From an uncultured Acidobacterium sp. (GTDB lineage Bacteria; Acidobacteriota; Vicinamibacteria; Vicinamibacterales; UBA2999): 64,000 nucleotides of DNA. The notes beneath the pieces are model-generated. The model had not been told where the DNA came from. It made no database searches and saw nothing but the letters and a program-made list of their open reading frames with translations. Of this stretch, positions 1 through 64,000 are shown in pieces. A program made the position numbers and the translations under genes. The stretch covers positions 2,390 through 66,389 of the forward strand of contig CAZEMI010000295.1 of the NCBI GenBank assembly GCA_964513235.1, in the 5' to 3' direction. Every line of letters begins with the position of its first letter. The stretch's first letter is position 1.

Positions 1-86
1 TTGAACGAAACGTATTTCGCGAGCCAGGACGTGCGCGCGGTGTTCGCGCCCGGCCGCTCCGCGTCGTTAGTGATGACGGTGAAGTT

Positions 87-524
87 TTAAACCGTGATCG
101 TCTTCTCGATGATGAAGATGTTGTTCTCGGTTTCCTGGATCGTCACTTCGATCGTGTAGCGGACACCGCGCCCGGGATACTGCTTCCTGATCACCTCGAC
201 GACGCCGTCGAACACATACGCCGCGACGTTCTCGACGCTCGGCCCCTTGCCTTTCAGCATCACCACGCCTTCCGGCTCGAACAGGCCCTGGTCCAGGAAC
301 GTCTGGTCCTGCTCGGTGACCAGCATCTTGTGATCCATGAACCGCATCACGTTCTTGATGTCGCCAAACTCGAGCGACATGTCGAGATCGTCACGCGGAA
401 ACTCGTCGGCCGCCACCGCCACCTTCCCCTGCCACGTGTGGCCGTGGACGAATTTGCACTTTCCCGGGTAGCCAAGCTGGCGATGGCCGGTGTGGAACTT
501 GGCCGTGACGATGATCCTTTCCAT
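87..524 (-). CDS. queD: 6-carboxy-tetrahydropterin synthase / 6-pyruvoyl-tetrahydropterin synthase family (QueD-like)
   Basis: 145-aa ORF. It has the Cys-x3-His-Gly-His signature (GKCKFVHGHTW), and its size is typical of the PTPS/QueD fold. Confidence 0.75.
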   Translation of the reverse strand: MERIIVTAKFHTGHRQLGYPGKCKFVHGHTWQGKVAVAADEFPRDDLDMSLEFGDIKNVMRFMDHKMLVTEQDQTFLDQGLFEPEGVVMLKGKGPSVENVAAYVFDGVVEVIRKQYPGRGVRYTIEVTIQETENNIFIIEKTITV

Positions 525-663
525 TACGGATCGATTATAGACTTGCCGATGTGGATCGCCGGTTCCGCCGGTTCACGGTGACTACCAGCGAGACACCCAA
601 GCCCCAGTGACGAGGCCGAGTCTTTTGATCTGATGAATTCTTGAGCTTGTGATCTCAGAACCT

Positions 664-703
664 CAGATCAACAGGTCAACAGATCAATAGATCAACAGAT
701 CAT
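664..703. repeat. Five head-to-tail octamers: CAGATCAA CAGGTCAA CAGATCAA TAGATCAA CAGATCAT
   Basis: Read directly from the sequence. It lies in an AT-rich spacer, and the last copy overlaps the TGA stop (700-702, minus strand) of the permease gene. Six GATC tetramers fall between 627 and 701. Confidence 0.9.
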
Positions 704-3198
704 TCGTATCTCAGGGCATTCATCGGATCGACCTTTGACGCGCGCAGCGCCGGAATGAAGCCGGCGCCAAGAGCGACGAGCGCCAGGGCGAACGTCGCGC
801 CGGTCAGCACCATCGGATCGTGTCCTTCCAGTTCGAACAGCAACGACTGCGCGAGCCGGCCAACGCCGACGGCGACGATCAAACCGATCGTGCCGCCGAT
901 CACCGCCATCTTCACCACCTGTTTCATGACCAGGCCACGCACGGCCGCGCCGTCGGCGCCCAGCGCCATGCGCAATCCGAACTCGCGCGTCCGCTGCGCC
1001 ACCGTGTAGGCGAGCACACCGTAAAGGCCGATCGCGGCCAGCACCGTGGCCAGCAACGCAAACGCCAGCGACAGCGTGCTGATGATGCGATCCTGCGTGA
1101 CGTTCTCGCGAATCTGCGTCTCCATGGTCTTGACGTCCGACACGGGCAGCCCGGCGTCGAGCTTGCGGATCATCGCCGGAACGGTGGCCAACATCTGCTC
1201 GGGCGGTGTTGATGTGCGCAGGTAGAAATAGCCGTAGCCGAGGCGCTCTTCCTGGCGATAGGGCAGGAAATACTGCGGCGGCACCTCGCGTTTCACGTCG
1301 CTGTACTTGGCGTCCTGCACGAGGCCGACAATCTCGATGTCGGGCTTGGCGTTCGCACCGCCGAGTCCGAACCGCTTGCCGATCGGGTTATCGCCGAGGT
1401 TGAACTTCTTCGCGAACGACTGGTTGATGATGCCGACCTTCGGCGCGCCAAACGCGTCGGCGCGCGTGAACTCGCGGCCGGCCATCAGCGGAATGGCCAT
1501 CGTGCGGAAATAGCCAGGGCCCACGCCGTTGAACGACGCGTTGGTGTTGGTATCCGGTCCGGCGTCGAACCCTTCCACCACGAGGCTGTTGCCCCAGTTG
1601 TCGCCGGCCAGGACGGGCACCATGGTGGCCACCACGCTCGTCACGCCGGGCACCGCGGCAAATTCGTCCTCGATGCGCTCGAACAGCTGCCGCGTGCGTT
1701 CGGTATTGTAGGAGTTCATCTCGGGCGCCAGGCTGAACAGCAGCATGTGGTCCGCCTTCAACCCGAGGTCGACGCGGCTCACATTGAAGAGGCTCTTGGC
1801 GAACAGCCCGGCCGGCACCAGCAACGCCATCGACATGGCGATCTGCACGGTGGCGAGCGTGGTGCGGAACCGGCGAGCCGCCTTGGCGCCGCCCGGTTGG
1901 CCGGCCTGGTTCTTCAACGTCGATGCCAGGTCGGGCCGGGTGCTGTGCAGCGCCGGGAACAGGCCGAACGCGATCCCGGTCAGGATGGCGGCGCCACCTG
2001 CGAAGATCAGCATCGTGGCGCTCAACGAGAACGAGATCAGCGGGCCGTCGTCCGCGGGCATGATCGACGCAATGAGATCGAGCGTCCACTTCGCCACCAA
2101 CAGTCCGGCGATGGCGCCGAAGCTCGCCAGCATGATCGACTCGGTCAGCAGCTGCGTGATCAACTGGCGACGGTTCGCGCCGATCGACAGGCGCACCGCC
2201 ATCTCGGCGGATCGGCCCGCGCCGCGGACCAGCAGCAGGTTGGCGATGTTCGCGCACGCGATCAGCAACACGGTACCGGTGACGACGAGGAGGATCGTCA
2301 GCGGCGTGCGGGCTTCGTTGTCGAAGCTGCTCTGCCCGCGCTGACCCGGCTCCGTGGTGATCTGCCTGGCGCGGAAGCGCGCCATCGTCTGCTCGCTCAT
2401 GCCCTTCTGCAACGGCGCCTCGACGTCGTTGACGATCGCGCGATACGGTCCGTTGATCGCGACCGTGGCCTGTTCGATCGACACGCCGGGCTTCAGCCGG
2501 CCGAAGAGATAGGCCCAGTACTGACGGCGATTCTCGAAGCCGTTGAAGCCGGGATTCATCAAGCCACGCATGGTGACCGGCACGTACAGGTCGGGGTTCT
2601 GGCCGAGCGTGGTCGCGTTGAACCCGCGCGGCGCAACGCCGACCACCGTCATGGCCTGGCCGTTGATCACGAGGGTCTCATTGAGGATGGCGGGGTTCAG
2701 CTCGAAGCGGTTGCGCCAGTAGTCGTAACTGAGGACCACGACGAAATGACCGCCGATGGTCTGGTCGTCGTCGACGGTAAACAGCCGGCCCAGCGCGGGC
2801 GAAATGCCAAGCACGGGAAAATAACTGCCCGACACCAGCAACCCGTCGCCACCGCGCGACGTGCCCTGGTACCCCACACTCGCGCCGAAGCTTCGGTGCG
2901 CGGCGATGCCCGTGAAGCTGGTTTGCACCCGCTCGAGGTCGCGGAACATCGGGTAACTGAAAATCTCCTCGCAGCTGCCCGCCTGGCCGCACGACTGTGA
3001 CCCCGGCTTGGGGCCGGGCGCCCCGAGATTCACGAGCTCCCCGGGGCTCGGCACCGGCAGGGGCCGCAGCAGCATCTGGTCGAAGAGGGAGAAAATCGCC
3101 GAATTTGCGCCTATTCCGAGGGCCAGCGAGAGGATCGCGACCAGCGCAATGAACGGCGAGGCAAACAGGGTTCTGAAAGCAAGACGGATATTGGGCAT
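700..3198 (-). CDS. ABC transporter permease, MacB/FtsX type, duplicated ('ADOP'-like, two periplasmic-domain + FtsX halves)
   Basis: 832-aa ORF. The N-terminal TM segment is followed by a large extracytoplasmic domain and a 4-TM FtsX-like block, and this unit is repeated twice. The C-terminal ...KVDPMNALRYE ending is typical of this family. Confidence 0.85.
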   Translation of the reverse strand: MPNIRLAFRTLFASPFIALVAILSLALGIGANSAIFSLFDQMLLRPLPVPSPGELVNLGAPGPKPGSQSCGQAGSCEEIFSYPMFRDLERVQTSFTGIAAHRSFGASVGYQGTSRGGDGLLVSGSYFPVLGISPALGRLFTVDDDQTIGGHFVVVLSYDYWRNRFELNPAILNETLVINGQAMTVVGVAPRGFNATTLGQNPDLYVPVTMRGLMNPGFNGFENRRQYWAYLFGRLKPGVSIEQATVAINGPYRAIVNDVEAPLQKGMSEQTMARFRARQITTEPGQRGQSSFDNEARTPLTILLVVTGTVLLIACANIANLLLVRGAGRSAEMAVRLSIGANRRQLITQLLTESIMLASFGAIAGLLVAKWTLDLIASIMPADDGPLISFSLSATMLIFAGGAAILTGIAFGLFPALHSTRPDLASTLKNQAGQPGGAKAARRFRTTLATVQIAMSMALLVPAGLFAKSLFNVSRVDLGLKADHMLLFSLAPEMNSYNTERTRQLFERIEDEFAAVPGVTSVVATMVPVLAGDNWGNSLVVEGFDAGPDTNTNASFNGVGPGYFRTMAIPLMAGREFTRADAFGAPKVGIINQSFAKKFNLGDNPIGKRFGLGGANAKPDIEIVGLVQDAKYSDVKREVPPQYFLPYRQEERLGYGYFYLRTSTPPEQMLATVPAMIRKLDAGLPVSDVKTMETQIRENVTQDRIISTLSLAFALLATVLAAIGLYGVLAYTVAQRTREFGLRMALGADGAAVRGLVMKQVVKMAVIGGTIGLIVAVGVGRLAQSLLFELEGHDPMVLTGATFALALVALGAGFIPALRASKVDPMNALRYE

Positions 3199-3253
3199 GC
3201 CAGGTGTTTGGACGGATCCAGGGCACAGACGGTTTAGGACAAAATGTGGGCCG

Positions 3254-3643
3254 ATGGTGAAGACCTACGGGCTGACCCACGTGGCGGTCGCCGTCCGCGA
3301 TCTCGACCGCACCGAAGCATTTTATGGCGGGATCCTGGGCGCGAAAGTGGTGTATCGCGATGCCGGATTCCTGCAGATGCAGACGCCCGGGTCGCGTGAC
3401 GTGCTCGTGTTCGAGAAGGACGCGAAGAAGGCTGGCAAAGCCGGCGGCGTGCTGCACTTCGGATTCCGGCTGACGAAGGAGAAAGACATTGCCGCCGCGC
3501 GCGAAGCGGTGAAGAAGGCCGGCGGCACGATCATCGACACCGGTGAATTCGTTCCAGGTGAGCCGTACTTGTTCGCGAGCGATCCCGACGGCTACACGAT
3601 CGAGATCTGGTACGAGATCCCAACAGCGGTGGATCCGAAATAG
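3254..3643 (+). CDS. VOC (glyoxalase/bleomycin-resistance/dioxygenase) family protein
   Basis: I trimmed ORF 3008..3643 to the ATG at 3254 (MVKTYGLTHVAVAVRDLDRTEAFY...), which is a typical VOC N-terminus. The longer reading would overlap the divergent permease gene. Confidence 0.8.
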   Translation: MVKTYGLTHVAVAVRDLDRTEAFYGGILGAKVVYRDAGFLQMQTPGSRDVLVFEKDAKKAGKAGGVLHFGFRLTKEKDIAAAREAVKKAGGTIIDTGEFVPGEPYLFASDPDGYTIEIWYEIPTAVDPK

Positions 3644-3725
3644 CGATGGATCGCGCGACTGGCGATCGGATGCGCCGCAGTCACTTTGGCTCGGCCGCGT
3701 CGGGCGCCTCTTAGGACGAATAGGT
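3497..3725 (+). repeat. Left copy of an imperfect direct repeat (VOC 3' end + degraded start of a small membrane-protein gene)
   Basis: Core 3565-3650 matches 58082-58167 at 82 of 86 positions (counted by hand). Flanking similarity is weaker. This copy carries two deletions relative to the right copy downstream of the stop codon. Confidence 0.8.
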
Positions 3726-3754
3726 CGAGCTTTGCACACTTCTGCATAGGACTT

Positions 3755-3780
3755 GTTCGCATCTCACCCGTTCGGCGTTT
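3755..3780 (+). promoter_or_regulatory. GTTCGY-N14-GCGTTT motif, site a
   Basis: GTTCGCatctcacccgttcgGCGTTT; it ends 81 nt before the ATG at 3862. Confidence 0.45.
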
Positions 3781-3861
3781 CGTAGATGGGACGGACTAGG
3801 CTCCCCCCGACGCCGTTAGCAGTCACAAGTCAAAGAAACGGCGAGAAAGGCGGAGGACGCG

Positions 3862-4125
3862 ATGCCGTCCGATTGGAACCCGCCGCCATCACGTCTGCTC
3901 GTCCGGGAAGATCTGGTGGAGCGGTTATCTAAGAACTTGATAGTCAGCCTGGAGGACGACCCGGTGGAAGCCTGGGCCAAGCGGAGAATCTGGAGGACCC
4001 TGCACTCGCGCAGCGACCTCGTTGCGGGCGCTCGCGAAGGGCGAGCCGACTCCCGCGAGGCGCCCGTCGTGAACTTGCGGCGGTGGCGTCGCGACCAGCT
4101 ATACGAGCGCCGGAGCTCTGAGTGA
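3862..4125 (+). CDS. Putative antitoxin (assigned by position only)
   Basis: 87-aa ORF preceded by GGAGGA. Its TGA stop overlaps the ATG of the downstream PIN gene (ATGA). I recognised no family from the sequence. Confidence 0.45.
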   Translation: MPSDWNPPPSRLLVREDLVERLSKNLIVSLEDDPVEAWAKRRIWRTLHSRSDLVAGAREGRADSREAPVVNLRRWRRDQLYERRSSE

Positions 4126-4601
4126 TAGGGCCCACCCGAATCCCCCCACGGGTGGCCCTCGATACCGGCGTTCTTGCAAGCGCGGAAGGTCTTCACGGCC
4201 AGCGCAAGCAGACGGTCGCACAGGAATTGATCCGCAAACTGCCCAAGGACGCCACTATTCTGCCCGTACAGGCCCTGGGCGAGCTCTGCCATTTGCTCGT
4301 GGACAAGGCCCACCGCTCACCCGAAAGCGCGCGTGTCTCGATCTTGCACTGGCACGAGACGTTCCCCGTCGCCGGCACGTCCGATAATGTGTTGCTCGAA
4401 GCAGCGCTCGTGGTTACGTCGCGCAGGATCAGCATCTGGGAAGCGGTGATGGTCGCTGCCGCCAGCAACGCCGGCTGCCGGCTCCTGCTGTCTGAGAACT
4501 ACGCTCACGAATTCACCTGGGCCGGCGTCACAGTGGCGAATCCCTTCGCCAACCCCCGGCACCCGATTCTCGACAATCTGCTGAAGCTGTCCGATCGCTG
4601 A
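4122..4601 (+). CDS. PIN-domain ribonuclease toxin (VapC-like)
   Basis: 159 aa. The N-terminal ..VALDTGVL.. acidic motif and later conserved acidic/Ser-Thr positions (SIWEAVMVAAA, LLLSEN) fit the PIN fold. It is translationally coupled to the upstream small ORF. Confidence 0.65.
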   Translation: MIGPTRIPPRVALDTGVLASAEGLHGQRKQTVAQELIRKLPKDATILPVQALGELCHLLVDKAHRSPESARVSILHWHETFPVAGTSDNVLLEAALVVTSRRISIWEAVMVAAASNAGCRLLLSENYAHEFTWAGVTVANPFANPRHPILDNLLKLSDR

Positions 4602-4669
4602 CAGCCGAGTCGCACCCCGCGATAAGCGGATTAGGACCGGGCTTGGAATGCACGGCCCGAAAGGCGGGA

Positions 4670-4715
4670 CATTCCCAAGGGGCGCCGGTCATCTGCCAGC
4701 CGCCCCCTGGGAATG
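4670..4715 (+). terminator. Imperfect hairpin downstream of the PIN gene
   Basis: cattcccaagggg ... cccctgggaatg, with one bulge and a 21-nt loop. There is no T-tract. Confidence 0.3.
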
Positions 4716-4849
4716 CTGTGGGCCCCTACTGACTCAGAGGCCCGAACTGCAGGACCACCTGTGGTGAGTTCTCTCCTTTCTCTCGACTGCAGAACTACTG
4801 CTCCTGTCCGCCGCCTTCCGCCGAGTTTTCCGGACGGTCGATGGAGGGT

Positions 4850-4881
4850 CCCGGCAGTGCCAGTCGTACGGCACTGCCGGG
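4850..4881 (-). terminator. Perfect 12-bp GC-rich hairpin just 3' of the giant gene
   Basis: cccggcagtgcc-agtcgtac-ggcactgccggg, 13 nt after the TAA stop (4895-4897, minus strand). The U-tract is weak. Confidence 0.5.
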
Positions 4882-4894
4882 AAGTCGGGGGGAG

Positions 4895-7800
4895 TTATTG
4901 CGGTCCGAAGGTAATCACGAGTTGCGGAGCGACGGCGCCTTCGCGGCTCGACAACGACTGCTCCGGACCCGCGGCGGCGCCTTCCGAGCCGTCGCGAATC
5001 AGGAAGCCGTGCGCCGCGTTCAGCGAGTACATCTCCTGGACCAGGGTGGTGACGGTCCATGCACGCAATCCGGTGCCCGACGCCGCCGACGGCGAGGTCG
5101 CCACCGTGCCAGCCGCGGCCGGCTGATTGCTCCAGGTCACGGCGTTCTCCGCCCACGCCGCGGCGACGCGCATCGCGCGCAGCGTGCGTCCGTTCACCGC
5201 GGACATTGACTCGACCCGCAGCGTCGCTGACTGCACGGCGCACCCCTGCGGCGCCTGCGGCAGCGAGAAGTTGATCAACGCGCGCGCGTTGGCGCTGCCG
5301 TTCTTCGACCGGACCTGCAAGGACGAGTCGTCACCCTTGTTCTGCGACGGGCTGCCCTGGTCGATCCACGCATCCGCTATCGCGCTCAGCGTCACCGGCG
5401 CGCCGCAGTTGATCGGCGCCACCGTCCACGAGGACGAGGCCGGCGATGCGTCGATGTTGCCGACCGCATCGATGGCCCGCACCGCGAAGGTGTGCTCGCC
5501 GAGCGACAGGTTCGAGTACGACGCCGGCGACGTGCACGCGCCATAGGCGCCGCCGTCGAGCGAGCACTCGAAGGTCGTGTCAGGCTCGTTGGTCTCGAAC
5601 GAGAACGTCGCGGAGGTCGCGATCGTGCTCGCCGTCGGTGCCGACGTGATGGTCGTGTCGGGCGCCGTCGTGTCGAGCGGCGCGATCGTCCAGGTGTAGC
5701 TGGCCGGCGTCTGGTCGACGTTGCCCGTCGCATCGATGGCGCGGACGGACCACGTGTGCGGGCCGTGGCTCAGGCTCGTGTAGCTGACCGTCTGCGCGCA
5801 CGGCGCGAACGGCGCGGCGTCGAGGCTGCACTCGAAGGTCGCACCCGGATCGTTCGAGGCGGCGGTGAACGTCGCGCTCGTCACGGTAGAGGTCGCCGGC
5901 GGCTGCTCGACGATGCCGGTGGTCGGCGGCGTGAGGTCGATCAGCCACTCGTAGTCGTCCGGCGTGGCGTCGGTCAATCCGGCCGATCCAGTCGCGCGGA
6001 CCCGCACCTCGTGGAGGCCTTCGGCCAACCCGGTGTAGGTGACCGGCGACGTGCACGGCGCGAACGTCCCGAAGTCGAGCGCGCATTCGAACGTCGACCC
6101 CGCTTCGCTGGCCTCGAAGGTGAGGGTGGCGCTGGTCGCGCCGGTCGCTTCGAGGATGATGCCACCGGGTCCGTCAAGCGGACCGGTGAGGATGACTGTC
6201 TCCGGCGGCACGCCAATCGTCCAAGTGGCGGAGGCTGGGGAGGCGTCCGTGTTACCCGCCGCATCTACGGCGCGGACCGCGAACGTGTGAGTCCCTCCCG
6301 CAAGCCCCGCCAGCGTGGACGGCGAGCTGCACGCAGCAAATGCTGCCGCGTTCAGCGCACACTCGAACGTGCTGTTGGCCTCGGTGGCCGTGAACGTGAA
6401 CGTCGCGTCAGTGGCGGTCGTCGTTCCCGACGGCGCCGACGTCATCGACGTCTCGGGGGCGATGGTGTCGGCCGCCGCCGAGATCGACCAGTCGTAAGTC
6501 GCTGCGGTCGCATCGGCGAAGCCTGCGGAATCGACCGCGCGCACCGCGAAGGTGTGGTTACCCGAACTCAGTCCGGTGAGCTGGACCGGCGAGCTGCACA
6601 CGGCGAACGCCGCGCCGTCGAGCGAGCACTGGAACGTCAGTGGCGCCGCGCCGTTGTCGGTCGCCGAGAACACGAACGTCGCGTCGGCGGTATCGCTGAT
6701 TGCGGCCGGACCGGCATCGATCACTGTTTCCGGCGCCTGCTCCACCGTGAAGGTGTGGCTGGCCGGCGTGCCGTCAACGTTGCCCGCCTCGTCGATGGCG
6801 CGCACCTCGAAGGTGTGCGTGCCGACCGCCAGGCCGGAGATCGCCTCAGGCGAGCCGCACAGTTCGAACATGGCGCCGTCGAGGCTGCACTCGTAGGTCA
6901 GCGCCTCGGCCGGCGATGTCGCGTCGCTGCCGCTGAACGTGAACGCGGCGTCGATCGCGAGCGAGACCAGCGCCGGACCTGAGACGATCGTCGTCTCAGG
7001 CGCGGTGGCGTCGGACACCACGGTCCAGGTGTAGTCGGCCGGCGTCGCGTCGGCGTTGAGCGACGCATCGGTGGCGCGGACGAGCAGGGTGTGCTCACCG
7101 AGCGCCAGCGCCGTGAGCTCGAGCGGCGACGCGCAGCCGCTGAACGCCGCGCCGTCGAGCGCGCACTCGAAATCGAGATCCGCCACCGGCGCGTTGTCGG
7201 TGCCGGTGAAGATGAAGCTCGCCGTCGTGGCCGTGCCCAGGGCGGCCGGACCCGAAACAATCTGCGTATCGGGCGCCGCAATGTCGAGGATCTCCCAGGC
7301 GTAAGTCGCCGCGATCGCCTCGACCAGGAGGTTGGCCTTGTCGGGCTGCACCTCGAAGCTGCGGGCGCCCGGCAGCAGGCCGATGTAGGTCACCGGCGAC
7401 GTGCAGAACTGCGGCGCCCCGCCATCGAGCGTGCACAGCGCCAGCGACGCCGGATCGTCGATCGTGAAGGCGAACGTCGCGGTCGTCAGCTCCGTCGACC
7501 CGGCCACGCCGAGTGCATCCGCCTCTCCAGCAGGGCCCGAGATGATCGTGACCACCGGCGGCGTCATGTCGCCGGTCTGCCAGCTGTAGCTGGCCGGCGA
7601 TTCATCGATGATGCCCGCCGCGTTGACCGCGCGGACGTCGAGCTGATGCTCGCCGTGCGGCAGGTCCGTGAACGTCACCGGCGAGGTGCACGCCACGAAC
7701 GGCTGCGCCAGGTCGAGCGAGCACTCGAACGTCACGTTCGCCTGCGTGGAGGCGAACGTAAAGGTTGCCTCCGTCGCCTCACTTTGCGCCGCCGGGCCGG

Positions 7801-10800
7801 ACGTCACGCTCGTTTCCGGCACGCCGCCGGCTGTGAACGAGATGGTGGCCTCCGTCGGATCGACGTGGCCTGCCGAGTCGAGAGCGCGCACTGCGAGGGT
7901 GTGCGTCCCCTCGGCGAGGTCGACGGTCTCCAGTTCATACGGCGTGCTGCAACCCTCGAACGCGCCGTTATCGATCGAGCATTCGTAGCTCAAGTCGAGC
8001 GGCGGCGTCAGGTCGTCGGTCCCCGTGAAGAGGAACTGGAGGATCGGGCTCTCCCCAGGCACCCCTGGCAGCGGCGTCATCGAGACGATCGTGGTCTCCG
8101 GCGGGAGGCCGACCTCCCACGTATAGACCGCGGGCGTCGGATCCACGGTGGACGCCGGTAACCCGTCGACCACGCCCAGGGTCACGAGCGCCTGGACCTC
8201 GAATTCATGCGGACCTTCGAGGAGCCCAACCACCACCCACGGCGAGGTGCAGGGCGTCGGGCCATCGCCGTCGAGGAAGCACTGGAACGTGGCGCTCGGT
8301 TCCGGACTGGAGAACGTAAAGGTCGCCGTGGCCGCTCCGCTTGGGCTCGCGGGACCCGACACGATCGCCGTGTCGGGCGCGCCGATAACCGTCCACGAGT
8401 AGCTGGCCGGCGAGGCGTCCGTATGGTTGCCCGCGTCAACGGCGCGGACCTGCAGGGTGTGCGCGCCCGGCGCGACGGTGAGGTCGTAGGGCGAATCGCA
8501 CGCCGAGAAGATTCCGCCGTCGAGCGCGCACTCAAACGTCGTGTTGAACTCCGTCGCGACGAAGACGAAGGTCGCCTGCGTCGCCGCGGTGGTGGCCGGC
8601 GGGCCCGCCACGATCACCGTATCCGGCGGCACCGTGTCGAGCGACGGATCGATGATCCAGGTGAAGACCTCGAGCATCGACTCGATGTTGCCGGCCGCGT
8701 CGATGGCCCGGACCTGGAAGATGTGGGTGCCGGCCGCCAGGCCGCTCACCGTGTAGGGCGACGTGCACGCAGCGAAGGCGAATCCATCGAGTGAGCATTC
8801 GAAGCGCACGCCCGGCTCGGGGACGCTGACCTCGAAGCTGAAGGTCGCCGTCGTCGCCTCCGTCTCACTCGGCGGCCCGGAGAGAATCGTTGTCTCCGGC
8901 GCGGTCACATCGAGGAACGTCCACGTGCGGGTAGCTGGCGTCGCGTCGGCGTTGCCCGCAAGGTCGACCGCGCGCACGGCCAGCGTGTGCTCGCCGGGCA
9001 GCTCGAGGTCGGTCAGCGCGGAGATCAAATCGAGCGTGTGCGGCGACGAGCACGACAGGAACGGCTCGCCGTCGAGCGAGCACTCGAAGGCCAGATCGAG
9101 CACCGGGGTCCGGTTGTCGGTTCCCGCGAACTCGAACAGCACGGTGACCGACGCGTTCACTCCCGACGGCCCCACGCTGATGACGGTCTCCGGAGCCGTT
9201 ACGTCAGGCGGGAGCGTCACCGTCCACGTGTGGACGGCCGGGGTCTGGTCGGCGAACCCGTAAGTGTTCGTCGCCTGGATCTCGAACTCCTGGGTGCCGT
9301 CGATCAGCCCGCGGGCCTCGAAGGGCGATACACAGGAAGCGAACGGCGCGCCGTTGAGCGAGCACTGGAACGTGGCCGGCTGATCCGAGCTGAACACGAA
9401 CGTCGCCGTGTCGCTGCCGCTGGGCGAAGCCGGCGCGACCAGGATCGTGGTCTCGGGTTCACTGACGACCGTCCAGGTATAGCTGACCGGCGCACCGGTG
9501 ACGAGGGCCTCGTTGACCGCGCGCACCTGGAACGTGTGTTCGCCAGGCAGCAGGTCGCCGTAGACGGCCGGCAAGTCGCAGGCCTCAAACGGCAGGCCGT
9601 CCAGCGAGCACTCAAAGGTCGCCAGCGGATCGGTAGCCGAGAAGCTGAACGCCGCGTCGGGACTCCCGGAAATGGCCGCCGGACCGGCCAGCAGCGTCGT
9701 CACCGGACCGGTCGTATCGAGCTGGATCGTCCAGGCGTAGCTGGCCGTCGGACCGACGTTGAGCGCCTCGTCGATGGCCCGCACCTGGAACTGGTGCGCG
9801 CCCTCCAGCAGGTCGTTGTACACGGCCGGCGACACGCACCCTTCGAACGCGCCGCCGTCGATCGCGCACTCGAACAACGTCGCGAGCGGATCGGCAGACG
9901 CGAAGGCGAAGATGGCGTCGGTGCTGGCCGTCACAGCGGCCGGACCCGACTGGATCGTCGTCGTCAGCGCGATGCCGGCGGCGTCGACCGTCCAGGTATA
10001 GGTAGCCGGCGTGGCGTCGACGACGCCCGCCGTGTCGACGGCGCGCACGCGGAACATGTGGCTGCCGACGGCGAGGTCGCTGTAGGACACCGGCGCGGTG
10101 CATGCGGCGAACGGCGCGGCGTCGAGGGCGCACTCAAAGGTCGCGGCCCGGTTCGACGACACGTTGAACGTCGCGCTCGTGCTGGTGGTGCTCAGCGTGG
10201 GACCCGACAGGATCTGCGTATCGAGCAGCGTCGTGTCGGCCAGGATCGTCCAGCCATACCGCGCCGGGGTCGGGTCGGCCGTCCCCGAGGCGTCGAGCGC
10301 CCGCACGTCGAACGTGTGCGTCCCGAGCGCCAGGCCGGCATACGACGCCGGCGATGTGCAGGCCGCGAAGGCCGCGCCATCGAGCGCGCACTCGAACGCC
10401 GTGCCGAGCACCGACTGGAGCTCGAACGTGGCGCTCGTGCTGGTCGTGGTCAGCGTCGGACCGGACAGGATGGCCGTGTCGAGAATGACCGTGCCTGGCT
10501 GCGTCTGGATCGTCCAGGTGTAGCTGGCAGGAGTCGGGTCCTCGTTGCCGAGCGCATCGGTGGCGATGACCTGGAAGGTGTGGAACCCATCCGACAACGC
10601 CTCGAGGCTCACCGGCGACGTGCACAGCGCGAAGCCGGCCCCGTCGAGCGCGCATTCGAACGTCGCGGGCGCCGCGGTCGCGGTGAACGTAAACGTCGCG
10701 CTCGTGGTGGCGGTGACGCTCGCCGGGCCCGAGGTGATCATCGTGTTGACCTGGTCGGCGACGCCGATGATCGTCCACGTGAAGCTGGCCGGCGTGGGAT

Positions 10801-13800
10801 CGACGTTGAGGACCTGGTCGATCGCCCGTACCTGGAAGGTGTGGGCCCCTTCGGACAGCTGGACGTACTCGACCGGCGAGCTGCAGCCCGCGTAGGGCAA
10901 GCCATCGAGCGAGCACTCGAAGGTCGCCGCCTCGTCCGCCACGAACGCAAACTCGGCCGACGATGCGACCGTCAGTGCCGCGGGACGGCTCACGATGGTG
11001 GTGTTCGGTGCGATCCGTTCCGCCGGATCCATCGTCCACGAGTAGGTGGCGGGCGTCGTATCGGGGCCGAGCGTCGTGTGGATCGCGCGCACCTCGAGCG
11101 TGTGCGGTCCCGGCTGCAGGCTGCCGAGCTCCTCGGTGTAGTAGAGCGGCGTCCCGTTCGGGCCGAGCACCGCCGCTCCGCAAGACTCCGGCGCGCCGCC
11201 GTCGAGCGTGCACTCGAAGGTCACTTCGGTGCTGTTCGACGAGAACGTGAAGGCCGCTTCCGAGCTGGCTGTCACCGCCGGCGGACCAGACAGAATGATC
11301 GTGTCGGGCGGTCCACTGAGGGCATCGACGAACCAGGTGTAGGACTCAGGCGTCGCGTCGACGTTCCCCAGCGCGTCGGTCGCCCGCACGGCGAAGGTAT
11401 GGCTGCCGACGGCGAGGCCGGTGTAGGTGGCCGGCGAGAAGCACTCGGCGAACGGAGCGCCGTCGAGCGAGCATTCGAACGTCGCGAGCGGCTCCGGTTC
11501 CCCGGTCACCCCATCGAACGCCGAGAACTCGAACGTGGCATCCGCCAGCTCCGTGAGCGCCGCCGGACCGTTGTCCAGCGACGTCCGCGGCGCCGCCAGG
11601 TCGGGCGACACGATGTCCCAGTTGTAGTCGGCAGGCGTCGGATCGGTGATGCCGGCCGGACTGGTGGCGCGCACCTGGAACTCGTAGGTGCCGGGCAGCA
11701 AGCCGACGTACAGGTGCGGCGAGCTGCAGGGCGTCCACTGCCCGAATTCAACGAGCTGCGTCACCGGATTCAGAATGCCGATGATGCAGGCGAAGGTCGC
11801 GCCGGCGGTGTCCGACGAGAACGAGAACGCCGCGGTGGTCGAGGTGGTGTTCTCGAGGGCGCCAAGCTGCGTCGGCCCGAGATCGAGCGGACCGAGGTCG
11901 ATGGTCGTCTCCGGCGCGGCGCCGGGTCCGGCGATCGTCCAGGTATAGCTGGCCGGCGTCGGATCGGGGTTGCCGGACCAGTCAACCGCATACACCGTGA
12001 AGGTGTGCGTGCCCGTCACCAGATCCTGGTAGTTGAGCGGCGCGATGCAGGTATTCGGGATCGCCCCGTCCAGCGCGCACTGGAACGTCGCGTTCGGCTC
12101 GGTGGCGCTGAACACGAAGGTCGCGCGCGACGAGCCGGTGACGAGCGTCGGTCCGGTCGTGATGATGGTGTCGGGCGCCGTGACGTCGGTACCTTCCACC
12201 ATCCACTGGTAGCTCACCGGTTCGCCGGCGTTACCCGCGGCATCAGCCGCGCGCACCGCGAACACGTGCGGGCCAGCGACCAGGTCGAGATACGTCGCCG
12301 GCGACGTGCAGGTCACGAACGGCCCGCCGTCAATCGAGCAGCCGAAACTGGCGCCCGCCTGGTCGGCCGAGAAGGTGAATGTGGCCGTCGCGTCGGCGGT
12401 CGTTGGCGCCGGCGCCGATTCGATGACCGCCACGGGCGCGACAAAGAGGATCCACGGGTAAGTCGCGGGCGTCGGGTCGGCGTTGAGCGCCTGGTCCACG
12501 GCGCGGACCTGGAGCGTGTGCGTTCCGACGCCGGCCACCGTGACGCTGAGCGGCGACGCGCAGGGCGCGAACGCCGCGCCGTCCACGGCGCATTCGAACG
12601 TCAGGAGCAGCGCGGGCGTCGCGTTGCCGTCGTTGCCGGCGAACGTGAACTCCACCGTCGCGTCCAGGGTCCCGCTGGCCGGCGGGCCTGTGACGATCGC
12701 CGTCTCTGGCGCCGTCGTATCCGCGGCGTAGGTCCACGTGTGAGTGGCCGGCGTCGGATCGATGTTGTCGGTCGGCGTTTGCGTTCCCGTGCCGCCCAGT
12801 CCCTCGTCGATCGCCCGCACCTCGAACGTGTGCTGGCCGGGCGCAATCAGCGGGAAGGCCTCGAACAGGTTGAACGGGCTGATGCAGCTCACCCAGGCGG
12901 TGTTCAGCGTGCTGTCCAGCCGGCACTCATAGAGCAGCCGGACGGTCGGCGTCATGTTGTCCGTCCCGGTGAACTGGAACATCACATCGCTGGTGTTGTT
13001 CACCGGCACCACCGTCATGATCGTCTCAGGCGGCGCCGTGTCGAGCGACGGGACGACGTCCCAGCCGTATTCGATGGGCTCGACCGACGTGTTGCCGTTC
13101 GCATCGGTCGCGATGATGCGGAACAGGTGCGCGCCGGGCCCCAGGCCCGTGTAGGTCACACCCGACACGCACGGCAGGAACGGCTGCAGGTCGATCGAGC
13201 ATTCGAACGTCGCGCCCGGCACGCTGGCCGTGAACGTGAACATGGCCACCGGGCTGTCGGTCTCGCCACCAGTGGGGAACTCCGCCGGGTCGGTCGGCGC
13301 GATGTACGCCGGGCCCGACGTGATCGTCGTCCAGATGCCCAGGATCGACCACTCGTAGGTCGCCGGCGTCGGGTCGACGTTGCCTTCCAGATCGATGGCG
13401 CGCACCTGGAACACGTGCGGACCGATCTCATGCTCCAGGAACTGGAACAGGGCGCCGGCCGTGGACGACGGCGGCAGCGACGGGTCGAGGAAGCCGCACG
13501 GCGCGAACGACCCGCCGTCGATCGAGCACTGGAACGTGACGTCGGGCTCGTTGGCCGAGAAGATGAACGTCGCCTCGAAGAGCGGCGACACCACGCCCGG
13601 GCCCGAGATGATCGTCGTGTCGGGCGCCACGCCCGACGGCAACAGCGCGATCGTCCAGGTGTAGCTGGCCGGCGTCGGGTCGATGTTCCCCTGCACGTCG
13701 ATGGCGCGCACCTCGAAGGTGTGCGATCCCTCGCTCAGGTTGCTGAAGATCGTCGGGTTCTCGCAGACCTGCGTCTCCCAGGCCGCCGGATCGGTGCTGT

Positions 13801-16800
13801 CGAAGCGGCACTGATACGTCATCTCCCATGGCGCGTTGACGTCGTCGGTGCCCGTGAACGTGAGCGTTGCGTAGCGGCTGTTGCTCGGGTCGGCCGGATG
13901 CTCGACGATCGTCGTGTCGGGCTGTCCGGGGTGGGTAGTGGCCTCGCACACCACGGTGTAGCACTGCGCCGGCTCGAGATTGCCGGTGGCGCGGTTGCCG
14001 CCGCCGTCGATGTTGGCCACCTCGGCGAAGATCCCCCAGCCGCCGTTGCTGTCGGCCGTGTTCGCGGTGATGGTATGGACCGGCGCCGACACCTGAATGC
14101 CGTCACCGCCATTGCCGCTTGCCGTGTTGCGTTCGATCAGCGTCCCGGCGCCGGCCAGACCCGGAGCGCCGACGGCAATGCCGTCTCCGGTATTGCCGTT
14201 GGCCATGTTGCTGACCAGGACGTTGCTCGCGGAGTTTCCGTCGATGCTGACGCCGTTCCCGGTGGAGTTGCCGGCGATGTTCGACTCCAGCCGGTTGTTG
14301 GACGAATCGACCAGCGTGATGCCCGCCTGGTTGAAGCGCAGATCATTGCCACGCACCAGCGTGTTGTTGGCCTGCTCGAGGCTGACGCCGGCGCCGAGGT
14401 TCTGCTGAATCACGTTGACCGTCACCTGCACGCCATCGGACATGTAGATGTGCACGCCTGCGGCATTGCCCGTCAGCATGTTGCGGTCGATGACGTTGCC
14501 GTTCGAGGTATTCAGGATCTCGACGGCGACGCCCTGGTTGTTCGACACGGTGTTGCCCGTGACGATGTTGTCGCGGGCGAAGTCGAGAACGATGGCCAGG
14601 CCCGTCGAGTCGCTGATGCGGTTGTTCTCGAGCCGGTTGTTGTGTGATCCGGCGACACGGATTCCCTCCCCGAGCCCGGCGGTAATGGTGTTCCGCAGGA
14701 CGAGAGCGTTCTGCGTGCCGTCGAGCAGGGCGATGCCGGTGCCGTTTCCGAAGAGCGAATTGCCACGCACCGTCGCATCATCCGCATCCGACAGGAGGAT
14801 GCCGATCACCGACGTGGACGTCACCTGCAGCGCCGAGACGATGTTGCCGGTGGCGCTGCCGCTCAGGAACACGCCGGTCTCGAATTGCTGGACGCCGGTG
14901 GTGATCTCCGCCGGCACGGGCACCGTGTCGCGCACGCCGCCGCTGACGCTGCCGTCGGTGATCGTCACGTTGTCGAAGCCCGGATTGCGGATCCCGACGC
15001 CGGAGCCGACGCCGTCGACCAAATGGCCGTTGAGGTCCAGCGTGATGCCGTGCGCGCCGATGATCAGGCCGTCGGCCGGACAATCGATCAGGTCATTGAG
15101 CACCAGCGTGCTCTGCGTCAGCACCTGGCCGCAGCTCACCTGGGCCGGCACCGCCGGGATGCCAACGCTCCAGGCGTGGAGCGCGGGCGTCTCATCCGTC
15201 AGCCCCTCGAGATCGGTGGCCGCCACCGCGAACGTGTGCGGCCCCTCAGTCACGGAGTAGGACTGCGGCGACGCGCACGGCGCCAACGCGCTGCCGTCGA
15301 GCGCGCAGGCAAAGGTCGCGCCCGGCTCGTTGGACGTGAAGGTGAACGTCGCCGTGGTGTTGACGGTGCTCGGATCGGGTCCGGAGAGGATGGTCGTCTC
15401 CGGCGCCACGCCCGGCGGCGTAATCGCCCACGTGTAGGTGGCAGGCGTCGGATCGACGTTGCCCTGCTGATCGACAGCGCGCACCTCGAAGGTGTGCGTG
15501 CCCGCCGACAGCCCGGTGTAGGACTGCGGGCTCGTGCACGCCGCGAAGTCGGTGTCGAGCTGGCTGTCGAGACGGCACTGGTAGCTGAGGTCCGTCACGG
15601 GCGTCAGCGCGTCGAGCCCGCTGAAGGCAAAGCTCGCCTCGGTGGTGGTGGTCGGATTCGCGGGTCCGGCGCTGATCATCGTCTCGGGCGTGAGGACGTC
15701 GAGAAGCGCCGTGTTACCGCAGGCGATGTTGTAGCACTGCACCAGATGGCCCGTCGCCGGGTCCACCGGCCCACCGTCGTTGCCAAAGGCGTTGTTGCCG
15801 CCGCCATCGACGTTCCCCAACTCCACCCAGATGCCCCAGCCGAAGTTGTGATCCGCCGTGTTGGCCGTGATGGAGTGGCCGGTGCCGGGCACGTAGATGC
15901 CGTTGCCGGTATTGGAGTAGCTCTGATTGCGCTCGATCACGTTGCCGTTGCCGGCGGCCTGATCGAGAACCTGGATGCCGGACTCGCCGTTGCCGACGGC
16001 GCCGTTGCCAAACACCACGTTGCCGAGCGAGCCGGAGCCCAGCGAGATGCCGGCACCCATGGCGTCGACGGCCTCATTCCCCTCGATGCGGTTGTCGGTC
16101 GAGGCGGACAGCGCGATGCCGACCGAGCTGTAGCGGGTGAGATTGCCGCGCACGAGCGTGGCGGTGGCATTCTCGAGCGAGATACCGGCGCCCGAGACTT
16201 CGTCCACGGTGTTGCTGGTCACCTCGTTGCCCTGCGCCGCCGCTCCGCCGGGCACGCCGGCCACCACGATGCCGCCGGAGCCCGTCAGCACGATGTTGCC
16301 GGTGATGCGGTTGTTGTTCGCCGGATACACGATGACCGCGTCGATCGGATCGACCGTCGAATGCACGGCAATCGCTTCGCCGCTGTTAGCGGTCAGCAGG
16401 TTCGCCGAGACGGTGTTCTGGCTGACGCCCTCCAGGGCGATGCCGGCCCCGCCGGACGTGCTCACCTCGTTGCCGCTGATCGTGTTAGCGGCGCTCCGGC
16501 CTCCGACGTGGATACCGTCGCCACTCGCCGACCCCACGATGTTGCCGGACACGAGGGTGCCCTGCGTGCCGTTCAGCATCGCGATGCCGGTGCCGTTGGC
16601 CACCAGCACGTTGTCGCGGACCGTGTTGCCGTCGGCGTCCGACAGCTCGATGGCCGCCAGCTGGCTGCTAAAGATTCGGAGCGCCGAGACGATCGCGCCC
16701 GACGTGCCTGGCGTCAGCCGCACGCCGAAGTTGAACTCCTGGATCGTGCCGTTGCTGATCGTCACGTAGTCGTACCCTTGCGTGAGGATCCCGGTGCCCG

Positions 16801-19800
16801 ACGAGCCGCGGCCGTCGATCGTGAAGCCGTTGAGATCGACCGTGAGGCCGTCGGCCCCGATCACCAGCCCGTACTCCGGGCACTCGAGCAGATCGTTCTG
16901 CAGGATGACGCTGGTCAGCAGCACCTCGCCGCACGTGACGGTCGCAGCCACTGGCGGCGCGCTGACCTGCCATGTAGCCATCGCCGGCGTCGGATCGAGG
17001 TTGCCCGCGGCGTCGACGGCGCGCACCGCAAAGGTGTGCTGTCCGGGCGCGAGACCGCTGATGGTATGCGGCGAGGTGCAGGACGTCAGCGCGCCGCCGT
17101 CGAGGGAGCACAGGAACATGCTGCCGCTCTCGCTGGACGTGAAGCTGAACGTCGCCGCCGTCGACACCGTGACGGGATCCGGCCGCGCCGTGATGGTCGT
17201 CTCCGGCGCGGTGACGTCGGGCGCACCAAGGACGATGGTCCAGGTGTAGCTGGCCGGCGTCCCGTCGACGTTGCCGCCGAGGTCGAGCGCGCGCACCTGC
17301 ACCGTGTGGGTGCCAATCGACAGGCCGGTATAGGTCACCGGGTTGGTGCACGCCGTAAACGCGCCATCGTCGATACGGCATTCGTACTCCAGTTGATACC
17401 CGGGTGACTCGTTGTCCGACCCGGCGAACGTAATCGTCGCCGTCGTGCTCGAGGTGCCGTCGACCGGGCCGTTCGTGATGACGGTGTCGGGCGGCGCCGT
17501 GTCGAAGACGCCTGGCGTCGTCGGTGACACGGTCCAGGTGTAGGTCGCCGGCTCCCAGTCCACGTTGTGGGCGGGATCCTCGGCGCGCACCTGGAAGGTG
17601 TGCGTCCCGGCGCTCAAACCCTCGAACGCCAACGGACTGACACACGAGACCCAGCCTTCGCTCGGCGGCGGCGACGGCGGCTCGTTCGGATCCTGCGGCG
17701 GCGCCGGCGGATCCGCCGGGGCATCGAGGCGGCACGAGAAGTTCAGCGCCGTCAGCGGCGCGTAGTTGTCGATGCCGGTGAACTCGAATAGCTGCGGCGC
17801 GAGCGTGCTCGCCCCATTCGGCGGCGCGACGGTGATGAAGGTGTCGGGCCGGCCGAGATCGGGTGCGATGAGCGGCACGATCGCCGTGGTCTCGCACACC
17901 ACGCCCAGGCACTGCTCGAGATCCTGGTTGTTGCCGCTGGCACGGTTGCCGCCGCCGTCGATGCTCCCTTCCGCGCTGATGCCGTATAGCGCGTTGTTAT
18001 GGGCGTCGTTGGCCGTCACCGTGTGGCCGAGGCCCTGCACCGAGATGCCCACGCTGAGGTTCTGGTTGGACGTGTTGCCCTCGAGCAGGACGCCCGGGAC
18101 CGGGGTGCCGTTGGCGTCCAGCACCTCGCTCTCGATGGTGATGCCGTCGCCGCCCGTCACGTTCGCGACGTTGCGCAACGCACGGAGGCCGGTGGCGCCG
18201 CCGCCGAACTCGAACCCGCTCTGCGACGAGTGGGTGGCGTCGTTGGCCTCGATCAGGTTGTTGCTCCCGCCGCCCACGGTGACGCCGCTCGGGTTCCACC
18301 GCACGTCGTTGCCGCGCACCAGCGTGTCACGGGACGCCGCCACGTTAATGCCGGAGTCGGACGACCGATGGACGATGTTGTTGATGACATGGTTGCCGTT
18401 CGAATCCTGGATGTAGACGCCCGCGTCGCCGGCGTGGCTCATGGCGTTGCCGTCGATCAGGTTGTTGTGCGACCCGAGCGTCAGGTAGAAGCCGGCGTCG
18501 CCGGTGTGGAACACGCTGTTGCCGCGGAACAGGTTGTTGCGCGAGCCCTCGACGCGGAAGCCGCCGTCGCTGTCGCTCAGCAGCGGATTGGACGTGTAGC
18601 CCGAGATGTGGTTGGACTCGATGCGGTGGCCGCTGACATCCGACATGTACATCGCGAAGCCCGAGTTGCCCTCGAATCGGTTCCTGTAGACCGCGCTGCC
18701 TTCGGATCCGAGCCGCAGACCAAGGGCGTCGGCGTTGCCGACGAAGTAGTTGTCGCGAATCTCGTTGCCAATCCGGCCGTTGTCGGCGTTCACCAGATCG
18801 ACGCCGGCGATGGAATTGCGCGCCAGCGTCAGGAATTCGAGCACGTTGTAGGTGGTGCCGGCCGTCAGGTGGACGCCGGTCCCGAACTCCTGCACCGTGC
18901 CGTTGGTGATCACGACATTCGTGAACCCGCTGTTGCGGATGCCGGCGGGCAGGCCTTCCTCTTGCCCCGCATACACCGCGCCGGGCGGCAGCGGCTGCCC
19001 TGGCACGGGCGCCATGTAGTTGAGGCCGTCGATGGTGTGGCCGCCGAGGTCGAGCATGATGTTCGACGCGCCGATGACAAGACCCTCGGCCGGGCAGTCA
19101 ATCAGGTCGTTGCCGACCAGCGTGCTCTCGGTGATCGTCTGGCCGCAGGCGACGGTCGTCGGCACCGTCGGCGCCGCGGGTCGCGGCGGCGCCGGCGCAT
19201 TGGGATCGGTCGGCGCAAACCGCAGTTGCAGCTGCGGCCCCTGTGGACTGTCGGCAATGGTGTCCTTGGAGCTGAAGACCTGCTCCGCACCTTGCGGGTC
19301 GTTTTCCGCCGCGTCGCGCATGAGGAACCCGTAATTCGGCATGCCGCCGCTGAGCATCGCCGCCACGGCCGCCGTGACGTCCCACTCCTGGAACATCGCG
19401 CCGGAACCCGACGGCTGCCCGTCGTCTCGCGGGCCGACGTTGAACGTCGGGGGCTGGGTGTTCCAGGTCACCTGGTTCTCCTGCCACGGCGCGGCAATCG
19501 GCCTGGCTACGATCAGCCGTCCTTCGGTGCCGCCCTGCGCAAAAAGGCGCAGCGTCGCGGACTGGAGCGCGCACTGCGGCAGATCGGTGGGCAGCTCGAA
19601 GTACACCAGGGCTCGGGCATTGGTCCCACCCGCCTCGGAGCCCTCGGATCGGACGGTCAGGCCGAGATCGATCCCGTAGTTGACAAACGCTTCAAACTCG
19701 TCGACCCACGTGTCGGCGGCCGCCGGCAGCGTCAGGTTGGCGTCTTCGCATGTCGTCGCAGTGAGGATCGTCCAGGTGTAGCGCGCCGGCGACGGATCGA

Positions 19801-22657
19801 TATTGTCGCCGCCATCGAGCGCGCGGACCTCGAACGTGTGCGTCCCGGTGGCCAGGTCGGAGAAAATCGCCGGGTTCGCGCACTCGCCGATCAGCCCCCA
19901 GTCCTGGCCGTCGATGCGGCATTCGAACTCGATCAGGTTGGCCGCCGTCAGATTGTCGGTCCCGGTGAACGTGAAGGCGGCGCCGCGGCTGCTCGTCACC
20001 GGCGGCGGAGCGGAGAGAATCGTCGTGTCGGGAGGAACCGTGTCGGCCGCGTCCACCCAGGTGTGCGAGGCCGGTGTCGGATCGACGTTACCGGCCCGAT
20101 CGATCGCGCGTACCAGCAACTGGTTGCTGCCCGAGGACAGTTGGTACTTGACCGACCCTACGATCTTCCCATCGGGGTCGATAATCCACGGCGAGGCGCA
20201 GCTCACCCAATCGAGCAGCGGGTCCGGAGTCTGCGTCAGCGGCGGCGGCGGCGCGGTGGGGTCAACCGGCTCCGGCGGCTCGAGCGGATCGAAGTTGATG
20301 ATCCGGCACTGGAACAGGAACTCGCCGGGGGCGCTGGCGTTGTCGAGGCCCGCAAACTCGAAGACGCCGCCGCCGTCGGTGGTGGTCGGCGCCGACACGA
20401 TGATCGTGTCCGGGGGCGTCGTGTCCGGCGGCAGCGGCACGCCGTCGAACTCGTACGCGCCGACGTCGCAGGCCAGGTTCTTCGGTCGCGTCACGCCGCG
20501 CTGGTCGGTCAGCAGGCACGGCGACAGGGCCGCGTCGACAGAGATGCTGGCGGCGGTCAACGCATGGGTCATCGTGGGGCCGCCGTTGTCGGCCAGGGCC
20601 AGCACCGTCGCCAGCACGTTGACGTTGGTCCGGTCCTTGGGGCCGACGAAGCCGCACCGGGTGCCGCCGTCGTGGTTGCCGCCCTCGGTGGTGAACGGCA
20701 CGACGCAGTCGTCGCTGCCCACGTTGCCGGCGACCAGCGAGTTCTGGAACCGCACGCCCTTGTGAGGCGCCAGCGCGGTCGCCAGCGTGATGCCCAGTTC
20801 TTCGGTCGGAATGCCCATGCCGGCGCCGCTTGGGGCGGCATTGCGGGTGATGGTGACATGGACCAGGTGGAGGCCGGCGTCGGCGTCGACGTACACGCCA
20901 CCGCCCGCCTGGGCGGCGAGGTTTCCGGACAGCGTCGTGTTCTGAACCTCGAACGCACCGTCGCTGCCGTGATAGATGCCGGCGCCCCGTCCGCATTCCT
21001 TGAGCTCGTGTTCCGGCAGGCAGATCGCGCGGTTGTCCCAGAACGTCGTGCCGGAGATGCGCATGGTGCTGTCGGCGACGATGTTGAGGCCGCCGGCGTT
21101 GGTGGCGGTGTTGGAAAGGATGTTCGAGTCGATGATGGCGAACTCGCCGCTGCTGCCGTTCTCGATGCCGCCGCCGTCGAGCGTGGCGGTGTTGTTGCGG
21201 ATCGTGACCCGCTCGAGATCCACGCGCATGCCGCTGTTCCACACGCCGCCGCCCCCACGCTGCGTCGTGTTGTCGCGCACGACGGTGTCGGCGATCCGAA
21301 CGATGCCAAAGGAATGGATCGAGATGCCGCCGCCATCGCCGTAGCCGTTGTTCCCGGCGATGGTCGAATCGGTTATCGTCACGGTTCCTGGACCGTCGAA
21401 CACCAGGCAGCCGCCGCCCTCGTCCGCCGGCTCGAGCAGCTCGCCGTCCGGCAGGATTGGCGTATCGCGGGGGATGGGCGTGCCGTCTGGTCCGGGTACG
21501 AATTCCGTTCCGGGCCGAACACCGCCGGCGCCATTTCCCGTACACATCATCTGGTCGATCACCACCGGCCGATCGCTCTCGGAGGCGAAGGCGCCGCCCT
21601 CGCCGCCGGCCAGGTTGTCGGTGAACGTGCCGCGGACGATCGAGGCGGTCGCCTTGGTCCCGACCTTGACACCGCCGCCGCCGGCCACGGCGATGTTATG
21701 CGTCACCAAGGCGTCGGTCAGCGTGAGCACGCCCTCCATCTCGTTGGCGACACCGCCACCGGCGGCGCCCGATTGGTTGCCGGTGATCGTGGCGTAGGTG
21801 ATCGTCGCGCGGCTCTGCTGCCCCGCCAGGTTTCGCTCGCCGGCGTTGTAGACGCCGCCACCGCCGCCGGCCGCATGGTTGCCCGAGATCGTGACGCCGG
21901 CGTCCGCCGTGCCGCTCACCGTCAACTGGCCGCGGGTGACGTAGACGCCGCCGCCCATGGCCCCGCTCGAGTTGTCCTGGATCGCCGAGCGCTCGATGAT
22001 GAGGCTGCCGCCCTCGTTGCCGTCCGCGTACAGGCCGCCGCCATTGCCGGTGGCGACGTTATTCAGGACGGCCACGTCGATCAACCGCACGGCGCCGCGG
22101 GAGACGCTGGCAATCGCGCCGCCGTCACCGGGGGCCCACCCGTTTCGCAGGGTCAGGCTCGAGAACGTCACGGCGCCGGCCGTCCCGTGGATCTCGAACA
22201 GCCGATCGACCGCCGTCTGCTCGACGGCGCCGAACGGCGCCGTCCCGCCGTCGATGATCGTCGCCCGCCCGGGCGCGCCGGTGATCGTCAGCGGCGCGGT
22301 GATGTCGAGATCACCGACCGTGATGTCGTTCTCGTTCGTCGGCACGCGCATCAGCGCGAACACGCCGGGCGGCATCTGGATGACGTCGGCCTCGATCGTC
22401 GTGTTCGCCTCCTGGATCGCCGCGCGCAGCGAGCACGTGCCGGCATTGGTCCGGCACACGCCGTCGCCCGGAAAGGCGTCGACACGATCGATCGGATCGT
22501 TGACCACGAAGGTCGAGGCCGAGAACAGCCGTACCTCTCCCATGACGGTGAGCAGCGCCGCGATGGCGACGCCGCCCGCCAACGCAAACGCTGCGTGTCG
22601 CGGGAAGAGACGAGACAGGACTGATCTGACACGGCCGTGGAGGGGGAGCTTCCTCAT
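4895..22657 (-). CDS. Giant secreted/cell-surface protein (5,920 aa): N-terminal anchor/signal, CSLREA-type motif, Gly-rich beta-helix, 2 DNRLRE-like modules, 3 PbH1/NosD-like beta-helices, 38 Ig-like repeats
   Basis: - A single uninterrupted 17.76-kb ORF.
- Hydrophobic N-terminus (AFALAGGVAIAALLTVMG).
- GTCSLRAAIQEAN motif.
- GGGGV/GGGI turn repeats ending ..DQRGVTRP..CDVGAYEF.
- Repeated modules read directly from the translation. Confidence 0.92.
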   Translation of the reverse strand: MRKLPLHGRVRSVLSRLFPRHAAFALAGGVAIAALLTVMGEVRLFSASTFVVNDPIDRVDAFPGDGVCRTNAGTCSLRAAIQEANTTIEADVIQMPPGVFALMRVPTNENDITVGDLDITAPLTITGAPGRATIIDGGTAPFGAVEQTAVDRLFEIHGTAGAVTFSSLTLRNGWAPGDGGAIASVSRGAVRLIDVAVLNNVATGNGGGLYADGNEGGSLIIERSAIQDNSSGAMGGGVYVTRGQLTVSGTADAGVTISGNHAAGGGGGVYNAGERNLAGQQSRATITYATITGNQSGAAGGGVANEMEGVLTLTDALVTHNIAVAGGGGVKVGTKATASIVRGTFTDNLAGGEGGAFASESDRPVVIDQMMCTGNGAGGVRPGTEFVPGPDGTPIPRDTPILPDGELLEPADEGGGCLVFDGPGTVTITDSTIAGNNGYGDGGGISIHSFGIVRIADTVVRDNTTQRGGGGVWNSGMRVDLERVTIRNNTATLDGGGIENGSSGEFAIIDSNILSNTATNAGGLNIVADSTMRISGTTFWDNRAICLPEHELKECGRGAGIYHGSDGAFEVQNTTLSGNLAAQAGGGVYVDADAGLHLVHVTITRNAAPSGAGMGIPTEELGITLATALAPHKGVRFQNSLVAGNVGSDDCVVPFTTEGGNHDGGTRCGFVGPKDRTNVNVLATVLALADNGGPTMTHALTAASISVDAALSPCLLTDQRGVTRPKNLACDVGAYEFDGVPLPPDTTPPDTIIVSAPTTTDGGGVFEFAGLDNASAPGEFLFQCRIINFDPLEPPEPVDPTAPPPPLTQTPDPLLDWVSCASPWIIDPDGKIVGSVKYQLSSGSNQLLVRAIDRAGNVDPTPASHTWVDAADTVPPDTTILSAPPPVTSSRGAAFTFTGTDNLTAANLIEFECRIDGQDWGLIGECANPAIFSDLATGTHTFEVRALDGGDNIDPSPARYTWTILTATTCEDANLTLPAAADTWVDEFEAFVNYGIDLGLTVRSEGSEAGGTNARALVYFELPTDLPQCALQSATLRLFAQGGTEGRLIVARPIAAPWQENQVTWNTQPPTFNVGPRDDGQPSGSGAMFQEWDVTAAVAAMLSGGMPNYGFLMRDAAENDPQGAEQVFSSKDTIADSPQGPQLQLRFAPTDPNAPAPPRPAAPTVPTTVACGQTITESTLVGNDLIDCPAEGLVIGASNIMLDLGGHTIDGLNYMAPVPGQPLPPGAVYAGQEEGLPAGIRNSGFTNVVITNGTVQEFGTGVHLTAGTTYNVLEFLTLARNSIAGVDLVNADNGRIGNEIRDNYFVGNADALGLRLGSEGSAVYRNRFEGNSGFAMYMSDVSGHRIESNHISGYTSNPLLSDSDGGFRVEGSRNNLFRGNSVFHTGDAGFYLTLGSHNNLIDGNAMSHAGDAGVYIQDSNGNHVINNIVHRSSDSGINVAASRDTLVRGNDVRWNPSGVTVGGGSNNLIEANDATHSSQSGFEFGGGATGLRALRNVANVTGGDGITIESEVLDANGTPVPGVLLEGNTSNQNLSVGISVQGLGHTVTANDAHNNALYGISAEGSIDGGGNRASGNNQDLEQCLGVVCETTAIVPLIAPDLGRPDTFITVAPPNGASTLAPQLFEFTGIDNYAPLTALNFSCRLDAPADPPAPPQDPNEPPSPPPSEGWVSCVSPLAFEGLSAGTHTFQVRAEDPAHNVDWEPATYTWTVSPTTPGVFDTAPPDTVITNGPVDGTSSTTATITFAGSDNESPGYQLEYECRIDDGAFTACTNPVTYTGLSIGTHTVQVRALDLGGNVDGTPASYTWTIVLGAPDVTAPETTITARPDPVTVSTAATFSFTSSESGSMFLCSLDGGALTSCTSPHTISGLAPGQHTFAVRAVDAAGNLDPTPAMATWQVSAPPVAATVTCGEVLLTSVILQNDLLECPEYGLVIGADGLTVDLNGFTIDGRGSSGTGILTQGYDYVTISNGTIQEFNFGVRLTPGTSGAIVSALRIFSSQLAAIELSDADGNTVRDNVLVANGTGIAMLNGTQGTLVSGNIVGSASGDGIHVGGRSAANTISGNEVSTSGGAGIALEGVSQNTVSANLLTANSGEAIAVHSTVDPIDAVIVYPANNNRITGNIVLTGSGGIVVAGVPGGAAAQGNEVTSNTVDEVSGAGISLENATATLVRGNLTRYSSVGIALSASTDNRIEGNEAVDAMGAGISLGSGSLGNVVFGNGAVGNGESGIQVLDQAAGNGNVIERNQSYSNTGNGIYVPGTGHSITANTADHNFGWGIWVELGNVDGGGNNAFGNDGGPVDPATGHLVQCYNIACGNTALLDVLTPETMISAGPANPTTTTEASFAFSGLDALTPVTDLSYQCRLDSQLDTDFAACTSPQSYTGLSAGTHTFEVRAVDQQGNVDPTPATYTWAITPPGVAPETTILSGPDPSTVNTTATFTFTSNEPGATFACALDGSALAPCASPQSYSVTEGPHTFAVAATDLEGLTDETPALHAWSVGIPAVPAQVSCGQVLTQSTLVLNDLIDCPADGLIIGAHGITLDLNGHLVDGVGSGVGIRNPGFDNVTITDGSVSGGVRDTVPVPAEITTGVQQFETGVFLSGSATGNIVSALQVTSTSVIGILLSDADDATVRGNSLFGNGTGIALLDGTQNALVLRNTITAGLGEGIRVAGSHNNRLENNRISDSTGLAIVLDFARDNIVTGNTVSNNQGVAVEILNTSNGNVIDRNMLTGNAAGVHIYMSDGVQVTVNVIQQNLGAGVSLEQANNTLVRGNDLRFNQAGITLVDSSNNRLESNIAGNSTGNGVSIDGNSASNVLVSNMANGNTGDGIAVGAPGLAGAGTLIERNTASGNGGDGIQVSAPVHTITANTADSNGGWGIFAEVANIDGGGNRATGNLEPAQCYTVVCEATTHPGQPDTTIVEHPADPSNSRYATLTFTGTDDVNAPWEMTYQCRFDSTDPAAWETQVCENPTIFSNLSEGSHTFEVRAIDVQGNIDPTPASYTWTIALLPSGVAPDTTIISGPGVVSPLFEATFIFSANEPDVTFQCSIDGGSFAPCGFLDPSLPPSSTAGALFQFLEHEIGPHVFQVRAIDLEGNVDPTPATYEWSILGIWTTITSGPAYIAPTDPAEFPTGGETDSPVAMFTFTASVPGATFECSIDLQPFLPCVSGVTYTGLGPGAHLFRIIATDANGNTSVEPIEYGWDVVPSLDTAPPETIMTVVPVNNTSDVMFQFTGTDNMTPTVRLLYECRLDSTLNTAWVSCISPFNLFEAFPLIAPGQHTFEVRAIDEGLGGTGTQTPTDNIDPTPATHTWTYAADTTAPETAIVTGPPASGTLDATVEFTFAGNDGNATPALLLTFECAVDGAAFAPCASPLSVTVAGVGTHTLQVRAVDQALNADPTPATYPWILFVAPVAVIESAPAPTTADATATFTFSADQAGASFGCSIDGGPFVTCTSPATYLDLVAGPHVFAVRAADAAGNAGEPVSYQWMVEGTDVTAPDTIITTGPTLVTGSSRATFVFSATEPNATFQCALDGAIPNTCIAPLNYQDLVTGTHTFTVYAVDWSGNPDPTPASYTWTIAGPGAAPETTIDLGPLDLGPTQLGALENTTSTTAAFSFSSDTAGATFACIIGILNPVTQLVEFGQWTPCSSPHLYVGLLPGTYEFQVRATSPAGITDPTPADYNWDIVSPDLAAPRTSLDNGPAALTELADATFEFSAFDGVTGEPEPLATFECSLDGAPFAECFSPATYTGLAVGSHTFAVRATDALGNVDATPESYTWFVDALSGPPDTIILSGPPAVTASSEAAFTFSSNSTEVTFECTLDGGAPESCGAAVLGPNGTPLYYTEELGSLQPGPHTLEVRAIHTTLGPDTTPATYSWTMDPAERIAPNTTIVSRPAALTVASSAEFAFVADEAATFECSLDGLPYAGCSSPVEYVQLSEGAHTFQVRAIDQVLNVDPTPASFTWTIIGVADQVNTMITSGPASVTATTSATFTFTATAAPATFECALDGAGFALCTSPVSLEALSDGFHTFQVIATDALGNEDPTPASYTWTIQTQPGTVILDTAILSGPTLTTTSTSATFELQSVLGTAFECALDGAAFAACTSPASYAGLALGTHTFDVRALDASGTADPTPARYGWTILADTTLLDTQILSGPTLSTTSTSATFNVSSNRAATFECALDAAPFAACTAPVSYSDLAVGSHMFRVRAVDTAGVVDATPATYTWTVDAAGIALTTTIQSGPAAVTASTDAIFAFASADPLATLFECAIDGGAFEGCVSPAVYNDLLEGAHQFQVRAIDEALNVGPTASYAWTIQLDTTGPVTTLLAGPAAISGSPDAAFSFSATDPLATFECSLDGLPFEACDLPAVYGDLLPGEHTFQVRAVNEALVTGAPVSYTWTVVSEPETTILVAPASPSGSDTATFVFSSDQPATFQCSLNGAPFASCVSPFEARGLIDGTQEFEIQATNTYGFADQTPAVHTWTVTLPPDVTAPETVISVGPSGVNASVTVLFEFAGTDNRTPVLDLAFECSLDGEPFLSCSSPHTLDLISALTDLELPGEHTLAVRAVDLAGNADATPATRTWTFLDVTAPETTILSGPPSETEATTATFSFEVSVPEPGVRFECSLDGFAFAACTSPYTVSGLAAGTHIFQVRAIDAAGNIESMLEVFTWIIDPSLDTVPPDTVIVAGPPATTAATQATFVFVATEFNTTFECALDGGIFSACDSPYDLTVAPGAHTLQVRAVDAGNHTDASPASYSWTVIGAPDTAIVSGPASPSGAATATFTFSSPEPSATFQCFLDGDGPTPCTSPWVVVGLLEGPHEFEVQALVTLGVVDGLPASTVDPTPAVYTWEVGLPPETTIVSMTPLPGVPGESPILQFLFTGTDDLTPPLDLSYECSIDNGAFEGCSTPYELETVDLAEGTHTLAVRALDSAGHVDPTEATISFTAGGVPETSVTSGPAAQSEATEATFTFASTQANVTFECSLDLAQPFVACTSPVTFTDLPHGEHQLDVRAVNAAGIIDESPASYSWQTGDMTPPVVTIISGPAGEADALGVAGSTELTTATFAFTIDDPASLALCTLDGGAPQFCTSPVTYIGLLPGARSFEVQPDKANLLVEAIAATYAWEILDIAAPDTQIVSGPAALGTATTASFIFTGTDNAPVADLDFECALDGAAFSGCASPLELTALALGEHTLLVRATDASLNADATPADYTWTVVSDATAPETTIVSGPALVSLAIDAAFTFSGSDATSPAEALTYECSLDGAMFELCGSPEAISGLAVGTHTFEVRAIDEAGNVDGTPASHTFTVEQAPETVIDAGPAAISDTADATFVFSATDNGAAPLTFQCSLDGAAFAVCSSPVQLTGLSSGNHTFAVRAVDSAGFADATAATYDWSISAAADTIAPETSMTSAPSGTTTATDATFTFTATEANSTFECALNAAAFAACSSPSTLAGLAGGTHTFAVRAVDAAGNTDASPASATWTIGVPPETVILTGPLDGPGGIILEATGATSATLTFEASEAGSTFECALDFGTFAPCTSPVTYTGLAEGLHEVRVRATGSAGLTDATPDDYEWLIDLTPPTTGIVEQPPATSTVTSATFTAASNDPGATFECSLDAAPFAPCAQTVSYTSLSHGPHTWSVRAIDATGNVDQTPASYTWTIAPLDTTAPDTTITSAPTASTIATSATFSFETNEPDTTFECSLDGGAYGACTSPASYSNLSLGEHTFAVRAIDAVGNIDASPASSSWTVAPINCGAPVTLSAIADAWIDQGSPSQNKGDDSSLQVRSKNGSANARALINFSLPQAPQGCAVQSATLRVESMSAVNGRTLRAMRVAAAWAENAVTWSNQPAAAGTVATSPSAASGTGLRAWTVTTLVQEMYSLNAAHGFLIRDGSEGAAAGPEQSLSSREGAVAPQLVITFGPQ
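4898..5410 (-). other. C-terminal DNRLRE-like (CBM-like beta-sandwich) module of the giant protein
   Basis: NCGAPVTLSAIADAWIDQGSPSQNKGDDSSLQVRS..ARALINFSLP..CAVQSATLRV....WAENAVTWSNQP. The same pattern recurs five more times in this window. The family name is from memory. Confidence 0.55.
5411..13940 (-). repeat. 31 consecutive ~81-100-aa Ig-like repeats (consensus PDTTIxSGP..T..TxATFTFxxxExxxTFECxLDGxxFxxCxSPxxYxxLxxGxHTFxVRAxDxAGNxDxTPAxYxWTV)
   Basis: I counted repeat by repeat in the translation. Two Cys are conserved per repeat. Seven more copies lie further N-terminal in the same protein. Confidence 0.85.
13950..19160 (-). other. Three PbH1/NosD-like parallel beta-helix modules (about 17880-19160, 15700-16960, 13950-15160) alternating with 3 and 2 Ig-like repeats
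   Basis: Each module opens with a ..CGQ/E.(I/L)..S..L.NDL(I/L)(D/E)CP..GL(V/I)IGA..I.LDL.GH.(I/V)DG.. type motif. It continues with about 22-aa N/G-rich helix turns and closes with ..(I/V)DGGGN.A.GN. Confidence 0.6.
19215..19760 (-). other. Internal DNRLRE-like module of the giant protein
   Basis: TTCEDANLTLPAAADTWVDEFEAFVNYG...ARALVYFELP..CALQSATLRLFA...WQENQVTWNTQP. Confidence 0.55.
20450..22480 (-). other. CSLREA-type motif plus Gly-rich (choice-of-anchor-Q-like) beta-helix region
   Basis: CSLRAAIQEAN is followed by about 25 turns carrying GGG(G)(V/I/L) motifs, and the region ends NGGPTMTHAL...DQRGVTRP..CDVGAYEF. Confidence 0.55.
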
Positions 22658-22752
22658 CGTGCGCCTCGTGATGTTCGATCTGGCGGGACGCGGTGCTTGG
22701 CGACAGCGCGTCCCGGCGTTAGGCTGAACCGAATTCTTTGTCCATGTCTCGG

Positions 22753-22778
22753 AAACGCTGCGACGTCAGAAAGCGAAC
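22753..22778 (-). promoter_or_regulatory. GTTCGY-N14-GCGTTT motif, site b
   Basis: GTTCGCtttctgacgtcgcaGCGTTT on the minus strand; 95 nt upstream of the giant-gene ATG (22657). Confidence 0.45.
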
Positions 22779-22866
22779 GATCGACGCGCGTTTTTTGCTT
22801 GCGTTGTGTGGAGTGGAGGTCGCGCGGCGAGCGATGCGCGATGCGAGCAGACGCCTGCGTCCCGTG

Positions 22867-22892
22867 AAACGCCGAACCCGTTGAAAGCGAAC
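22867..22892 (-). promoter_or_regulatory. GTTCGY-N14-GCGTTT motif, site c
   Basis: GTTCGCtttcaacgggttcgGCGTTT on the minus strand. Confidence 0.4.
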
Positions 22893-23029
22893 GATCGCGC
22901 GATCGACGACGCGGCGCGGCTGCGTCGGGTGATCAACGCGATCGCGGTGTCACGTGTCGTCGTGTGGTGTGGTTGACGGAATCGCGCTGCGGCGGCAGCG
23001 CGGTGCGGGCAGACGCCCGCATCGCGTGT

Positions 23030-23055
23030 AAACGCCGGCGGCGATGAAAGCGAAC
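23030..23055 (-). promoter_or_regulatory. GTTCGY-N14-GCGTTT motif, site d
   Basis: GTTCGCtttcatcgccgccgGCGTTT on the minus strand. Confidence 0.4.
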
Positions 23056-23190
23056 GATGCGGACGAGGTTGATGTGCGTCACCGCGACCCACCTCGCGTG
23101 AGCGCGGCGACGACGCGCGCGCCGTCGTCATTTGGCGCCGGTGATCAGCAACAGCTTCAGGGCGTCATGACCGTACGGCGCGGCGATGCG

Positions 23191-23236
23191 GCCGGCTTCG
23201 GGCGGCCACGGAAAGGGTGGCCGCCGCGAAGCCGGC
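23191..23236 (-). terminator. Long GC-rich hairpin 3' of the 963-aa gene
   Basis: gccggcttcgggcggccac-ggaaagg-gtggccgccgcgaagccggc: 18 bp paired, one bulge, 7-nt loop. It starts 12 nt after the stop (23248-23250, minus strand). There is no clear U-tract. Confidence 0.55.
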
Positions 23237-23247
23237 GCGACCGGCGG

Positions 23248-26139
23248 CTAGCTGCCTGCCGGTCCAAGGTGCACGATGAGTTGCGGCGGCTGCGAGTCCT
23301 TCTCCCGCGCGTGGAACTGCTGCTCGGCGTCGGCGTTCTCCTCGGCGTCGCGAATGACGAAGCCGTGATTTGTTGCGGCGCCGATCATCTCGACGAGCAG
23401 CCGGGTGACATTCCATTCGACATAGCCGGTGCCGGCGGCGGCCGTCGCCGCCGTGCCCGCGGTGGATGGCCGGTCCTCCCACGTCACCCTGGTTTCACTC
23501 CACGACGACCCGGCGCCCAGCGCGTGCAGCGTCCGTCCGGCCTGTGCCGATGCCGCATACAGCCGCAGCGTGGCGGAGGCGACACCGCAGCCGGCCGGGA
23601 CGGCCGGCATGTCGAACCGCACCAGCGCCCGGGCGTTGTTGCCATCACGCTTCGACACCACCTTCAGGATCGAATCCGTGCCCTTGTTCGAGCTCGAGCT
23701 GTTCTGGTCGACCCACGCGTCGGCCATCGCGCTGAGCGTGATCGGCCCGCCGCAATCGACCGGTCCCAGCGCCGGCGCAACCACCGCCCACACCTGCGTC
23801 GCCGGCGTCGGATCGGTGTTGCCCGCGGCGTCGGTGGCGCGGACCGCGAAGCTATGACTGCCCGTGCCGAGCTGCGCCAGTTGCACCGGCGACGCGCACG
23901 CGGTGAACGCCGCGCCGTCGAGCGAGCACCGGAATGTCGCCCCAGCGTCAGAGGCCGCGAAACTGATCGACGCCGTGGTGGCCGTCGTCGTTGCTGCCGG
24001 GCCGGAGAGGATCGTGGTATCCGGCGGCGTGAGGTCTGGCGGCGGCACGATCGTCCAGCCGTAGCGCGCCGCCGTCGGGTCGAGGTTGCCGGCGGCGTCC
24101 ATCGACGTCACCGCGAAGGTGTGGACCCCGAGGCTCAACCCGCCGTAAACCTGCGGCGCTGCGCACGCGCTGAACGCGGCGCCGTCGAGCGAGCACTGGA
24201 ACGTCGCCTCCGCTTCGGAAGTGCCGAACGTGAATGTGGCGGAGGTCTCGCTGGTGGTGGCCAGCGGCGCCGAGATGATGGTGGTCTCCGGCGGCGTCGT
24301 ATCCGCGACCGTCGCAGCCGCGCAGACGATGCCGAGGCACTGGGCCGGTTCCTTGTTGCCGCTGGCCGTGTTGCCGCCGCCGTCGATGATGCCGGGCGCG
24401 CCGCTGATGCCCCAGCCGCTGTTGTCAAAGACGACGTTGTTGGAGAGCGTGTGGCCGCCTTTGGCGGCCGTGATGCCGTCGGATCCGTTCCCGGCGGCAA
24501 GGTTGCCATGCAGCAGGTTCCCCTGTTCCGGGGCGTCGTCGGCGACATAGAAGCCCATGGCGCCGTTTCGGGATGCGACATTGAACGACACGATGTTGCC
24601 GAGCGACCCGCCGCCAAGCTCGATGCCGATGCCGGTCGAGCGGCTGGCATTGTTGCCGGACACGAGATTGCGGCTCGACCCGTCCATCTGCAGTCCGCCG
24701 GGGCTCAATTGCAGATCGTTGTCGCGCACCACCCCGTCGTTGGCGCTGTTGAGCGTGATGCCGCTGTCGGACATCGACCGCGTGCTGTTGGCAATCAGCC
24801 AGTTGCGATCGGAAGCCTCCACCAGGATGCCGGTGTCGCCGCTGGCGATGAGCCGGTTGCGCTCGAGCAGGTTGTCGTTCGAGCCATCGCGGAGCTCGAT
24901 GCCACCGTCGCTGTTCGACGACACGACGTTGTTCAGCAGCGTGTTGCGCTCGGCATGCTCGAGGCCGACGCCGAGATCGCCGCCGCCGCTGATGGTGTTG
25001 GCCTCAATCCAGTTCTCCCGCGAATGCCGCAGCAGCATGCCCGCGCCACGATGGAGGTCCATGGTGTTGCCGACGACCTTCGCGCGTGTGGTGCCGCTCA
25101 CCATCGCCACGCCGGCGCCGTTGTTGCTCAGCGCGTTGCCGATGATCTCGTTTCCAGGCGCCGCGTCGAACAGCTGGACGCCGGCAATCTCGTTCCCTTC
25201 CAGCCTCACGCGTGTCACGACATTGGCGCCGGCGCGCCCGATCAGCTCGACGCCGTAATCGAACTCGCGAATCGTCCCGTTTCTCACGGTCACGAGCGTG
25301 TAACCGTCGTTGAAGATACCGGTGCCCAGGCCGACGCCGTCAACCAGGTGGTCGTTGAGATCGACGATGATGCGTGACGCGCCGATGATCAATCCGTCGC
25401 CCGGACAGTCCAGCAGGTCGGCGGTGAGCAGCGTGCTCTCGGTGATCACGTCGCCGCAGCTCACCGCGGCGGCGGCCGGCGGCGCCGGCGTGCCGGTCTC
25501 CTCCGCGGGCGCGGCAAACCGGATCACGAGCTGAGGCGGATCGTTCCCTTTCTCACGGCTGTGGAAGCCATGGCCGCCACTCATGTCGGAGAGCTCGGCC
25601 GCATCGCGCAACACGAAGCCGTGGTTGGCGCCGGCGAGCATCGCCGCCACCTGACTGGCGACGTTCCACTGCATATAGCCGCCACGCGACCACGTGACGG
25701 CGGCCTCGCCGACCGTGGCGGGCTGGTTGTCCCACGTGATGCCGCTTTCCGCCCACGCGCTCGCCGCCGCCACTGCCTCCACGCGGATGCCGGCCTGATC
25801 CTCGGGCGAGTACAGGCGCAGCCGTGCCGATTGCACCACGCAACCCTCCGGCGTGCCGGAGGGCACCGGGAATCGGACGACCGATCGGGTACGTCCCGTC
25901 GGCGCGGGCAGGTCGGGGTCGACCGGTGAGCCGCCGTCGACGTTGAGGATTCCATCGGTAGCGAAGTTCGCGGACGGGACGTTCTCGTAGATCCACGCGT
26001 CGGCGTCAGCCGTGATCACCAGGGTGGTCTCGGCGCAGGCGATTGTTTCCGATCGCGCGCCGATGCTGGCCGTGGCGAGCAATGCGGCGACGCTCGCACA
26101 CGCGGTGAGACGGCGAAGAGCGGACGGGGAACGGGTCAT
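23248..26139 (-). CDS. Secreted protein (963 aa): signal peptide, DNRLRE-like module, PbH1/NosD-like beta-helix, 2 Ig-like repeats, DNRLRE-like module
   Basis: - Signal-like N-terminus (LTACASVAALLATASIGARS).
- CAETTLVITADADAWIYENVPSANF...WAESGITWDNQP.
- VSCGDVITESTLLTADLLDCPGDGLIIGASRIIVDLNDHLVDG plus helix turns.
- Two xTFxCSLDGAAFxAC repeats.
- VDCGGPITLSAMADAWVDQNSSSSNKG...WSETRVTWEDRP. Confidence 0.9.
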   Translation of the reverse strand: MTRSPSALRRLTACASVAALLATASIGARSETIACAETTLVITADADAWIYENVPSANFATDGILNVDGGSPVDPDLPAPTGRTRSVVRFPVPSGTPEGCVVQSARLRLYSPEDQAGIRVEAVAAASAWAESGITWDNQPATVGEAAVTWSRGGYMQWNVASQVAAMLAGANHGFVLRDAAELSDMSGGHGFHSREKGNDPPQLVIRFAAPAEETGTPAPPAAAAVSCGDVITESTLLTADLLDCPGDGLIIGASRIIVDLNDHLVDGVGLGTGIFNDGYTLVTVRNGTIREFDYGVELIGRAGANVVTRVRLEGNEIAGVQLFDAAPGNEIIGNALSNNGAGVAMVSGTTRAKVVGNTMDLHRGAGMLLRHSRENWIEANTISGGGDLGVGLEHAERNTLLNNVVSSNSDGGIELRDGSNDNLLERNRLIASGDTGILVEASDRNWLIANSTRSMSDSGITLNSANDGVVRDNDLQLSPGGLQMDGSSRNLVSGNNASRSTGIGIELGGGSLGNIVSFNVASRNGAMGFYVADDAPEQGNLLHGNLAAGNGSDGITAAKGGHTLSNNVVFDNSGWGISGAPGIIDGGGNTASGNKEPAQCLGIVCAAATVADTTPPETTIISAPLATTSETSATFTFGTSEAEATFQCSLDGAAFSACAAPQVYGGLSLGVHTFAVTSMDAAGNLDPTAARYGWTIVPPPDLTPPDTTILSGPAATTTATTASISFAASDAGATFRCSLDGAAFTACASPVQLAQLGTGSHSFAVRATDAAGNTDPTPATQVWAVVAPALGPVDCGGPITLSAMADAWVDQNSSSSNKGTDSILKVVSKRDGNNARALVRFDMPAVPAGCGVASATLRLYAASAQAGRTLHALGAGSSWSETRVTWEDRPSTAGTAATAAAGTGYVEWNVTRLLVEMIGAATNHGFVIRDAEENADAEQQFHAREKDSQPPQLIVHLGPAGS

Positions 26140-26184
26140 GGGGACTCCTCAGCTATTCGATTGATGCCTCTCCAACGCCCGTTA

Positions 26185-26210
26185 AAACGCCGTACCCGGT
26201 CTGTGCGAAC
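26185..26210 (-). promoter_or_regulatory. GTTCGY-N14-GCGTTT motif, site e
   Basis: GTTCGCacagaccgggtacgGCGTTT on the minus strand; 45 nt upstream of the ATG at 26139. Confidence 0.45.
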
Positions 26211-26225
26211 GCGGGAATTTCCGCC

Positions 26226-26251
26226 GTTCGTTTCACAGCGCGCTGGCGTTT
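26226..26251 (+). promoter_or_regulatory. GTTCGY-N14-GCGTTT motif, site f (back-to-back with site e)
   Basis: GTTCGTttcacagcgcgctgGCGTTT on the plus strand, pointing at the small ORF at 26259/26295. Confidence 0.4.
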
Positions 26252-26550
26252 TAAACGAGTGCGGAGCACGCCCTTGCGCCGTCACGGACGACGGATGACT
26301 GCCGGGATCCGCGGCTGTGCGCTCGCGTTAGCCGGTCTCGCCGTTTCCGGCGCCGCGGCGCAGGCGGGCGCCAGCTACGTGATCGGCGCAGGACGTGCTC
26401 GCGATCAGCGGCTTCGATCACGCGAGCCTGTCCGGCAGATTTACGGTGGAAGGTGAGGGGTCGTTCAGCTTTCAGCTGCGCGCCGGGGGCGCACGGTGCG
26501 CCAATTCGAAAGCGGGCTGAAGTAGTTGCGTCGGGGATCGATGCGCGCGG

Positions 26551-29541
26551 CTACCGGCGGCTGCCGGTGAGCGCGCGCAATTCCTGATCCCAGTTGAGGA
26601 CGACGTCGATGTGCGTCACCGGCGATCGATCGCGCGGATCGCGCACCAGCAAGAACCGGCGGCCGTCGGCGCTGATGTCGTAGCTGCGCACTGAGGCGAG
26701 CGCGAGGTAGTCGCCAGACACGACGCGACTGGGCCGCGACAGCACCACGCGCGTGTCGCTGGCGAACTTCACCACCATGATCGTCAGCCCGTCGGGCTCG
26801 TCCGATCGCGCGTAGTAGAGCCGCCCGCCATCGCGCGACCACACCGGTCCGGTCCCGCCGTCGGTTGAAACCTGGTACACGGTCTGCGCTGTCGGATACT
26901 CGGTGATGTAGACCTCGTCGCGGCCAGACTCGTTCGAGCTGTACGCCATCCACCGTCCATCCGGAGAGAACTCCGGATGATCTTCGCGCGCGTCCGTGCG
27001 CAGGAACACACGCGGCTTGCGATCCTTGATGGACAGCACCCAGATGTCGTTGTCGGTAGTCGGGCTGGTCTCGACGTAGGCGAGCTCCGACGCGTCGGGC
27101 GACCACGAGCCGGCCCATTGATCGCGAGGTCCTTCCAGCAGCACATGCGGCGCGGCGCTCCCGTCGGTCGGCATCCAGAACAAGTTGTAGACGCCGCTCG
27201 GCGACAGCCGGCCAAAGACGATTCGCGCGCCGTCGGTTGACCACAATGGCCACAGCCCTTCGGTAATGCGGCGGCGCACCTGGCGCGCGAAGTCGAACGC
27301 GCAGACGAACGGACGGCCACCGGTCCAGCACGTGAACAGCGCCGACAGCCCGTCCGGCGACACGTCGGGGCGCATGTACGCGCCGTCGTCGACGCCGGTG
27401 GGTGAGCTGCGGCCGTCGGCATCGACCCACAGCAACGTACGTGATTCATCCGGGAACACCGGACCGGGAACGTAGAAGAAGGTGCGCCCGTCTGTCGAAA
27501 ACGCGAACTGTGCCGCGCCGACGTTGAGCTGATTGCGGTAGCTGAACAGCGATTGCATGACGCCGTCGAGCAGCTTCAACGGCGGACCCAGCGCGGTCAG
27601 CGTCGACGGGTCAAAGGCCATCGCCATCAACTGGCCCTGCCTCATGAACACGAGGTGACCCGTGCCGACGTAGCGGCCGTCCGAGGCATCCTTCAGGATC
27701 ACGCGCCGCTCGCCCGTATTGAGCCGCTTCGCGATCAGCGTCGTCGACGCCGCGGCGACGCCCGAGACGGCGGTGAACAACACGGTCTCGTTGTCCGGCA
27801 GCACATGCGGCAGCCGGTGCGCGAACTCCGCCTCGGCGTCGTCCAGTCGCGTCAACTGTGTTGGCGCGCCACCAGACGCGTTGACGCTCCACAGCCCGCC
27901 CGCAAATCGCCCGAACACAATCTCCGATGTTCCGCGCCACGCAATGCCGTAGACATCCGACTCCGCGAACCGCGGCACGACCGTGCTGGCGCCGGGTGGG
28001 CGCACTCGCCGAACGACTTCGGTCACCGTCGTGGCCTCGCCGCCGGTTGACGGAACTATGCGAATCAGGTTCCCGGTGACAAAGGCCAGCGAGTTGCCGT
28101 CGGGCGAAAACGCCGGGCTCGACGCGCCGTCGGTCTCGTCGAGCGGTTCGGCCGTCGATTCCGTCAGCCGGCGAATGTAGATCTGCCGGGCCGTACCGGT
28201 CTGGCCGACGAACGCCAGGCGGTTGCCATTGGGCGAGACGGTGAACGCGGTCGAGAGCGGTCGATCGAACGCCGGATCCTCTTTCAGGTGCGCAGCGGGC
28301 AGCAGCGGCACGACCAGCTTGGTCACCATCGGGGGGGCCGCGCCGCCGGCGAATCGGCCGAGCGCGGCAACGCCAAGGCCGGTCAGTGCGGCGAGCGAAA
28401 CGGCAACAGCCGCCGCAATCTTGGACCACCGCCGCCGTGCTTGTGGCAGCGCGCAGGCGCCCTGCAGCGCGCAGGCTTTCGCCAGCGGCGCACGCGGTGT
28501 GTGATCGACCAGCGCGGCAGCCAGATCGGCCGCCATCTCGGATACGTGTTCGTATCGCTCGCCCGGATTGTGGTGCGTCGCGCGATCAATCGCGAGTCGC
28601 AGGCTGACCGGCACGTCGGGCAGCAGATCCTTGACCTGCTTGGCGCGCCGGTCCCAATGAATACGCCGCACTTCGCCGAGCGTCCGCCCCATGACCGGGT
28701 ATCCGCCGGTCAACAGGTGGAACAACAGCACACCCAAACTGTAGATGTCGCTTCGCGGCGTCGCGTCCTGCCCCTCGAGCAGTTCCGGAGCCGCATACAG
28801 CGGCGTTCCGGGGAAGGTCATGCCCAGGACGGCGTTGTCGTCGGTGAGGTCGAGCCCTGTCCCGAAGTCCATCAGGACCAGCCGCCCGCCCCGCTCGCGC
28901 ATCACGTTCTGCGCCTTCAAATCGCGATGCACGAGCCCGGCGCGATGCACCGCGCTCACGGCGTGGCCCAACTCGACGCCCAGCAGCGCCGTCTCGCGTG
29001 TGCTGAAAGGGCCCGCCGTGGACACAATCTGCTCGAGGGTGCGCCCCTGGATGAACTCCATCCAAATCCCGACGCGGCCCGCGATTAGATCGGCGCCATA
29101 GATCGTGGCGACGTTTGGATGGTTGAGCCGCGCCATCATCGAGGCCTCGCGGATCACTGCGGATCCGACGGCCGCCTCCGAACATCGATCGCGCAACAGC
29201 TTCAACGCGACTTGGCGCGACAGGTGCGGATCCCAGGCGCGAAATACCTCGCCGTTGGAACCTTCGCCGACGCGTTCGAGGATTTCGAGTCGTCCCCAGT
29301 GCCACGGTTCGCCCTGCCGCGCGAGCTCGGCCGGCTTGTTCTGCTCCACCAGCGTTTGATCCACCAGCTTGGCCATCCGCCGATGGAAGTCGCCGACCGC
29401 GTCGAGCGTTCTCAACTGGCGGACCGCCTCGCTTTTTGAGTGCGACGATTCGGCGGCGCTCCAATTGATGGGATCGCCGTCCGCAACTGCCGCGGCGAGA
29501 TCGACCAATGAATCCGGATCCGCCTCGGGTCTATCGGACAC
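26551..29541 (-). CDS. Transmembrane Ser/Thr protein kinase with C-terminal extracytoplasmic TolB-like (PD40/WD40-like) beta-propeller repeats
   Basis: - Hanks kinase motifs: VALKLL, HRDLKAQNV, MDFGTG, YAAPELL.
- One TM segment (WSKIAAAVAVSLAALTGLGVAAL).
- About 580 aa of repeated ..SPDG..(L/I)(A/V)(F/Y).. propeller blades.
- I trimmed the ORF-track start (29601) to the GTG at 29541, which sits 7 nt after GGAGGAG and overlaps the sigma-gene stop by 11 nt. Confidence 0.9.
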   Translation of the reverse strand: MSDRPEADPDSLVDLAAAVADGDPINWSAAESSHSKSEAVRQLRTLDAVGDFHRRMAKLVDQTLVEQNKPAELARQGEPWHWGRLEILERVGEGSNGEVFRAWDPHLSRQVALKLLRDRCSEAAVGSAVIREASMMARLNHPNVATIYGADLIAGRVGIWMEFIQGRTLEQIVSTAGPFSTRETALLGVELGHAVSAVHRAGLVHRDLKAQNVMRERGGRLVLMDFGTGLDLTDDNAVLGMTFPGTPLYAAPELLEGQDATPRSDIYSLGVLLFHLLTGGYPVMGRTLGEVRRIHWDRRAKQVKDLLPDVPVSLRLAIDRATHHNPGERYEHVSEMAADLAAALVDHTPRAPLAKACALQGACALPQARRRWSKIAAAVAVSLAALTGLGVAALGRFAGGAAPPMVTKLVVPLLPAAHLKEDPAFDRPLSTAFTVSPNGNRLAFVGQTGTARQIYIRRLTESTAEPLDETDGASSPAFSPDGNSLAFVTGNLIRIVPSTGGEATTVTEVVRRVRPPGASTVVPRFAESDVYGIAWRGTSEIVFGRFAGGLWSVNASGGAPTQLTRLDDAEAEFAHRLPHVLPDNETVLFTAVSGVAAASTTLIAKRLNTGERRVILKDASDGRYVGTGHLVFMRQGQLMAMAFDPSTLTALGPPLKLLDGVMQSLFSYRNQLNVGAAQFAFSTDGRTFFYVPGPVFPDESRTLLWVDADGRSSPTGVDDGAYMRPDVSPDGLSALFTCWTGGRPFVCAFDFARQVRRRITEGLWPLWSTDGARIVFGRLSPSGVYNLFWMPTDGSAAPHVLLEGPRDQWAGSWSPDASELAYVETSPTTDNDIWVLSIKDRKPRVFLRTDAREDHPEFSPDGRWMAYSSNESGRDEVYITEYPTAQTVYQVSTDGGTGPVWSRDGGRLYYARSDEPDGLTIMVVKFASDTRVVLSRPSRVVSGDYLALASVRSYDISADGRRFLLVRDPRDRSPVTHIDVVLNWDQELRALTGSRR

Positions 29542-30148
29542 GTTCCATCTCCTCCGCAAGCTTGACCAGAGCCCGCGCGACCAGCATGCGTGCCGCATCA
29601 CGGGACGGTTTTTTCAGCAGGGTGGCGATCTCGGCGTAGCTGTGGCCCAACTCGAGGCGTGCGATCACCGCTTGGCGCTCCTCGTCGTTCAGCCGGTTCT
29701 GCAGAGCCGCTTCATAGCGTTCGAGGGCCTCACGGCCAATCGTGTCTTCCAGAGGCGAGGGGGCGCCATCCTGAATTCCCGTGTCGAGCATGCCGATCGG
29801 CGGCCGGCGCGTGGCATTTCTCTTCTGATCCTTGATCCGGTTGATGACGCCCTGGCGCAGGTACGCCAGCAGCGCACCTTCGCCGAGATACTCAAAGCGT
29901 TCGATGTGCTTGATCGAATGGAGCAGCGTCTCCTGCACGAGGTCGACCGTCTCCATCAGGTCGCGGCTCCATCGAGGCAGACGTCCACTCGCCCACCGCA
30001 AAAGGGCTGGCAAATGCCGGGCATACAGGGCCTCCAACGCGGCCTTGTCACCCGCCCGCGCTCGCTCAATCAATAGCGGCGACGCATCAACGGGCGGACG
30101 AAGTTCCTGGGCCGCGGGCGGCGCGGGGTCTCGGGGGGATTGCACCAT
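29531..30148 (-). CDS. ECF-type (group 4) sigma-70 family RNA polymerase sigma factor
   Basis: 205 aa. Region 2 reads ..LEALYARHLPALLRWA...DLVQETLLHSIKHIERF. Region 4 is an HTH: ..LNDEERQAVIARLELGHSYAEIATLLKKPSRDAARMLVARAL. No regions 1.1 or 3 are present. Confidence 0.9.
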   Translation of the reverse strand: MVQSPRDPAPPAAQELRPPVDASPLLIERARAGDKAALEALYARHLPALLRWASGRLPRWSRDLMETVDLVQETLLHSIKHIERFEYLGEGALLAYLRQGVINRIKDQKRNATRRPPIGMLDTGIQDGAPSPLEDTIGREALERYEAALQNRLNDEERQAVIARLELGHSYAEIATLLKKPSRDAARMLVARALVKLAEEMERVR

Positions 30149-30199
30149 ATGCTCCGCTCAAGGCGGTGTTCTGCCTGCATCAACGTCACACGATTCCCA

Positions 30200-30262
30200 G
30201 GGAGTTTCATAATGTGAGCTAACTTCAGTTCAAATGCAATCAAACATTAAAGAAATTCTGGC
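30200..30262 (-). promoter_or_regulatory. AT-rich spacer upstream of the sigma gene, with a weak hairpin/T-run after the 186-aa gene; candidate sigma-70-type promoter region
   Basis: A local drop in G+C is visible by eye. On the minus strand it reads ..ggccgagtgcggccagaatttctttaatgtttgattgcatttgaactgaagttagctcacattatgaa.. I could not fix exact -35/-10 hexamers. Confidence 0.3.
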
Positions 30263-30280
30263 CGCACTCGGCCCCTGAAC

Positions 30281-30841
30281 CTACCGGCTCACCGGCGTGC
30301 GATTGATCAGCGGATACGCGCTTTTTACGCCAGGAACACTGGCAAATGCCCGCGCGACATCGATGGCCGCCAAGGGACTGGCCGCCCGCCCGACGAACGC
30401 ATTCGCCACGCCGGGCACTGCACGGATCTGCGTTAAATCTGCGGTGCCGGTGAGCTCCGCGGCCGTCATCCCCTCGCTGACGAGGATCGCCACATCCGAG
30501 GTGAGCAGCCTGCGGTTCGCAACTGTCCGTGGCTTGCCGGGCTCGTACAGAACGACGCGACCTCGGGTGCCCGGGTTCGCCGACTCCTGGTCCGCAAGCA
30601 ACTGGGCCAGGCGCGCGAGGGTCGTGACGTTACTGATACTCAAGACGGTGACGTCAGGCGAATTCGCGTCGCGGTTGTGCGCGCCGGTCCAATCCAGTTC
30701 CAGTTCGTCGAGCGCCACCACGAACGTGCGCGGCTCCGGACTGGGAACCGTGAGTTCCACGCCGGCCTGCACGAAACCGATGGCAGGCGTGACGGCAAAC
30801 AGGATGACCACCGCGAACCCACGAAGCACGAACATGCTCAT
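30281..30841 (-). CDS. Secreted 186-aa protein of unknown function (possible stand-alone subtilase-propeptide-like / external chaperone protein)
   Basis: I trimmed ORF 30281..31015 to the ATG at 30841 (MSMFVLRGFAVVILFAVTPAIGFVQAG, signal-like), which is preceded by GGAGGG. The longer reading runs through the 20-bp tandem repeats. Confidence 0.6.
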   Translation of the reverse strand: MSMFVLRGFAVVILFAVTPAIGFVQAGVELTVPSPEPRTFVVALDELELDWTGAHNRDANSPDVTVLSISNVTTLARLAQLLADQESANPGTRGRVVLYEPGKPRTVANRRLLTSDVAILVSEGMTAAELTGTADLTQIRAVPGVANAFVGRAASPLAAIDVARAFASVPGVKSAYPLINRTPVSR

Positions 30842-30871
30842 CTCACCCTCCGGCCAGTTGCGTACTGCGTA

Positions 30872-30900
30872 ATAATATGGCACAGCTAGCGGCCGCTGAA
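30872..30900 (-). promoter_or_regulatory. Candidate sigma-70-type promoter TTCAGC-N17-TATTAT for the 186-aa gene
   Basis: Read on the minus strand. The -35-like hexamer lies inside the first 20-bp repeat unit, and the -10-like hexamer lies about 30 nt upstream of the ATG. Confidence 0.3.
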
Positions 30901-30975
30901 TACATCGAGCGGACTCTGAATACACCGAGCGGACGCTGAATACACCGAGCAGGCGCTGAATACGCTGAATACACG
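30891..30975. repeat. 20-bp tandem repeat, about 4.3 copies (CTGAATACAYCGAGCGGACG consensus)
   Basis: Units start at 30896, 30916 and 30936, with a truncated/duplicated unit at 30956-30975. They lie between the divergent 186-aa and protease genes. Confidence 0.9.
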
Positions 30976-30980
30976 GTCTA

Positions 30981-31006
30981 AAACGCCACCGCGGGGAAAA
31001 ACGAAC
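30981..31006 (-). promoter_or_regulatory. GTTCGY-N14-GCGTTT motif, site g
   Basis: GTTCGTttttccccgcggtgGCGTTT on the minus strand; 139 nt upstream of the ATG at 30841 (the 186-aa / sigma / kinase gene string). Confidence 0.45.
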
Positions 31007-31044
31007 AGACCGCACCGCGCGGACGCTTTACGCGCACGCGTTCG

Positions 31045-31070
31045 GTTCGCTTTCCAGCGTCATGGCGTTT
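31045..31070 (+). promoter_or_regulatory. GTTCGY-N14-GCGTTT motif, site h
   Basis: GTTCGCtttccagcgtcatgGCGTTT; it ends only 11 nt before the ATG at 31082. Confidence 0.45.
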
Positions 31071-31081
31071 AGCCCACCGGG

Positions 31082-34000
31082 ATGCTGTCTCGCGTCGCTC
31101 GCTTTCTGCCTGTCCTTTTAGTCGTAGTGCTGCCCGGGATGGCGGCGGCGCAGGATACGACACCGCCTGACTCGTTCATCGACAGCGGGCCGCCCGCAGG
31201 CGGAACGATCACCGTGGGATCGGCGGCGTTCACATTCCACGCCACCGACGTCGACAACAGCGGCACGCCCACGACCGGCCTGGCGTGTTCCTACCGGCTC
31301 GCCCCCATTGAAACGTCCTACCGAACACCCGTGGCGTGCACGAGCACACCCGACAGCGGCGTCGCGCTTTACAATTCCCTCGAGAACGGGTCGTACACGT
31401 TCTTCGTGCGCGCGCACGATGCGGCGGGCAATGTTGACGTGTCACCGGCCACGCGTGCATTCACGGTGGATCGGGGCCCCGACCCGCTCCTCGAGAACCA
31501 GTGGCACCTGAAGTCGCGCACGATTGAGCTTGCGGGCTCGAATGTCCGCACCGTCTGGCCGAATTACATGGGCACCGGGGTGGCCGTTGGCGTCGTCGAT
31601 GACGGGCTTCAGCACACGCACCCCGACTTGCAGGCAAACTACTCGAGCGCGCTGTCGTGGGACTTCAACTTCAGCGATCCCGACCCGTCGCCTTTGAGCG
31701 GCAGCGCGCACGGCACGGCGGTGGCCGGCGTGGCCGCCGCGCGTACGGGCAACGCCATCGGCGTCAGCGGCGCGGCGCCGCGTGCCACGCTGGCCGGCAT
31801 GCGGCTGCTCGCCGCGGCCTTCTCGGACCTGACCGAAGCCGCCGCGTTCGGCCACCAGCCCGACGCCATCCACATTGTCAACAACTCGTGGGGCCCGACC
31901 GACGATGGCGCCACGCTCGAAGGGCCCGGATCGCTGGCGGCCGCGGCCATCGAGCAGGCGGTTCGCACGGGACGCGGAGGCCTTGGACGCATTTTCGTCT
32001 GGGCGGTTGGCAACGGCCGCAACGGCGTGGCCGAGGCGGACAACTGCAACTTCGACGGCTACGCCAACAGCCGCTTCGTGCTCTCGGTCGGCTCGGTCAA
32101 CGACCAGGCCACGCAGGCCGCGTACAGCGAATCGTGCTCGGCCCTTCTGGTGACCGCGCCCTCAAGCGACACCGACCCGGCGAGGCGTAAGATCACCACC
32201 ACCGATTTGGTGGGCGGCTTCGGCTCCGACGCCGGCGATTACACCAGCACATTCGGCGGCACCTCCGCGGCGGCGCCGCTGGTGAGCGGCACGGTGGCGT
32301 TGATGCTGGAACGGCGTCCCACGCTCTCGTGGCGCGACGTGAAGTACATCCTGCGCGAAACCAGCTCGCGCACCGCGATCGTCGACGGCTCCGCGAACTG
32401 GACCCCCGGCTCGCTCCCGCACAGCGAACGTTACGGCTTTGGTCTCATTGACGCCGAAGCGGCCGTGGCGAGGGCCGCCACGTGGACCAGTGTGCCGCCC
32501 GAAAGCGCGGTACCGGCGGCGACCGACATCGCCGGCATCGCGATTCCCGACAACAACACGCTGGGCTCGACGCGGACGATCGTCATCGGCAACGACTACG
32601 CCGGCTTCGTCGTCGAGCACGTGGAGATCCAGTTCAGCGCCACGCATCCGCGCCGCGGCGATTTGCAGGTGACGCTCGAGTCGCCCTCGGCCGTGACCAG
32701 CACGCTCGCGACGCTTCGTCCTTCAGACACGCAGGCGAACTTCTCCTCGTGGCGCTTCCGCTCGGTGCGCCACTGGGGCGAGCCGGCCAACGGCACGTGG
32801 CGCCTCACCGTCGCCGACCGCCGTATCGGGATGGTCGGGACGCTCAACCAGTGGACGCTGCGCATCTTCGGGACCTATCGCGGATACGTCCGTGGCCGCG
32901 TCACGGCTGGGGGCGCGCCGCAGCCCGGCGTCACGGTTCTGGTCTACGACAACCTGGGCGCGCTGGCTCGCAGCGCTTCGACCGACAGCGCCGGTGATTA
33001 CACGGTCGACGGGCTCGTGTCGGGCAACTACCGCGTGCACGTTGAGGCGCCCGCCGCCTACCTCCATCAGGCCTACAACGGCGTCACCTGCGTGGCGGCG
33101 TGCGCGGCGACCACGGGTCAGCTCGTCGCGGTCACCGAAGGCGAGGAAACCACCGGCATCAACTTCGCGCTGACACCGCGCGCGGCCATCTCGGGTGTGG
33201 CGCCGGCGACGGGATCGATCCTGGGCGGAACGCTGGTCGCGATTTCAGGCGTCGGGTTTACCACGCCGGCGACGGTCACCGTCGGCGGCACGGCGGCTAC
33301 CAGCGTCACGCTGGTAAGCAGCACGAGCATGACTGCCGTGACACCGGCCGGCGCGGCCGGCGCGGCAGACGTCACGGTGACCTTTGTGGACCAACAGACG
33401 GCGACGCTCGCGCAGGCGTTCACCTACGTGACGCCGCCGCCCCTCGTCCTCACGAGTGTCGTGCTCAGCCCGGTCAGTCCCGTGCAGGCGGGGACCACGG
33501 TGACGGTGGTTGCCGGGTCGACGGGCGGGACATCGCCGCAGTTTCAGTTCTGGCGCTACAACGTCGGCACGCTCCTGTGGTCGCTCGTGCGCGACTTCGG
33601 CGCGAGCGCCACCTACACCTGGCCGGCGGCGGAAGTTCAGGAAGGCACGTATGTCTTCCTCGTGTATGCACGAAGCGCCGGTTCGGCGTCGCCGTTCGAC
33701 AGCTCGTTCCAGACCGGCCATTTCATCGTGACCGCGCCGGTGCCGCCGGTGCGCTTGACGAAGGTCTCGATCACTCCGCGCTCCGTCATTCAACACGGCA
33801 CGACCATGGTCATGACGGCCACGGCGACCGGCGGGGCCGGCGTGATCGAATACGAGTTCAGGCGTGTGAACGCGGGCGCCGGCGACTGGACCGTGGTCAA
33901 GCCTTACAGCGTTCCGGGCGCCACGTTGACGTGGACGCCGGGTCTGCCCGAGGTGGGCGGCTACGTGTTCGAGGTGCGCGCGCGCAGCGAGGGCTCGACC

Positions 34001-37000
34001 TCGCCCCTGGAGGACGCTTACGGCAGCATTCTCGTCGTGGTGACCGCGAATGCGCCGGCCGTCTTGACCGGCGTCAGCACGACACCGTCATCGCCGGCCG
34101 CCGCCGGCACGTCCGTCACCTGGCGCGCGCATGCGAGCAGCGGCGTGGCGCCGCTCGAGTACCAATTCTGGCGCCACCACGAAGAGTCGCAGACCTGGTC
34201 GCTGGCGCAGAATTTCTCCACCGCCGCGACCTACACGTGGGCCACCACCGCGTCCGATGCCGGCACCTACGTCGTCCAGGCGCGCGTGCGCAGCACGGGA
34301 TCGATTGCGGCGTACGAGAGCCTCTATCAAACCGGACGATTCAACCTCAGCAACGGCCCGTCTCCCGCCGTGATCACGTCGATGATTCCCAGACCGAGCG
34401 CTCCGGTGTCCCCCGGCACGGCGGTGACGTTGACGGCGCGCGCGACGGGTGGAGCCGCCCCGCTCGAATACCAGTTCTGGCACTACGACGCCACGGTCGA
34501 GAGCTGGGTGGTGTTGCGGGACTTCAGCATCAGCAACACGCACACCTGGACGGCGACGGCCGGCGTGCACCTGTTTCACATTCGCGTCCGCAGCACCGGA
34601 TCCACAAGCGTCGACAGTTCATGGACGAGCCCGTCGTGGTTCACGGTTGCCAGCGGCAGTCCGCCGCGCCTCACCGGCGTGACCGGGCCGGGCTCAACAG
34701 TCGCCGCGCCGGCGATGGCGACGTGGACGGCGCAGGCGACCGGCGGCGGTGACAACGAGTATCAGTTCTATCGCTACCATGAGCAGACCGGGCTGTGGGC
34801 GATGGTGCGGGAGTATGACGCCAGCGCGTCATACTCCTGGTCCACCGCGGCGACCGACGCCGGCACGTATCTCATCCAGGCGCGCGCCAGGCGTGCGGGA
34901 TCGGCTCTGCCATTCGAGAGCGTCTTCCAGACCGGCTGGTACGCCATCAGCGACGGTGCCGCCGCACAGCTCACGTCGCTGACTCCCAGCACGGGCGCAT
35001 CCGTTCAGCCCGGCAACACGGTGATCTGGACGGCCGTCTCGAGCGGCGCCGCCTCACCGGAGTATCAGTTCAGGCGCCTCGACGCGTCGACCGGCGAATC
35101 GGCCATCGTACAGGAGTTCGGTTCGAGCGCTCAGTACGCGTGGACGCCCGAAGTCACCGACATCGGGACCTACAAGTTCCAGGTCCGAGTACGCAAGGCC
35201 GGCGCCGCGACGTACGACCACTGGCTAGACAGCTCGTGGTTCGTCGTGTCAAACGGCGCCATTCCAGCAATTACCGGCGTGACCACGTCGAGTTCTCCGC
35301 TCACGGTCGGAGCCATGGCGACGTGGACGGCGCTGGCGGCAGGCGGCGTGGCCCCGCTCCAATTCCAGTTCTGGCGGCATCACCTGGAATCGAAGACGTG
35401 GTCGCTCGAGCAGGATTACTCGGCGTCGAATGTCTTCACGTGGGTGACCACGAGCAGCGACCCCGGCACGTATGTGATGCAGGTGCGGGCACGCAGCGTC
35501 GGCGCCGCGGCGCCGTTCGAGAGCCTGTTCGACGCCGCGGCGGTCGTCGTCCAGCCGCTTCCGCCCGAGACCACGATCGAGTCGGCGCCCGCCGCCACGA
35601 CCCTCGACACGAGCGCCACCTTCACGTTCGCCGCCAGTGAGGCCGGCTCGACGTTCGAATGTTCGCTCGATGCGGCCGCGTTCAGCGGGTGCGTGTCGGG
35701 CGTCACCTACACGGGGCTGAGCGTGAGCGCGCACAGCTTCAGCGTGCGCGCCATCGGCGCCGCCGGCAGCATCGACCTGACGCCGGCCACCCACGCCTGG
35801 ACGATCGTTCCGCCGGACATCACTCCGCCGGACACAACCATCGACTCCTCGCCGTCCACCTCCACGTCGACGTCGGCGACGTTCACGTTCTCGGCGAGCG
35901 AAGGCGGCTCGACGTTCCAATGTTCGCTCGACACCGCCCCCTATGCCGCCTGCACGTCCCCCAGGACGTACACGGGGCTCAGCGCCACCGCGCATACCTT
36001 TGCCGTGAAGGCGACCGACCTGTCGGGCAACACCGACCTCACGCCTGCAACTCACGCGTGGACGGTGCTGCCGCCGGACATCATCCCGCCGCAGACAACG
36101 ATCTCGTCCTCGCCGCCGGCGACGACCATCTCGACGAGCGCGACGTTCGAGTTCACTGCCGACGAGGCCGGGTCGACGTTCGAATGCAAACTCGATAGCG
36201 GATCGTACAGCGCGTGCACCTCGCCGCGGACCTACACCACCCTCGCCGACGGCGCGCATACGTTCGAGGTGCGTGCCACCGACGGCGCCGGCAACATCGA
36301 CCTGACGCCCGCGACGCACAACTGGACGATCGTGGCGCCGGACTGCGGCTCGCCCGTCACCTTGATCGCCACCGGCGACAGCTGGCTCGAGCAGAGCAGC
36401 CCGACGAGCAACAAGGGCACTGACTCGCCGCTGAAAGTGAAATCGCAGAGCGGGAACGGCAACATGCGCGCGCTGGTCCGGTTCGCGATGCCGGCGATGA
36501 CGCCGGGATGCCTCGTGCAGTCCGCCACGCTGAGCTTGTTTGCGGCGTCAGCCACGACCGGCCGCACGCTGAACGCCGTGCGGATAACGGGGTCGTGGAC
36601 CGAATCCGTCGTGACCTGGAGCAACCAGCCCGCGACCGCCGGCACGGAGGCGGCGGCGGCCGCGGCCGCGGCATCCGGCAACGTGGAGTGGACGGTCACC
36701 TCACAGGTGCAGGCGATGTACGACGCAGCGATCCTGAACGGCTTCCTGGTCCGCGACGCCACCGAGAACGGCCCGGGCAGCGAACAGGAGTTCCGCAGCC
36801 GGGAGGATGGCCAGACGCCGCCCACCCTCGAGGTGTCGTTTGTCGCCTCGAGCACGCGGTCGTCCGGAGGCCCCGCGGCGCCGCCGCCTCCCGCGCCGGC
36901 GCCGCTCGACGCCTGCGCGGCGCCGATGACGCTATCGGCGTCCGCTGATGCGTGGCTCGATCAGAACAGCTCGTCGACCAACAAGGGCACCGATACGATT

Positions 37001-37435
37001 CTGAAGGTCCAATCCAAGCGGCCGCGCGACAACTTCCGCGCGCTGTTGCTGTTCCCGTTGCTTCCCGGCATACCGGCAGGCTGCGTCGTGGAGTCGGCAG
37101 TGCTCAGGCTGTATGCCGCGTCCGGCAAGAGCGGCCGCTCCCTGGAGGTGCTGCGCGTGACGTCGCCGTGGTCCGAGGACCTCGTCACGTGGAAGAGCCA
37201 GCCGCGCATCGATCACCTGCCTGCCGCATCAACGGCGTCCGACCTCGGCTGGCTGGAATGGACCGTCACGCCGCACGTGCAGCTGATGGTCGCCGGCGCA
37301 TCCAATCACGGCTGGATGGTGCGTGACGCGAGGGAGAATGGCGATGCCGAGCAGCAGTTCCACGCCCGCGACAAGGGCGAGCATCCGCCCGAGCTGGTGC
37401 TGACCCTGGCGCCGGCGCCGGGCACGCAGCGGTAG
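31082..37435 (+). CDS. Secreted multidomain kexin/furin-like S8 serine protease (2,117 aa)
   Basis: Domain order, read from the translation:
- Signal peptide (FLPVLLVVVLPGMAAAQ).
- One Ig-like repeat.
- S8B catalytic domain: VGVVDDGL (Asp), HGTAVAG (His), NSWGPTDDG, GGTSAAAPLVSG (Ser).
- P/homo-B domain: ..HPRRGDLQVTLESPS..GTWRLTVAD..GTLNQWTLRIFG.
- CarboxypepD_reg-like domain.
- IPT/TIG domain.
- Seven ~100-aa repeats.
- Three Ig-like repeats.
- Two DNRLRE-like modules. Confidence 0.9.
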   Translation: MLSRVARFLPVLLVVVLPGMAAAQDTTPPDSFIDSGPPAGGTITVGSAAFTFHATDVDNSGTPTTGLACSYRLAPIETSYRTPVACTSTPDSGVALYNSLENGSYTFFVRAHDAAGNVDVSPATRAFTVDRGPDPLLENQWHLKSRTIELAGSNVRTVWPNYMGTGVAVGVVDDGLQHTHPDLQANYSSALSWDFNFSDPDPSPLSGSAHGTAVAGVAAARTGNAIGVSGAAPRATLAGMRLLAAAFSDLTEAAAFGHQPDAIHIVNNSWGPTDDGATLEGPGSLAAAAIEQAVRTGRGGLGRIFVWAVGNGRNGVAEADNCNFDGYANSRFVLSVGSVNDQATQAAYSESCSALLVTAPSSDTDPARRKITTTDLVGGFGSDAGDYTSTFGGTSAAAPLVSGTVALMLERRPTLSWRDVKYILRETSSRTAIVDGSANWTPGSLPHSERYGFGLIDAEAAVARAATWTSVPPESAVPAATDIAGIAIPDNNTLGSTRTIVIGNDYAGFVVEHVEIQFSATHPRRGDLQVTLESPSAVTSTLATLRPSDTQANFSSWRFRSVRHWGEPANGTWRLTVADRRIGMVGTLNQWTLRIFGTYRGYVRGRVTAGGAPQPGVTVLVYDNLGALARSASTDSAGDYTVDGLVSGNYRVHVEAPAAYLHQAYNGVTCVAACAATTGQLVAVTEGEETTGINFALTPRAAISGVAPATGSILGGTLVAISGVGFTTPATVTVGGTAATSVTLVSSTSMTAVTPAGAAGAADVTVTFVDQQTATLAQAFTYVTPPPLVLTSVVLSPVSPVQAGTTVTVVAGSTGGTSPQFQFWRYNVGTLLWSLVRDFGASATYTWPAAEVQEGTYVFLVYARSAGSASPFDSSFQTGHFIVTAPVPPVRLTKVSITPRSVIQHGTTMVMTATATGGAGVIEYEFRRVNAGAGDWTVVKPYSVPGATLTWTPGLPEVGGYVFEVRARSEGSTSPLEDAYGSILVVVTANAPAVLTGVSTTPSSPAAAGTSVTWRAHASSGVAPLEYQFWRHHEESQTWSLAQNFSTAATYTWATTASDAGTYVVQARVRSTGSIAAYESLYQTGRFNLSNGPSPAVITSMIPRPSAPVSPGTAVTLTARATGGAAPLEYQFWHYDATVESWVVLRDFSISNTHTWTATAGVHLFHIRVRSTGSTSVDSSWTSPSWFTVASGSPPRLTGVTGPGSTVAAPAMATWTAQATGGGDNEYQFYRYHEQTGLWAMVREYDASASYSWSTAATDAGTYLIQARARRAGSALPFESVFQTGWYAISDGAAAQLTSLTPSTGASVQPGNTVIWTAVSSGAASPEYQFRRLDASTGESAIVQEFGSSAQYAWTPEVTDIGTYKFQVRVRKAGAATYDHWLDSSWFVVSNGAIPAITGVTTSSSPLTVGAMATWTALAAGGVAPLQFQFWRHHLESKTWSLEQDYSASNVFTWVTTSSDPGTYVMQVRARSVGAAAPFESLFDAAAVVVQPLPPETTIESAPAATTLDTSATFTFAASEAGSTFECSLDAAAFSGCVSGVTYTGLSVSAHSFSVRAIGAAGSIDLTPATHAWTIVPPDITPPDTTIDSSPSTSTSTSATFTFSASEGGSTFQCSLDTAPYAACTSPRTYTGLSATAHTFAVKATDLSGNTDLTPATHAWTVLPPDIIPPQTTISSSPPATTISTSATFEFTADEAGSTFECKLDSGSYSACTSPRTYTTLADGAHTFEVRATDGAGNIDLTPATHNWTIVAPDCGSPVTLIATGDSWLEQSSPTSNKGTDSPLKVKSQSGNGNMRALVRFAMPAMTPGCLVQSATLSLFAASATTGRTLNAVRITGSWTESVVTWSNQPATAGTEAAAAAAAASGNVEWTVTSQVQAMYDAAILNGFLVRDATENGPGSEQEFRSREDGQTPPTLEVSFVASSTRSSGGPAAPPPPAPAPLDACAAPMTLSASADAWLDQNSSSTNKGTDTILKVQSKRPRDNFRALLLFPLLPGIPAGCVVESAVLRLYAASGKSGRSLEVLRVTSPWSEDLVTWKSQPRIDHLPAASTASDLGWLEWTVTPHVQLMVAGASNHGWMVRDARENGDAEQQFHARDKGEHPPELVLTLAPAPGTQR
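33430..35550 (+). repeat. Seven ~100-aa Ig-fold repeats with an (E/Q)YQF(W/R)R...W.......Y.W......G.Y...(V/A)R.R core (Y_Y_Y-like)
   Basis: Counted in the translation. The family assignment is from memory and is tentative. Confidence 0.6.
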
Positions 37436-37489
37436 CGCTCCCGACCCACGCCCGGGAAAGGCCGATCTCAATCAACGAGTATTGGGCGG

Positions 37490-38830
37490 CTAGCGGTGAG
37501 TGACCGCGCGGGTGGGCGCCGTCGAGCGATGGACGGCGATCGCGGCAGCGACGGCGAAGAGCGCGGCGTTAGCGGGAATCTGCAAGCTGAAGTCGACGAG
37601 CTCCTGCAGACCGATGGCGGCGAGCGCCGCGATCGCGCCGATGCGCAGCCACGGCAGTTCCGCGTCCTGACGAAGGCGCGCGCGCACGGCACGAACGAAC
37701 AACGTGAAGACAATCAATACGGGAATGCCAACCAGGAGTCCGCCTTCCGCGGCCAGCTGCAGGTAATCGCTGTGGGCGGCGGAATAGTGATGTGTCAATG
37801 ACGGGTTGGCGTAGAGAATCGTCGCCGTGCCATAGCTGTTGACGCCGGTGCCGGTGGCGGCGAAATCGCGGATGATGCCGATGGCATCCCGCCATGCGGT
37901 GGCGCGCTCGCGCAGATCGACGCGCGCCGTTGAGGTGAATCGGCCGTTGATTGCGTCCAGACCCACCCACCCAACGGCGCCGGCCGGCAGCGCAAGGAGG
38001 AATGCCACGATCACCGCGCGCCGCCACCCCCGCTCGCCGGCCACGAAGCAGATCGCGATCAGTGCCAGGGCGGCGGCAAGCGACGCCATCGCCGATCGCG
38101 ACATCGTCATCACCAGCGCCAGAGCCATCACCGCCAGGCCGAACGCGCAGAGTACGATGCGCGCGGCCGGCGGCGAGGCGCACCACAGCAGGCGCCGGCG
38201 CCAGCCGCGGAGGGCGACCAGCCGCGTCGCGGCCAAACGCTCGCAGAGCCGCCCGAGGCCGAGCGGAATCGCCATCAGCATCCAGCCGCCAAAATGGTTG
38301 CGGTTGACAAAGGGCCCGAACGGCTCGCTGACGCCTTGGGGCTGCCAGAAGCCATAAATGCGCCCATCGCTGCCGCGCTCTTGCGCGATACCGATGAGCG
38401 CAATGCCCACGCTCAGCACGAACACTGCATCAGCCAGCCGGCGCGCGTCACGCGGCGTCAGCACTGCCGAGAGCCCGATGAAGAGCAGCGTGAACGACGA
38501 AAAGAAGAGGAGACCCCTGGAGGTTGCGGCGGGATCGATCGACAGCGCATGGGCCGGCGGGGGCCGCGCAACGGCCGCTGCCAGCGTGTATCCGAGATCG
38601 AGTTCGGTCAGGAAACGGCCGGCCGCGGGCGAGATGGTGTCGAGGACGGGGGCCGGAAGCGGAAGGAGCTGAGCGAGGATTGAGACGAGAACGCAGGCAA
38701 GCGCTGCGCTCAGAGAGACGGGCAGGGTCTGGGCACGAATTCCGCGCCAGATACTCGCAGCGCCCACAACGACTGCGGCGGCGACCAGTGGCGCCCAAGC
38801 CCATGGATACACCGCCCCGAAGGCCAGCAC
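37490..38830 (-). CDS. O-antigen ligase / Wzy_C family membrane protein
   Basis: 446 aa, polytopic. It has ..RNHFGGWMLMAIPLG.. and ..HSDYLQLAAEGGLLVG.. motifs typical of O-antigen ligase-like proteins. Confidence 0.75.
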   Translation of the reverse strand: MLAFGAVYPWAWAPLVAAAVVVGAASIWRGIRAQTLPVSLSAALACVLVSILAQLLPLPAPVLDTISPAAGRFLTELDLGYTLAAAVARPPPAHALSIDPAATSRGLLFFSSFTLLFIGLSAVLTPRDARRLADAVFVLSVGIALIGIAQERGSDGRIYGFWQPQGVSEPFGPFVNRNHFGGWMLMAIPLGLGRLCERLAATRLVALRGWRRRLLWCASPPAARIVLCAFGLAVMALALVMTMSRSAMASLAAALALIAICFVAGERGWRRAVIVAFLLALPAGAVGWVGLDAINGRFTSTARVDLRERATAWRDAIGIIRDFAATGTGVNSYGTATILYANPSLTHHYSAAHSDYLQLAAEGGLLVGIPVLIVFTLFVRAVRARLRQDAELPWLRIGAIAALAAIGLQELVDFSLQIPANAALFAVAAAIAVHRSTAPTRAVTHR

Positions 38831-38877
38831 GGCCCAGGCGAGGAGAGCGGCGGTCGCGACCGTGATCAGTGTGGGGC

Positions 38878-40458
38878 TTAATGCAAATGCGCGACGACGT
38901 TCCGCGACCGAACGCGGGATCCTGCATCGCGCGGCACGGCCCGCCGCGGCGTCCGGTCATCGCTGTTGGTCTGCGCCAGAGGACGAACCCCGTTCCAGCG
39001 TCGAAGCAGCACTTGCGTGAACGTGCGGTCGATCTCACCCGCCATACCCTCGCCGATCCAGCAGACCGCCGATACCGGGCACTCGGCCGCCTGGCGATGA
39101 TGCAGCGTCAGCGTGCCGGAGGGCAGCGGAAACACCATCCGCCATTGCGGCGTCGCCGGCTCGGCGTCGCTGCGAATCCATTCCCACGTGCCGCCACCCG
39201 TGGCCCACACGCGAACCGGCGGCCCGAGCGCGTGACAGACGTCGGTGTCGCGAAGCCGCACGATCGCTCTCGAGAAGGTCGAACGCTCGAGCACGAAACG
39301 GACAGCGTCGAACAGCTCCGCCGTGCTCGACGCGGCGTGGAGCCGCTCCCTGGCCTCGCGCATGGCGACTGCTGCCGCCACCAGCTCGCGTTGATGACGC
39401 AGCGGCCGCCACATCGCGACGGTCAGCGCGCTCAGTTCCGGAATACGCAGCTGCTGGATGCCGACCAGCGCGCACACGCCCAACATGGCGAACGCCAGGC
39501 CGACCGGCTTGCCAGTGGGGTTCATGAACAACAGCGACACCAGGCCAAGCAGGGCGGCAATCGCATACAACACCAGAACCGCGGAACGGTGCGACAGGCC
39601 GCGCTCGATTAGCGCGTGATGGATATGACGACGGTCGGCCGCGAAAATCGGCCGGCCGCTCAGCACGCGCCGCACGATCACCAGCATCGTGTCGACGATC
39701 GGCAACGCCAACGCGAAAACGGGCATGGCGATTGCGAATGCGGCGGCGCTCTTCTGGGAAGTATGAATCGAGACCACCGCAAGCGTGAACCCGAGCAGGT
39801 AGCTTCCCGAATCGCCCAGAAAGATCGACGCCGGATTGAAGTTGTAACGCAGGAATCCGGCGCTGGCCCCGGCGAGTACAGCGAGCAGCAACACCGCGTC
39901 GGGCTGTCCGGTCACGAGCGACGCAAACAAGAGCGACAACGTGGCGAAAATCGCCGTGCCCGTGGCGAGCCCGTCGAGTCCGTCGATCAGGTTGAAGGCG
40001 TTGGTGATCCCGACGATCCACAGGACGGTTACGGGCAGAGAGAACACTCCGAACTCAAAGCCGGCGCCGTCGTAACTCCAGGTGTCGATGATTCGGAATC
40101 CGAGGAGCCACGCCAGCGCGGCGATGGCGATCTGCGCTCCAAGCTTCGTCCGGGGCGACAGGCCCCACAGGTCGTCCCACATGCCGACGGCGAGCATCAG
40201 TCCGGCCAGCGACAGAATCTGCAGTGTGGCGGCCTCCGGATTGGGCTGCCATTGCCCCGCGGCCAGCAACGTCGCAAGCGTCACGATCATTGCCAGGTAG
40301 ATCGCGAGCCCGCCGATACGAGGTGTCGGTACTGCGTGGCGCTTGCGGTGGTCGGGGACGTCGAGCCAGCCGCGCCGCCCGCAAAGAGCGCGGACACCGA
40401 CCGTGAGCGCCATCGACGCGCCGGCGGCAATCACGAACCCGATCAGATATTCAAACAT
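38878..40458 (-). CDS. Polyprenyl-phosphate sugar-1-phosphate transferase, MraY/WecA (glycosyltransferase family 4) type, with a long C-terminal cytoplasmic extension
   Basis: ..DHRKRHAVPTPRIGGLAIY.., ..NAFNLIDGLDGLATG.., multiple TM segments, then about 190 extra C-terminal residues. Confidence 0.85.
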   Translation of the reverse strand: MFEYLIGFVIAAGASMALTVGVRALCGRRGWLDVPDHRKRHAVPTPRIGGLAIYLAMIVTLATLLAAGQWQPNPEAATLQILSLAGLMLAVGMWDDLWGLSPRTKLGAQIAIAALAWLLGFRIIDTWSYDGAGFEFGVFSLPVTVLWIVGITNAFNLIDGLDGLATGTAIFATLSLLFASLVTGQPDAVLLLAVLAGASAGFLRYNFNPASIFLGDSGSYLLGFTLAVVSIHTSQKSAAAFAIAMPVFALALPIVDTMLVIVRRVLSGRPIFAADRRHIHHALIERGLSHRSAVLVLYAIAALLGLVSLLFMNPTGKPVGLAFAMLGVCALVGIQQLRIPELSALTVAMWRPLRHQRELVAAAVAMREARERLHAASSTAELFDAVRFVLERSTFSRAIVRLRDTDVCHALGPPVRVWATGGGTWEWIRSDAEPATPQWRMVFPLPSGTLTLHHRQAAECPVSAVCWIGEGMAGEIDRTFTQVLLRRWNGVRPLAQTNSDDRTPRRAVPRDAGSRVRSRNVVAHLH

Positions 40459-40471
40459 GGTGCGGAAAGCA

Positions 40472-41836
40472 TCACGGCGCGGCAGCAGACGGGATGGCGA
40501 GCCGTGCGCTGATGCGCGACGGCGCCTGCACGATGCTGGCGCGCCGGAGCGGCAGCAGCGAAAACAGAATGCCCAGGATGGTCAGTTGCTTGAGCACGCC
40601 GCCAAGCACCACCTCGAGGTCGCGGTCAACCTGGCAGACGCTGAAGGCCGTCAATACGAACAGCGTTGGTCCCGCGATCGTCCGCAGCGATCGGAGCAGA
40701 GTCGCGAGTGTCCCCAGGAAGAGGCCGAGGATCGCCATGCCGGTGAGACAGCTCCAGACGCCGCCGTGGAGATAAAAGTTGCCGAGATGGCTGATGCCCA
40801 CCGCCACTCGCCCTTGCGCCTCTGGCGAGACTCCCCAGAATTCCGTGGCGAAGCGTAAGCCCCACCCGATCTGCTTGTCGGCATAGGCGGCTCGAGGGAC
40901 AAACGCCGAGATGAGGACGTTCCCCCACAACGAGTCCGATTGATACGGAATCACCGACGGCACCAGCGACTGCGTCACGACCAGCGAGTCGAACCCGTGG
41001 AACCGATTCTGGATGGCGGCAACCGCCCACTGCGGCCACGTCAGGCCCGAATACTCTCGCGCGCGCGGCAGCGCCTCGAGGTACCCGATGCCGCCGCCGA
41101 GCCCGCGATCGGCGTAGGTCTTCATCGCGCCAATCCACAGAAACAACGGCAATCCGACGATCGCCACGGTCATCGCGATCCGGCGCGGTGACAGTTCCGC
41201 GCCGATGCAGTACCCAATCAGCGCAGCGAGGAGCGGCTGCAGCGTGGACTCGCGGGAGAGCGACAACCGATCGTCGACGACCAGCGTGGCTGCGACGACG
41301 ACCGCCGTCAGCCATGCCGCGCCGGCACGCGCGCCGGCGGGGCGCCGTCCGCACGTGAAGGCCATCGAAAACACACCCGCCAGGACCGCCCACCCCAGCG
41401 TCTCGATCGGCGTCGTCGCCCAATCGGGCAGCCCGATCTCTCCCTCTGCATTCAGGCGCAGTAATCCGTGGCAGATCATGCCGGCGCCGACGAGCGTCGC
41501 CGCCACGTCGAGCGACAGCGGCGTGATCTCCCGCGGCGACGATCTGCCGCACGGGATGATCGCCACGGCGAGCAGATAACCGACGATCAGGATTGCCAAC
41601 GACAGCGTCGTGAGCATCAGCGCGCCGAGGATCGCTGTGGCCGGCGCGGCGGCGACCCGCTCGTGCACGTCGAGCCAATCCGGCTGCAGGTGCAGCAGCG
41701 TCGCTCGCGTCAGCACATGAATGGCATACAGCACGAGTAGCGGCGACAGCAAGTCGATATATCCGCGCTGCAGGCGGCGTGAGGCATAGAGGCCTGCGAC
41801 GATCACGAGTGCGAGCGCGGCCAGTGCGAAGAACAC
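40472..41836 (-). CDS. Polytopic membrane protein, candidate repeat-unit polymerase (Wzy-like)
   Basis: 454 aa with 10 or more hydrophobic segments. The call rests on position inside the polysaccharide operon, with no diagnostic motif. Confidence 0.5.
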   Translation of the reverse strand: MFFALAALALVIVAGLYASRRLQRGYIDLLSPLLVLYAIHVLTRATLLHLQPDWLDVHERVAAAPATAILGALMLTTLSLAILIVGYLLAVAIIPCGRSSPREITPLSLDVAATLVGAGMICHGLLRLNAEGEIGLPDWATTPIETLGWAVLAGVFSMAFTCGRRPAGARAGAAWLTAVVVAATLVVDDRLSLSRESTLQPLLAALIGYCIGAELSPRRIAMTVAIVGLPLFLWIGAMKTYADRGLGGGIGYLEALPRAREYSGLTWPQWAVAAIQNRFHGFDSLVVTQSLVPSVIPYQSDSLWGNVLISAFVPRAAYADKQIGWGLRFATEFWGVSPEAQGRVAVGISHLGNFYLHGGVWSCLTGMAILGLFLGTLATLLRSLRTIAGPTLFVLTAFSVCQVDRDLEVVLGGVLKQLTILGILFSLLPLRRASIVQAPSRISARLAIPSAAAP

Positions 41837-41837
41837 G

Positions 41838-43229
41838 TTACGATCCTGGCGCTACCCAGAGCGTGCGCGCCCACGTCCACGACCGCGACTGAGTGACCAG
41901 CGGCGTTCGATGGTTGAACCACGCCGGCGAAGGCCGTTCACCGGACCGGCCCATCCAGACGCGATACACGCCGGCCCGATCGTCGGTGGGCGGAAGGCCG
42001 TCGCGAACGAAATGCACCTTCCAGCGTCCGTTGACCGGCGCGAAGGCCTTGAATGCTTCGGCGTTGGCGACGACGACCGCGCCATCGGGAATCGAGCGAC
42101 GGATGGAGGCTTGCAGCCCGGCTTGCGCGTCGAGGTATTGCTGGTGAGTGCGCGACAGCACCACGGCGCTCAGCACGAACGTCGCCACCACTGCCACATG
42201 TGCGGCCGGCCGCGTCGTCCAGCGCAGCGAGGCAGCGTGGCTTGAAAGGCAACTCGCCGCGGGCAATGCTGCCAGTAACGACACAGGGAGCAGGAACCTC
42301 ATCCCAGGCACCCAGCCGGCGATCCCGTGGCCGATGCCGTCGCGATAGTAGTAGAACGCCGCGAGCACGATGACGGCCGCGCAGGTCAGCGGGATCGCCC
42401 ACGTTCGGGAATGGCGCGGCGACAGCGCCGCCCATCCGGCCAGCGGGGCAACCGCGAGCGCACACAGGTAAAAGACCAGAAACTGGGGCCAGTAGCGCCC
42501 GTCAAACGCCAGATGATGGTTGAGGATCCAATACGGCGTCAGCAAGGCGTGGCCGGTCACCATGACGTTGTAGAGTCCCATCAGGACGACGAACGGCAGC
42601 GCGCCGGCCGCGAGGCGACCCAGCGGGCGCAGGTCGCCGCCTGCCCGCTCGATCCACCAGAGCGTAGCGAATAGAATGGCGACGGGCGCGAGCCACAGGT
42701 GAAGCAACACCGCCGCTCCGAAGGCGGCGCCCGCGGCGACCGGCCGCGGACGGTCTCGCAACAGCAGCGACACCCCCACCAGACTCAAGACCGACGCCGG
42801 AACCATGCCGAGCAGCGTGCGTGAGTAGTACAGCATGCCGGGTTGCAGAAAATACACGGCGCTCCAGGCTTCCGACAGACCGGCGCGACGCAGCATGCCG
42901 CGAAACACGAATCCGCCGGCAAGGAAGAACGACGGCGCGACGACGAATGCCAAGCGCCATTGGGTCGCGACCGCCGGCACGAGCAGCGCGGCGTGGAACG
43001 GAGAAAATTTCGAGATCCGATGACCGCGCCACTCGAGTTCGGCATCGACGTTGAGATGCACGAGCTCGAGAAATGGCGTGCCCTGCGCCAGCGCCAGCGA
43101 CAGGATGTTGGCTTCGTCGTCAATCGCGTAGGTCACCGGGAAGTACCACAGCCACACAAGAACGTAGGCGCCGACCAGTGCGCCGAAGGTGAGGCGGCCG
43201 AGGCGCTCGCGGTCTGAGGCCCGTTTCAT
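41838..43229 (-). CDS. GT-C fold membrane glycosyltransferase (ArnT/PMT, GT39/83-like)
   Basis: I trimmed the start to the ATG at 43229, which forms an ATGA overlap with the upstream stop. The first loop carries a DDE motif (TYAIDDEANIL). About 11 TM segments are followed by a soluble C-terminal domain. Confidence 0.6.
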   Translation of the reverse strand: MKRASDRERLGRLTFGALVGAYVLVWLWYFPVTYAIDDEANILSLALAQGTPFLELVHLNVDAELEWRGHRISKFSPFHAALLVPAVATQWRLAFVVAPSFFLAGGFVFRGMLRRAGLSEAWSAVYFLQPGMLYYSRTLLGMVPASVLSLVGVSLLLRDRPRPVAAGAAFGAAVLLHLWLAPVAILFATLWWIERAGGDLRPLGRLAAGALPFVVLMGLYNVMVTGHALLTPYWILNHHLAFDGRYWPQFLVFYLCALAVAPLAGWAALSPRHSRTWAIPLTCAAVIVLAAFYYYRDGIGHGIAGWVPGMRFLLPVSLLAALPAASCLSSHAASLRWTTRPAAHVAVVATFVLSAVVLSRTHQQYLDAQAGLQASIRRSIPDGAVVVANAEAFKAFAPVNGRWKVHFVRDGLPPTDDRAGVYRVWMGRSGERPSPAWFNHRTPLVTQSRSWTWARTLWVAPGS

Positions 43230-44404
43230 GCCAGGCGTCGTCCTTCGTCCTCGCGAAGCAGCCGCGTCGCCAGGCTGGCGACGTAGTCGGGCTCGATGTC
43301 GTGCAGGCATTGCCCGCTGCGAGAGTGGCTGCACCCCGGGACGACCCCGCGATGGATGTGGATGCATGGACTGCACCGCAGGGTCGTCCGATACACCGCT
43401 TGCGCTGACGGACCGACCGGCGCATAGCGCTCGGGGCTGTTGGGACCGAACAGTCCCACTGTCGGCGTGCCCATGGCCGCGGCGAGGTGCATCACACCGG
43501 TGTCGTTGCTGACCAGCAGCGCGCAGCGGCGCAACAATTCAGCGGTGTGCGTGATTGAGGGCAAATCCATCGCTGCCACGGCGGTCAATCTGCACCCGCG
43601 CGCGAATTCGGCCGCCAGCGGAAGCTCGGCGCGGGTGCCGGTGAGGACGAAGCGGTCGACGCCGGCGCGCTCGTGGAGCAATTCCGCAAGTCGCGCGAAC
43701 CGCGCTATCGGCCAGCGTCGCGCGACCGCCGACGAACCGCACCCGACATGCAGCGCCACGGTGCGCCAGGGCTGCGCCAGGCGATGCTGTTGCCACCACT
43801 GATTCACCCACTCGATGGCCGGCGCCGGGACCGGCAGCGGGAGCGCGGATTCGCATTGCAGGGCCGGTTCGATGGTTCGCGCGAGCGCGCAGTACGCGTC
43901 CCACATCGAATCCCGGCCGCTCAGCGGCACCGTCATCGTCTGGAACCGTGACCGCGGACTGCCGTCGGCTGCCAGCCCGATGCGGTTCGCGATCCCGGTC
44001 AATGATAGAAATGCGGCGACGAGCACCAGATGCTGCTCGAAATCAATGACGACGTCGTAGGCTTCGCGACGTAGCTCCCGGATCTTTGCCAGGAACCGGC
44101 CGGGTGTCGCATCCGCGCCCCCGGGATCGAACGAATGCACTCGCACGCGGTGGATGGTCCCGAGCACTGGTCGGGTCGCCGGTCCAGCCAGCACGCCGAT
44201 GGTGAGCTCCGGGCGCCTTCGCTGCAGATGCGCGATGACGGAGCGCATCAACACGGCGTCGCCCATGCCGACGAGTTTCACCATCAACACGCGCGTCGCG
44301 GTCGGCGGAGGCTCAACCGCGTGCGGGTGCGGCCGTGGCATCGTCCGCAAGGCGCTTTCGACCAGGCGATTGGAGATCTTCAGCAGTCGACGGGCCGCAG
44401 ACAT
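43226..44404 (-). CDS. Glycosyltransferase family 9 (heptosyltransferase-like)
   Basis: ..VKLVGMGDAVLMRSVIAHL.. and ..LVSNDTGVMHLAAAMGTPTVGLFGP.. motifs. Start trimmed to the ATG at 44404, directly after the upstream stop. Confidence 0.8.
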   Translation of the reverse strand: MSAARRLLKISNRLVESALRTMPRPHPHAVEPPPTATRVLMVKLVGMGDAVLMRSVIAHLQRRRPELTIGVLAGPATRPVLGTIHRVRVHSFDPGGADATPGRFLAKIRELRREAYDVVIDFEQHLVLVAAFLSLTGIANRIGLAADGSPRSRFQTMTVPLSGRDSMWDAYCALARTIEPALQCESALPLPVPAPAIEWVNQWWQQHRLAQPWRTVALHVGCGSSAVARRWPIARFARLAELLHERAGVDRFVLTGTRAELPLAAEFARGCRLTAVAAMDLPSITHTAELLRRCALLVSNDTGVMHLAAAMGTPTVGLFGPNSPERYAPVGPSAQAVYRTTLRCSPCIHIHRGVVPGCSHSRSGQCLHDIEPDYVASLATRLLREDEGRRLA

Positions 44405-44406
44405 GG

Positions 44407-45585
44407 CTATTCGGCGGAGGCGGGCACGGCGATCTGGTTGTAAAGCGCAGCGACGCGGCGCGCCGTGCGATCGATCGAGTAGCGGCACCGGACCAGCGGC
44501 GATGCGGCGCTGGCGAGCCGGTCACGCAGCGCCGCGTCGGTGACCAGACCGGTGATGGCGCGCGCGAGAGCGGCGCTGTCTCCGGGCGGTACCAGGCGGC
44601 CGTCCACGCCATCCGCGATGATTGATGGCGGCGCGCCCGCGTCACACGCAATCACCGGCACGCCGGCGGCCATCGCCTCGATGATCACCTGGCCGAACGG
44701 CTCGGGGTTGATGCTGCAATGGACCACGATGTCCGATTGATCGAGCAGCGCTCCCACATCTCGCACCACGCCGTCGAACTGGATCCGGTCAGCCAGTCCC
44801 GCGCGGGCGACGTCGCGTTGGAGCACCGCGGCGAACCCGGCGTCCGCGGCCGTCGTGGGGCCGCCCGCGATCACGAATCGCGTGTCCGGATGTTCAGCCA
44901 GCACTCGGCGGGCTGCATCGACGAACACGCGATGACCCTTCCACTCCGCGATCCGGCCCAGCAGCACCACTCTGGGCGGTTGCGCGCGGCGCGGCCGCGG
45001 CCGGTCTGGCAGATAGGCAACGCCATCGGGAATCGTCCGCACCGTCGGCCCGCCCAATTCAGGGAGGCAGATCGACGCGGCGGTCGCCGCCGAATTGCAA
45101 ATGACAATGCGCGGCCCCCATCGCACCAGCGTTCGAATCGCCGCGGCGGTCAGTGCCGGCAAGTACGGCGGCGCGATGATGTCGCGAACGTGCCAGAGCA
45201 ATACCGGCGCTCGCCGCGGCAGTGCCAGCGACAGCAGATGCGCCTTCAACCCGTTCGAATGAATCACGTCGGGTCGCCAGGCGGCGGCGATCCGCCGAAG
45301 CCGCGCCGCGTAGACGATCACCGACACGGCGCTGCCGATCATGCCGCGAACGAGATGATGGCGGTTGACTCGGGCCATGTTCGCGGGCATCGGCAGAGAG
45401 ATGACGCGGCATCCCGGGATGCGTCGAAACTCTCTCGCCAGCGGTCCATCGGAGCCCAGCACCACCAGCGGCCGGATGCGCCGCCGATCGAGCGCCGACA
45501 CCAGACGCAGCAGCGCGATGGTGCCGCCGGTCACCAGTGCCGACGGTTCCAGGAACATCACCCGCGCGGCACGTGGCCGATTCAT
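44407..45585 (-). CDS. Glycosyltransferase family 4 (GT-B, RfaB-like)
   Basis: ..GGTIALLRL.., ..GRIAEWKGH.., ..EPFGQVIIEAMAAGVPVIA.. motifs. The start forms an ATGA overlap with the upstream gene. Confidence 0.85.
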   Translation of the reverse strand: MNRPRAARVMFLEPSALVTGGTIALLRLVSALDRRRIRPLVVLGSDGPLAREFRRIPGCRVISLPMPANMARVNRHHLVRGMIGSAVSVIVYAARLRRIAAAWRPDVIHSNGLKAHLLSLALPRRAPVLLWHVRDIIAPPYLPALTAAAIRTLVRWGPRIVICNSAATAASICLPELGGPTVRTIPDGVAYLPDRPRPRRAQPPRVVLLGRIAEWKGHRVFVDAARRVLAEHPDTRFVIAGGPTTAADAGFAAVLQRDVARAGLADRIQFDGVVRDVGALLDQSDIVVHCSINPEPFGQVIIEAMAAGVPVIACDAGAPPSIIADGVDGRLVPPGDSAALARAITGLVTDAALRDRLASAASPLVRCRYSIDRTARRVAALYNQIAVPASAE

Positions 45586-46664
45586 GACTGGTATACCGCG
45601 GCCGTCGCGCGCGCGACGTCCGGCCACGTGTGCGTGCGCGCCCAGAGGCGCGCGCGGAGGGCACGCGCCTGCGCCTCGTCCGGAGAGGTCAGCACCTGGA
45701 GCAACATCGCCGCCAGGGGCCAGCCACCATCCTCACTGACTGGGTACAACAGATCGGCCGGGAACTCCGCGAGCGACGCGTGGCGCGTCGCCACCACTGG
45801 CACACCGACCGCGAACGCCTCGAGCACGGGCAATCCAAATCCCTCATAGAGCGACGGCATCGCCACCACGTCGGCCGCGGCATACATCAGCGGCAGCTCA
45901 TGCTCCGGCACGAAATCGCGTTGGCGCACGCGATCGCTGATGCCCAGCGACGCGATCTGCGCGCGCTGAGCCGGCGTGAAGCGGCCTCCCACCTGCAGCA
46001 GCCGGGTGCGCGGGTCGATCGACGCCAGCCGCGCGATGGCGGCGAGCAGATCCTCGATGTTCTTACGCGGTACGCACGAACCGATGTGCAGGACGAGCCG
46101 GTCGTGCCGGGCCACGCCGGCGAGGCGCCGCCCGCGCGCGCGCGCGGCGGGTTGATCGTCCACAAAGAAGCGCTCGTCAACACCGAGCGGCTGCACCAGC
46201 GATCGTTGGGCGAGCCGCGGGTAATGTGCGATCAACGACCGCCGCGTCGAGTGCGAGTCACACACACACGCGTCCGCGGTCTGCAGGCCATCACACACCC
46301 ACTCGTTCACGCGTCTGACAACGCGGTCGCGCAGCGTCGGAATCGTGGTCCGCCGATGCAGCGCCAGCAGGTCATGCACCGTGACGACCGTCCGCGTCTG
46401 GGGCGACCGCCGATGCAGGAGGTGTGCGTACGACTGGTCGAGTACGTGCACGAGGTCCCAGCGCGACCAGTCAACCGTGTACGGATGAATCAGCCACCGC
46501 GCCGCAAACCGGCTCCACGGTGGATACGCGGGATCGACGTGCATGGCCACCTGCCACCCTCGTCCAAGCGCACCCGGCAGGTGCAGCGCCATGGCCGCCG
46601 CGTAGCGATCCATCGATCGCCATCCTTCCAGACGGAGACTGGGCACGAGCAGAACGCGCGTCAT
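45582..46664 (-). CDS. Glycosyltransferase family 4
   Basis: ..EGFGLPVLEAFAVGVPVVA.. motif. Start trimmed to the ATG at 46664 (ATGA overlap). Confidence 0.8.
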   Translation of the reverse strand: MTRVLLVPSLRLEGWRSMDRYAAAMALHLPGALGRGWQVAMHVDPAYPPWSRFAARWLIHPYTVDWSRWDLVHVLDQSYAHLLHRRSPQTRTVVTVHDLLALHRRTTIPTLRDRVVRRVNEWVCDGLQTADACVCDSHSTRRSLIAHYPRLAQRSLVQPLGVDERFFVDDQPAARARGRRLAGVARHDRLVLHIGSCVPRKNIEDLLAAIARLASIDPRTRLLQVGGRFTPAQRAQIASLGISDRVRQRDFVPEHELPLMYAAADVVAMPSLYEGFGLPVLEAFAVGVPVVATRHASLAEFPADLLYPVSEDGGWPLAAMLLQVLTSPDEAQARALRARLWARTHTWPDVARATAAVYQS

Positions 46665-47887
46665 TGCGCCGACACCGACGCGTGCCGCGTCAGGCGCCGC
46701 AGCGGCGAGCACGGCGCCGCGCTGCCCGAGGCCCTTGCCCGCGGCGCACGTGCCCCCAGCGGCGGCGTGATCGCCCGCCGGATGCCCCGGGCCAGGTGTC
46801 GAGCCGCGATGTCGTACGACAGCAGCCGCGCTGCCAGCGGACGTCCGTACAACCGCCGCTGAAGCAGTTCGGGATTCTGCGCCAGGCGGCACAGCAGGCG
46901 CGCCAGACCGGTCGGGTGATCCGCGTCTTTGACGCCGTGGAACGGCAGCAGCGAGCCGCACCGCCTGACGAACGATCGCGATCGCTCGATGTCGGTGACC
47001 ACCGCATAGACGTTGCAGGCCAGGTATTCGGGGAGCTTCGCCGACCAGGTGAAGCGGCCGTCGAGATCGTTCGACATCGTGACCAGGCCGACATCCATCA
47101 GCGAGTAATATGCGGGCAGCTGGTCGTGCGGAATGTGGCCGGTGAAGATCACGCGCTCGGAGATCCCGGCTTCCTCGGCCAGCGCCTTCAGCCGTTCGAG
47201 CCCCGGCCCGTCACCCACGACCAACCCCGCAACCGGCACGTCGTCCAGTTCCCGCAAGGCCAGGACCAAGTCCCAGCCCGGCACCATGTCCGGCGAGCGC
47301 GATTGCGCCAGATGCCCCACCACGCCCACGACCAGCTTTCCCTTCAGGCCGAACTGTTCCTGCAGCCGAGTGGCGTCGACCGGAGCGACTTCTCTGAGGT
47401 CCACCGCTCCCGGCACGCACACCACGTTGGCCACGCCGCGCGATCGCAGGTAGCACCGGTGATAGGGCGACCACACGGCCCACAGATCGGCGTAGCGCCA
47501 CAACACTCGTTCGAGCGCCACCCCGATCAGGCCGCGAATCGGCGCGCCGTTCTTACGATGGGTGCTGTAGACCTCGTCGCCGTTGCCGATGCCGAGCCGG
47601 GAGCCAAACAGCCACTTGGCGATGATTCCGCCAATCAGTCCCGAGTAGCCGAACAGTTCTACGTAGATCAGGTCGGGACGGCTGCGGTACGCCGCCCCCA
47701 CCAGGCCGCCAATCGCGCGGAGCTTGCCTCCGAACGAATCGCGGTAGAGGACCTGACTCGCCGGGTCGCAGGGAATGCGGCGGCGGAACTGCCGTACTCG
47801 CCGCCCGTCGGTCGAGTCCTCGGCCGAGTTGGCGAAGAACAGGATCCGCGGGAGCGCGCCGGGCGGTTTGCTCGACTTGTCACTCAT
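46661..47887 (-). CDS. Glycosyltransferase (GT-B fold, GT4-like, divergent)
   Basis: 408 aa. The N-terminal Rossmann-like half (ILFFANS..) and position in the operon support the call, but the EX7E region is weak. Confidence 0.65.
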   Translation of the reverse strand: MSDKSSKPPGALPRILFFANSAEDSTDGRRVRQFRRRIPCDPASQVLYRDSFGGKLRAIGGLVGAAYRSRPDLIYVELFGYSGLIGGIIAKWLFGSRLGIGNGDEVYSTHRKNGAPIRGLIGVALERVLWRYADLWAVWSPYHRCYLRSRGVANVVCVPGAVDLREVAPVDATRLQEQFGLKGKLVVGVVGHLAQSRSPDMVPGWDLVLALRELDDVPVAGLVVGDGPGLERLKALAEEAGISERVIFTGHIPHDQLPAYYSLMDVGLVTMSNDLDGRFTWSAKLPEYLACNVYAVVTDIERSRSFVRRCGSLLPFHGVKDADHPTGLARLLCRLAQNPELLQRRLYGRPLAARLLSYDIAARHLARGIRRAITPPLGARAPRARASGSAAPCSPLRRLTRHASVSAQ

Positions 47888-47938
47888 GAATTCTTCGTCC
47901 TCGGGGGAGAGCGAAACAGGTGTGTCAGTGCCGGGTGA

Positions 47939-49183
47939 TCACGCGCACGCCGCGCCGCCGTCGCCGGTCAGATGCCAATGCACGCCAAGCGTCGATGCCA
48001 CGGCGGCGAGCGAGAGATGCCGGTCGAATGCGGCCAGGGCCGCGGCCGCGAGGCGATGACGCGCAAACGGATTGGCCAGCAGCTCGATCGTCGCGCGCGC
48101 GAAATCGTCAGGGCCGTCGGCGATTGCCACCGCGTGCCGCACGACGTCGAGGCCTTCGACGCCTTTCGTCGTGGTCAGGATCGCCTTGCCATGACGGCAC
48201 CCGTCGACGATCTTCAGGCGCGTGCCGCTGCCATGGTGAATCGGTGCCACGACGACGGCGGCATCGTTGTACAGCCGCAGGAGATCGGGTGCGGGATCCA
48301 TGAGATCGACGCCGGGTGGCAGCGCCGCTCGGCGCGTCAACCCGACGGCGCCGCGGCCGGCCAGAATCAGCCGTGCGTCGGGGCGCGCCGCGATCACGAT
48401 TGGCCAGACGGCGCGCAACAGCCAGTCTGCCCCGTTTGCGTTTGGACCGTACGCGAAGTTCGCGACCATCAGGACGCGGGGCGCATGACCGAGACGCGGC
48501 GCGGGGCTCGGCAGCGGCGCCATGCCGCTCGGCACGACCGTCACGGGTGCGCGCGACACAAGCTCGCTGATGCGCTGCTGATCGACCGCCGAAACGGCCC
48601 ACACCTCGTCCACGGTCGCGAGGTGCCGAAGTGCGACGCGCCGAACGCCGCGCCAGTTCGCCCACGGGCCGGCGCGCTGCAACAGCGGCACCGTCCGGAT
48701 CAGTTCTCGAGCCAGGAACTCGTCGGCATCATGACAGTCGATCACCAGGCGCCCGCTGAACACCCGCCGGATGTCGGGCACCAGATGCAGGAACAACGAC
48801 CGCGCAATCACGGTGTTCGGGCGCAGCTCGCGGATGGCCTCGACGAAGAAATCCGCCAGCCGCGAAGTGTCCAGCCACCACCCAAACGGGTGATCCCCGC
48901 TGCAGGTGGCGTAGCCGAGTTTCCGGACGATGGTCGATCGCCAGGAAGTCTCCGTGCGCAGGGGGATCCGGCCGGCAAGCACGATCTGGCCCCGCAGCGC
49001 GGCCGCCTCCTCCGCAACCGTGAGATCGCGGCGCGGCGACGCGAGCGCCAGCATGGGCGTCCAGCCAAGGCGCTGGAGGACCGCGACGTGCTGGGCATCG
49101 CGAATAGCGTTGCCGGCTCGTGCTGGAAAAGGCGACTCCGGAAGCAGCAAGAGGGCGCGGTGCTGGTCGGCGTTGATCGACAT
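47939..49183 (-). CDS. Glycosyltransferase family 4
   Basis: ..LLLLPESPFPARAGNAIRD.., ..VVAPIHHGSGTRLKIVDGCRHGKAILTT.. motifs. Start trimmed to the ATG at 49183. Confidence 0.7.
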   Translation of the reverse strand: MSINADQHRALLLLPESPFPARAGNAIRDAQHVAVLQRLGWTPMLALASPRRDLTVAEEAAALRGQIVLAGRIPLRTETSWRSTIVRKLGYATCSGDHPFGWWLDTSRLADFFVEAIRELRPNTVIARSLFLHLVPDIRRVFSGRLVIDCHDADEFLARELIRTVPLLQRAGPWANWRGVRRVALRHLATVDEVWAVSAVDQQRISELVSRAPVTVVPSGMAPLPSPAPRLGHAPRVLMVANFAYGPNANGADWLLRAVWPIVIAARPDARLILAGRGAVGLTRRAALPPGVDLMDPAPDLLRLYNDAAVVVAPIHHGSGTRLKIVDGCRHGKAILTTTKGVEGLDVVRHAVAIADGPDDFARATIELLANPFARHRLAAAALAAFDRHLSLAAVASTLGVHWHLTGDGGAACA

Positions 49184-49185
49184 CG

Positions 49186-50232
49186 TTAGTGCAGCGTGGT
49201 GACGGCGGTATAGGCGGCTTCCAACCGCCCGCCGAGGCGCTTGACTGAGTACTCGTGCCTGACGAGCTCGGACAGATCCGGTTCCGCAGGCGCCCACACG
49301 GCCTTCAGCACTGCTGACCTGATTGACGCGCGGTCGCGCGGATTGCAGTAGGAGACAAGATCGTCGAAGTACTCACGCGTCGCGCCCTGCTCGGTAATCG
49401 CAACCCGGCAGCCGAGCCCGGCCGCCTCGAGCGCCGCAAGGCCGCAGGTTTCACGCAGGCTCGGCTGCACGTACACGCCCGCGACCTTCATCGCCGCCAG
49501 CACCACCTCGTGTGGTTGTACGCCGACGAACCAGTGACGGCCGCGAGCCGCCGCCTTGCAGCGCGGCAAGTAATCGTCGGTATCTTCCGGTGAGGGATCG
49601 CCGATGAACATGACCCGTACCGGTGTGTCGTCGAGAGCCTCGATCAACGCGAGCTGGTTCTTGACCGCGTGAAAGGAACCCACGCAGAGCACGACCTGTG
49701 AATCGGCCAGCACGTCATGCATCCACGGCGGCAACGCCATGGCGTCGCCGCCGGACACGCGCACGGCGTTTGGCACGACGCGCAGACGATCGGTGGGGAC
49801 GCGGGCGTGCCGAGTCAACCGATCGGCCTCGGCGTGCGACGCCGGCAACAGCAAGTCCGGAAAGGCGAGGAAATGTCTAATCTCGCGCTCGTCCGTCGGT
49901 GGCTGCCAGCTTGGACTGCCAAGACGATGGAGGGCATGGCGCACCTCGCGTAGCAGCCACGGGCGCCGAGGCCGCTCGCACCAGAGCGTTGGCGTCACCA
50001 CCAGGGGACGGCCGAAGGCTTTGAGCCGGGGCCAGCACTCCCAGCCGACGCAGTGAAAGTAATGAATCACGTCAAACGACCCGATCCGATCCCGCCATTG
50101 GTCGTACAGGATGACGGTGTGCCCGCGACGCTGCAGCTCCTCACGGCATGTCAGCAGCATTTGTTCGCCGCCGCCGGCGACCGCGAAGGCCAACGGATGC
50201 GTGAGAAACGCGATCCTGAGCGGCCCGGTCAT
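49186..50232 (-). CDS. Glycosyltransferase family 4
   Basis: ..RIAFLTHPLAFAVAGGGEQ.., ..ETCGLAALEAAGLGCRVAIT.. motifs. Start trimmed to the ATG at 50232. Confidence 0.8.
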   Translation of the reverse strand: MTGPLRIAFLTHPLAFAVAGGGEQMLLTCREELQRRGHTVILYDQWRDRIGSFDVIHYFHCVGWECWPRLKAFGRPLVVTPTLWCERPRRPWLLREVRHALHRLGSPSWQPPTDEREIRHFLAFPDLLLPASHAEADRLTRHARVPTDRLRVVPNAVRVSGGDAMALPPWMHDVLADSQVVLCVGSFHAVKNQLALIEALDDTPVRVMFIGDPSPEDTDDYLPRCKAAARGRHWFVGVQPHEVVLAAMKVAGVYVQPSLRETCGLAALEAAGLGCRVAITEQGATREYFDDLVSYCNPRDRASIRSAVLKAVWAPAEPDLSELVRHEYSVKRLGGRLEAAYTAVTTLH

Positions 50233-50251
50233 GACCGGAAGATCGTGCCGG

Positions 50252-51286
50252 TCACGCGGCCAGGTCGGCGAGCAGCGCCGTCGCGCGGCTGACGTAGGTG
50301 TGCGCGCTCGCAATCGACGCGGCGCGCTCGCGCACGCGGCGAGCCCACCGGTGGTCGCCGAGGAGGCGATCCAGCTTGTCGTCGATCTCGGCTGGGTCGC
50401 GGTAGTAGACGGCCGCGTCATCCTCGGGAAAGAACTCGGCCTGCTCGCGGGTGAAACTGGAGAGCATGACGCCGCCGCCGCCCGGAATTTCGAAGGTGCG
50501 CATGTTATGCCCCGGCATGTTCAAATCGCTCAGCACGTTCAGGCTCACCGCGGCCGCGGCATATGCGGCGGCGCACTGCCGCGCCACGAGCGCACGCGAA
50601 TGCGTGATATGGCGGGTGCCGCTCGCCGCGCGCGTCCAGCGGTTGCCCCACAGCCCGACGGTGTGACGCGTAACGGCGCGGAGATGGGCTTCACGCTTGT
50701 CGGTGTGATTACCGACGAACACCACCGAATGGGCCGGTCCGCAGCTGGCGCAGACGGGGTTCGGCGCGCTGGTCGCGAAGGCAGGGTCTACACCAAACGG
50801 CAAATATGCAGCGGCAACTCCCGTTTGCCTCAGCTGCCGCGCCAGGTCGCGCTGCCAGATCCAGACCCGCGTGTACTCGGCGAGGATCGCCACCAGATCG
50901 CGCCGTTGCGCCGAAGTGTGCCGCGGATCAAGCGGCACGCCGCAGTACGGGTTGTCTGGATAGTAGTTGCCGATCGGGATGCCAAGCGTGTGGCGGATCA
51001 ATCGCACGGTGGCCGCATGCAGGTAGGTCCCCTTGATCACCAGCACGAAGTCCGGACGCGTGCGGCGAATAATCGCCACCGTCTGGGCGTTCATCCGCTG
51101 CCACAGCCACCCGCGCAGCAGCCGCCGCACGGCACGGCATTGCGCGCCGGGCAGGGCGGAGTAATACGCGCGGTCGCAATCGAACCGGCTCACCTGCTTG
51201 CCCAGCCGTTCGAACGCGCGCGCAAAGCTCGCCGCCAGTTGACCTGGGCCCATGGGCCCGATCACCATCACACGATCTGGAGACAT
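50252..51286 (-). CDS. CgeB-like glycosyltransferase (Glyco_trans_1_2-type C-terminal domain)
   Basis: ..NMRTFEIPGGGGVMLSSFTREQAEFFPEDDAAVYY.. resembles CgeB-family proteins (from memory). Confidence 0.65.
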   Translation of the reverse strand: MSPDRVMVIGPMGPGQLAASFARAFERLGKQVSRFDCDRAYYSALPGAQCRAVRRLLRGWLWQRMNAQTVAIIRRTRPDFVLVIKGTYLHAATVRLIRHTLGIPIGNYYPDNPYCGVPLDPRHTSAQRRDLVAILAEYTRVWIWQRDLARQLRQTGVAAAYLPFGVDPAFATSAPNPVCASCGPAHSVVFVGNHTDKREAHLRAVTRHTVGLWGNRWTRAASGTRHITHSRALVARQCAAAYAAAAVSLNVLSDLNMPGHNMRTFEIPGGGGVMLSSFTREQAEFFPEDDAAVYYRDPAEIDDKLDRLLGDHRWARRVRERAASIASAHTYVSRATALLADLAA

Positions 51287-52437
51287 CGTTCAGGTGCCAA
51301 CAGGTTGCGCAGCTCGATCACCAGCCGCGGTGCCACGACCGCCGGCGCGAACGATCGCTCGACGCAGGCCCGGCCCGCCGCGGCGATCGCGCGGCGGCGT
51401 TCGCAATCACGCGCCAGCGCCACGGCCGCCGCGGCAATCTGCGCGTCATGCTCGGCGTGACTGATCGGCGCTTCACGATCCCATTCCAAGCCCTCGGCAC
51501 CCTCCGCGTTGGCGACCACCGGAACTCCGTACGCCATCGCCTCCAGCACTTTCACTTTCATGCCGGTACCGACGGTGGCGGCGTTCACGAGCACCGACAA
51601 CTGTTCGAAGACGACCCGTGGATCGCGGACGTCTTCGATGATCTCGACACCCGCGATCTCGCACTCCTCGCGCAGGTAGCGGCTCGCATCCCAACCGGCG
51701 ACGAGGCAGCGCACGCCGGGCATCTCCTGCCGGATCAACGGCACGATCCGCGACACGAAACGCCGCGCCGCGGCGCGGCTCGGTTCCCAGAACATCGAGC
51801 CGATGAACCCGATTGCCGGCTGGCGCGGCGGCCCCACGGGGTCGTAGAGACCGGCGTCGATGCAGAGCGGAACGACGGACACGCGAGCCGCCGGCGCCAG
51901 CGCGCGTGTCAGGTCGGCCAGCCGGCGCGTCACGACACGGATCCGGCCAATCCGATCGATCGTCATCCGTTCGGCACGCCGCGCGATCAGGCTTCGCCGG
52001 CGATCGGTCAGCGAGTTCCCGGCCTGGAGGTCGACATGCCGCAGGCACTGGACGCTGCACACCACATTGCGGAAGCCCTCCACCGCCCGCCCCGTCGATA
52101 GGTGTTCGGCGAAAATGACGTCCACGCCACGCTGGGCGAGCGACCGCGCCGTGCGGCCGAACTGAGAGGCAGACAATTCCCAGTCGGCACGCCAGGCCGA
52201 GCGGAGCTTTCGCTCGAGGAGCGCGGATGGCTCCGGGGGATCGATGCTCGTGAACGCGATGTTGGTTTCGGCGAAGTACGAGGCCGGCTCCTCGGGCCCG
52301 CGCGATCGGGTGCGCAGATACAGGACGCTGATCTCGTGACCTGACGCATCGAGCGCTCTGAGGAGGGGTCCATAGTAGCGCGAGGCGGTACTGGCCCACG
52401 GATACGGCGACTCGGGCAGGAGAATGAGTATCTTCAT
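51268..52437 (-). CDS. Glycosyltransferase family 4
   Basis: ..MKILILLPESPYPW.., ..GTGMKVKVLEAMAYGVPVVA.. motifs. Start trimmed to the ATG at 52437 (ATGA overlap). Confidence 0.8.
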   Translation of the reverse strand: MKILILLPESPYPWASTASRYYGPLLRALDASGHEISVLYLRTRSRGPEEPASYFAETNIAFTSIDPPEPSALLERKLRSAWRADWELSASQFGRTARSLAQRGVDVIFAEHLSTGRAVEGFRNVVCSVQCLRHVDLQAGNSLTDRRRSLIARRAERMTIDRIGRIRVVTRRLADLTRALAPAARVSVVPLCIDAGLYDPVGPPRQPAIGFIGSMFWEPSRAAARRFVSRIVPLIRQEMPGVRCLVAGWDASRYLREECEIAGVEIIEDVRDPRVVFEQLSVLVNAATVGTGMKVKVLEAMAYGVPVVANAEGAEGLEWDREAPISHAEHDAQIAAAAVALARDCERRRAIAAAGRACVERSFAPAVVAPRLVIELRNLLAPERCLQIV

Positions 52438-53891
52438 GGCTGAAAGACGAGCGCGCGATCGTGACGTCGCAAAATGAGGAACACGCCGGCGGCGCCGACA
52501 ACAGCGCCGCATGCCGCCATCGCGGCGAGAGCCGTGATCACGTTGGTCACGCGCGCTTCAAGGAGACGCTGAACGACCAGCGCCGCCACGACGGCGACGA
52601 TCGCGCCGACCATGGTGCGCAATCTCGATTCGTGACCCAGCGTCAGGAAGGACCGCCGCAACAGGAGCGTCGTGAACCCGACACCCGCGAGCCAGAGTCC
52701 CACCGCGGCGGCAATCGACGTCCCGCCGAGCCACGGATGCAACAGCACGCCGGCGACGCCGGCAATCAACACCCACGCCAGCATCGTCATCGCCGTGAGA
52801 TCGGCCCGGCCGGCGCCTTCGATGACGGCGGCATCGATCGACGTCACGCCGATAATCCCGTGACCGAGCGCCAGCGCCACGAGAATCGGGCCGCCGTGGG
52901 TCCTCATCTCAGGGCCGATCCACACTTCGAAAAAGGCCGGACCCAGCGTGACGAGAGGTAGCGTCAACGTCAGCGACGCGCACAACAGCATGCGGCGCAG
53001 CGTCCCATGCTGGCGGCGCAGCTCGTCGATCTGCGCGGTGGCGTGCAGCGCGCTCGCCCGCGAGTAGAACATCGACGTGGAGACGCCGCCGAGCAGGTTC
53101 ACTCTCGCTGCCAGTTGCGCCGCGACGGCGTAGTGCGCCAGTCCCGTGACCGATCCCACAACTGCGATGATCAGGCGATCGAGCTGCAGCATCATCAGCA
53201 TCGCGATCCGGCCCGTGCACGACCAGCCGCTGAACGCGATCATCTCGGCGAGCCGGGCGCGTTCGAACCGAGGCGCGTGCGACACCCTCGGCAGCGTTTG
53301 CTGCGCGGCGCGCAGTGACAGGAAGAGCGTGGCGATCGCCACCAGCAAATTGGCGGCGATCGCCGCGGTCAGCGACGGCTGGATGCGGACCGCCACGATC
53401 GTCGCGAGCGGCAGCAATGCGCTGCCGGCCAGGAGCACGCGGCCGAGGGCGTCGAACCGTTGCTGCGCGCGCAGCAGCGCATGGACCAGACTCGACTGCA
53501 GCGAGAGCGTCACGGCGATGGCGGCGAGCGCCACCACGAGGTCGAGCTGCCGCGGGAGGCGCGCGCCGGCCAGCTGCGCGAGCGATGGCGTCGAGATCAT
53601 CGCCACCACTCCGGCGGCAATCCCAATGCCCAGCAGCACCCCGGCTGTCGTGTGGAAGCGTGACGCCAGCATCGCAGTTCGGCCATGCGCCAGGTCGTCG
53701 GCAAAGTACCGCGTCGATGCCCATGGCAGGCCCAAATCGACATACATGGCGTAAGAAGTGACGGTGACGATCAGCAGGTAGAGCCCGAAGTCGGCGACCC
53801 CGAGGGCGTCAATCAGTGCCGGTGTCACCAGCAGAGTGCCGGCGCCGCCCGCCGCCGCGGCGGTCAGCGACCAGAGGGCGCCGCGCCTCAT
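52434..53891 (-). CDS. Wzx-like oligosaccharide flippase (MOP/polysaccharide biosynthesis protein family)
   Basis: 485 aa with about 12-14 TM segments. The N-terminal ..LIDALGVADFGLYLLIVTVTSY.. is typical of this family. Confidence 0.8.
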   Translation of the reverse strand: MRRGALWSLTAAAAGGAGTLLVTPALIDALGVADFGLYLLIVTVTSYAMYVDLGLPWASTRYFADDLAHGRTAMLASRFHTTAGVLLGIGIAAGVVAMISTPSLAQLAGARLPRQLDLVVALAAIAVTLSLQSSLVHALLRAQQRFDALGRVLLAGSALLPLATIVAVRIQPSLTAAIAANLLVAIATLFLSLRAAQQTLPRVSHAPRFERARLAEMIAFSGWSCTGRIAMLMMLQLDRLIIAVVGSVTGLAHYAVAAQLAARVNLLGGVSTSMFYSRASALHATAQIDELRRQHGTLRRMLLCASLTLTLPLVTLGPAFFEVWIGPEMRTHGGPILVALALGHGIIGVTSIDAAVIEGAGRADLTAMTMLAWVLIAGVAGVLLHPWLGGTSIAAAVGLWLAGVGFTTLLLRRSFLTLGHESRLRTMVGAIVAVVAALVVQRLLEARVTNVITALAAMAACGAVVGAAGVFLILRRHDRALVFQP

Positions 53892-56050
53892 GCCCTGCTC
53901 TCCGCCGGCGGCGGATCGTGATACAGGCCGTATTCGGCGCGGTAATAGCGCGAGTAGTAATAGGCATCGCGCGCCAGGTCGACACGGTTCAGGACGCTGC
54001 CCAGCACGCGCGCGCCTACGGCGTCGAGGCGCTCAATCGCGGCCTGCACGGTGGCGCGGCTCGACATCTCCGAGCCGATCACCAGCAGCACGCCGGCCGT
54101 GACGCGGGCCAGCACGGCCGTGTCGGCCACCGCCATCACCGGCGGCGAATCGAGAACGACCCACTCGTAGTCCTCGGTGAGGCGGCGCAGCGTATCGGTG
54201 AACTGCGCGGTCGCGACCAGCTCCACCGGATTGGGCGGCAACCGCCCGGCGAGAAGCAGCGACAGGCCCGGAACATCGGTGCTGCGGATCGCGTCGGCCA
54301 GCGAGGCCTTGCCCACCATGACGTTGGTCAGGCCGGGCTCGGCGGCCTGCCCGAACAGCTGGTGCAGACGCGGCCGCCGTAAGTCGGCATCGATCAGAAT
54401 CACGCGCGCCCCCAGTTGCGCCAGCCCGACGGCGAGATTGCTCGCCACCGTCGTCTTGCCCTCGTTGGTAATGGCGCTGGTGACCAACACCGATCGTCCG
54501 CGTGGTTGAAAGGGGGAGAACAGCACGTTGGTCTGCACGACATGCAACGCTTCCCGGAACCCCGCGGGCACGTCGCTGCTCACCAGCGGCGCGCCGCGTT
54601 GCTGGGCGGCGGGAATCTCCGGCACCAGTCCGAGAAAGGGCAGGCCGAAACGCTCGCGAATCTCTTCCGGCGACTTGATGCGATCGTCCAGCGCTTCGAC
54701 GCCGACGACGAGCACCAGCGCGAGGAGCATGCCGCCGATGGCGGCGAGCATGATGTTGCGGCCGATACGCGGTGAGACCGGCAGCCGCGGCACTTCGGCC
54801 TCATCGACGATCCGGATGTTGTTCGTGCGCAGCTCGCTCGACACGCCGGTCTCGTTCGCGCGCTGCAGGAGGCTCTGGTAGACCTGACGAGAGCTCTCCA
54901 CTTCGCGCTGGAGGACGCCGTATTCGATCGCCGCCCGGGTCATCGACAGCGCCTCGCGCTTCTGTGCGTCGAGTGCGACGGTCAGGCTCTTTTCCAGGGC
55001 CTCGGCGGCGGCGAACTCGTGCTGCACGGCGCTCGCGATCTTCGCAACTTCCTGATCCAGCCGCGTCTCAGCCTGTGTCACGGCGGCGCCGAGGTTGATC
55101 AGATCAGGATGGCGATTGCCGACCTTCTGCATCAGTTCGCCGTGCTGCCGCTTCAGGGTCAACAGTTCGGCTTTGAGCTGCCGGATGAACGAGTCCGACA
55201 GAATTGCCGGGAACGCATCCAGCGCGGCGGGCTCCGCCGATACTGCGCGGAGCTGGTTGTAGAGCGTCTCTTTCTCGATCCGCACTGTCTTGGCCCTGGT
55301 TACCGCGGTATTGAGGTCGGCGAGCTTCTGCACGACGATGTTCTGTGTGTCGTCGACCGCGATCGCCTGGTTCGCCTCGCGGTAGCGCTGTAAGGCGACC
55401 TCGGCGGCTTCGACTTGCGCGCGCTGCTCGGTCAATCGCTCCGCCAGCCAGCCCGAGGCTTCGCGCGACGACAGCAGCCGGAATTCGAGGTTCTGCCGGA
55501 TGTAACTCTTGGCGTGAGCGTTCACCACGCTCGCCGCGAGCGCGGCATCGGGGGAACGGTAGGTGAGGTCCACAATGCGGCTGTTGCGAACCGGAACCAC
55601 ATCGAGCCCGGCCAGCAAGCGATCGATGGCCACGGCGGCCACGGTGTGATCGACATCAGGCCGGAGGGCTGGATGACTCCATAACGCGAGCGCGTCGAGC
55701 GTCTTCCGGGCCAGGCTTCGGCTCAGCAGGACGTTGTATTGAGTCTGATAGTAATCGGCGCGCGATTGCGTCTCCTCGATGACCTGCTCGAAACTGATGA
55801 CATTGGGGGTGTCGGCCTCGATGAGAATCTTGGCGCGCGCCTCGAAGATCGGCGCGGCCGTAAAGCTGTGCACGGCCGCGCTCAGCAGCACGATGGCAAA
55901 CGCGCTCGACGCGACCCACCGGCGCTTGGAGAGAATTCGGCCATACTCGATCAATCGCGCCGGCTCGAATTGCAGCTCGGTCCACGAGAGGCGCGCCGGC
56001 CCATCGCCTCGCGGCCGTTGCGGCGTCGAATCTGAGGATGTGTTCATCAA
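53888..56050 (-). CDS. Polysaccharide co-polymerase / tyrosine autokinase (Wzc/GumC-like: Wzz domain + coiled coil + P-loop CpsD-like domain)
   Basis: Walker A ..TSAITNEGKTTVASNLA.. and ..ILIDADLRRPRL... The N-terminal TM + Wzz-like region is followed by a long coiled coil. Confidence 0.9.
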   Translation of the reverse strand: MMNTSSDSTPQRPRGDGPARLSWTELQFEPARLIEYGRILSKRRWVASSAFAIVLLSAAVHSFTAAPIFEARAKILIEADTPNVISFEQVIEETQSRADYYQTQYNVLLSRSLARKTLDALALWSHPALRPDVDHTVAAVAIDRLLAGLDVVPVRNSRIVDLTYRSPDAALAASVVNAHAKSYIRQNLEFRLLSSREASGWLAERLTEQRAQVEAAEVALQRYREANQAIAVDDTQNIVVQKLADLNTAVTRAKTVRIEKETLYNQLRAVSAEPAALDAFPAILSDSFIRQLKAELLTLKRQHGELMQKVGNRHPDLINLGAAVTQAETRLDQEVAKIASAVQHEFAAAEALEKSLTVALDAQKREALSMTRAAIEYGVLQREVESSRQVYQSLLQRANETGVSSELRTNNIRIVDEAEVPRLPVSPRIGRNIMLAAIGGMLLALVLVVGVEALDDRIKSPEEIRERFGLPFLGLVPEIPAAQQRGAPLVSSDVPAGFREALHVVQTNVLFSPFQPRGRSVLVTSAITNEGKTTVASNLAVGLAQLGARVILIDADLRRPRLHQLFGQAAEPGLTNVMVGKASLADAIRSTDVPGLSLLLAGRLPPNPVELVATAQFTDTLRRLTEDYEWVVLDSPPVMAVADTAVLARVTAGVLLVIGSEMSSRATVQAAIERLDAVGARVLGSVLNRVDLARDAYYYSRYYRAEYGLYHDPPPAESRA

Positions 56051-56862
56051 AAGTACCTGGTCGGCACCACGATGGTGTCGCCCGATCGAATCGGATCGTG
56101 CAACCGCGCCTTGATTTCGCGCTGCTCGCCGTCGACGGTCCGAATCACGCGTACCCGATTCAACGCGCCCACGTTCGTGGCGCCTCCGGCCAGCGCCAGC
56201 GCCTGCAGCAGCGTCAACTCGCCTGGCACCGGATACCTGCCTGGATTCTTCACTTCGCCGAACACATAGACCGACTCCACGCGCGGCGCGAACACCGTGT
56301 CGCCGTCTTGGAGGGCTACGCTGCGCGACAGACTGTTGGTTTCGAGGTCGCGGACCGCAACGCGGGTCACTTCGCTCCCCTCCACTTGGCCCGGGAGAAT
56401 CGGGCGCGTCGCGCCTGACGACCTCACCACCACAACCTCGCCCGATGCCACGGCGGTCAACGCGCCGGCGCGGGCAATGACCTCGATCAACGTCGTCTCG
56501 CCCGTCAACGGGTAGGCGCCCGGCTGTCGCACTTCGCCGACGACAAACACGCGCTGGCTGCGGTAGTGCTCGACGGCGACGGCCACTTGCGGCGCGTTGA
56601 TGAAACCGTCGGCGAGCAGCCGCTGCAGCTCGCTTTCGAACTGCCGCAGGGTCCGTCCGCCGGCGCTGACGCGGCCGAGCAGCGGAAAACTGAACGAGCC
56701 ATCGGCGTCGACGGCGTAGCGGCTCGAGAGTCCCGCATGGTCGAAGACGCTGATGGCAAGCACGTCTTGCGGCCCAATCAGGTAATCGCGAGGCTGCGCA
56801 GACGCACCACTAGCCGCGACGCATATCAAAGTGAGCACACGAGCGCACCTCATGGCAGTCAT
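56047..56862 (-). CDS. Polysaccharide export outer-membrane/periplasmic protein (Wza-like: Poly_export + SLBB domains)
   Basis: Signal peptide, ..YLIGPQDVLAISVF.. and ..GDTIVVP.. motifs. It is the first gene of the operon. Confidence 0.9.
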   Translation of the reverse strand: MTAMRCARVLTLICVAASGASAQPRDYLIGPQDVLAISVFDHAGLSSRYAVDADGSFSFPLLGRVSAGGRTLRQFESELQRLLADGFINAPQVAVAVEHYRSQRVFVVGEVRQPGAYPLTGETTLIEVIARAGALTAVASGEVVVVRSSGATRPILPGQVEGSEVTRVAVRDLETNSLSRSVALQDGDTVFAPRVESVYVFGEVKNPGRYPVPGELTLLQALALAGGATNVGALNRVRVIRTVDGEQREIKARLHDPIRSGDTIVVPTRYF

Positions 56863-56943
56863 CCGCAGAACGTGAAACCGCGCGGGCTCCGCCCCTCTCG
56901 CTTACATGGTCCTGGAGGGGCGCGGCGCGGCCGTATTCTCCTT

Positions 56944-56969
56944 AAACGCCACGACCGCCCAAAACGAAC
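56944..56969 (-). promoter_or_regulatory. GTTCGY-N14-GCGTTT motif, site i
   Basis: GTTCGTtttgggcggtcgtgGCGTTT on the minus strand; 81 nt upstream of the wza-like ATG (56862). Confidence 0.45.
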
Positions 56970-57012
56970 TGGCGCATTACGCCGTATACTGCTTCGCGTG
57001 CGACTGCACAGA

Positions 57013-58011
57013 ATGAGGGAAGCGATCGGCGTCGCCGTGGTCGGCGCAGTCTGCGCGTGTCAGTCCCCGCAGCCCGCAGCAGCGCCCGGCATCGTCCGCA
57101 TTGACGGCTCGAGCACGCTGTTTCCGCTCACCAGGGCCGTCATCCAGGACTTCACCAAGGAGCGTCACGCACCGCAATTCAGGCTGACGATGTCTGGAAC
57201 CGCTCATGGCTTCGAACAACTGTGCGGCGGCCGGACCGATCTGAGCGCGGCGAGCCGTCCGATTCGCCGCGCGGAGATCGAGGCGTGTCATGAAGCCGGC
57301 GTGACTTTCATTGAGTTGCCGATCGCCTACGACGGAATCGCGGCCGTCGTCCACCCGCGCGCCACGTGGATCGACGACATCACCGTGGAGGAACTCAGGA
57401 TGCTGTGGCACCCCAGCGCGCAGGGTCGCGTCCACCATTGGAGCCAGATCCGGTCGCAGTGGCCGGACCGGGCCGTTCGTCTCTACGGCGCCGACACCCA
57501 GTCAGGCACGTACGATTACTTCACCGCCGCCGTCAACGGCGAGGAGGGCGCGAGCCGTCATGACTTCACCGGCAGCGTCAACGACGACGACGTGGTCGAC
57601 GCCGTTGCCCGCGATGAGCTGGCGTTTGCATTCATACCAATGGCCTACTACGAGAAACATCGGCACCGCGTGAAAGTCGTTGCCGTCAGCGTCGCGGCGG
57701 GGCAGCGTCCGGTCACACCCAGCGCGGACACGATCAGAGCCGGAACCTATCAACCGCTGTCGCGGCCGCTGTTCATCTATGTCCGGAAGCAGGCGCTGAC
57801 CCACGAAGGAATCCCGGAGTTCGTCGACTTTTACCTCTTGGTCGCCGCTCGATTGGCGCAGCGGCTCGGCTACATCTCGTTGGCTCCGCAGGCGTACGAC
57901 CTTGCCGCCGAGCGGCGAAGGGCCCAATGGACCGGAACCATTTTCGGCGAAGGTGGATCGCAGGTCGGGCTCACCATGAACACCCTGCTCGAAAAGGCAC
58001 GGCTGCGCTAA
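57013..58011 (+). CDS. PstS-family phosphate-binding periplasmic protein (orphan, no pstCAB nearby)
   Basis: I trimmed ORF 56566..58011 to the ATG at 57013. Lipoprotein-like N-terminus (VVGAVCAC). ..IDGSSTLFPLTRAV..SGTAHGF..L..GRTDLSAASR.. is typical of PstS/PBP2 proteins. Confidence 0.75.
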   Translation: MREAIGVAVVGAVCACQSPQPAAAPGIVRIDGSSTLFPLTRAVIQDFTKERHAPQFRLTMSGTAHGFEQLCGGRTDLSAASRPIRRAEIEACHEAGVTFIELPIAYDGIAAVVHPRATWIDDITVEELRMLWHPSAQGRVHHWSQIRSQWPDRAVRLYGADTQSGTYDYFTAAVNGEEGASRHDFTGSVNDDDVVDAVARDELAFAFIPMAYYEKHRHRVKVVAVSVAAGQRPVTPSADTIRAGTYQPLSRPLFIYVRKQALTHEGIPEFVDFYLLVAARLAQRLGYISLAPQAYDLAAERRRAQWTGTIFGEGGSQVGLTMNTLLEKARLR

Positions 58012-58012
58012 C

Positions 58013-58305
58013 GGCGCGCCAGGCCGTGAAGACCGCGGGCGACAAGACCACCGACACCGGAGAATTCATCCCGGGTGATTCGTACTTGTTCGCGAGCGAA
58101 CCCGACGGCTACACGATCGAGATCTGGTGCGAGATTCCAACACCGGTGGATCCGAAATAGCGATGGACCCTGCAACGCTGGCAAGCGCTTCGATCTGGCT
58201 GGCGATGATCGTGCTCGGCGGATTCGCGATCTACCGGGTCAGGACCCGCCGCAGCCATATCGGCTCCGCGGCAGCGGGCACCGTTTACGACATCATTCAG
58301 GACGA
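58013..58305 (+). repeat. Right copy of the imperfect direct repeat (VOC 3' fragment + start of the small membrane-protein gene)
   Basis: Core 58082-58167 matches 3565-3650 at 82 of 86 positions. Confidence 0.8.
58020..58160 (+). pseudogene. 3' fragment (last ~47 codons) of a VOC/glyoxalase gene paralogous to 3254..3643
   Basis: ARQAVKTAGDKTTDTGEFIPGDSYLFASEPDGYTIEIWCEIPTPVDPK aligns with AREAVKKAGGTIIDTGEFVPGEPYLFASDPDGYTIEIWYEIPTAVDPK. No N-terminal part is present, because the PstS-like gene ends at 58011. Confidence 0.75.
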
Positions 58306-58390
58306 AAAGCGCAAGGCGATCGAGATCGTGGTGGCCGACAAGGCCGCCGCGCGCGACTTCGAGCACGGTGAAGACGACAAAGATCCCTGA
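58163..58390 (+). CDS. Small single-TM membrane protein (75 aa)
   Basis: MDPATLASASIWLAMIVLGGFAIYRV... starts 2 nt after the VOC-fragment stop. A deleted and degraded copy of its start follows the intact VOC gene at 3646-3712. Confidence 0.5.
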   Translation: MDPATLASASIWLAMIVLGGFAIYRVRTRRSHIGSAAAGTVYDIIQDEKRKAIEIVVADKAAARDFEHGEDDKDP

Positions 58391-58864
58391 CACCAGGGCC
58401 ACAGATGGCGCAGATGATACCGAGCGGTTTGAAGCTGGTGGTGCCAGCCGCTTTTACCTCTTCTCGACGGCCCGCACGACATTTCTCGAGCCGCTTCATC
58501 CCGTCGATCTTTTCGGTGTCGCCAACTTTCGCGGCATCGAGGCTCCGCCGCAGCACCGCGATGGACTCGTCATAGGTCTTGAGCGGCACCGGGAACGGAT
58601 GGCGTGCGCGCGTGGATTGAGTCCGCGCTTCAGGGCGCCAAGTACGGACGTGGTAATGCCGGACGAGTGCCAGTCCATGCCCGTCACGCTGCCGAGCGCC
58701 TGGAACCAGGACGGATCGCTCAGCCGGCTGAGGAGCGCCGAATGGCCGTAGTGATGGATGACACTCTCGGAGATCGCGGTGCCAAGCGTCGTCATGCGCG
58801 TGGCCAGCCACTGCGGCACGCGTCCGCCATGCAGCGGCAGATCGGCAACGCCCGAACTCTTCAT
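58293..58864 (-). pseudogene. Truncated/frameshifted DUF763-like gene
   Basis: The N-terminus MKSSGVADLPLHGGRVPQWLATRMTTLG..LLSRLSDPSWFQALGSVTGMDWHSSGITTSVLGALKRGL matches my recollection of DUF763. The reading frame breaks near 58560-58620, and the total length is far below the ~380 aa expected for that family. Confidence 0.5.
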
Positions 58865-58873
58865 TTCTACATT

Positions 58874-60340
58874 TTACCGGGTCATGGAGCGTTCAGCGGA
58901 CCCTGAGTAGTTGATGAAAACGGTCTTCAACTCCGTAAAAAAGTTCAGACCCTCTTCCGCCATCTCGCGCGCCCCGACGCCCGTCGATTTCGTCCCACCA
59001 AACGGCAGCTGTGCTTCGCCGCCGACCGTGGGCTCGTTGACGTGGACCATCCCGACCTCGACATCCTCGACAAACCGCATCACCGACGTGATGTCCGACG
59101 TGAAGATCGACGTAGTGAGGCCGTACTCGACGGCGTTGGCGAACTTCAGTGCTTCATCGAGCGACGAGGCGGTGGCTACCGAAAGGACGGGTCCGAAGAT
59201 TTCTTCCTTGAAGATGCGCATCGCCGGCGACACGCCGTCGAAAATGGTTGGCTCGATGAAGAACCCCTGCGACAGCGCGTCCGGACGCGTGCCACCGGTG
59301 ACGAGCCGGGCGCCTTCGCCCTGTCCCACCTTGATGTAGTCCATCACCGTTTTCCATTGGCGATCGTCCACCGAGGGTCCCATGTCGGACGAGTCGCTGA
59401 GCCCGGGACCCAGGCGAATCTTCTTCGCTGCCGCCACCAGGCGCTCGAGCAGCGCGTTCTTGATATCCGGGTGCGCGATCACGCGCGAGGTGGCGGTGCA
59501 GCGCTGTCCGGTGGATCCGAACGCGCCGCCGTGAATGGCGGTGGCGGCCTTGTCGAGATCCGCGTCGGGCAGCACGATCACCGCGTTCTTGCCGCCCATC
59601 TCGCAGGTGACCTTCGCGCCCCGCCTGGCCGCCTTCACGTAAAGCTCGCCGCCGATCTTGTTCGAGCCTGTGAATGAGATGGCGCGCAGCTCCGGTGCGT
59701 TCACCATGGCCTCGCCAACTTCGGATCCGCTGCCGACCAGCATGTTGAAGACGCCCGGAGGCAAGCCGGCCTCTTCATAAATCTCGGCCAGCAGAATTGA
59801 GGTGGCCGGCGTGAGCTCGGCGGGCTTGAACACCACGCAGTTGCCCGAGACGATGGCCGGCGCGCTCTTCCACACCGGAATCGCCCACGGAAAATTCCAC
59901 GGTGCGATCAGTCCCACCGCGCCAAGCGGCTGGCGGATGGTGTAGGTGAAACAGTCGCGTGATTCCGACGGCAGCGTCTTGCCGTGCATCCGGAACCCTT
60001 CGCCCGCGTAGTACTCCAACAGCGAAATCCCCTTCAGCACCTCGCCGCGCGCTTCCTTGAAGATCTTCCCTTCCTCCCGCGTCAGTGTGCGCGCGATCTC
60101 CTCGACACGGCGGCGGGCGATGTCGGCGGCGCGCCACAATACGCGCCCGCGCTCGGGGCCCGGAGTTTTCTTCCACGCCGGGAACGCCGCGACGGCGGCG
60201 TCGATGGCGAGCCGGACATCAGCGGCTGTCGCGAGCGGATACTCGGCAATCACATCACTGGTGTCGGCAGGGTTGATGTTCTTGGAGATCTTTTTGGAAG
60301 CGGGCTGGTGCCATTTCCCATTCACGTACGAGCTGTTCAT
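58874..60340 (-). CDS. NAD(P)-dependent aldehyde dehydrogenase family protein
   Basis: 488 aa. ..APWNFP.., ..FTGS...G.., ..ELGGKN-like (CEMGGKNA).., and the catalytic Cys context ..GQRCTA... Confidence 0.9.
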
Positions 60341-61848
60341 CAGGCGGCCATCTTATCCGAACGAGCCTGCGCGTTTCTCCCCATGAGGACGAGGTAGATA
60401 ATCGCGCTGAGCGTGAACGTCACGAACCATGCGTAGGTATAGAGGTGATCGAAGAAGGTCGGATTCGGCACCACGCCACCTGGCGTCATCGCCGCGCGCG
60501 CGAATCCCGGAACCACCGGCAGGATCGACACGACCAACGCGATCATCGCCTTGCCATTGACGCCGCCGCGGTAACTGTAGCGGCCGTCGAGCTTGAACAG
60601 ATCCGGCAGCGACAACTCCTGGCCGCGCAGGAGCCAGTAGTCGGCGATCAGGATGCCGCCGACCGCGCCCATCAGGCTCGAATACCCAATCAGCCACGTG
60701 AAGATGTACGCAGCTGCATCCGCGTAGAGCTTCCACGGCATCATCACGATGCCGAGTGCGGCCGTGATCAAACCGCCGGTGACGTAACTGATCTTCGTCG
60801 GCGCGAGGCTCGAAAAATCATTCGCCGGTGAGACCACATTCGCGGCCATGTTGGTCGTGATCTGCGCCGCAAGAATCACGAGCGCGCCGAAAATGACGAC
60901 CGTCGGGCTACCGATGCGCGCGATCAGCACCACCGGATCCCAGACCGCTTCGCCGAAGATCACGATCGTCGCGCTGGTCACCGCCACGCCCAGAAACGCA
61001 AACGCCGTCATCGTCGCCGGCAATCCCAGGGCCTGGCCCAGGGCTTGTGAGCGCTGCGACTTCGCGTAACGCGTGAAGTCGGGAATGTTGAGGCTTAGCG
61101 TCGCCCAGTAGCCGACATTGGCGGTCAGCGCCGCGGGAAACAACGTCCAGAACGGTGTGTTGCCCTGCTGCAGCCTTGGCGCTTCGGAGAGAATGCGGCT
61201 CAGCCCGCCGCCGTTGTTGATCGCCCAGATCAGCAGCGCCACGCCGCCCCCGAGTAGCATGGGCGCCGACCAGCTCTCGAGCAGCTTGATGCCTTCGAGG
61301 CCGCGAATGATGATCGCGACCTGCACCAGCCAGAAGATCGCCAACGAAATCCAGATGCCGCCGGGGACGTTCGCCCAGCCACCCCACGCGGCGACCAGCA
61401 GCGTTTGCAAAGCGAGCGCGCCGATCCAGGTTTGGATGCCGAACCAGCCGCAGGCCACGATCGCGCGCAGGATCGCCGGCACGTTGGCGCCCTTGACGCC
61501 GAACGCCGCGCGGCAGAGCACCGGAAACGACACGCCGTACTTCGTGCCGGCGTGGGCGTTGAGGATCATCGGAACGAGGACGATGGCGTTGCCGAGGAGG
61601 ATGGTGACGAGGGCTTGCGACCACGTCATGCCTTGCTGCATGAGTCCCGAGGCGAGCGTATAGGTGGTGATCACCACGCTCATGCCGATCCACAGCGCCG
61701 CGATGTGATACGTGGACCACGTCCGGCTCGCTAGCGACGTGGGTGCGAGGTCGGGATTCCAGAGTGGGCTGGAGGAAACGTCTTCGGTCAGTTCAACGAA
61801 ATCGTGCCGGGAGGACGGCTCGTTCGAGTGGTGCCGGGAGGACGGCAC
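60340..61848 (-). CDS. NCS1-family nucleobase/hydantoin/allantoin:cation symporter
   Basis: ..NPDLAPTSLASRTWSTYHIAALWIGMSV.. and 12 TM segments. The track start is a GTG at 61848; an alternative GTG (VELTED..) lies further in, so the start is uncertain. Confidence 0.85.
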   Translation of the reverse strand: MPSSRHHSNEPSSRHDFVELTEDVSSSPLWNPDLAPTSLASRTWSTYHIAALWIGMSVVITTYTLASGLMQQGMTWSQALVTILLGNAIVLVPMILNAHAGTKYGVSFPVLCRAAFGVKGANVPAILRAIVACGWFGIQTWIGALALQTLLVAAWGGWANVPGGIWISLAIFWLVQVAIIIRGLEGIKLLESWSAPMLLGGGVALLIWAINNGGGLSRILSEAPRLQQGNTPFWTLFPAALTANVGYWATLSLNIPDFTRYAKSQRSQALGQALGLPATMTAFAFLGVAVTSATIVIFGEAVWDPVVLIARIGSPTVVIFGALVILAAQITTNMAANVVSPANDFSSLAPTKISYVTGGLITAALGIVMMPWKLYADAAAYIFTWLIGYSSLMGAVGGILIADYWLLRGQELSLPDLFKLDGRYSYRGGVNGKAMIALVVSILPVVPGFARAAMTPGGVVPNPTFFDHLYTYAWFVTFTLSAIIYLVLMGRNAQARSDKMAA

Positions 61849-61915
61849 TTTAGTGCCGTCCCTCTGTGGCGCGTCCCTCTGTGGCGCGTCCCTCGGCCGC
61901 GTATCCCTCGGCGTC
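61804..61915. repeat. Short tandem and inverted repeats straddling the PreA-like stop / NCS1 start junction
   Basis: gtgccgggaggacggc occurs twice (61804, 61831). gtccctctgtggcgc occurs twice (61858, 61873), followed by two degenerate copies. The left and right sets are mutually complementary (gaggacggcac / gtgccgtccctc). Confidence 0.8.
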
Positions 61916-62989
61916 GTGCCCGCCGTGGTACTCTTTGCCTTCGGGCCGCCGAATCTGCGAGTGCACCACCACGTTGCCGCGGCGCATCCCCCGGAAATCC
62001 TCGATCGATCGGTAGCCGCGCTTCTCCATGAATTGCTGCATCCCCTCGATCAGCGTTTTGATCACGTTGGGGCCGATCGCGCGATCGAGCATCGCCGCCG
62101 TACACACTTGCACCGTGCCGCAGCCGAGCAGCATGTAGTTGAGCGCGTGGGCGAAGGTGCTGACGCCGCCAATGCCCGAGAAAGCCTTGTCGGGAAACGC
62201 GTTGGTCAGCTGCGACATTTTCGCGAGCGACTGCGGAAGAATGGCCGGGCCGCCGAGGCCGCCGCTCGAGACGAGCCCGTCGACGTTCATCTCGAAATCG
62301 AGCGTCTCCGGATCGATCAACGGCAGCGACGGGAAGGTGTTCGACGACACGATCGCATCCGCGCCGCCGCGGAACGCCGCCGCCGCTTCTTCGACGATGT
62401 CGGTCGTCGAGGGCGTGAGCTTGGCCCACACCGGGACCTTGGCCACTTCCTTCACGACCTCGGTGACGATCGACACCTGCGCCTGGTCTTTGCCGATGTT
62501 GGAGCCCATGTCCTTGCGATCCATGTGCGGGCACGACAGGTTGAGCTCGAACGCGTCGGCGCCCTCGTCTTGACACGCCTTCGCCAGCGTCTGCCAGTGC
62601 ACGAGCTCCTTGTCGCTGCCCGAGCCCGCCATGATCGACGCGATCAGCATGCGATCGGGATACGCCTTCTTGATGCCGGCGATCTTCGGGATCCACCAGT
62701 CGAGCGGCTTGTCGGAGATGAGCTCCCAGTTCCACGACGAGTGCAGCGCCGTGTCGGGCCGCTTCTGCATCGACAGCTGGCCGTCGAGCGTCGAGCGCAG
62801 GAACTTGGTCTTCGGCCCCGCGACGTTGGTCACCGGGTGAAGGCCGATGGTCTTGGTGACCACGCCGCCCCAGCCGGCGTCGAACGCACGCATGATGTTG
62901 CTGTCAGATTCGGTGGGCGGCGCCGAAGACAGCAGGAACGGGTTGGTGAACTTCAGGCCCGTGAACGTGACCGAGATGTCCGGCGTCAT
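61850..62989 (-). CDS. Dihydropyrimidine dehydrogenase PreA-like subunit (dihydroorotate dehydrogenase-like TIM barrel), lacking a ferredoxin-type tail
   Basis: ..LKFTNPFLLSSAPPT.., ..ELNLSCPH.., ..VWAKLTP.., ..SSGGLGGPAI.. motifs. The C-terminus ends in a repetitive AEG(Y/R)A(A/T) tail. Confidence 0.85.
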   Translation of the reverse strand: MTPDISVTFTGLKFTNPFLLSSAPPTESDSNIMRAFDAGWGGVVTKTIGLHPVTNVAGPKTKFLRSTLDGQLSMQKRPDTALHSSWNWELISDKPLDWWIPKIAGIKKAYPDRMLIASIMAGSGSDKELVHWQTLAKACQDEGADAFELNLSCPHMDRKDMGSNIGKDQAQVSIVTEVVKEVAKVPVWAKLTPSTTDIVEEAAAAFRGGADAIVSSNTFPSLPLIDPETLDFEMNVDGLVSSGGLGGPAILPQSLAKMSQLTNAFPDKAFSGIGGVSTFAHALNYMLLGCGTVQVCTAAMLDRAIGPNVIKTLIEGMQQFMEKRGYRSIEDFRGMRRGNVVVHSQIRRPEGKEYHGGHDAEGYAAEGRATEGRATEGRH

Positions 62990-63055
62990 AAGCGCGGATT
63001 ATAAGGGCTTGAGGTCCTGAGGGCTTGAGGTCCTGAAAGCCAAGCCCTCAAGTCC

Positions 63056-63636
63056 TCAGGTCCGCAAGCCCTGGGCGAAGCAGAAGGGATGCCCACGATT
63101 CCGGCAGACATATTCGACGTAACCGCCGCGTTTAGCCATGAAGTGGCTGAAGTGGCCTGAAACCACGCAAATCATGGGGTGGCGGATCTTCTGCGTATGA
63201 TCCGCCGAAGCGCCTTGCGCGAAGGCGGACAGCTCCTTCAGGAACGAGTGGCCGCAGAAACACGCATACTCCTCGAACCCGTCCCGCGTGGTCACGTGAC
63301 GTACGCGGTGGCCGAAGAGCCCGCAGAGATACCTCACCTTCTTCTTGAACGTCGTGGTGGGCGCGTAGGGATCATGGTCGGCTGGAAACAGCAGCGGATG
63401 CCCGCACTGCGTGTCACGTATTCGTGACAGCCGTCCCGGTCGGCCAGCTTCTCGTAGTGGTGCTTGCCGAGGAAGCACGACAGCGTAGGCCGCACGCGGG
63501 TGATCGACCGGTCCTCGGCGAGGTAGCGACTCCCGCAGCGGCACCGCCGCTCGCGGCTGTCCGCCTGCTTGAACACGTGGTTGTCGACGTGATGTCCCCA
63601 GAGCGCGCACGACCGTTTTTGCAGCTGAGCTCCCAT
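63056..63636 (-). pseudogene. Cys/His-rich protein built from four C-x3-G(H/K)...EY.C..CGH-type repeats, interrupted by a frameshift near 63405-63418
   Basis: ORF 63334..63636 carries repeats 1 and 2a. ORF 63056..63610, in another frame, carries repeats 2b, 3 and 4. The repeat pattern continues exactly across the frame switch (..DGCHEYVTR | QCGHPLLF..). Confidence 0.45.
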
Positions 63637-63685
63637 AACATTCCCCTCTATTCCGGAATGTGCAAAATCCCCTCCGACCGGCTCA

Positions 63686-63869
63686 TTTCGCTAAGTTGGG
63701 GTCAGACTGCGATTTTTAGCGAAACGCTAAGTTGGGGCCAGACTGCCCCTGGGAATCTTGGTTGCGCGGGCCGACAAAAATGCAAGAACCGAAGCCTGAC
63801 CCCGGCTCGGAGTCTGGCCCCGGCTTAGCGAAACGCTAAAAATCGCAGTCTGACCCCGGCTTAGCGAAA
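63686..63869 (+). ncRNA. 184-nt extended hairpin element (36-bp + 20-bp stems, symmetric AAA/AAA internal loop, 66-nt apical region) in the hydantoinase leader; could be a structured RNA or a REP/MITE-like element
   Basis: 63686-63721 pairs with 63834-63869, and 63725-63744 pairs with 63811-63830. The only four non-Watson-Crick positions are T:G, which are G-U wobbles only in the plus-strand transcript. Confidence 0.45.
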
Positions 63870-63890
63870 TCGAAATATAGTTGGCGAGCC

Positions 63891-64000
63891 ATGAGCATGC
63901 TGATCAAGAACGGCCACGTCGTCACCGCGACAGACGACTACGTTGGCGATGTGTTCATCGAGGGCGAAAGGATCACCACGATTGGATCGGCCCTCTCTAT
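63891..64000 (+). CDS. Dihydropyrimidinase / D-hydantoinase (5' partial, continues beyond the window)
   Basis: MSMLIKNGHVVTATDDYVGDVFIEGERITTIG.. is the typical N-terminus of cyclic amidohydrolases, and the genomic context (PreA-like, NCS1) agrees. Confidence 0.6.
   Translation, partial: MSMLIKNGHVVTATDDYVGDVFIEGERITTIGSALS

Follow-up and report, generated by a model that had tools for sequence, protein, structure and literature searches.

In the window (the whole 64-kb stretch of DNA analysed here), an island of about 54.3 kb lies between two direct repeats, and we consider it probable, with room for doubt, that this arrangement goes back to one old insertion that duplicated about 278 nt of its target and left a duplicate pair whose core was later homogenised, probably by gene conversion. 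An earlier reading of the sequence alone had put forward an element that integrates at the 3′ end of a gene while carrying a surrogate 3′ end, and had named an old duplication with reciprocal decay of its two copies as the alternative. It is the alternative that best describes the present state, with the addition that the duplication came about in the same event as the 54-kb insertion.

The repeat search returned a 163-nt direct repeat (family D17) at 3497-3659 and 58014-58176, with 85% identity and a spacing of 54,517 bp. With the left copy as query, blastn of the window recovered itself and 58014-58167 only (154 nt, 87%, E=6e-46). By both methods the family has exactly two copies in the window, and the larger multi-copy family that could have detached the repeats from the block boundaries was not seen. 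Identity along the pair is uneven: 3497-3563 and 58014-58080 differ by 16 mismatches in 67 nt, and an 87-nt core (3564-3650 and 58081-58167) differs by 4, with a longest exact run of ~48 nt or less; the 86-nt cores with four differences, 54,517 bp apart, of the sequence-only reading were right to within one base. The duplicated target amounts to ~278 nt, made up of the last 147 nt of a VOC gene, a spacer and the first ~130 nt of a 75-aa membrane-protein gene. The left copy runs leftward into the native VOC gene, and its homology resumes in the small gene past a deletion of ~60 nt; the right copy runs rightward into the native small gene; and one segment of a related contig (L003 10244-10413) aligns to both. 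Each block end thus matches the target, with a VOC remnant (VOC′) at the right end and a small-gene remnant (small-gene′) at the left, together one contiguous second copy of ~278 nt. The repeats correspond exactly to the insertion site, now present twice, and the extent of the duplication is evident.

All of the repeat parts read on the + strand. The VOC (glyoxalase-fold) gene at 3254-3643 encodes 129 aa and is intact, as had been claimed: it matches Pfam PF00903 Glyoxalase (E=2.6e-14) and shares 80-97% identity with more than 100 homologues, one of them named a Vicinamibacterales VOC family protein. Its functional codons at 3497-3563, the pre-core part of the left copy, are 94% identical to L003, and the left core carries its last 26 codons, the stop, a 2-nt spacer and ATGGA. 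On the right, VOC′ consists of the last ~47-49 codons only and begins 2 nt past the stop (58009-58011) of a PstS-like gene; its decayed pre-core part occupies 58014-58080, and the right core holds the VOC′ end and the region around the small gene's start codon. The sequence-only reading had called this piece the last ~47 codons of a VOC paralogue. The truncation stands, and the independent paralogue does not: VOC′ is a decayed duplicate of the same VOC gene, nearest to the same orthologue group (L003), and it carries G10D, I12T, E22D and P23S at invariant or near-invariant positions, where the residues replaced are invariant in 119-120 of 120 homologues. The intact small gene (58163-58390, + strand) encodes 75 aa with one predicted membrane helix and a charged tail; it is conserved in four relatives (L002, L003, L004 and L092), differs from L003 mostly at third codon positions, and has an identical protein product in Logan sample SRR10083321, all in agreement with the intact gene first described. 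Its degraded counterpart at the left (3651-3717, +) has lost the membrane helix to an internal deletion of ~57-60 nt and has a premature stop. This remnant, too, is real: 3666-3717 aligns locally to the L003 small gene at 83% over 46 nt and to the right copy in the window itself at 72%, and none of 1,000 dinucleotide shuffles reached either score. A second lesion lies near the junction, outside the repeat, in a DUF763 pseudogene (58391-58864, − strand) with an internal deletion of ~670-680 nt at 58603-58605; its Pfam match spans profile positions 1-79 of 319 only, and the missing segment is present in relatives.

The comparison that places the event in time involved ten related Vicinamibacterales contigs, namely L002-L006 and L092 by blastn synteny and L088-L091 by gene tables. 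All ten have the same flanking genes and lack the block, in the shared order PTPS, ADOP permease, VOC, the small gene where present, and then usually DUF763, aldehyde dehydrogenase, NCS1 permease and DHOdh. The synteny check suggested by the earlier reading therefore comes out as an empty site in ten of ten contigs, with VOC joined directly to the small membrane gene in the four that have it; the small gene is absent from the other six. None of the ten carries the 54.5-kb content with its repeats at this site, the observation that would have made the block ancestral. Since the relatives' sites are empty and the window falls among them by distance (the left flank nearest L003, at 0.109; the right nearest L004, at 0.100), the block was inserted in the lineage leading to the window. 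An exact search of JGI metagenome contigs did not find the right junction, and no related island elsewhere, and no donor molecule carrying a copy of the ~278-nt site, was found.

The direction of change in the two copies is informative. Before the core, 12 changes in 67 nt are right-derived and 3 left-derived; after it, 11 of the changes in 62 aligned nt are left-derived and 1 is right-derived; within the core there are 2 of each. The two redundant halves, VOC′ at the right and small-gene′ at the left, have decayed reciprocally, to ~17-25% divergence. Both are nearest L003, each at 83%, and hence both derive from the window's own lineage. Right-derived changes fall from 12/67 before the core to 2/87 within it (Fisher p=0.001), and about 15 would be expected in the core where 2 were seen (binomial P=7e-6). 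Moreover, both core copies have an AGC (Ser28) codon that L002, L003, L004 and L092 lack, as do 118 of 120 homologues, and at core position 58100, one of the four mismatches, a strain with 99.97% identity to the window has another base. Most likely, the central 87 nt have been kept 95% identical by RecA-dependent gene conversion between the repeats. The uneven divergence would fit equally well if the crossover with the chromosome was more recent and the arms of the incoming element were decayed beforehand. As a separate matter, the left pre-core part is also under selection, and for that reason the stop of homogenisation at 3563/58080 is not accounted for by gene conversion alone. Neutral decay of the redundant pieces comes to ~0.18 per site, to be set against distances of 0.20-0.40 from the window to L003 at four-fold sites, an age estimate that comes from 67 and 62 nt only and has a large error. 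Given repeat pieces this decayed, the insertion dates roughly to the time when the window and its nearest sampled relatives diverged.

The unique inserted DNA extends from 3718 to 58013 (~54.3 kb) and is absent from all ten related contigs. At its left inner edge, two overlapping small ORFs of 87 and 159 aa (3862-4601, +) may form a VapBC-like pair. The ORFs of the toxin-antitoxin pair proposed earlier are there, and their identity is no more than tentative: a sub-threshold PIN match (E=0.0033) is all that points to it, and NCBIfam, PHROGs and PDB sequences gave no match. There follow, on the − strand, a secreted giant protein of 5,920 aa (4895-22657) with beta-helix/NosD and CBM96 modules and more than 30 Ig-like repeats (Pfam on three thirds; repeat families D1-D9), a 963-aa beta-helix/NosD and CBM96 protein (23248-26139; Pfam), and a pair (26551-30148; Pfam) consisting of a Ser/Thr protein kinase with a PD40 beta-propeller (26551-29601) and an ECF-type sigma factor (29531-30148). 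An S8 subtilase of 2,117 aa with P-domain, TIG and CBM96 domains (31082-37435, +; Pfam) precedes a Wzx/Wzy-type exopolysaccharide cluster (37490-56862, −; Pfam) with a Wzy-like polymerase, a GT4-family initiating transferase, about 10 glycosyltransferases, a flippase, a Wzc tyrosine kinase and a Wza exporter. The sigma/kinase pair and polysaccharide operon attributed to the block thus have matching Pfam assignments. The last gene, at 57037-58011 (+), encodes a full-length PstS-family substrate-binding protein (TIGR02136, E=2.3e-67) and stops 2 nt before the right repeat copy; its best non-self homologue, 71% identical, has the same end position, and in another metagenome contig a PstS-like gene is likewise divergently paired with Wza-Wzc. 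Block proteins have no close homologues, with best non-self identities of at most 58-71% for the PstS-like protein and at most 63% for Wzc, and the nearest exopolysaccharide loci are 57-63% identical and stand in other contexts.

In codon usage, the block is like its host. The earlier statement that there is no obvious G+C shift needs amendment, for the flanks have 63.3% and the block 67.6-68.6%, a modest difference of 4-5 points; GC3 is alike inside and outside (0.78-0.90), so that a check of composition gives no shift in codon usage, and the tetranucleotide correlation of the exopolysaccharide part with flanks or relatives is 0.88-0.94. Pfam, NCBIfam and PHROGs agree with the sequence-only reading that there is no integrase, transposase or relaxase in the block ORFs tested, small ORFs of the left edge included. 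In a search confined to the 64-kb window, no tyrosine or serine recombinase, excisionase, transfer gene or phage gene was found in the block, nor were replication or partition genes; a recombinase that acts in trans from outside the window may exist. ARAGORN found no tRNA or tmRNA in the window, the junctions gave no Rfam match, and there are no terminal inverted repeats between the block ends. Recent mobility is unlikely, as that reading had held. Transposons are marked by a transposase, terminal inverted repeats and a target duplication of 2-15 bp; a transposon or composite transposon was rejected here, with neither transposase nor inverted repeats and a duplication of ~278 nt.

A one-time insertion of the accessory island exactly at the junction of VOC and the small membrane gene, in the window's lineage, would have left two target copies of ~278 nt. 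Campbell-type integration, a single crossover through a homologous segment, is familiar from Hfr formation and from the integration of suicide plasmids. Such a crossover of circular DNA carrying the target segment would give the observed layout, and an alternative route would be an insertion of any kind that duplicates a long target in one step; the geometry is what suggests the Campbell-type mechanism. Like its products, the island stands between two complete direct copies of one contiguous homologous segment, with one native flank attached to each; unlike them, it has no plasmid backbone (rep, par or tra genes). At the outset, each copy would have comprised a whole gene next to a truncated fragment of no use; these fragments, VOC′ at the right and small-gene′ at the left, would then have decayed by ~17-25%, while gene conversion between the repeats would have held the central 87 nt at 95% identity. 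By the descriptive definition, presence specific to a lineage and absence at the locus in relatives, the block is a genomic island, and it shows neither atypical codon usage nor tRNA/tmRNA adjacency. Its closest counterparts are the "anchored" or degenerate islands for exopolysaccharide, capsule and O-antigen, which are alike in being large accessory blocks, absent from relatives, with direct repeats derived from the site, surface or polysaccharide cargo and no sign of current mobility. Those islands usually have a short att core, whereas the repeats here are unusually long, a full target copy over two genes, and a tRNA target, a remnant of an integrase and biased codon usage are all lacking.

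The strongest competitor, which we nonetheless think unlikely, is a degenerate integrative element for which the 87-nt core at the VOC 3′ end served as att site, the repeats being attL/attR hybrids and the integrase lost or acting in trans. Integrative elements have a tyrosine or serine recombinase, usually beside one att site. The near-identical direct repeats at both ends (87-nt core, 4 mismatches), sharply bounded at a gene 3′ end, with a high-identity core and diverged arms, are what such an element would leave; two left mismatches in the core are right-derived and two right mismatches left-derived, which fits a crossover between 3612 and 3619, and the possible toxin-antitoxin pair lies at one inner edge. 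There is also a precedent in e14, described in PMC13626634 (citing Hill et al. 1989) as having icd on one flank and the C-terminal pseudogene icdC on the other, which recombine on excision, and as encoding its own site-specific recombination system and excising on SOS induction. As far as that account goes, e14 and phage 21 at icd of E. coli share with the window an intact gene at one end, a displaced C-terminal fragment at the other, and a single chimeric gene that recombination of the copies would restore. The differences are considerable: no recombinase was found among the block ORFs tested, nor excisionase, transfer or phage genes; homology is not limited to the core and one arm but passes the gene end into the next gene, in the opposite arm, where a surrogate gene end would take one arm only; both fragments are heavily decayed; and the site is empty in ten of ten relatives and hence not a recurrently used att site. 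The arms derive from the window's own lineage, and the exopolysaccharide locus that forms the cargo is housekeeping-like in kind and host-like in GC3. Without a recombinase among the block ORFs tested, with both arms target-like, with VOC′ an own-lineage pseudogene and with the site unoccupied in relatives, the surrogate-3′-end element is not supported as it was stated.

We give much less weight to an ancestral block with its repeats, lost by relatives through recombination that left a single hybrid copy, and slightly less again to an artefact of assembly. Deletion between near-identical direct repeats of 87 nt is mechanistically easy and scarless, and the single copies in relatives are indistinguishable from its products. 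Yet the mosaic, star-like relationships would demand several independent losses, or a special tree, in place of one gain; relatives keep no close homologue of block genes (at most 58-71% for the PstS-like protein and 63% for Wzc, against more than 100 VOC homologues at 80-97%); and the duplicated segment must still stem from a single copy. Since six relatives have no small gene, which is part of that segment, the duplication postdates the arrival of this gene in the subclade. In the artefact, an empty chromosomal site and a separate 54.5-kb circle, or another locus, would have been joined through the core. A k=31 assembly of SRR10083321 does break there (58110 is the last position in contig L085 and 58101 the first in contig L001), and so linkage across the core is not confirmed by that assembly. 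However, the core mismatches leave exact runs of ~48 nt or less, which ordinary 150-nt reads and pairs span and phase; two complementary errors, one at each junction, would be needed; a block with no replication or partition genes is implausible as a free replicon; and decayed half-copies are a prediction of an integrated duplication.

The content of the island suggests that it may serve exopolysaccharide or biofilm formation. The block is an ordinary, now immobile genomic island in a soil acidobacterium and not an active mobile element, and such mobility as remains would be limited to rare deletion by recombination between the cores.

The block that the sequence-only reading had described as bracketed by direct repeats is borne out. 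A repeat search of the window returns one two-copy family, 3497-3659 and 58014-58176, with 85% identity and a spacing of 54,517 bp, and blastn with 3400-3800 as the query against the window finds, apart from itself, 58014-58167 alone (154 nt, 87%, E=6e-46); with just two copies in the window and this E value, chance and a multi-copy repeat family can both be dismissed. Compared base by base, 3497-3563 and 58014-58080 differ at 16 positions (24%), and the 87-nt core that follows (3564-3650 and 58081-58167) differs at 4. On the left, the repeat forms the 3′ end of a 129-aa gene of the VOC/glyoxalase fold (3254-3643), which is intact. The right copy begins 2 nt after a full-length PstS-family gene (57037-58011, plus strand) has ended and reaches the VOC stop; a further 2 nt separate this stop from the ATG at which a 75-aa gene (58163-58390), also intact, starts. 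Judged directly from its sequence, the product of this gene has a single hydrophobic helix (ASASIWLAMIVLGGFAIY) together with a charged tail. Beyond a deletion of about 57-60 nt, the left copy re-enters homology with this small gene: the resumed segment is 83% identical over 46 nt to L003, a related Vicinamibacterales contig, and 72% identical to the window's own right copy, and neither score was equalled in any of 1,000 dinucleotide shuffles. The duplicated segment is therefore contiguous over about 278 nt (58014 to approximately 58291), exceeding the 163 nt given by the repeat search. A 77-aa, ATG-started ORF on the plus strand (57927-58160) starts within the last part of the PstS-like gene, reads in frame across the VOC remnant of the right copy and terminates with the former VOC stop codon. 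It could preserve termination-reinitiation coupling to the small gene, or could have arisen by chance, the DNA being GC-rich.

The comparison with relatives that the same reading had recommended finds both flanks joined without the block in all ten related contigs: L002 and L003 (ENA ERZ25039550 and ERZ25039576, respectively), L004, L005 and L006 from GTDB genomes, L088/L089, L090 and L091, and L092 from JGI. In L003, 7414-10413 matches window positions 702-3665 and 10244-10617 matches 58014-58388; since these matches overlap, about 170 nt of L003 occurs twice in the window. The block is thus a 54.3-kb insertion, flanked by repeats that represent the duplicated site. In L002 and L003, conserved genes are broken into many short ORFs and the VOC alignment has single-base gaps, which look like long-read indel errors, so the protein calls from these two contigs are unreliable; L004 has indels in the small gene too. 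Homologues of the VOC protein at 80-97% identity number more than 100, one of which bears the name Vicinamibacterales VOC family protein; in the representative library, clustered at 50%, the clustering level hides close relatives. By p-distance the window falls among the empty-site genomes. The nearest relative of the left flank (700-3496) is L003 (p=0.109) and that of the right flank (58874-62989) is L004 (p=0.100), and L003 and L005 are just 0.068 apart on the right flank. These patterns indicate recombination among the lineages.

The left flank carries PTPS (87-524) and an ADOP/MacB-type permease (700-3198) ahead of the VOC gene; on the right, the small gene is followed by a shortened DUF763 gene (58391-58864) and then by an aldehyde dehydrogenase, an NCS1 permease and a DHOdh-like gene. 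The small gene lies directly after VOC in L002, L003, L004 and L092, and it is missing from L005, L006 and L088-L091, in which the VOC stop abuts the convergent DUF763 stop. The 75-aa membrane gene is thus itself accessory and limited to a subclade, and because the duplicated segment holds part of it, the duplication is later than its entry into that subclade. It is not a mere plus-strand shadow of DUF763: in L004 their ends lie at 10621 (DUF763) and 10624 (small ORF), which makes them a convergent pair. The DUF763 gene of the window is a pseudogene that has lost about 670-680 nt, kept in eight relatives, at a deletion point of 58603-58605 with about 2 nt of microhomology at the junction (GGCG|TGCGCG). 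The identical deletion is carried by the strain in Logan sample SRR10083321, and L092 has no DUF763 at all, its VOC and small genes being followed by about 65 nt and then aldehyde dehydrogenase; DUF763 appears to be on its way to loss in this subclade.

When the differences between the two copies are polarised with L002, L003 and L004, they fall out by side. Before the core, 12 of 16 are right-derived, 3 are left-derived and 1 is ambiguous; after it, 1 of 22 is right-derived, 11 are left-derived and 10 are ambiguous; within it, the 4 differences divide into 2 and 2, with 2 further sites shared-derived. This is the reciprocal decay that the earlier reading had offered as its alternative. The right VOC remnant is still in frame, and its changes G10D, I12T, E22D, P23S, D29E and Y39C fall at sites kept in 116-120 of 120 homologues, as expected of decay; it has evolved without VOC function. 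The suggestion that this fragment is a VOC paralogue, foreign or independent, fails, since L003 is the nearest sequence for both copies (83% for the remnant, 94% for the left copy) and they belong to the same orthologue group. The degraded left piece of the small gene is likewise nearest L003, and thus both useless halves descend, by decay, from sequence native to this lineage. Their divergence is about 17-25%, as against four-fold-site distances of 0.20-0.40 between the window and L003, which would date the duplication to about the time when the window's lineage separated from its nearest sampled relatives, with a large error (the informative nucleotides number just 67 and 62).

The core departs from this pattern. 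Its right copy is a non-coding remnant, with 2 derived changes where about 15 are expected (binomial P=7e-6) and fewer right-derived changes than the pre-core segment (Fisher p=0.001). Nucleotide-level constraint is not evident: synonymous diversity among close relatives is 0.26 in the core and 0.24 in the neighbouring segment, and the core matches no RNA family. Nor does a promoter seem to account for the conservation: no sigma-70-like site was found in the right core, and synonymous diversity is not lowered. Both copies have a unique AGC codon for Ser28, where L092, L003, L004 and L002 have ACC, and Ser at this position is missing in 118 of 120 homologues. Of the four core mismatches, the one at 58100 varies between strains: the window has A, and the Logan contigs L085 and L001, from a strain 99.97% identical to the window over 11 kb, have T, matching the left copy. 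Either gene conversion still going on between the repeats or a very recent mutation could have produced this polymorphism. The two left-side mismatches are right-derived and the two right-side mismatches left-derived, so the better-preserved copy switches from left to right between 3612 and 3619. Taken together, these features fit recombinational homogenisation, which could have come about by gene conversion in place or by a more recent crossover of the chromosome with an element-borne copy.

Judged by its domain content, the island is probably a self-contained exopolysaccharide and matrix module. At its left edge, two small ORFs (3862-4601) were read as a toxin-antitoxin pair, which has weak support: they overlap by 4 nt in a VapBC-like layout, their sole match is to PIN and is under the Pfam cut-off (E=0.0033), and NCBIfam, PHROGs and PDB sequences gave no match. 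A 5,920-aa protein (4895-22657, minus strand) combines several beta-helix/NosD blocks, CBM96 modules and more than 30 diverged Ig-like repeats of about 88 aa, the units being 60-80% identical in nucleotides. The adjoining gene, for a 963-aa protein (23248-26139, minus strand), has the beta-helix/NosD and CBM96 architecture and two repeat units in common with it. Such large secreted proteins could bind or modify polysaccharide. The island also encodes a 2,117-aa S8 protease with CBM96, predicted to be secreted, and an ECF sigma factor and a Ser/Thr kinase with a PD40 propeller, putatively the module's own regulators. A 19-kb Wzx/Wzy-type cluster with Wzc and Wza at its end would provide polymer synthesis and export. 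Beside Wza-Wzc (53888-56862) and divergent from the cluster stands the PstS-like gene, with no pstCAB nearby. A JGI contig (sample 3300071358) has the same pairing at 57-61% identity, and more distant exopolysaccharide loci (57-61%) have the same Wza-Wzc-flippase order with a divergent PstS-like gene; on account of this recurrence the gene is part of the module, and the binding protein seems to belong to such loci and not to a phosphate transporter. The same island was not found elsewhere: a search of 5.8 billion proteins shows no close homologues of the block proteins, the best match other than self being 71% for the PstS-like protein (the next at most 58%) and 63% for Wzc, the nearest homologues of the two (57-71%) lie in other contexts, and an exact search of JGI metagenome contigs with the right junction gave no match.

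How the island arose is a matter of weighing several readings. Searches of Pfam, NCBIfam and PHROGs found no integrase, transposase, relaxase or phage gene, and neither the unassigned ORFs nor the edges of the block yielded recombinase remnants. An att target in an RNA gene is likewise ruled out, there being no tRNA or tmRNA in the window and no credible Rfam match at the junctions, and there are no terminal inverted repeats between the block ends. Block GC differs from that of the flanks by 4-5 points, a difference due to amino-acid composition; GC3 is host-like, 0.78-0.90 both within and outside the block, which excludes compositional foreignness. The sequence-only reading had proposed an element that carries a surrogate 3′ end. 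Taken as an integrase-type element, now degenerate or mobilised in trans, it has a precedent in e14, which lies between icd and the icdC pseudogene (PMC13626634). Here, in contrast, no recombinase is found, both arms are homologous to the target, the site is empty in 10 of 10 relatives and the cargo is housekeeping-like, and we consider this origin unlikely. Ancestral presence with loss in the relatives is much less likely still, requiring several losses where a single gain in the window's lineage suffices. Misassembly has in its favour that an independent k=31 assembly breaks within the core (at 58110, where L085 stops, and 58101, where L001 begins), so that it is the source assembly that gives the linkage across the core; we rate it the least probable explanation.

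The account that we favour, with some confidence, is an old insertion with duplication, followed by decay and conversion. A layout with one complete and one truncated gene at each end is what would be expected if a circle bearing the target segment had integrated by a single crossover (Campbell-type), or if the DNA had been inserted in some other single step with a long target duplication. A more adventurous proposal, which we think improbable, is that the core, which lies at the 3′ end of VOC, functions as a recombination site through which the recombinase-less island cycles in and out of the chromosome. If so, cycling would proceed via host RecA or an unlinked recombinase in trans, a complete but decayed target copy would travel with the island as a portable "homology cassette," and each cycle would refresh the core while the arms decay; this would explain the contrast between core and arms, the common Ser28 codon and the strain-level polymorphism at 58100.

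The locus is an old genomic island that has become fixed and has direct repeats at its boundaries, and not a new kind of element; its target duplication is unusually long and still readable. Spanning two genes, the duplication is a record of insertion geometry, and the reciprocal decay of its halves serves as an internal clock. For the Vicinamibacterales, a poorly studied soil lineage of the Acidobacteriota, this is a clean, datable case of the gain of a complete exopolysaccharide and giant-adhesin module, and it means that such modules can be fixed without recognisable mobility genes.

Follow-up and report, generated by a model that had tools for sequence, protein, structure and literature searches.

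A bipartite motif at an acidobacterial locus as the probable promoter of a kinase-linked, autoregulated ECF sigma factor

The window, that is, the whole 64-kb stretch of DNA analysed here, comes from an uncultured acidobacterium of soil and contains genes for a toxin-antitoxin pair, two related beta-helix proteins, a secreted protease, an ECF sigma factor with a Ser/Thr kinase, and a polysaccharide operon, among which nine copies of a bipartite motif are distributed. The features are as follows; each gap between a site and its gene begins after the final T of GCGTTT and extends to the start codon.

3755-3780, plus strand: site 1, 81 nt upstream of the antitoxin start, between co-directional neighbours
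3862-4601, plus strand: antitoxin (3862-4125) and PIN toxin (4122-4601) genes, predicted target operon
4895-22657, minus strand: giant secreted protein of 5,920 aa, predicted target
22753-22778, minus strand: site 2, 95 nt upstream of the 5,920-aa gene
22867-22892, minus strand: site 3, 209 nt upstream of the same gene
23030-23055, minus strand: site 4, 372 nt upstream of the same gene
23248-26139, minus strand: 963-aa beta-helix/NosD and CBM96 protein, paralogue of the giant protein, predicted target
26185-26210, minus strand: site 5, 45 nt upstream of the 963-aa gene
26226-26251, plus strand: site 6, back-to-back with site 5, the GTTCG boxes starting 16 nt apart
26551-29541, minus strand: transmembrane Hanks-type Ser/Thr kinase with extracytoplasmic PD40/TolB-like beta-propellers
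29531-30148, minus strand: ECF sigma factor, the window's only sigma gene, proposed reader of the motif
30281-30841, minus strand: 186-aa exported protein with a signal peptide and two ferredoxin-like domains, first gene of the sigma operon
30888-30963, minus strand: tandem repeat (20-nt unit, 3.8 copies) in the 5' UTR of the sigma operon, specific to the window
30981-31006, minus strand: site 7, 139 nt upstream of the 186-aa gene
31045-31070, plus strand: site 8, 11 nt upstream of the protease ATG
31082-37435, plus strand: secreted subtilase of 2,117 aa, predicted target
37490-56862, minus strand: Wzx/Wzy-type polysaccharide operon, predicted target
40636-40661, minus strand: GTTCGT-N14-GCGTCT, a copy with one mismatch, located within a gene of the polysaccharide operon; the next gene starts 177 nt further on
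56944-56969, minus strand: site 9, 81 nt upstream of wza and followed by a conserved 5' UTR hairpin

Scanning of both strands revealed exactly nine copies of GTTCGY-N14-GCGTTT in the window, at the positions and on the strands listed by an earlier sequence-only reading, compared with a chance expectation of 0.02 copies (maximum 1) in 100 dinucleotide-preserving shuffles of the window; the judgement in that reading that the sites are not due to chance is thus borne out. The 14-nt spacing is as invariant as had been proposed, since spacers of 10-18 nt, scanned across the window, gave no match besides the nine N14 sites. Permitting 1-2 mismatches added 8 matches, and because the total of 17 is near the ~16 expected in total, the motif is sharply bounded. 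The one-mismatch copy at 40636-40661 could be an internal promoter and is statistically indistinguishable from chance. The extended consensus of the nine sites, c-GTTCG-Y-TTTc ... G-GCGTTT-(t/a)a, is longer than that first described; the motif is written in full as c-GTTCGYTTTc-N9-yG-GCGTTT-ta and in short as GTTCG-N16-CGTTT. A distance of 17 nt, usual for ECF promoters, lies between GTTC and CGT, and the -10 box includes the CGT core. Comparison of the two boxes with each other revealed no inverted repeat and no convincing direct repeat; CGTTY is present in both, 21 nt (two helical turns) apart. Non-coding DNA makes up ~6% of the window by the gene map, and all nine sites fall within it (P about 1e-11), in agreement with the intergenic placement described earlier.

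The further claim was that the sites always point at the adjacent gene. Window sites 1-4 are informative on orientation, having co-directional genes on both sides, and 4 of 4 face the downstream gene; the intergenic regions around sites 5-9 are divergent or ambiguous in some other way. With four sites from related loci included (L001, 5311 and 5404; L007, 8407; L003, 14500), the informative sites directed at the downstream gene number 8 of 8. Site 6 has no convincing gene: the small secreted ORF once named as its target shows a non-coding pattern (GC2 0.67 and GC3 0.67, against ~0.5 and ~0.8 in real genes here), no homologue of it was found in related loci, and the target is probably not a protein-coding gene. 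A transcript from this site would head for the 3' end of the kinase gene.

The predicted targets include surface-protein and exopolysaccharide genes. The 5,920-aa protein combines several beta-helix/NosD blocks with two CBM96 modules and numerous Ig-like repeats, and sites 3 and 4 upstream of its gene lie within a ~80-nt tandem duplication (repeat families D1 and D2). A GAGGAG Shine-Dalgarno sequence is located between site 5 and the 963-aa gene. The 2,117-aa protease carries S8, proprotein-convertase P-domain, TIG and CBM96 domains. Its mRNA would be nearly leaderless, because alignment with the N-terminus of an orthologous protease confirms the ATG at 31082; of the two options left by the sequence-only reading for site 8, a leaderless mRNA or an operator, this tips the balance to the former. 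The polysaccharide operon encodes Wza, a Wzc-like tyrosine kinase, a flippase, ~9 glycosyltransferases, a GT4 (WecA-like) transferase and a Wzy-like polymerase. The PIN toxin was identified by a weak PIN domain match; the pair has coding-like GC3, and toxin and antitoxin share 51% and 39% identity, respectively, with a pair in L003/L005 (tblastn).

The nearest solved relatives of the sigma factor are the ECF sigma factor SigL and 6in7, which is deposited as a sigma-H factor and which we take to be AlgU. Its best NCBIfam match, the Planctomycetaceae-specific TIGR02984, reaches 64.6 bits, far under the cutoff of 183.75, and Pfam PF07638 (Sigma70_ECF) does not match it, though many more distant relatives match. 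The acidic region 2.2 motif (D/E)-T-x-D-L-V-Q-E is kept in this sigma factor and its 11 closest relatives. The Hanks-type kinase is intact, with all catalytic motifs found. Its gene probably starts with the GTG at 29541 and would thus share 11 nt with the end of the sigma gene; the kinase and sigma genes also overlap in most orthologous lineages. No anti-sigma factor gene was recognisable. For the 186-aa protein, a search of 5.8 billion sequences detected only three relatives. Between its gene and the sigma gene lies a 132-nt gap containing a terminator-like hairpin; therefore, read-through into the sigma gene is assumed.

Orthologues of the sigma factor (71-85% identity) occur in five independent lineages (the window, L001/2, L003-5, L007-9 and L036). 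In 5/5, the same gene string is found, from the exported 186-aa protein through the ECF sigma factor to the Ser/Thr kinase with beta-propellers, and in 5/5 the motif stands 47-139 nt before its first gene, as expected from the autoregulation suggested earlier. Upstream of this operon, only C-GTTCG-T and GGCGTTT are invariant in the five lineages, and the boxes are unchanged where the flanking DNA has diverged past alignment. Beyond confirming the motif at the sigma operon in four further lineages, the orthologous loci carry it upstream of the same target classes, which fits the compact cell-surface regulon envisaged by the sequence-only reading: two tandem sites precede the giant protein gene in L001, one lies 43 nt upstream of the S8/CBM96 protease orthologue in L007, and the PIN pair orthologue in L003 has its own site, GTTCGG-N14-GCGTTT, at 14500 on the minus strand. 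Genes for a BBP2_2 porin and a PBP-like protein are also preceded by the motif in these lineages. Back-to-back site pairs recur in L001, L003 and L007 (17-18 nt apart). Genes for a hybrid histidine kinase and a sigma-54-type activator adjoin a motif pair in orthologous loci.

Among the loci compared, the motif is specific to these orthologues. Around 27 loci of sigma relatives with 49-68% identity, ~177 kb contained zero copies, and these loci also lack the exported-protein gene; a Fisher test of motif presence (5/5 vs 0/22) gave P about 1e-5. Three paralogous sigma loci have a motif of the same geometry with nearly the same -10 box and a different -35 (TGTRCAC), as expected if sigma-4 specificity diverged among paralogues. 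The 68% identity relative in L035 has a -35-like box alone, with CGTC at the wrong spacing.

The motif is probably the -35/-10 promoter of the kinase-linked, autoregulated ECF sigma factor encoded at 29531-30148, driving a cell-surface/exopolysaccharide regulon; its presence at the sigma operon in four further lineages and absence near paralogues favour the ECF-type promoter that had been proposed from the window. The sigma gene would be co-transcribed and translationally coupled with the kinase gene. The kinase beta-propellers would face the cell exterior, where an extracytoplasmic cue may activate the kinase and, presumably via phosphorylation, the sigma factor, whose holoenzyme would then fire from the nine promoters. 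Site 7 would drive the operon for the 186-aa exported protein, sigma factor and kinase, creating positive feedback, while the other sites would drive the two beta-helix/CBM96 surface proteins (the giant one via three tandem promoters), the kexin-like S8/CBM96 protease, the PIN toxin-antitoxin pair, the wza-led polysaccharide operon and, from site 6, a transcript without a clear gene. Sigma binding to the motif, phosphorylation of sigma by the kinase and the transcription start positions are what we infer, and the kinase's role in sigma activation we infer from gene adjacency alone.

Familiar promoter consensus sequences of autoregulated ECF (group 4) sigma factors include GGAACTT-N16-TCAAA of Escherichia coli sigma-E, GGAAC-N16/17-CGTT of the alphaproteobacterial EcfG type, and TGAACC-N16-CGTgtc of Mycobacterium tuberculosis SigL. 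Like autoregulated ECF promoters, the motif is bipartite and directional, its -35 core being followed by a T-rich stretch and lying ~17 nt from a -10 that includes CGT; a copy stands upstream of the sigma factor's own operon, and the predicted regulon is small, for the most part local, and related to the envelope. However, GTTCG takes the place of G(G)AAC as the -35 core, which thus lacks the AAC of most ECF promoters, two or three promoters stand in tandem before the giant gene, the mRNA of one target would be almost leaderless, and no anti-sigma factor gene is recognisable. ECF sigma factors usually autoregulate, making promoter prediction of this type possible, and kinase-linked ECF groups are typically without anti-sigma factors (PMC7826278). 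The locus resembles the ECF43 sigma/Hanks-kinase pairs EcfP-PknT of Vibrio parahaemolyticus and EcfK-PknS of Xanthomonas citri (PMC8999054, PMC13147305) in the sigma gene directly followed by one for a transmembrane Ser/Thr kinase whose extracytoplasmic sensor domain is large, in the lack of a recognisable anti-sigma factor and in a dedicated envelope or defence gene set, here predicted. ECF43 sigma factors have STTA or QTTA in region 2.2 instead of the acidic DAED motif and are inactive until phosphorylated (PMC8999054). In contrast, the acidic motif is present here; therefore, this sigma factor would not be phosphorylation-dependent in the ECF43 manner, and any kinase action on it must differ. 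The invariant Thr67 within the motif is a candidate kinase target. Other kinase-associated groups, ECF59, 61, 62 and 217 of Planctomycetes and ECF283 of Actinobacteria, are experimentally uncharacterised (PMC7826278, PMC8999054) and keep a DAED-like acidic motif that contains Ser/Thr or has it close by (PMC8999054). The present system shares with them the kinase linkage and the acidic motif, and the best NCBIfam match of its sigma factor, though sub-cutoff, is the Planctomycetaceae-specific TIGR02984; it differs in its phylum, Acidobacteria, and in an operon starting with an exported 186-aa protein gene. The regulation is thus a well-supported new example of a familiar type, not a new type.

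A DNA-binding transcription factor could instead use the motif as an operator beside unrecognised promoters, for example a response regulator acting with the hybrid histidine kinase and sigma-54 activator whose genes adjoin the motif pair. The recurrent back-to-back pairs, the 11 nt between site 8 and the protease ATG and the CGTTY shared by both boxes, which makes a tandem-binding protein conceivable, agree with such an operator, yet the nine sites have no such regulator gene within the 64-kb window, are mostly solitary and keep a strict direction at the informative sites. Their two boxes are unlike each other at ECF-like spacing, no sigma-54 (-24 GG / -12 GC) pattern follows the sites when read by eye, and no sigma-70-like promoter was found in these intergenic regions; an operator is thus considered unlikely. 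Reading of the promoter by another alternative sigma factor encoded elsewhere, with the local operon as a target in a sigma cascade, appears quite unlikely. Such a cascade would be in keeping with the many closely related ECF paralogues in acidobacterial genomes (2,849 sigma relatives at E <= 1e-10, many near 60% identity), the related motif with nearly the same -10 box at paralogous loci and a genome view limited to 64 kb, but the motif accompanies this orthologue in five lineages whatever the neighbours and is absent around the 27 other loci, and autoregulation is the rule among ECF sigma factors (PMC7826278).

An origin of the copies from a small repeated or mobile element, as its remnants, or from a chance effect of composition, with no regulatory role, is highly improbable. 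Such an origin would accord with the duplication holding sites 3 and 4, but elsewhere only the two boxes are common to the sites, with unrelated spacers, and position and orientation relative to genes are constant. The chance count, the invariance of the boxes across lineages with diverged flanks and the absence of the motif at paralogous loci effectively refute this explanation. As to taxonomy, an ADOP permease is present, and the named relatives belong to Vicinamibacterales (phylum Acidobacteria).

The bipartite motif GTTCGY-N14-GCGTTT is read here as the predicted promoter of the ECF sigma factor encoded in the same window, because it is asymmetric and strictly directional, keeps a 17-nt spacing between GTTC and CGT, and stands at the head of the sigma operon. 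On this prediction, sigma-4 would contact cGTTCGYTTT and sigma-2 would contact GCGTTT. The genes of the window are as follows.

700-3198, minus strand: ADOP-family duplicated MacB/FtsX permease (TIGR03434, 858 bits)
up to 3643, plus strand: glyoxalase-like gene
3862-4125 and 4122-4601, plus strand: antitoxin and PIN toxin
4895-22657, minus strand: 5,920-aa giant protein with beta-helix/NosD blocks, two CBM96 modules and Ig-like repeats
23248-26139, minus strand: 963-aa paralogue of the giant protein
26551-29541, minus strand: Hanks-type kinase with one transmembrane segment and PD40/TolB-like propellers
29531-30148, minus strand: ECF sigma factor, 205 aa
30281-30841, minus strand: 186-aa exported protein with no family match
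31082-37435, plus strand: 2,117-aa S8 subtilase with P-domain, TIG and CBM96
37490-56862, minus strand: Wzx/Wzy-type polysaccharide operon with wza and a wzc-like gene at its head
from 57013, plus strand: divergent PBP-like lipoprotein gene

The ADOP permease, which we take to be a hallmark of Acidobacteria, and the named relatives of the sigma factor place the contig in Acidobacteriota, probably in Vicinamibacterales. The strict motif has exactly nine matches in the window, at the positions and on the strands claimed by the sequence-only reading: 3755 (+), 22753 (-), 22867 (-), 23030 (-), 26185 (-), 26226 (+), 30981 (-), 31045 (+) and 56944 (-), designated sites 1 to 9. In 100 dinucleotide-preserving shuffles of the window, the mean was 0.02 matches and the maximum one. 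The invariant 14-nt spacing, also claimed before, was recovered when the spacer was varied from 10 to 18 nt, as the window scan returned the same nine N14 sites and no others. Allowing one or two mismatches added eight matches, and the resulting total of 17, against about 16 expected in total in the window, indicates no excess of degenerate copies around the strict set. In the extended consensus, C mostly precedes GTTCG and TTTc mostly follows it; G precedes GCGTTT in eight of the nine sites, after which T/A-A tends to come.

All nine sites lie in the non-coding share of the window, which is ~6% (P about 1e-11). At sites 1-4 the flanking genes are co-directional and all four sites are oriented downstream; together with the orthologous sites that are likewise co-directional, they rule out that the motif is oriented the other way. 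Two pairs, sites 5/6 and 7/8, stand back to back, the second of them also between divergent genes, site 9 is located in a divergent intergenic region, and site 6 faces the 3' end of the kinase gene. The gaps between site and start codon range from 11 to 372 nt, and good Shine-Dalgarno sequences are present between motif and start codon in the gaps inspected. A 121-aa ORF (22766-23131) overlapping sites 2-4 was rejected as a gene on account of its non-coding GC pattern. A one-mismatch copy, GTTCGT-N14-GCGTCT (40636-40661, minus strand), is found inside a gene of the polysaccharide operon, 177 nt upstream of the start of a GT4 (WecA-like) glycosyltransferase; it could be an internal promoter and is statistically indistinguishable from chance.

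The local sigma factor has the features of the ECF (group 4) sigma-70 family. Sigma70_r2 is above the Pfam cutoff (E 2.7e-9), Sigma70_r4_2 is slightly under it (24.3 vs 25.7 bits), TIGR02937 (sigma70-ECF) exceeds its cutoff, and no other Pfam family matches across the 205 aa. The closest solved structures are those of the ECF sigma factors SigL and chain 6in7 (deposited as a sigma-H factor), the latter of which we presume to be AlgU. The public gene call for this protein (P0005) is a shorter version of 141 aa. An ECF-type arrangement, GTTC-N17-CGT with the CGT core in the -10 block, is present at nine of nine window sites and at all orthologous sites. An AAC-containing -35 box (GGAAC or similar) is absent from the window and orthologous sites, every one of which reads c-GTTCG-Y-TTT. 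Some ECF groups are known to have -35 boxes that deviate, and the GTTCG box accordingly makes the promoter less typical without ruling out the mechanism. A sigma-54 promoter (-24 TGGCAC and -12 TTGC, 5 nt apart) was considered by reading the site sequences by eye; TGGCGTTT is seen at some of them, but GG is missing from site 2 and none has TTGC at the needed distance. A consensus scan of 22600-31200 found no housekeeping sigma-70 promoter (TTGACA-N16-18-TATAAT) at any motif copy. The spacing, the CGT core and the absence of the sigma-54 and sigma-70 patterns are thus consistent with the ECF-type bipartite promoter proposed by the sequence-only reading.

ECF sigma factors usually autoregulate and are hence usable for promoter prediction (PMC7826278). 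Site 7 is located upstream of the transcription unit of the sigma factor itself, and equivalent sites are found on the contigs with orthologous sigma operons, L001/2, L003-5, L007-9 and L036, whose sigma factors share 85, 80, 73 and 71% identity, respectively, with that of the window. Autoregulation of the gene string holding the sigma gene, suggested previously for the window, is accordingly predicted in all four other orthologous lineages. Sigma relatives number in the thousands, yet only a handful exceed 65% identity. The string of exported protein (184-234 aa), sigma factor and kinase is kept in all these lineages, and the strict motif occurs 47-139 nt upstream of the first operon gene in every one of them. 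When five promoter regions were aligned, only C-GTTCG-T and GGCGTTT were invariant, with scrambled flanks and spacers, which is, at the sequence level, a classic phylogenetic footprint.

Motif copies in the relatives also precede orthologues of other predicted targets. Two tandem copies stand before the giant protein in L001, one before the S8/CBM96 protease in L007 and one before the orthologous PIN pair in L003 (toxin 51% identical); further copies in orthologous loci are found before a BBP2_2 porin and before a PBP-like gene. These placements support the compact cell-surface regulon that had been postulated, as a prediction. In relatives, a divergent copy points towards a MASE9-PAS hybrid histidine kinase that the window lacks. 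At L002:2274-6525, L003:4721-9034 and L007:1384-3705, this kinase has a motif copy of its own and lies divergent to the sigma operon, and a sigma-54-type response regulator lies beyond it in L002, L003 and the contig of sigma record P0006. In the window this module is missing and the S8 protease occupies the divergent position. According to the gene tables, the contigs of P0006 (49.8 kb) and of a further sigma record, P0002, carry the same three-gene string, near which the former also encodes an S8/CBM96 protease and proteins of 5,313 and 950 aa.

The negative controls comprised about 177 kb in 27 loci of Vicinamibacterales and other Acidobacteriota, each around a relative of the sigma factor (49-68% identity); scans of reference genomes and metagenomes with the sigma factor gave paralogue-level loci only (49-63% identity), which were taken as negative controls. 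The strict motif, present in all five orthologous lineages, was found in none of the 27 control loci (5/5 vs 0/22, Fisher P about 1e-5), where loose matches were at chance level and mostly inside genes. The search of related genomes suggested by the sequence-only reading therefore came out in its favor. At the locus of the 68%-identity relative (L035), the exported-protein gene is missing and there is only a GTTCGCTTTC box, with CGTC three bases too distant. Paralogous loci (sigma factor 53-58% identical) carry TGT(A/G)CAC...(G/C)CGTTT, with the spacing of the window motif, nearly the same -10 and a different -35, at the following positions.

L019:2026-2051, minus strand
L020, start 1531, minus strand: copy identical to that in L019
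L015:844, minus strand
L021:653, minus strand

This related motif adjoins sigma genes at three paralogous loci, and in L019 it is aimed at a divergent secreted-protein gene. A shared -10 with differing -35 boxes is expected from diverging sigma-4 specificities.

This distribution bears on the alternative explanations. The motif might be read by a different sigma factor encoded elsewhere in the genome, which is improbable given that it tracks the orthologue of the local sigma factor and not the paralogues. It might instead be the operator of a transcription factor, which we also regard as unlikely; the motif is strictly directional, its two boxes are dissimilar, most of the sites are solitary, and there is no candidate regulator gene in the window. 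That the motif is a repeat element or a chance pattern is hardly credible, in view of the shuffled expectation and of boxes that stay invariant while flanks and spacers are scrambled across lineages. The promoter of the local ECF sigma factor is therefore the reading adopted below.

The sigma stop codon lies within the overlapping kinase gene; sigma and kinase genes are adjacent in every orthologous lineage and overlap in most. The kinase catalytic core is intact (VALK, HRDLKAQN, DFG and APE), and the protein has a single transmembrane helix, with its propellers external. This locus shares with the ECF43 systems a Hanks-type Ser/Thr kinase gene adjoining the sigma gene. In ECF43, the DAED/DxxD acidic residues of region 2.2 are lost and replaced by S/Q-T-T-A, and activity depends on phospho-threonine there (PMC8999054, PMC13147305). 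In contrast, region 2.2 of the local sigma factor reads E-T-V-D-L-V-Q-E; D69 and Q72 do not vary among all 12 close relatives, which have either D or E at the first position. As the acidic positions are kept, the local sigma factor is not of the ECF43 type by that criterion. No protein neighboring the sigma factor matches an anti-sigma family, and the 186-aa protein has a signal peptide at its start and no cytoplasmic domain. There may be a novel anti-sigma factor, or the N-terminal ~85 residues of the kinase may act in that role.

In the likely scheme, an external cue would act through the kinase to yield active sigma factor, which would then drive the nine promoters with positive feedback. 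The output would be a surface or matrix program of giant beta-helix/CBM96 proteins, secreted protease and exopolysaccharide; the PIN toxin-antitoxin pair would also belong to the regulon, with membership conserved in L003. An autoregulated, kinase-linked ECF sigma factor with a local envelope regulon is a known type of regulation, computationally well supported here in an uncultured acidobacterium, and is distinctive in its atypical -35 box and in an operon opening with an unusual exported protein. Acidobacteria and Planctomycetes are rich in ECF sigma factors linked to kinases. According to PMC8999054 and PMC13147305, only two pairs have been studied experimentally, both proteobacterial and both ECF43, and neither a promoter nor a regulon of an acidobacterial member was found in the literature searched. 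From sequence alone, the locus gives a sharply defined promoter motif, a clear autoregulatory site and a conserved regulon of giant beta-helix/CBM96 proteins, S8 protease, exopolysaccharide operon and PIN pair, joined in relatives by the hybrid histidine kinase. The system is directly testable in a heterologous host and offers a handle on how matrix production is switched on in uncultured soil Acidobacteria, a useful annotation for specialists rather than a conceptual surprise.

The 186-aa protein is predicted to fold into two ferredoxin-like domains in tandem, each beta-alpha-beta-beta-alpha-beta (pLDDT 77). Among 5.8 billion proteins no more than three relatives were detected, and a structure search with the model gave weak, generic matches to tandem RRM/ferredoxin-like folds. 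A likeness of its C-terminal half to subtilase propeptides had been a guess; the fold search gave the generic RRM-like matches instead. A speculative and rather doubtful extension is that the protein is a secreted ligand or co-sensor of the kinase beta-propeller, forming a self-amplifying loop from secreted protein to kinase to ECF sigma factor (autoinduction or matrix sensing) that would commit cells to a matrix of giant adhesin and exopolysaccharide. As the sigma factor keeps its acidic core-binding motif, kinase control in such a loop would proceed by a mechanism other than that of ECF43. A 132-nt gap with a terminator-like hairpin separates the 186-aa gene from the sigma gene; no conserved second promoter or other conserved element was found in it, and read-through to the sigma gene is therefore assumed. 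Just downstream of site 7, inside the ~139-nt 5' UTR of the sigma operon, a 20-nt unit is repeated 3.8 times (30888-30963, 89% matches). The orthologous 5' UTRs of L001, L003 and L007 lack this repeat, which might serve another regulator as an array of binding sites or might have arisen recently by slippage.

The giant gene has three sites, two of which stem from an ~80-nt duplication, and its L001 counterpart has two, so that promoter multiplication on this gene recurs across lineages. Sites 3 and 4, with about 50 nt downstream of each, form a diverged tandem duplication (22820-23060, 76% identity), each copy of which has a short GC hairpin just past the predicted transcription start. The small secreted ORF formerly named as the target of site 6 is not upheld; it has no homologue, and its GC2 and GC3 are both 0.67 vs about 0.5 and 0.8 in real genes, a non-coding pattern. 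The site 6 transcript is probably non-coding and would run towards the kinase 3' end. The fold of the RNA downstream of site 6 does not stand out from those of shuffled sequence (z = -1.4), and Rfam has no match in the window. A small palindrome, GCGGGAATTTCCGC (26211-26224), occupies the 15 nt that separate the -35 boxes of the back-to-back sites 5 and 6; it was picked up by the terminator scan and is more likely a spacer or binding site than a terminator.

Site 8 had been noted as implying either a leaderless mRNA or an operator. The signal peptide and mature N-terminus of the protease align with those of the L007 orthologue and confirm the ATG at 31082, so that the predicted mRNA leader is only a few nucleotides long and the near-leaderless part of that caveat stands. 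The operator part does not; in L007 the site lies 43 nt upstream of the start, and the short leader is thus specific to the window and no reason to call the motif an operator. In the 5' UTR of wza, 27 nt (56883-56909) are 89% identical to L003:502-528, in the 5' UTR of the BBP2_2 porin, which is the first gene behind the equivalent site there; this stretch can form a CGCCCCTC...GAGGGGCG hairpin, possibly a structure conserved in the leader.

Follow-up and report, generated by a model that had tools for sequence, protein, structure and literature searches.

The window analyzed here, a 64,000-nucleotide stretch of DNA from an uncultured acidobacterium, encodes a giant protein whose features modestly favor its interpretation as a real, Sec-exported, ~600-kDa modular protein that forms a long, extracytoplasmic, disulfide-stabilized, and glycan-tethered fiber, i.e., an adhesin or a matrix scaffold. 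Its ORF is intact, its domains occur in a fixed order behind a signal peptide, its cysteines covary across relatives, it belongs to a conserved family, and its gene lies with those of paralogs on an island; the location, glycan ligand, orientation, and role given for it below are those that we infer.

Domain architecture of the giant protein

Profile searches recovered each of the modules originally named for this protein and place them in the following order (Table 1): a Sec signal peptide, a PMP-like beta-helix passing into a choice-of-anchor-Q domain, 2 Ig-like repeats, a DNRLRE/CBM96 module, a NosD-like helix, 3 Ig-like repeats, a second helix, 2 Ig-like repeats, a third helix, 31 Ig-like repeats, and a terminal DNRLRE module. 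The N-terminal hydrophobic segment, initially read as an anchor or signal, proves to be a Sec signal peptide of the cleavable type and not an anchor. The beta-helix of the head that follows is built of coils of 26-29 aa (Beta_helix 50 bits, Chlam_PMP 36 bits), and the choice_anchor_Q domain (NF041518; aa 687-737, window 20447-20599) scores 65.4 bits, above the cutoff of 25. The CSLREA-like motif (aa 71-85, with C68-x6-C75 in the head), which includes CSLRAA, is sub-threshold for the CSLREA model (TIGR04214; 20.2 bits vs a cutoff of 25), and its alignment covers model positions 13-27 only; the orthologs carry the JGI name 'CSLREA domain-containing'. In its GGxG[VI] PMP-type coils, choice_anchor_Q domain, and CSLRAA string the head resembles the chlamydial Pmp-like, choice-of-anchor-Q, and CSLREA proteins. 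However, Pmps are autotransporters with a C-terminal barrel and in choice-of-anchor proteins a terminal sorting signal is the rule, whereas the giant protein has no barrel and its choice-of-anchor-Q domain is not accompanied by a C-terminal sorting signal.

Table 1. Modules of the giant protein and neighboring features, with coordinates in the window
Feature	Position	Strand	Basis or remarks
Sec-type signal peptide, aa 1-48	22514..22657	(-)	basic n-region, 19-aa hydrophobic core, SAS|TF cleavage-type site
N-terminal head, aa 49-741	20435..22513	(-)	CSLREA-like motif, Gly-rich PMP-like parallel beta-helix, choice-of-anchor-Q
Ig-like repeats R1-R2, aa 742-968	19754..20434	(-)	repeat HMM
Internal DNRLRE/CBM96, aa 969-1150, Cys pair 970/1029	19208..19753	(-)	HMM
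NosD-like PbH1 helix 1, aa 1165-1596, cap Cys pairs 1171/1188 and 1583/1588	17870..19165	(-)	HMM
Ig-like repeats R3-R5, aa 1597-1902	16952..17869	(-)	repeat HMM
NosD-like PbH1 module 2, aa 1903-2316	15710..16951	(-)	HMM
Ig-like repeats R6-R7, aa 2317-2502	15152..15709	(-)	repeat HMM
NosD-like PbH1 module 3, aa 2503-2905	13943..15151	(-)	HMM
Uninterrupted array of 31 two-Cys Ig-like repeats R8-R38, aa 2906-5750	5408..13942	(-)	repeat HMM
C-terminal DNRLRE/CBM96, aa 5751-5920, Cys pair 5751/5806	4898..5407	(-)	HMM; proposed glycan-binding tether
Candidate regulatory repeats, three direct copies ATCGTTCGCTTTC-N10-GCGTTT	22769..23058	(-)	590-bp region upstream of the giant gene
p963, upstream paralog: signal peptide, DNRLRE, NosD-like helix, 2 Ig, DNRLRE	23248..26139	(-)	
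Ser/Thr kinase with TolB-like propeller (26551-29601) and ECF sigma factor (29531-30148)	26551..30148	(-)	
p2117: signal peptide, Ig, subtilase S8, P-domain, TIG, 3 Ig, 2 DNRLRE	31082..37435	(+)	
Exopolysaccharide cluster: Wzy-like, GT4 initiating transferase, GT9, several GT1, Wzx, Wzc-like tyrosine kinase, short Wza/EpsE-like exporter	37490..56862	(-)	
Accessory island, ~55.0 kb, absent from a related Vicinamibacterales-type genome	3218..58190	.	genome comparison

A conserved family with a rigid N-terminal module order

Homolog searches with aa 1-3000 as the query uncovered a family of more than 50 orthologs sharing the same fixed N-terminal order; this family, the 55-kb island, and two neighboring genes built of the same modules had all been missed by the original prediction. 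More than 20 proteins cover 99-100% of aa 1-3000 at 43-47% identity and have identical architecture strings, and the complete order NT-2-DNR-PBH-3-PBH-2-PBH-N-DNR is found in over 25 full-length orthologs at 43-50% identity. The C-terminal Ig array (N) is the variable component, reaching 24 repeats among the orthologs (P0305, with an otherwise identical architecture) and 31 in the giant protein. All full-length orthologs possess a canonical signal peptide whose AxA-type site lies 2-5 residues ahead of the conserved TF in TF.VNS..D..D...GDG.C....G.C[ST]LRAAI. The named ortholog hosts are all Actinomycetota or Chloroflexota, and the giant protein forms a deep, separate branch. The orthologs adjoin subtilases carrying NosD/CBM96 modules and dedicated regulators; a point against the fiber reading is that those of Actinomycetota are not beside comparable exopolysaccharide clusters, although the Jiangella ortholog is encoded between a large GT2 and manB/pgi/manA. 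The family, of which the giant protein is not a unique instance, is a conserved and uncharacterized one, and our literature search found no experimental work on any of its members.

Ig-like repeats and the predicted disulfide ladder

An HMM built from the repeats detects exactly 38 units in the giant protein (2+3+2+31), all of which have the two Cys originally noted, at pairwise protein identities of 23-58% (median 41%), slightly lower than the 40-60% estimated at first. The two Cys are present or absent together in 3,206 of the 3,209 repeats pooled from the family and other proteins: both occur in 790 of the 791 repeats of the giant family, while in 145 other proteins both are present in 2,345 repeats, both are absent from 71, and a single one is present in 2. 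Judged by such covariation across relatives, the pair has the signature of a disulfide. The pairing also extends beyond the repeats, to which it had been confined in the original description, as all 102 Cys of the giant protein fall into 51 local pairs. The solved structures closest to an AlphaFold model of a repeat pair (pLDDT 97.8) are stalks of giant adhesins, viz., SiiE, GhpA, and MpIBP (2YN3, 5IRB, 9FLW, and others). Together with the Cys covariation, the model supports the earlier proposal of an extracytoplasmic, disulfide-stabilized Ig-like stalk.

At the sequence level, a PDB search with the repeat profile returned only marginal Ig matches, and the OmpL47-type domain (as in the Leptospira surface protein OmpL47), Big_13, and Y_Y_Y are the sole curated models that touch the repeats. 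The OmpL47-type model (NF047446) reaches 83-181 bits vs a cutoff of 40 when summed over many repeats, and at most ~23 bits on single ones, of which 14 of the 38 attain E<=1e-3; for Big_13 the corresponding count is 2 of 38, and neither model detects any single repeat at its curated cutoff. The repeat profile itself matches 43,289 representative proteins.

In having a very long tandem Ig array as an extender with ligand-binding modules at its ends, the giant protein is reminiscent of SiiE, MpIBP, the LapA-type RTX adhesins, and the grappling hook GhpA. However, these use the T1SS (with a C-terminal RTX signal and no Sec leader) or the T9SS (with a C-terminal domain), and their Ig domains are Ca2+-stabilized and Cys-free; in contrast, the giant protein combines a Sec leader with one predicted disulfide per repeat, lacks an RTX or C-terminal sorting domain, and has beta-helices interspersed in its stalk.

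DNRLRE/CBM96 modules as putative glycan-binding domains

Both DNRLRE modules (aa ~969-1150 and 5751-5920) exceed the cutoffs of NF033679 (80.0 and 92.4 bits vs 34) and of CBM96 (PF24517; 77.7 and 101.6 bits vs 26), and match PDB 8WAB in a profile search (E 3e-13); the closest known domains are those of Dp0100 (TM6-N4, PDB 7VBO) and PDB 8WAB. The characterized CBM96 binds alginate via the key residues Lys27 and Arg36 (PMC9971899); in a weak profile alignment to 7VBO (E 0.04) these positions are occupied by an Arg and an invariant Arg, respectively, in both giant modules. The characterized domain, however, belongs to a PL39 alginate lyase as an accessory module, whereas the giant protein has no recognized catalytic CAZyme domain, and each of its putatively glycan-binding DNRLRE modules has a Cys pair. 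A comparable combination of parallel beta-helix repeats with DNRLRE modules is found in the Methanosarcina disaggregatase and related secreted PbH1 and DNRLRE surface proteins, whose target is the extracellular polysaccharide of the producing cell itself (PMC9971899; PMC12369344); these are archaeal, much smaller, and devoid of an Ig stalk, and the Disaggr_repeat and Disaggr_assoc models do not match the giant protein. One ortholog (P0004) carries a precomputed PF06848 flag only.

Beta-helices and the question of catalysis

The three internal helices strongly match PF13229 (Beta_helix, 118-248 bits) and PF05048 (NosD, 79-217 bits), in each case above the cutoff. NosD is a periplasmic beta-helix protein of NosDFY-dependent N2O-reductase maturation; in contrast to it, the giant's helices score far under the cutoff of the NosD subfamily model TIGR04247 (27-113 bits vs 300) and are embedded in a 5,920-aa protein, and there are no nos genes in the window that would provide a nosZ/F/Y context.

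The original prediction regarded the three PbH1 helices as catalytic-looking, which leads to a displayed multi-enzyme after the model of the Methanosarcina disaggregatase or the AlgE epimerases: at least one NosD-like helix would be an active polysaccharide lyase, hydrolase, or epimerase for the degradation or remodeling of exopolysaccharide, with the CBM96 modules for targeting and the Ig array as a stalk. We consider this reading possible but rather doubtful. It draws on the exopolysaccharide cluster that adjoins the giant gene, on the fact that alginate, hyaluronate, and pectate lyases, like disaggregatase-type proteins, can contain DNRLRE domains (PMC9971899; PMC12369344), and on helix 1, the only one in which acidic and basic residues form a family-specific line. 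The charged residues of this line (R1295, E1319, D1364, D1384, D1387, R1408, D1411, D1420) are one coil apart and kept in 37-41 of the 41 orthologs. Moreover, the model of helix 1 (pLDDT 91, all-beta coils) has as its nearest Foldseek matches carbohydrate-active beta-helix enzymes, viz., the A-modules of AlgE4/AlgE6, AlgG, GH87, and the K1 capsule lyase, together with phage tailspikes.

Against it, the positions with at least 95% conservation over 111 modules (41 proteins) comprise an Asn ladder, glycines, and the cap cysteines, and this set holds no catalytic motif common to the three helices; the catalytic look of all three is thereby not sustained. Helices 2 and 3 are almost without position-specific polar residues; catalysis by them is not supported, and their conserved residues are structural. 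Even in helix 1, four conserved polar residues (D1290, D1384, R1408, and D1420) are replaced in the giant protein by N, H, H, and N, respectively. The modeled resemblance to the AlgE/AlgG epimerases, GH87, the capsule lyase, and tailspikes is generic (Foldseek matches at TM 0.2-0.5 and 12-17% identity), and a sequence search of the PDB with helix 1 and the N-terminal head found no relatives. The mannuronan C5-epimerases AlgE4/AlgE6 and AlgG are indeed extracellular or periplasmic beta-helix enzymes acting on polyuronate, but their matches are confined to TM 0.24-0.47 and 12-14% identity, and the giant protein has no visible YG(F/I)DPH(D/E)-type (DPHD/YGxDPH) motif, R-modules, or T1SS signal. 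Helix 1 is the sole candidate for a glycan-modifying activity, and the fiber remains the reading that we prefer.

Accessory island and the proposed tethered fiber

The giant gene is part of an accessory island bordered by genes of Vicinamibacterales type. Both flanks keep their colinearity in a related genome, which encodes a TonB-dependent receptor. The island borders show no tRNA gene, no flanking direct or inverted repeats >10 nt, and no GC or GC3 anomaly. Within it, two smaller secreted proteins, p963 and p2117, carry at their C-termini the Ig-DNRLRE cassette of the giant, with ~50% identity to its C-terminus. An LTAC string in p963 might suggest a lipoprotein, which we rejected as its Cys precedes the hydrophobic core.

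We propose that the signal peptide takes the unfolded chain of the giant protein through Sec, with cleavage near residue 48, and that the 51 local Cys pairs oxidize as the modules fold, with a single pair in each Ig repeat and each DNRLRE module, two pairs in each NosD-like helix, and five in the head. The C-terminal Ig-DNRLRE(CBM96) cassette might then bind an acidic polysaccharide, for which the product of the island's own Wzx/Wzy/Wzc/Wza cluster is the most plausible candidate, and thereby retain the protein in the capsule or matrix. The 31-repeat array would act as a spacer on the order of 100 nm, and the conserved N-terminal ~2,900 aa would present four beta-helices and the second CBM96 as a distal binding head. 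Only the sharing of the Ig-DNRLRE cassette points to this putative orientation, with a tethered C-terminus and a distal N-terminus.

Export and the outer membrane

No PEP-CTERM, LPXTG, T9SS C-terminal domain, autotransporter barrel, or RTX model matches the giant protein at E<=0.01, consistent with the earlier observation that it has no known C-terminal anchor or sorting signal. For the T9SS (TIGR04183/PF18962), the weak PorU matches (<=31 bits vs 420) land on the Ig repeats; an RTX/T1SS adhesin, which would have C-terminal RTX nonapeptide repeats and no Sec leader, does not fit, as a Sec leader is present and HemolysinCabind has no match; and neither the protein nor its neighbors offer the translocator barrel, TPS domain, or partner gene of an autotransporter or two-partner system. 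The export route had been left open in the original prediction. For the Actinomycetota and Chloroflexota hosts of the orthologs the Sec signal peptide suffices, but here export is a real puzzle, since the host is a soil acidobacterium with an outer membrane. Neither a T1SS, T5SS, or T9SS signal nor any visible secretion-system gene in the window reveals a route across this membrane, and the giant protein could therefore remain in the periplasm.

This raises the alternative of a horizontally acquired gene that is non-functional or mislocalized: the family would have evolved for cells without an outer membrane, and its product here would be trapped in the periplasm, poorly expressed, or decaying. 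The named ortholog hosts, the position of the gene inside a 55-kb insertion between Vicinamibacterales-type genes in a lineage whose related genome has a TonB-dependent receptor, the want of an outer-membrane secretion signal, and the substitution of several conserved helix 1 residues are all compatible with it. We nevertheless judge it improbable: the 17.8-kb ORF has no stop, and its 51 Cys pairs and all structural residues are intact, which shows purifying selection still at work; the terminal array is the longest in the family, i.e., expanded and not decayed; GC and GC3 match the host; the deep, separate branch does not befit a recent import; and the Wza/Wzc export genes of the island are of the outer-membrane type, so that the island is suited to such a cell. 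With the fiber as the preferred reading, we put forward only as an unlikely, speculative history that an anchorless, Sec-dependent, disulfide-rich fiber family of ~400-650 kDa evolved in bacteria lacking an outer membrane and was acquired here, as part of an exopolysaccharide island, by an outer-membrane-bearing acidobacterium.

Integrity of the gene

The gene (4895..22657, minus strand) is uninterrupted on translation of the window, bearing out the single ORF of 5,920 aa that had been predicted. It starts with an ATG that has a GAGG Shine-Dalgarno-like element 6 nt upstream, and its product (605 kDa, pI ~4.05, 13 Lys, 102 Cys) ends in ...LVITFGPQ without a hydrophobic tail; an identical 5,920-aa protein is present in a representative library (P0303). 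Terminator and promoter consensus scans downstream of the gene found none. Long antisense ORFs within it (e.g., 8987-14647 and 17999-22624, plus strand) were set aside as high-GC by-products and not genes, and the low Lys content and acidic pI were rejected as a halophile trait, being a property of the entire family in high-GC hosts.

At the DNA level the Ig repeat units are just 60-80% identical to each other, and Tandem Repeats Finder reports no array in the gene, in which there is also no long exact repeat; it is therefore unlikely that identical units have been collapsed or mis-assembled, in agreement with the original view of the array as old. An assembly artifact, in which a collapsed, expanded, or chimeric repeat region replaces one real gene, has in its favor the metagenome-type source contig of 68,653 bp and the lack, in the homolog and metagenome searches, of an independent close copy as a check on the repeat number (a metagenome scan with the C-terminal DNRLRE module gave no close relative and only one 29% match), but it is exceedingly improbable given this repeat divergence (23-58% identity in protein), a frame that stays open across 38 different units, dozens of independently assembled orthologs, including those of complete genomes, with matching module order, and the colinearity of the related genome with both flanks.

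Implications

Giant repeat proteins are otherwise common; what sets this family apart is an unusually rigid and complex architecture that has been kept across at least three phyla, and its several culturable hosts, viz., Jiangella (J. alkaliphila), Kribbella, Humibacillus (H. xanthopallidus), Phytohabitans (P. flavus), and Pseudonocardia, make it experimentally accessible. Its Ig-like repeat is abundant, as the count of matching representative proteins indicates, but poorly covered by Pfam and NCBIfam. More generally, the family points to a second design for the bacterial 'long stalk', in which Sec export and one disulfide per Ig domain take the place of T1SS export and Ca2+-rigidified domains. 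Under the speculative history given above, if the giant protein reaches the surface, a 600-kDa folded protein with 51 disulfides would cross the outer membrane by a route other than the T1SS, T5SS, or T9SS, and the Ig-DNRLRE cassette on three co-inherited proteins would be a common address tag that docks a small secretome onto the polysaccharide of the island. The island, with its three proteins carrying the Ig-CBM96 cassette, dedicated regulators, and exopolysaccharide cluster, offers a testable model of protein-decorated polysaccharide matrices in soil bacteria.

Domain architecture and the Ig-like repeats

A single 5,920-codon ORF, opening with ATG downstream of a GAGG element, encodes the giant protein, and an identical protein (P0303) is present in the representative library. 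Its 605 kDa product (pI ~4.05) counts 625 acidic residues (Asp+Glu) to 170 basic ones (Lys+Arg), with Lys itself at just 13, and its 102 Cys fall into 51 local pairs. Pfam and NCBIfam HMM searches of the translation recovered every module type in the original prediction, whose anatomy proved accurate (see table). Antisense ORFs of up to 1,886 aa (8987-14647, 14885-17407, and 17999-22624, all +) lack family support and were not treated as genes; such long ORFs are expected from repetitive coding sequence at 68% GC.

An HMM built from the repeats identified exactly 38 Ig-like units in a 2+3+2+31 pattern, each with two Cys, bearing out the predicted count. Their pairwise protein identity is 23-58% (median 41%), slightly below the 40-60% estimated by eye. 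Two consecutive repeats modeled with AlphaFold, from an alignment of the 30 internal repeat pairs, gave a mean pLDDT of 97.8, with a seven-strand β-sandwich per repeat. Among solved structures, the modeled pair comes closest to the tandem Ig/FN3-like stalks of SiiE, GhpA, MpIBP, RbmA, and the lambda tail-tip protein J. The Cys are spaced as C-x9-C in most units, and the pair is retained in 790 of 791 full-length repeats of the giant and 51 relatives; in 145 other proteins, 2,345 of 2,418 repeats have both Cys, 71 neither, and just two a single one. This both-or-neither pattern, almost throughout, agrees with the earlier suggestion of one disulfide per repeat, with the S-S geometry itself inferred. 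Curated models cover this repeat domain poorly: 14 of the 38 single repeats match an OmpL47-type model and two match Big_13 at E≤1e-3, with none reaching a cutoff. A repeat profile search matched 43,289 representative proteins (9,418 at E≤1e-30), some with 41-47 repeats; hence, the repeat type is common and 38 copies are no record.

Features of the giant protein and its genomic neighborhood (window coordinates unless marked aa)
Feature	Position	Strand	Remarks
ADOP-family duplicated permease	700-3198		858 bits vs cutoff 622
Island	3218-58190		55.0 kb
Giant gene	4895-22657	-	
CSLREA-like motif	aa 71-85		NCBIfam 20.2 bits vs cutoff 25, sub-threshold
Gly-rich head			coils of 26-29 aa; Beta_helix 50 bits, Chlam_PMP 36 bits
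Choice-of-anchor-Q domain	aa 687-737		end of Gly-rich head; 65 bits
DNRLRE/CBM96 modules (two)	aa ~969-1150, 5751-5920		Pfam/NCBIfam
NosD/Beta_helix modules (helices 1, 2, 3)	aa 1165-1596, 1903-2316, 2503-2905		Pfam/NCBIfam
ATCGTTCGCTTTC, three exact copies	22769-23058	-	
p963	23248-26139	-	DNRLRE, helix, 2 Ig, DNRLRE
Ser/Thr kinase	26551-29601	-	TolB-like propeller
ECF sigma factor	29531-30148	-	
p2117	31082-37435	+	Ig, subtilase S8, P-domain, TIG, 3 Ig, 2 DNRLRE
Wzx/Wzy-type exopolysaccharide cluster	37490-56862	-	Wzc-like kinase, short Wza/EpsE-like exporter
Two adjacent ORFs in the cluster	40472-43376	-	454 and 512 aa; no family match
Wza-like exporter	56047-56862	-	271 aa
Aldehyde dehydrogenase	58874-60340		

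A family of orthologs in Actinomycetota and Chloroflexota

A search with aa 1-3000 retrieved more than 20 proteins with 99-100% query coverage, 43-47% identity, and lengths of 2,400-5,200 aa, whose annotations go no further than 'right-handed parallel beta-helix repeat', 'CSLREA', or 'DNRLRE' proteins. Scoring with purpose-built module HMMs revealed that most full-length relatives share the N-terminal order NT-2-DNR-PBH-3-PBH-2-PBH (the N-terminal head followed by Ig counts, DNRLRE, and β-helices), then a variable array of ~7-24 Ig repeats and a DNRLRE end. Some have an extra helix or DNRLRE module inside the C-terminal part, and a shorter form with two internal helices also occurs. The giant's 31-repeat array is the longest uninterrupted one found in the family, but the giant is not its largest member (P0306, 6,225 aa). 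In two relatives on JGI contigs (P0014 and P0026) the gene runs straight into an overlapping downstream ORF (1,541 and 2,384 aa, respectively); these look like frameshift-split continuations, for joined lengths of ~6,300-6,750 aa. Every full-length member begins with a canonical signal peptide whose AxA-type site closely precedes the conserved mature N-terminus (SAS|TF at residue 48 in the giant), and nearly all end in DNRLRE without a sorting signal.

A scan of one genome per species across 185,579 species recovered 54 loci; save for one weak archaeal match, all are from Actinomycetota or Chloroflexota. In a neighbor-joining tree of the conserved core these phyla are intermixed, with the giant forming a deep separate branch (46-50% identity to the rest). 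Neither the protein searches nor 241 million metagenome records yielded a relative more than ~50% identical to it; the best segment at one genome locus (L055) is 62% identical.

Gene neighborhoods and regulation

At five of the six loci with a visible upstream flank, a two-component system lies directly upstream of the ortholog, viz., L001, L003, and L005 (Actinomycetota), the P0014 locus, and L002, where a small unannotated ORF intervenes; in L004 the distance is two genes. These systems are OmpR-type in Actinomycetota and NarL/GerE-type in Anaerolineae-like contigs. The Ser/Thr kinase and ECF sigma factor of the window take the equivalent role. Upstream of the giant gene, a 590-bp region contains ATCGTTCGCTTTC in three exact copies, each with GCGTTT after a further 10 nt. 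Another match, with one mismatch, lies elsewhere, where the expected number of matches is 0.07; two of the three exact copies share ~60 nt of similarity. They could act as operator or promoter elements, perhaps recognized by the nearby ECF sigma factor. Flanking the ortholog in the Anaerolineae loci are a subtilase-NosD-CBM96 protein and another subtilase, with a CHAT-TPR protein also present; a subtilase likewise adjoins the ortholog in L061, and in Jiangella the ortholog lies between a 1,385-aa GT2 with DUF5719 and manB/pgi/manA. Given the recurring upstream regulators and CBM96-bearing subtilases, dedicated regulation and a subtilase partnership emerge as recurrent themes.

The two smaller secreted proteins encoded near the giant, p963 and p2117, have C-terminal Ig-DNRLRE cassettes ~50% identical to its C-terminus, placing six DNRLRE modules within 33 kb. 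Named hosts of p963 homologs are Actinomycetota and Chloroflexota only. The genes flanking the island are not of actinobacterial type. Proteins 87-93% identical to the aldehyde dehydrogenase come, where named, from Vicinamibacterales or Acidobacteria MAGs. This gene, the NCS1 permease, PreA, and, at the other window end, the PTPS gene all belong to ≥90%-identity clusters (110-633 members), two of which (aldehyde dehydrogenase and PreA) include named Vicinamibacterales entries. A 495,937-bp NCBI MAG contig labeled 'Cyanobacteria bacterium' also encodes an aldehyde dehydrogenase and PreA (P0139, P0485) ≥90% identical to Vicinamibacterales-type proteins, and by these sequences is probably mis-binned or mislabeled. 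In a related 1.6-Mb contig (L062), genes for PreA, NCS1, aldehyde dehydrogenase, a 90-aa ORF, ADOP, a 300-aa ORF, and PTPS are contiguous, followed by a TonB-dependent receptor; both window flanks align colinearly with it by blastn at 75-83% identity, and the intervening 55.0 kb has no counterpart there. Thus, the giant gene lies on an accessory island of an outer-membrane-bearing acidobacterium.

A proposed glycan-tethered fiber

The giant combines a Sec-type leader, 51 local Cys pairs, an Ig-like stalk, four β-helices, two CBM96-type modules, and a C-terminal Ig-DNRLRE cassette shared with p963 and p2117, and it is co-inherited with the exopolysaccharide cluster. DNRLRE modules are known from uronate lyases and archaeal disaggregatase or S-layer-type proteins (PMC9971899; PMC12369344), and the single characterized CBM96 binds alginate through a basic groove with Lys27 and Arg36 (PMC9971899). 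In a weak profile alignment with 7VBO, these positions correspond to Arg and an invariant Arg, respectively, in both DNRLRE modules of the giant. We propose that the C-terminal cassette would tether the protein to an acidic polysaccharide, with the 31 Ig domains serving as a spacer of roughly 120 nm, assuming a general figure of ~4 nm per Ig domain, and the conserved N-terminal 2,900 aa as a distal binding head that is possibly glycan-modifying. Taken together, we consider this arrangement moderately probable.

That the giant is instead an enzyme is unlikely. The helix 1 model is a confident right-handed parallel β-helix (pLDDT 91.3, pTM 0.88), whose nearest Foldseek matches are AlgE4/AlgE6 A-modules, AlgG, GH87 glucanase, the Klebsiella K1 capsule lyase, PL6 lyases, and phage tailspikes, at TM-scores of only 0.2-0.5 and 12-17% identity; a PDB sequence search with helix 1 found no sequence-level relative. 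Across 111 modules from 41 proteins, the columns ≥95% conserved (an Asn ladder, glycines, an N-terminal cap Cys pair, and a C-terminal Q-C-x4-C cap) are structural rather than catalytic. When the alignment was split by position, a family-specific charged row with residues one coil apart emerged in helix 1 only (R1295, E1319, D1364, D1384, D1387, R1408, D1411, D1420); it is partly replaced in the giant, whose helix 1 substitutions are D1290 to N, D1384 to H, R1408 to H, and D1420 to N. Hence, the original view of three catalytic-looking helices is unsupported, and one groove, in helix 1, may be functional.

A classical LPS outer membrane is missing from Actinomycetota and, by most accounts, from Chloroflexota; hence, Sec and signal peptidase suffice for export in the ortholog hosts, where the earlier export puzzle dissolves. 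It persists for the outer-membrane host: Pfam and NCBIfam searches found neither an RTX signal nor a barrel or T9SS C-terminal domain in the giant, no secretion-system genes are visible within the 64-kb window, and no route across the acidobacterial outer membrane is apparent in either. The Wza-like exporter is of the short EpsE/EpsY-like type, under all equivalog cutoffs, and may need a separate outer-membrane partner. The island borders show no tRNA gene, flanking repeats, or GC/GC3 anomaly, which, with the deep branching of the giant, argues against recent transfer from a sampled donor. A further alternative, that the giant is an acquired protein mislocalized in its present host, we regard as improbable. 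An assembly artifact is highly improbable, since the repeat units are only 60-80% identical in DNA and Tandem Repeats Finder detected no array in the gene, leaving collapse of identical units of no concern.

The original observation holds, and the giant is the longest-array member of an existing uncharacterized family built from known domain types. New here are an architecture strictly conserved across phyla, a stalk based on disulfides, an Ig-CBM96 cassette common to proteins of an exopolysaccharide island, and the shift into an outer-membrane-bearing host.
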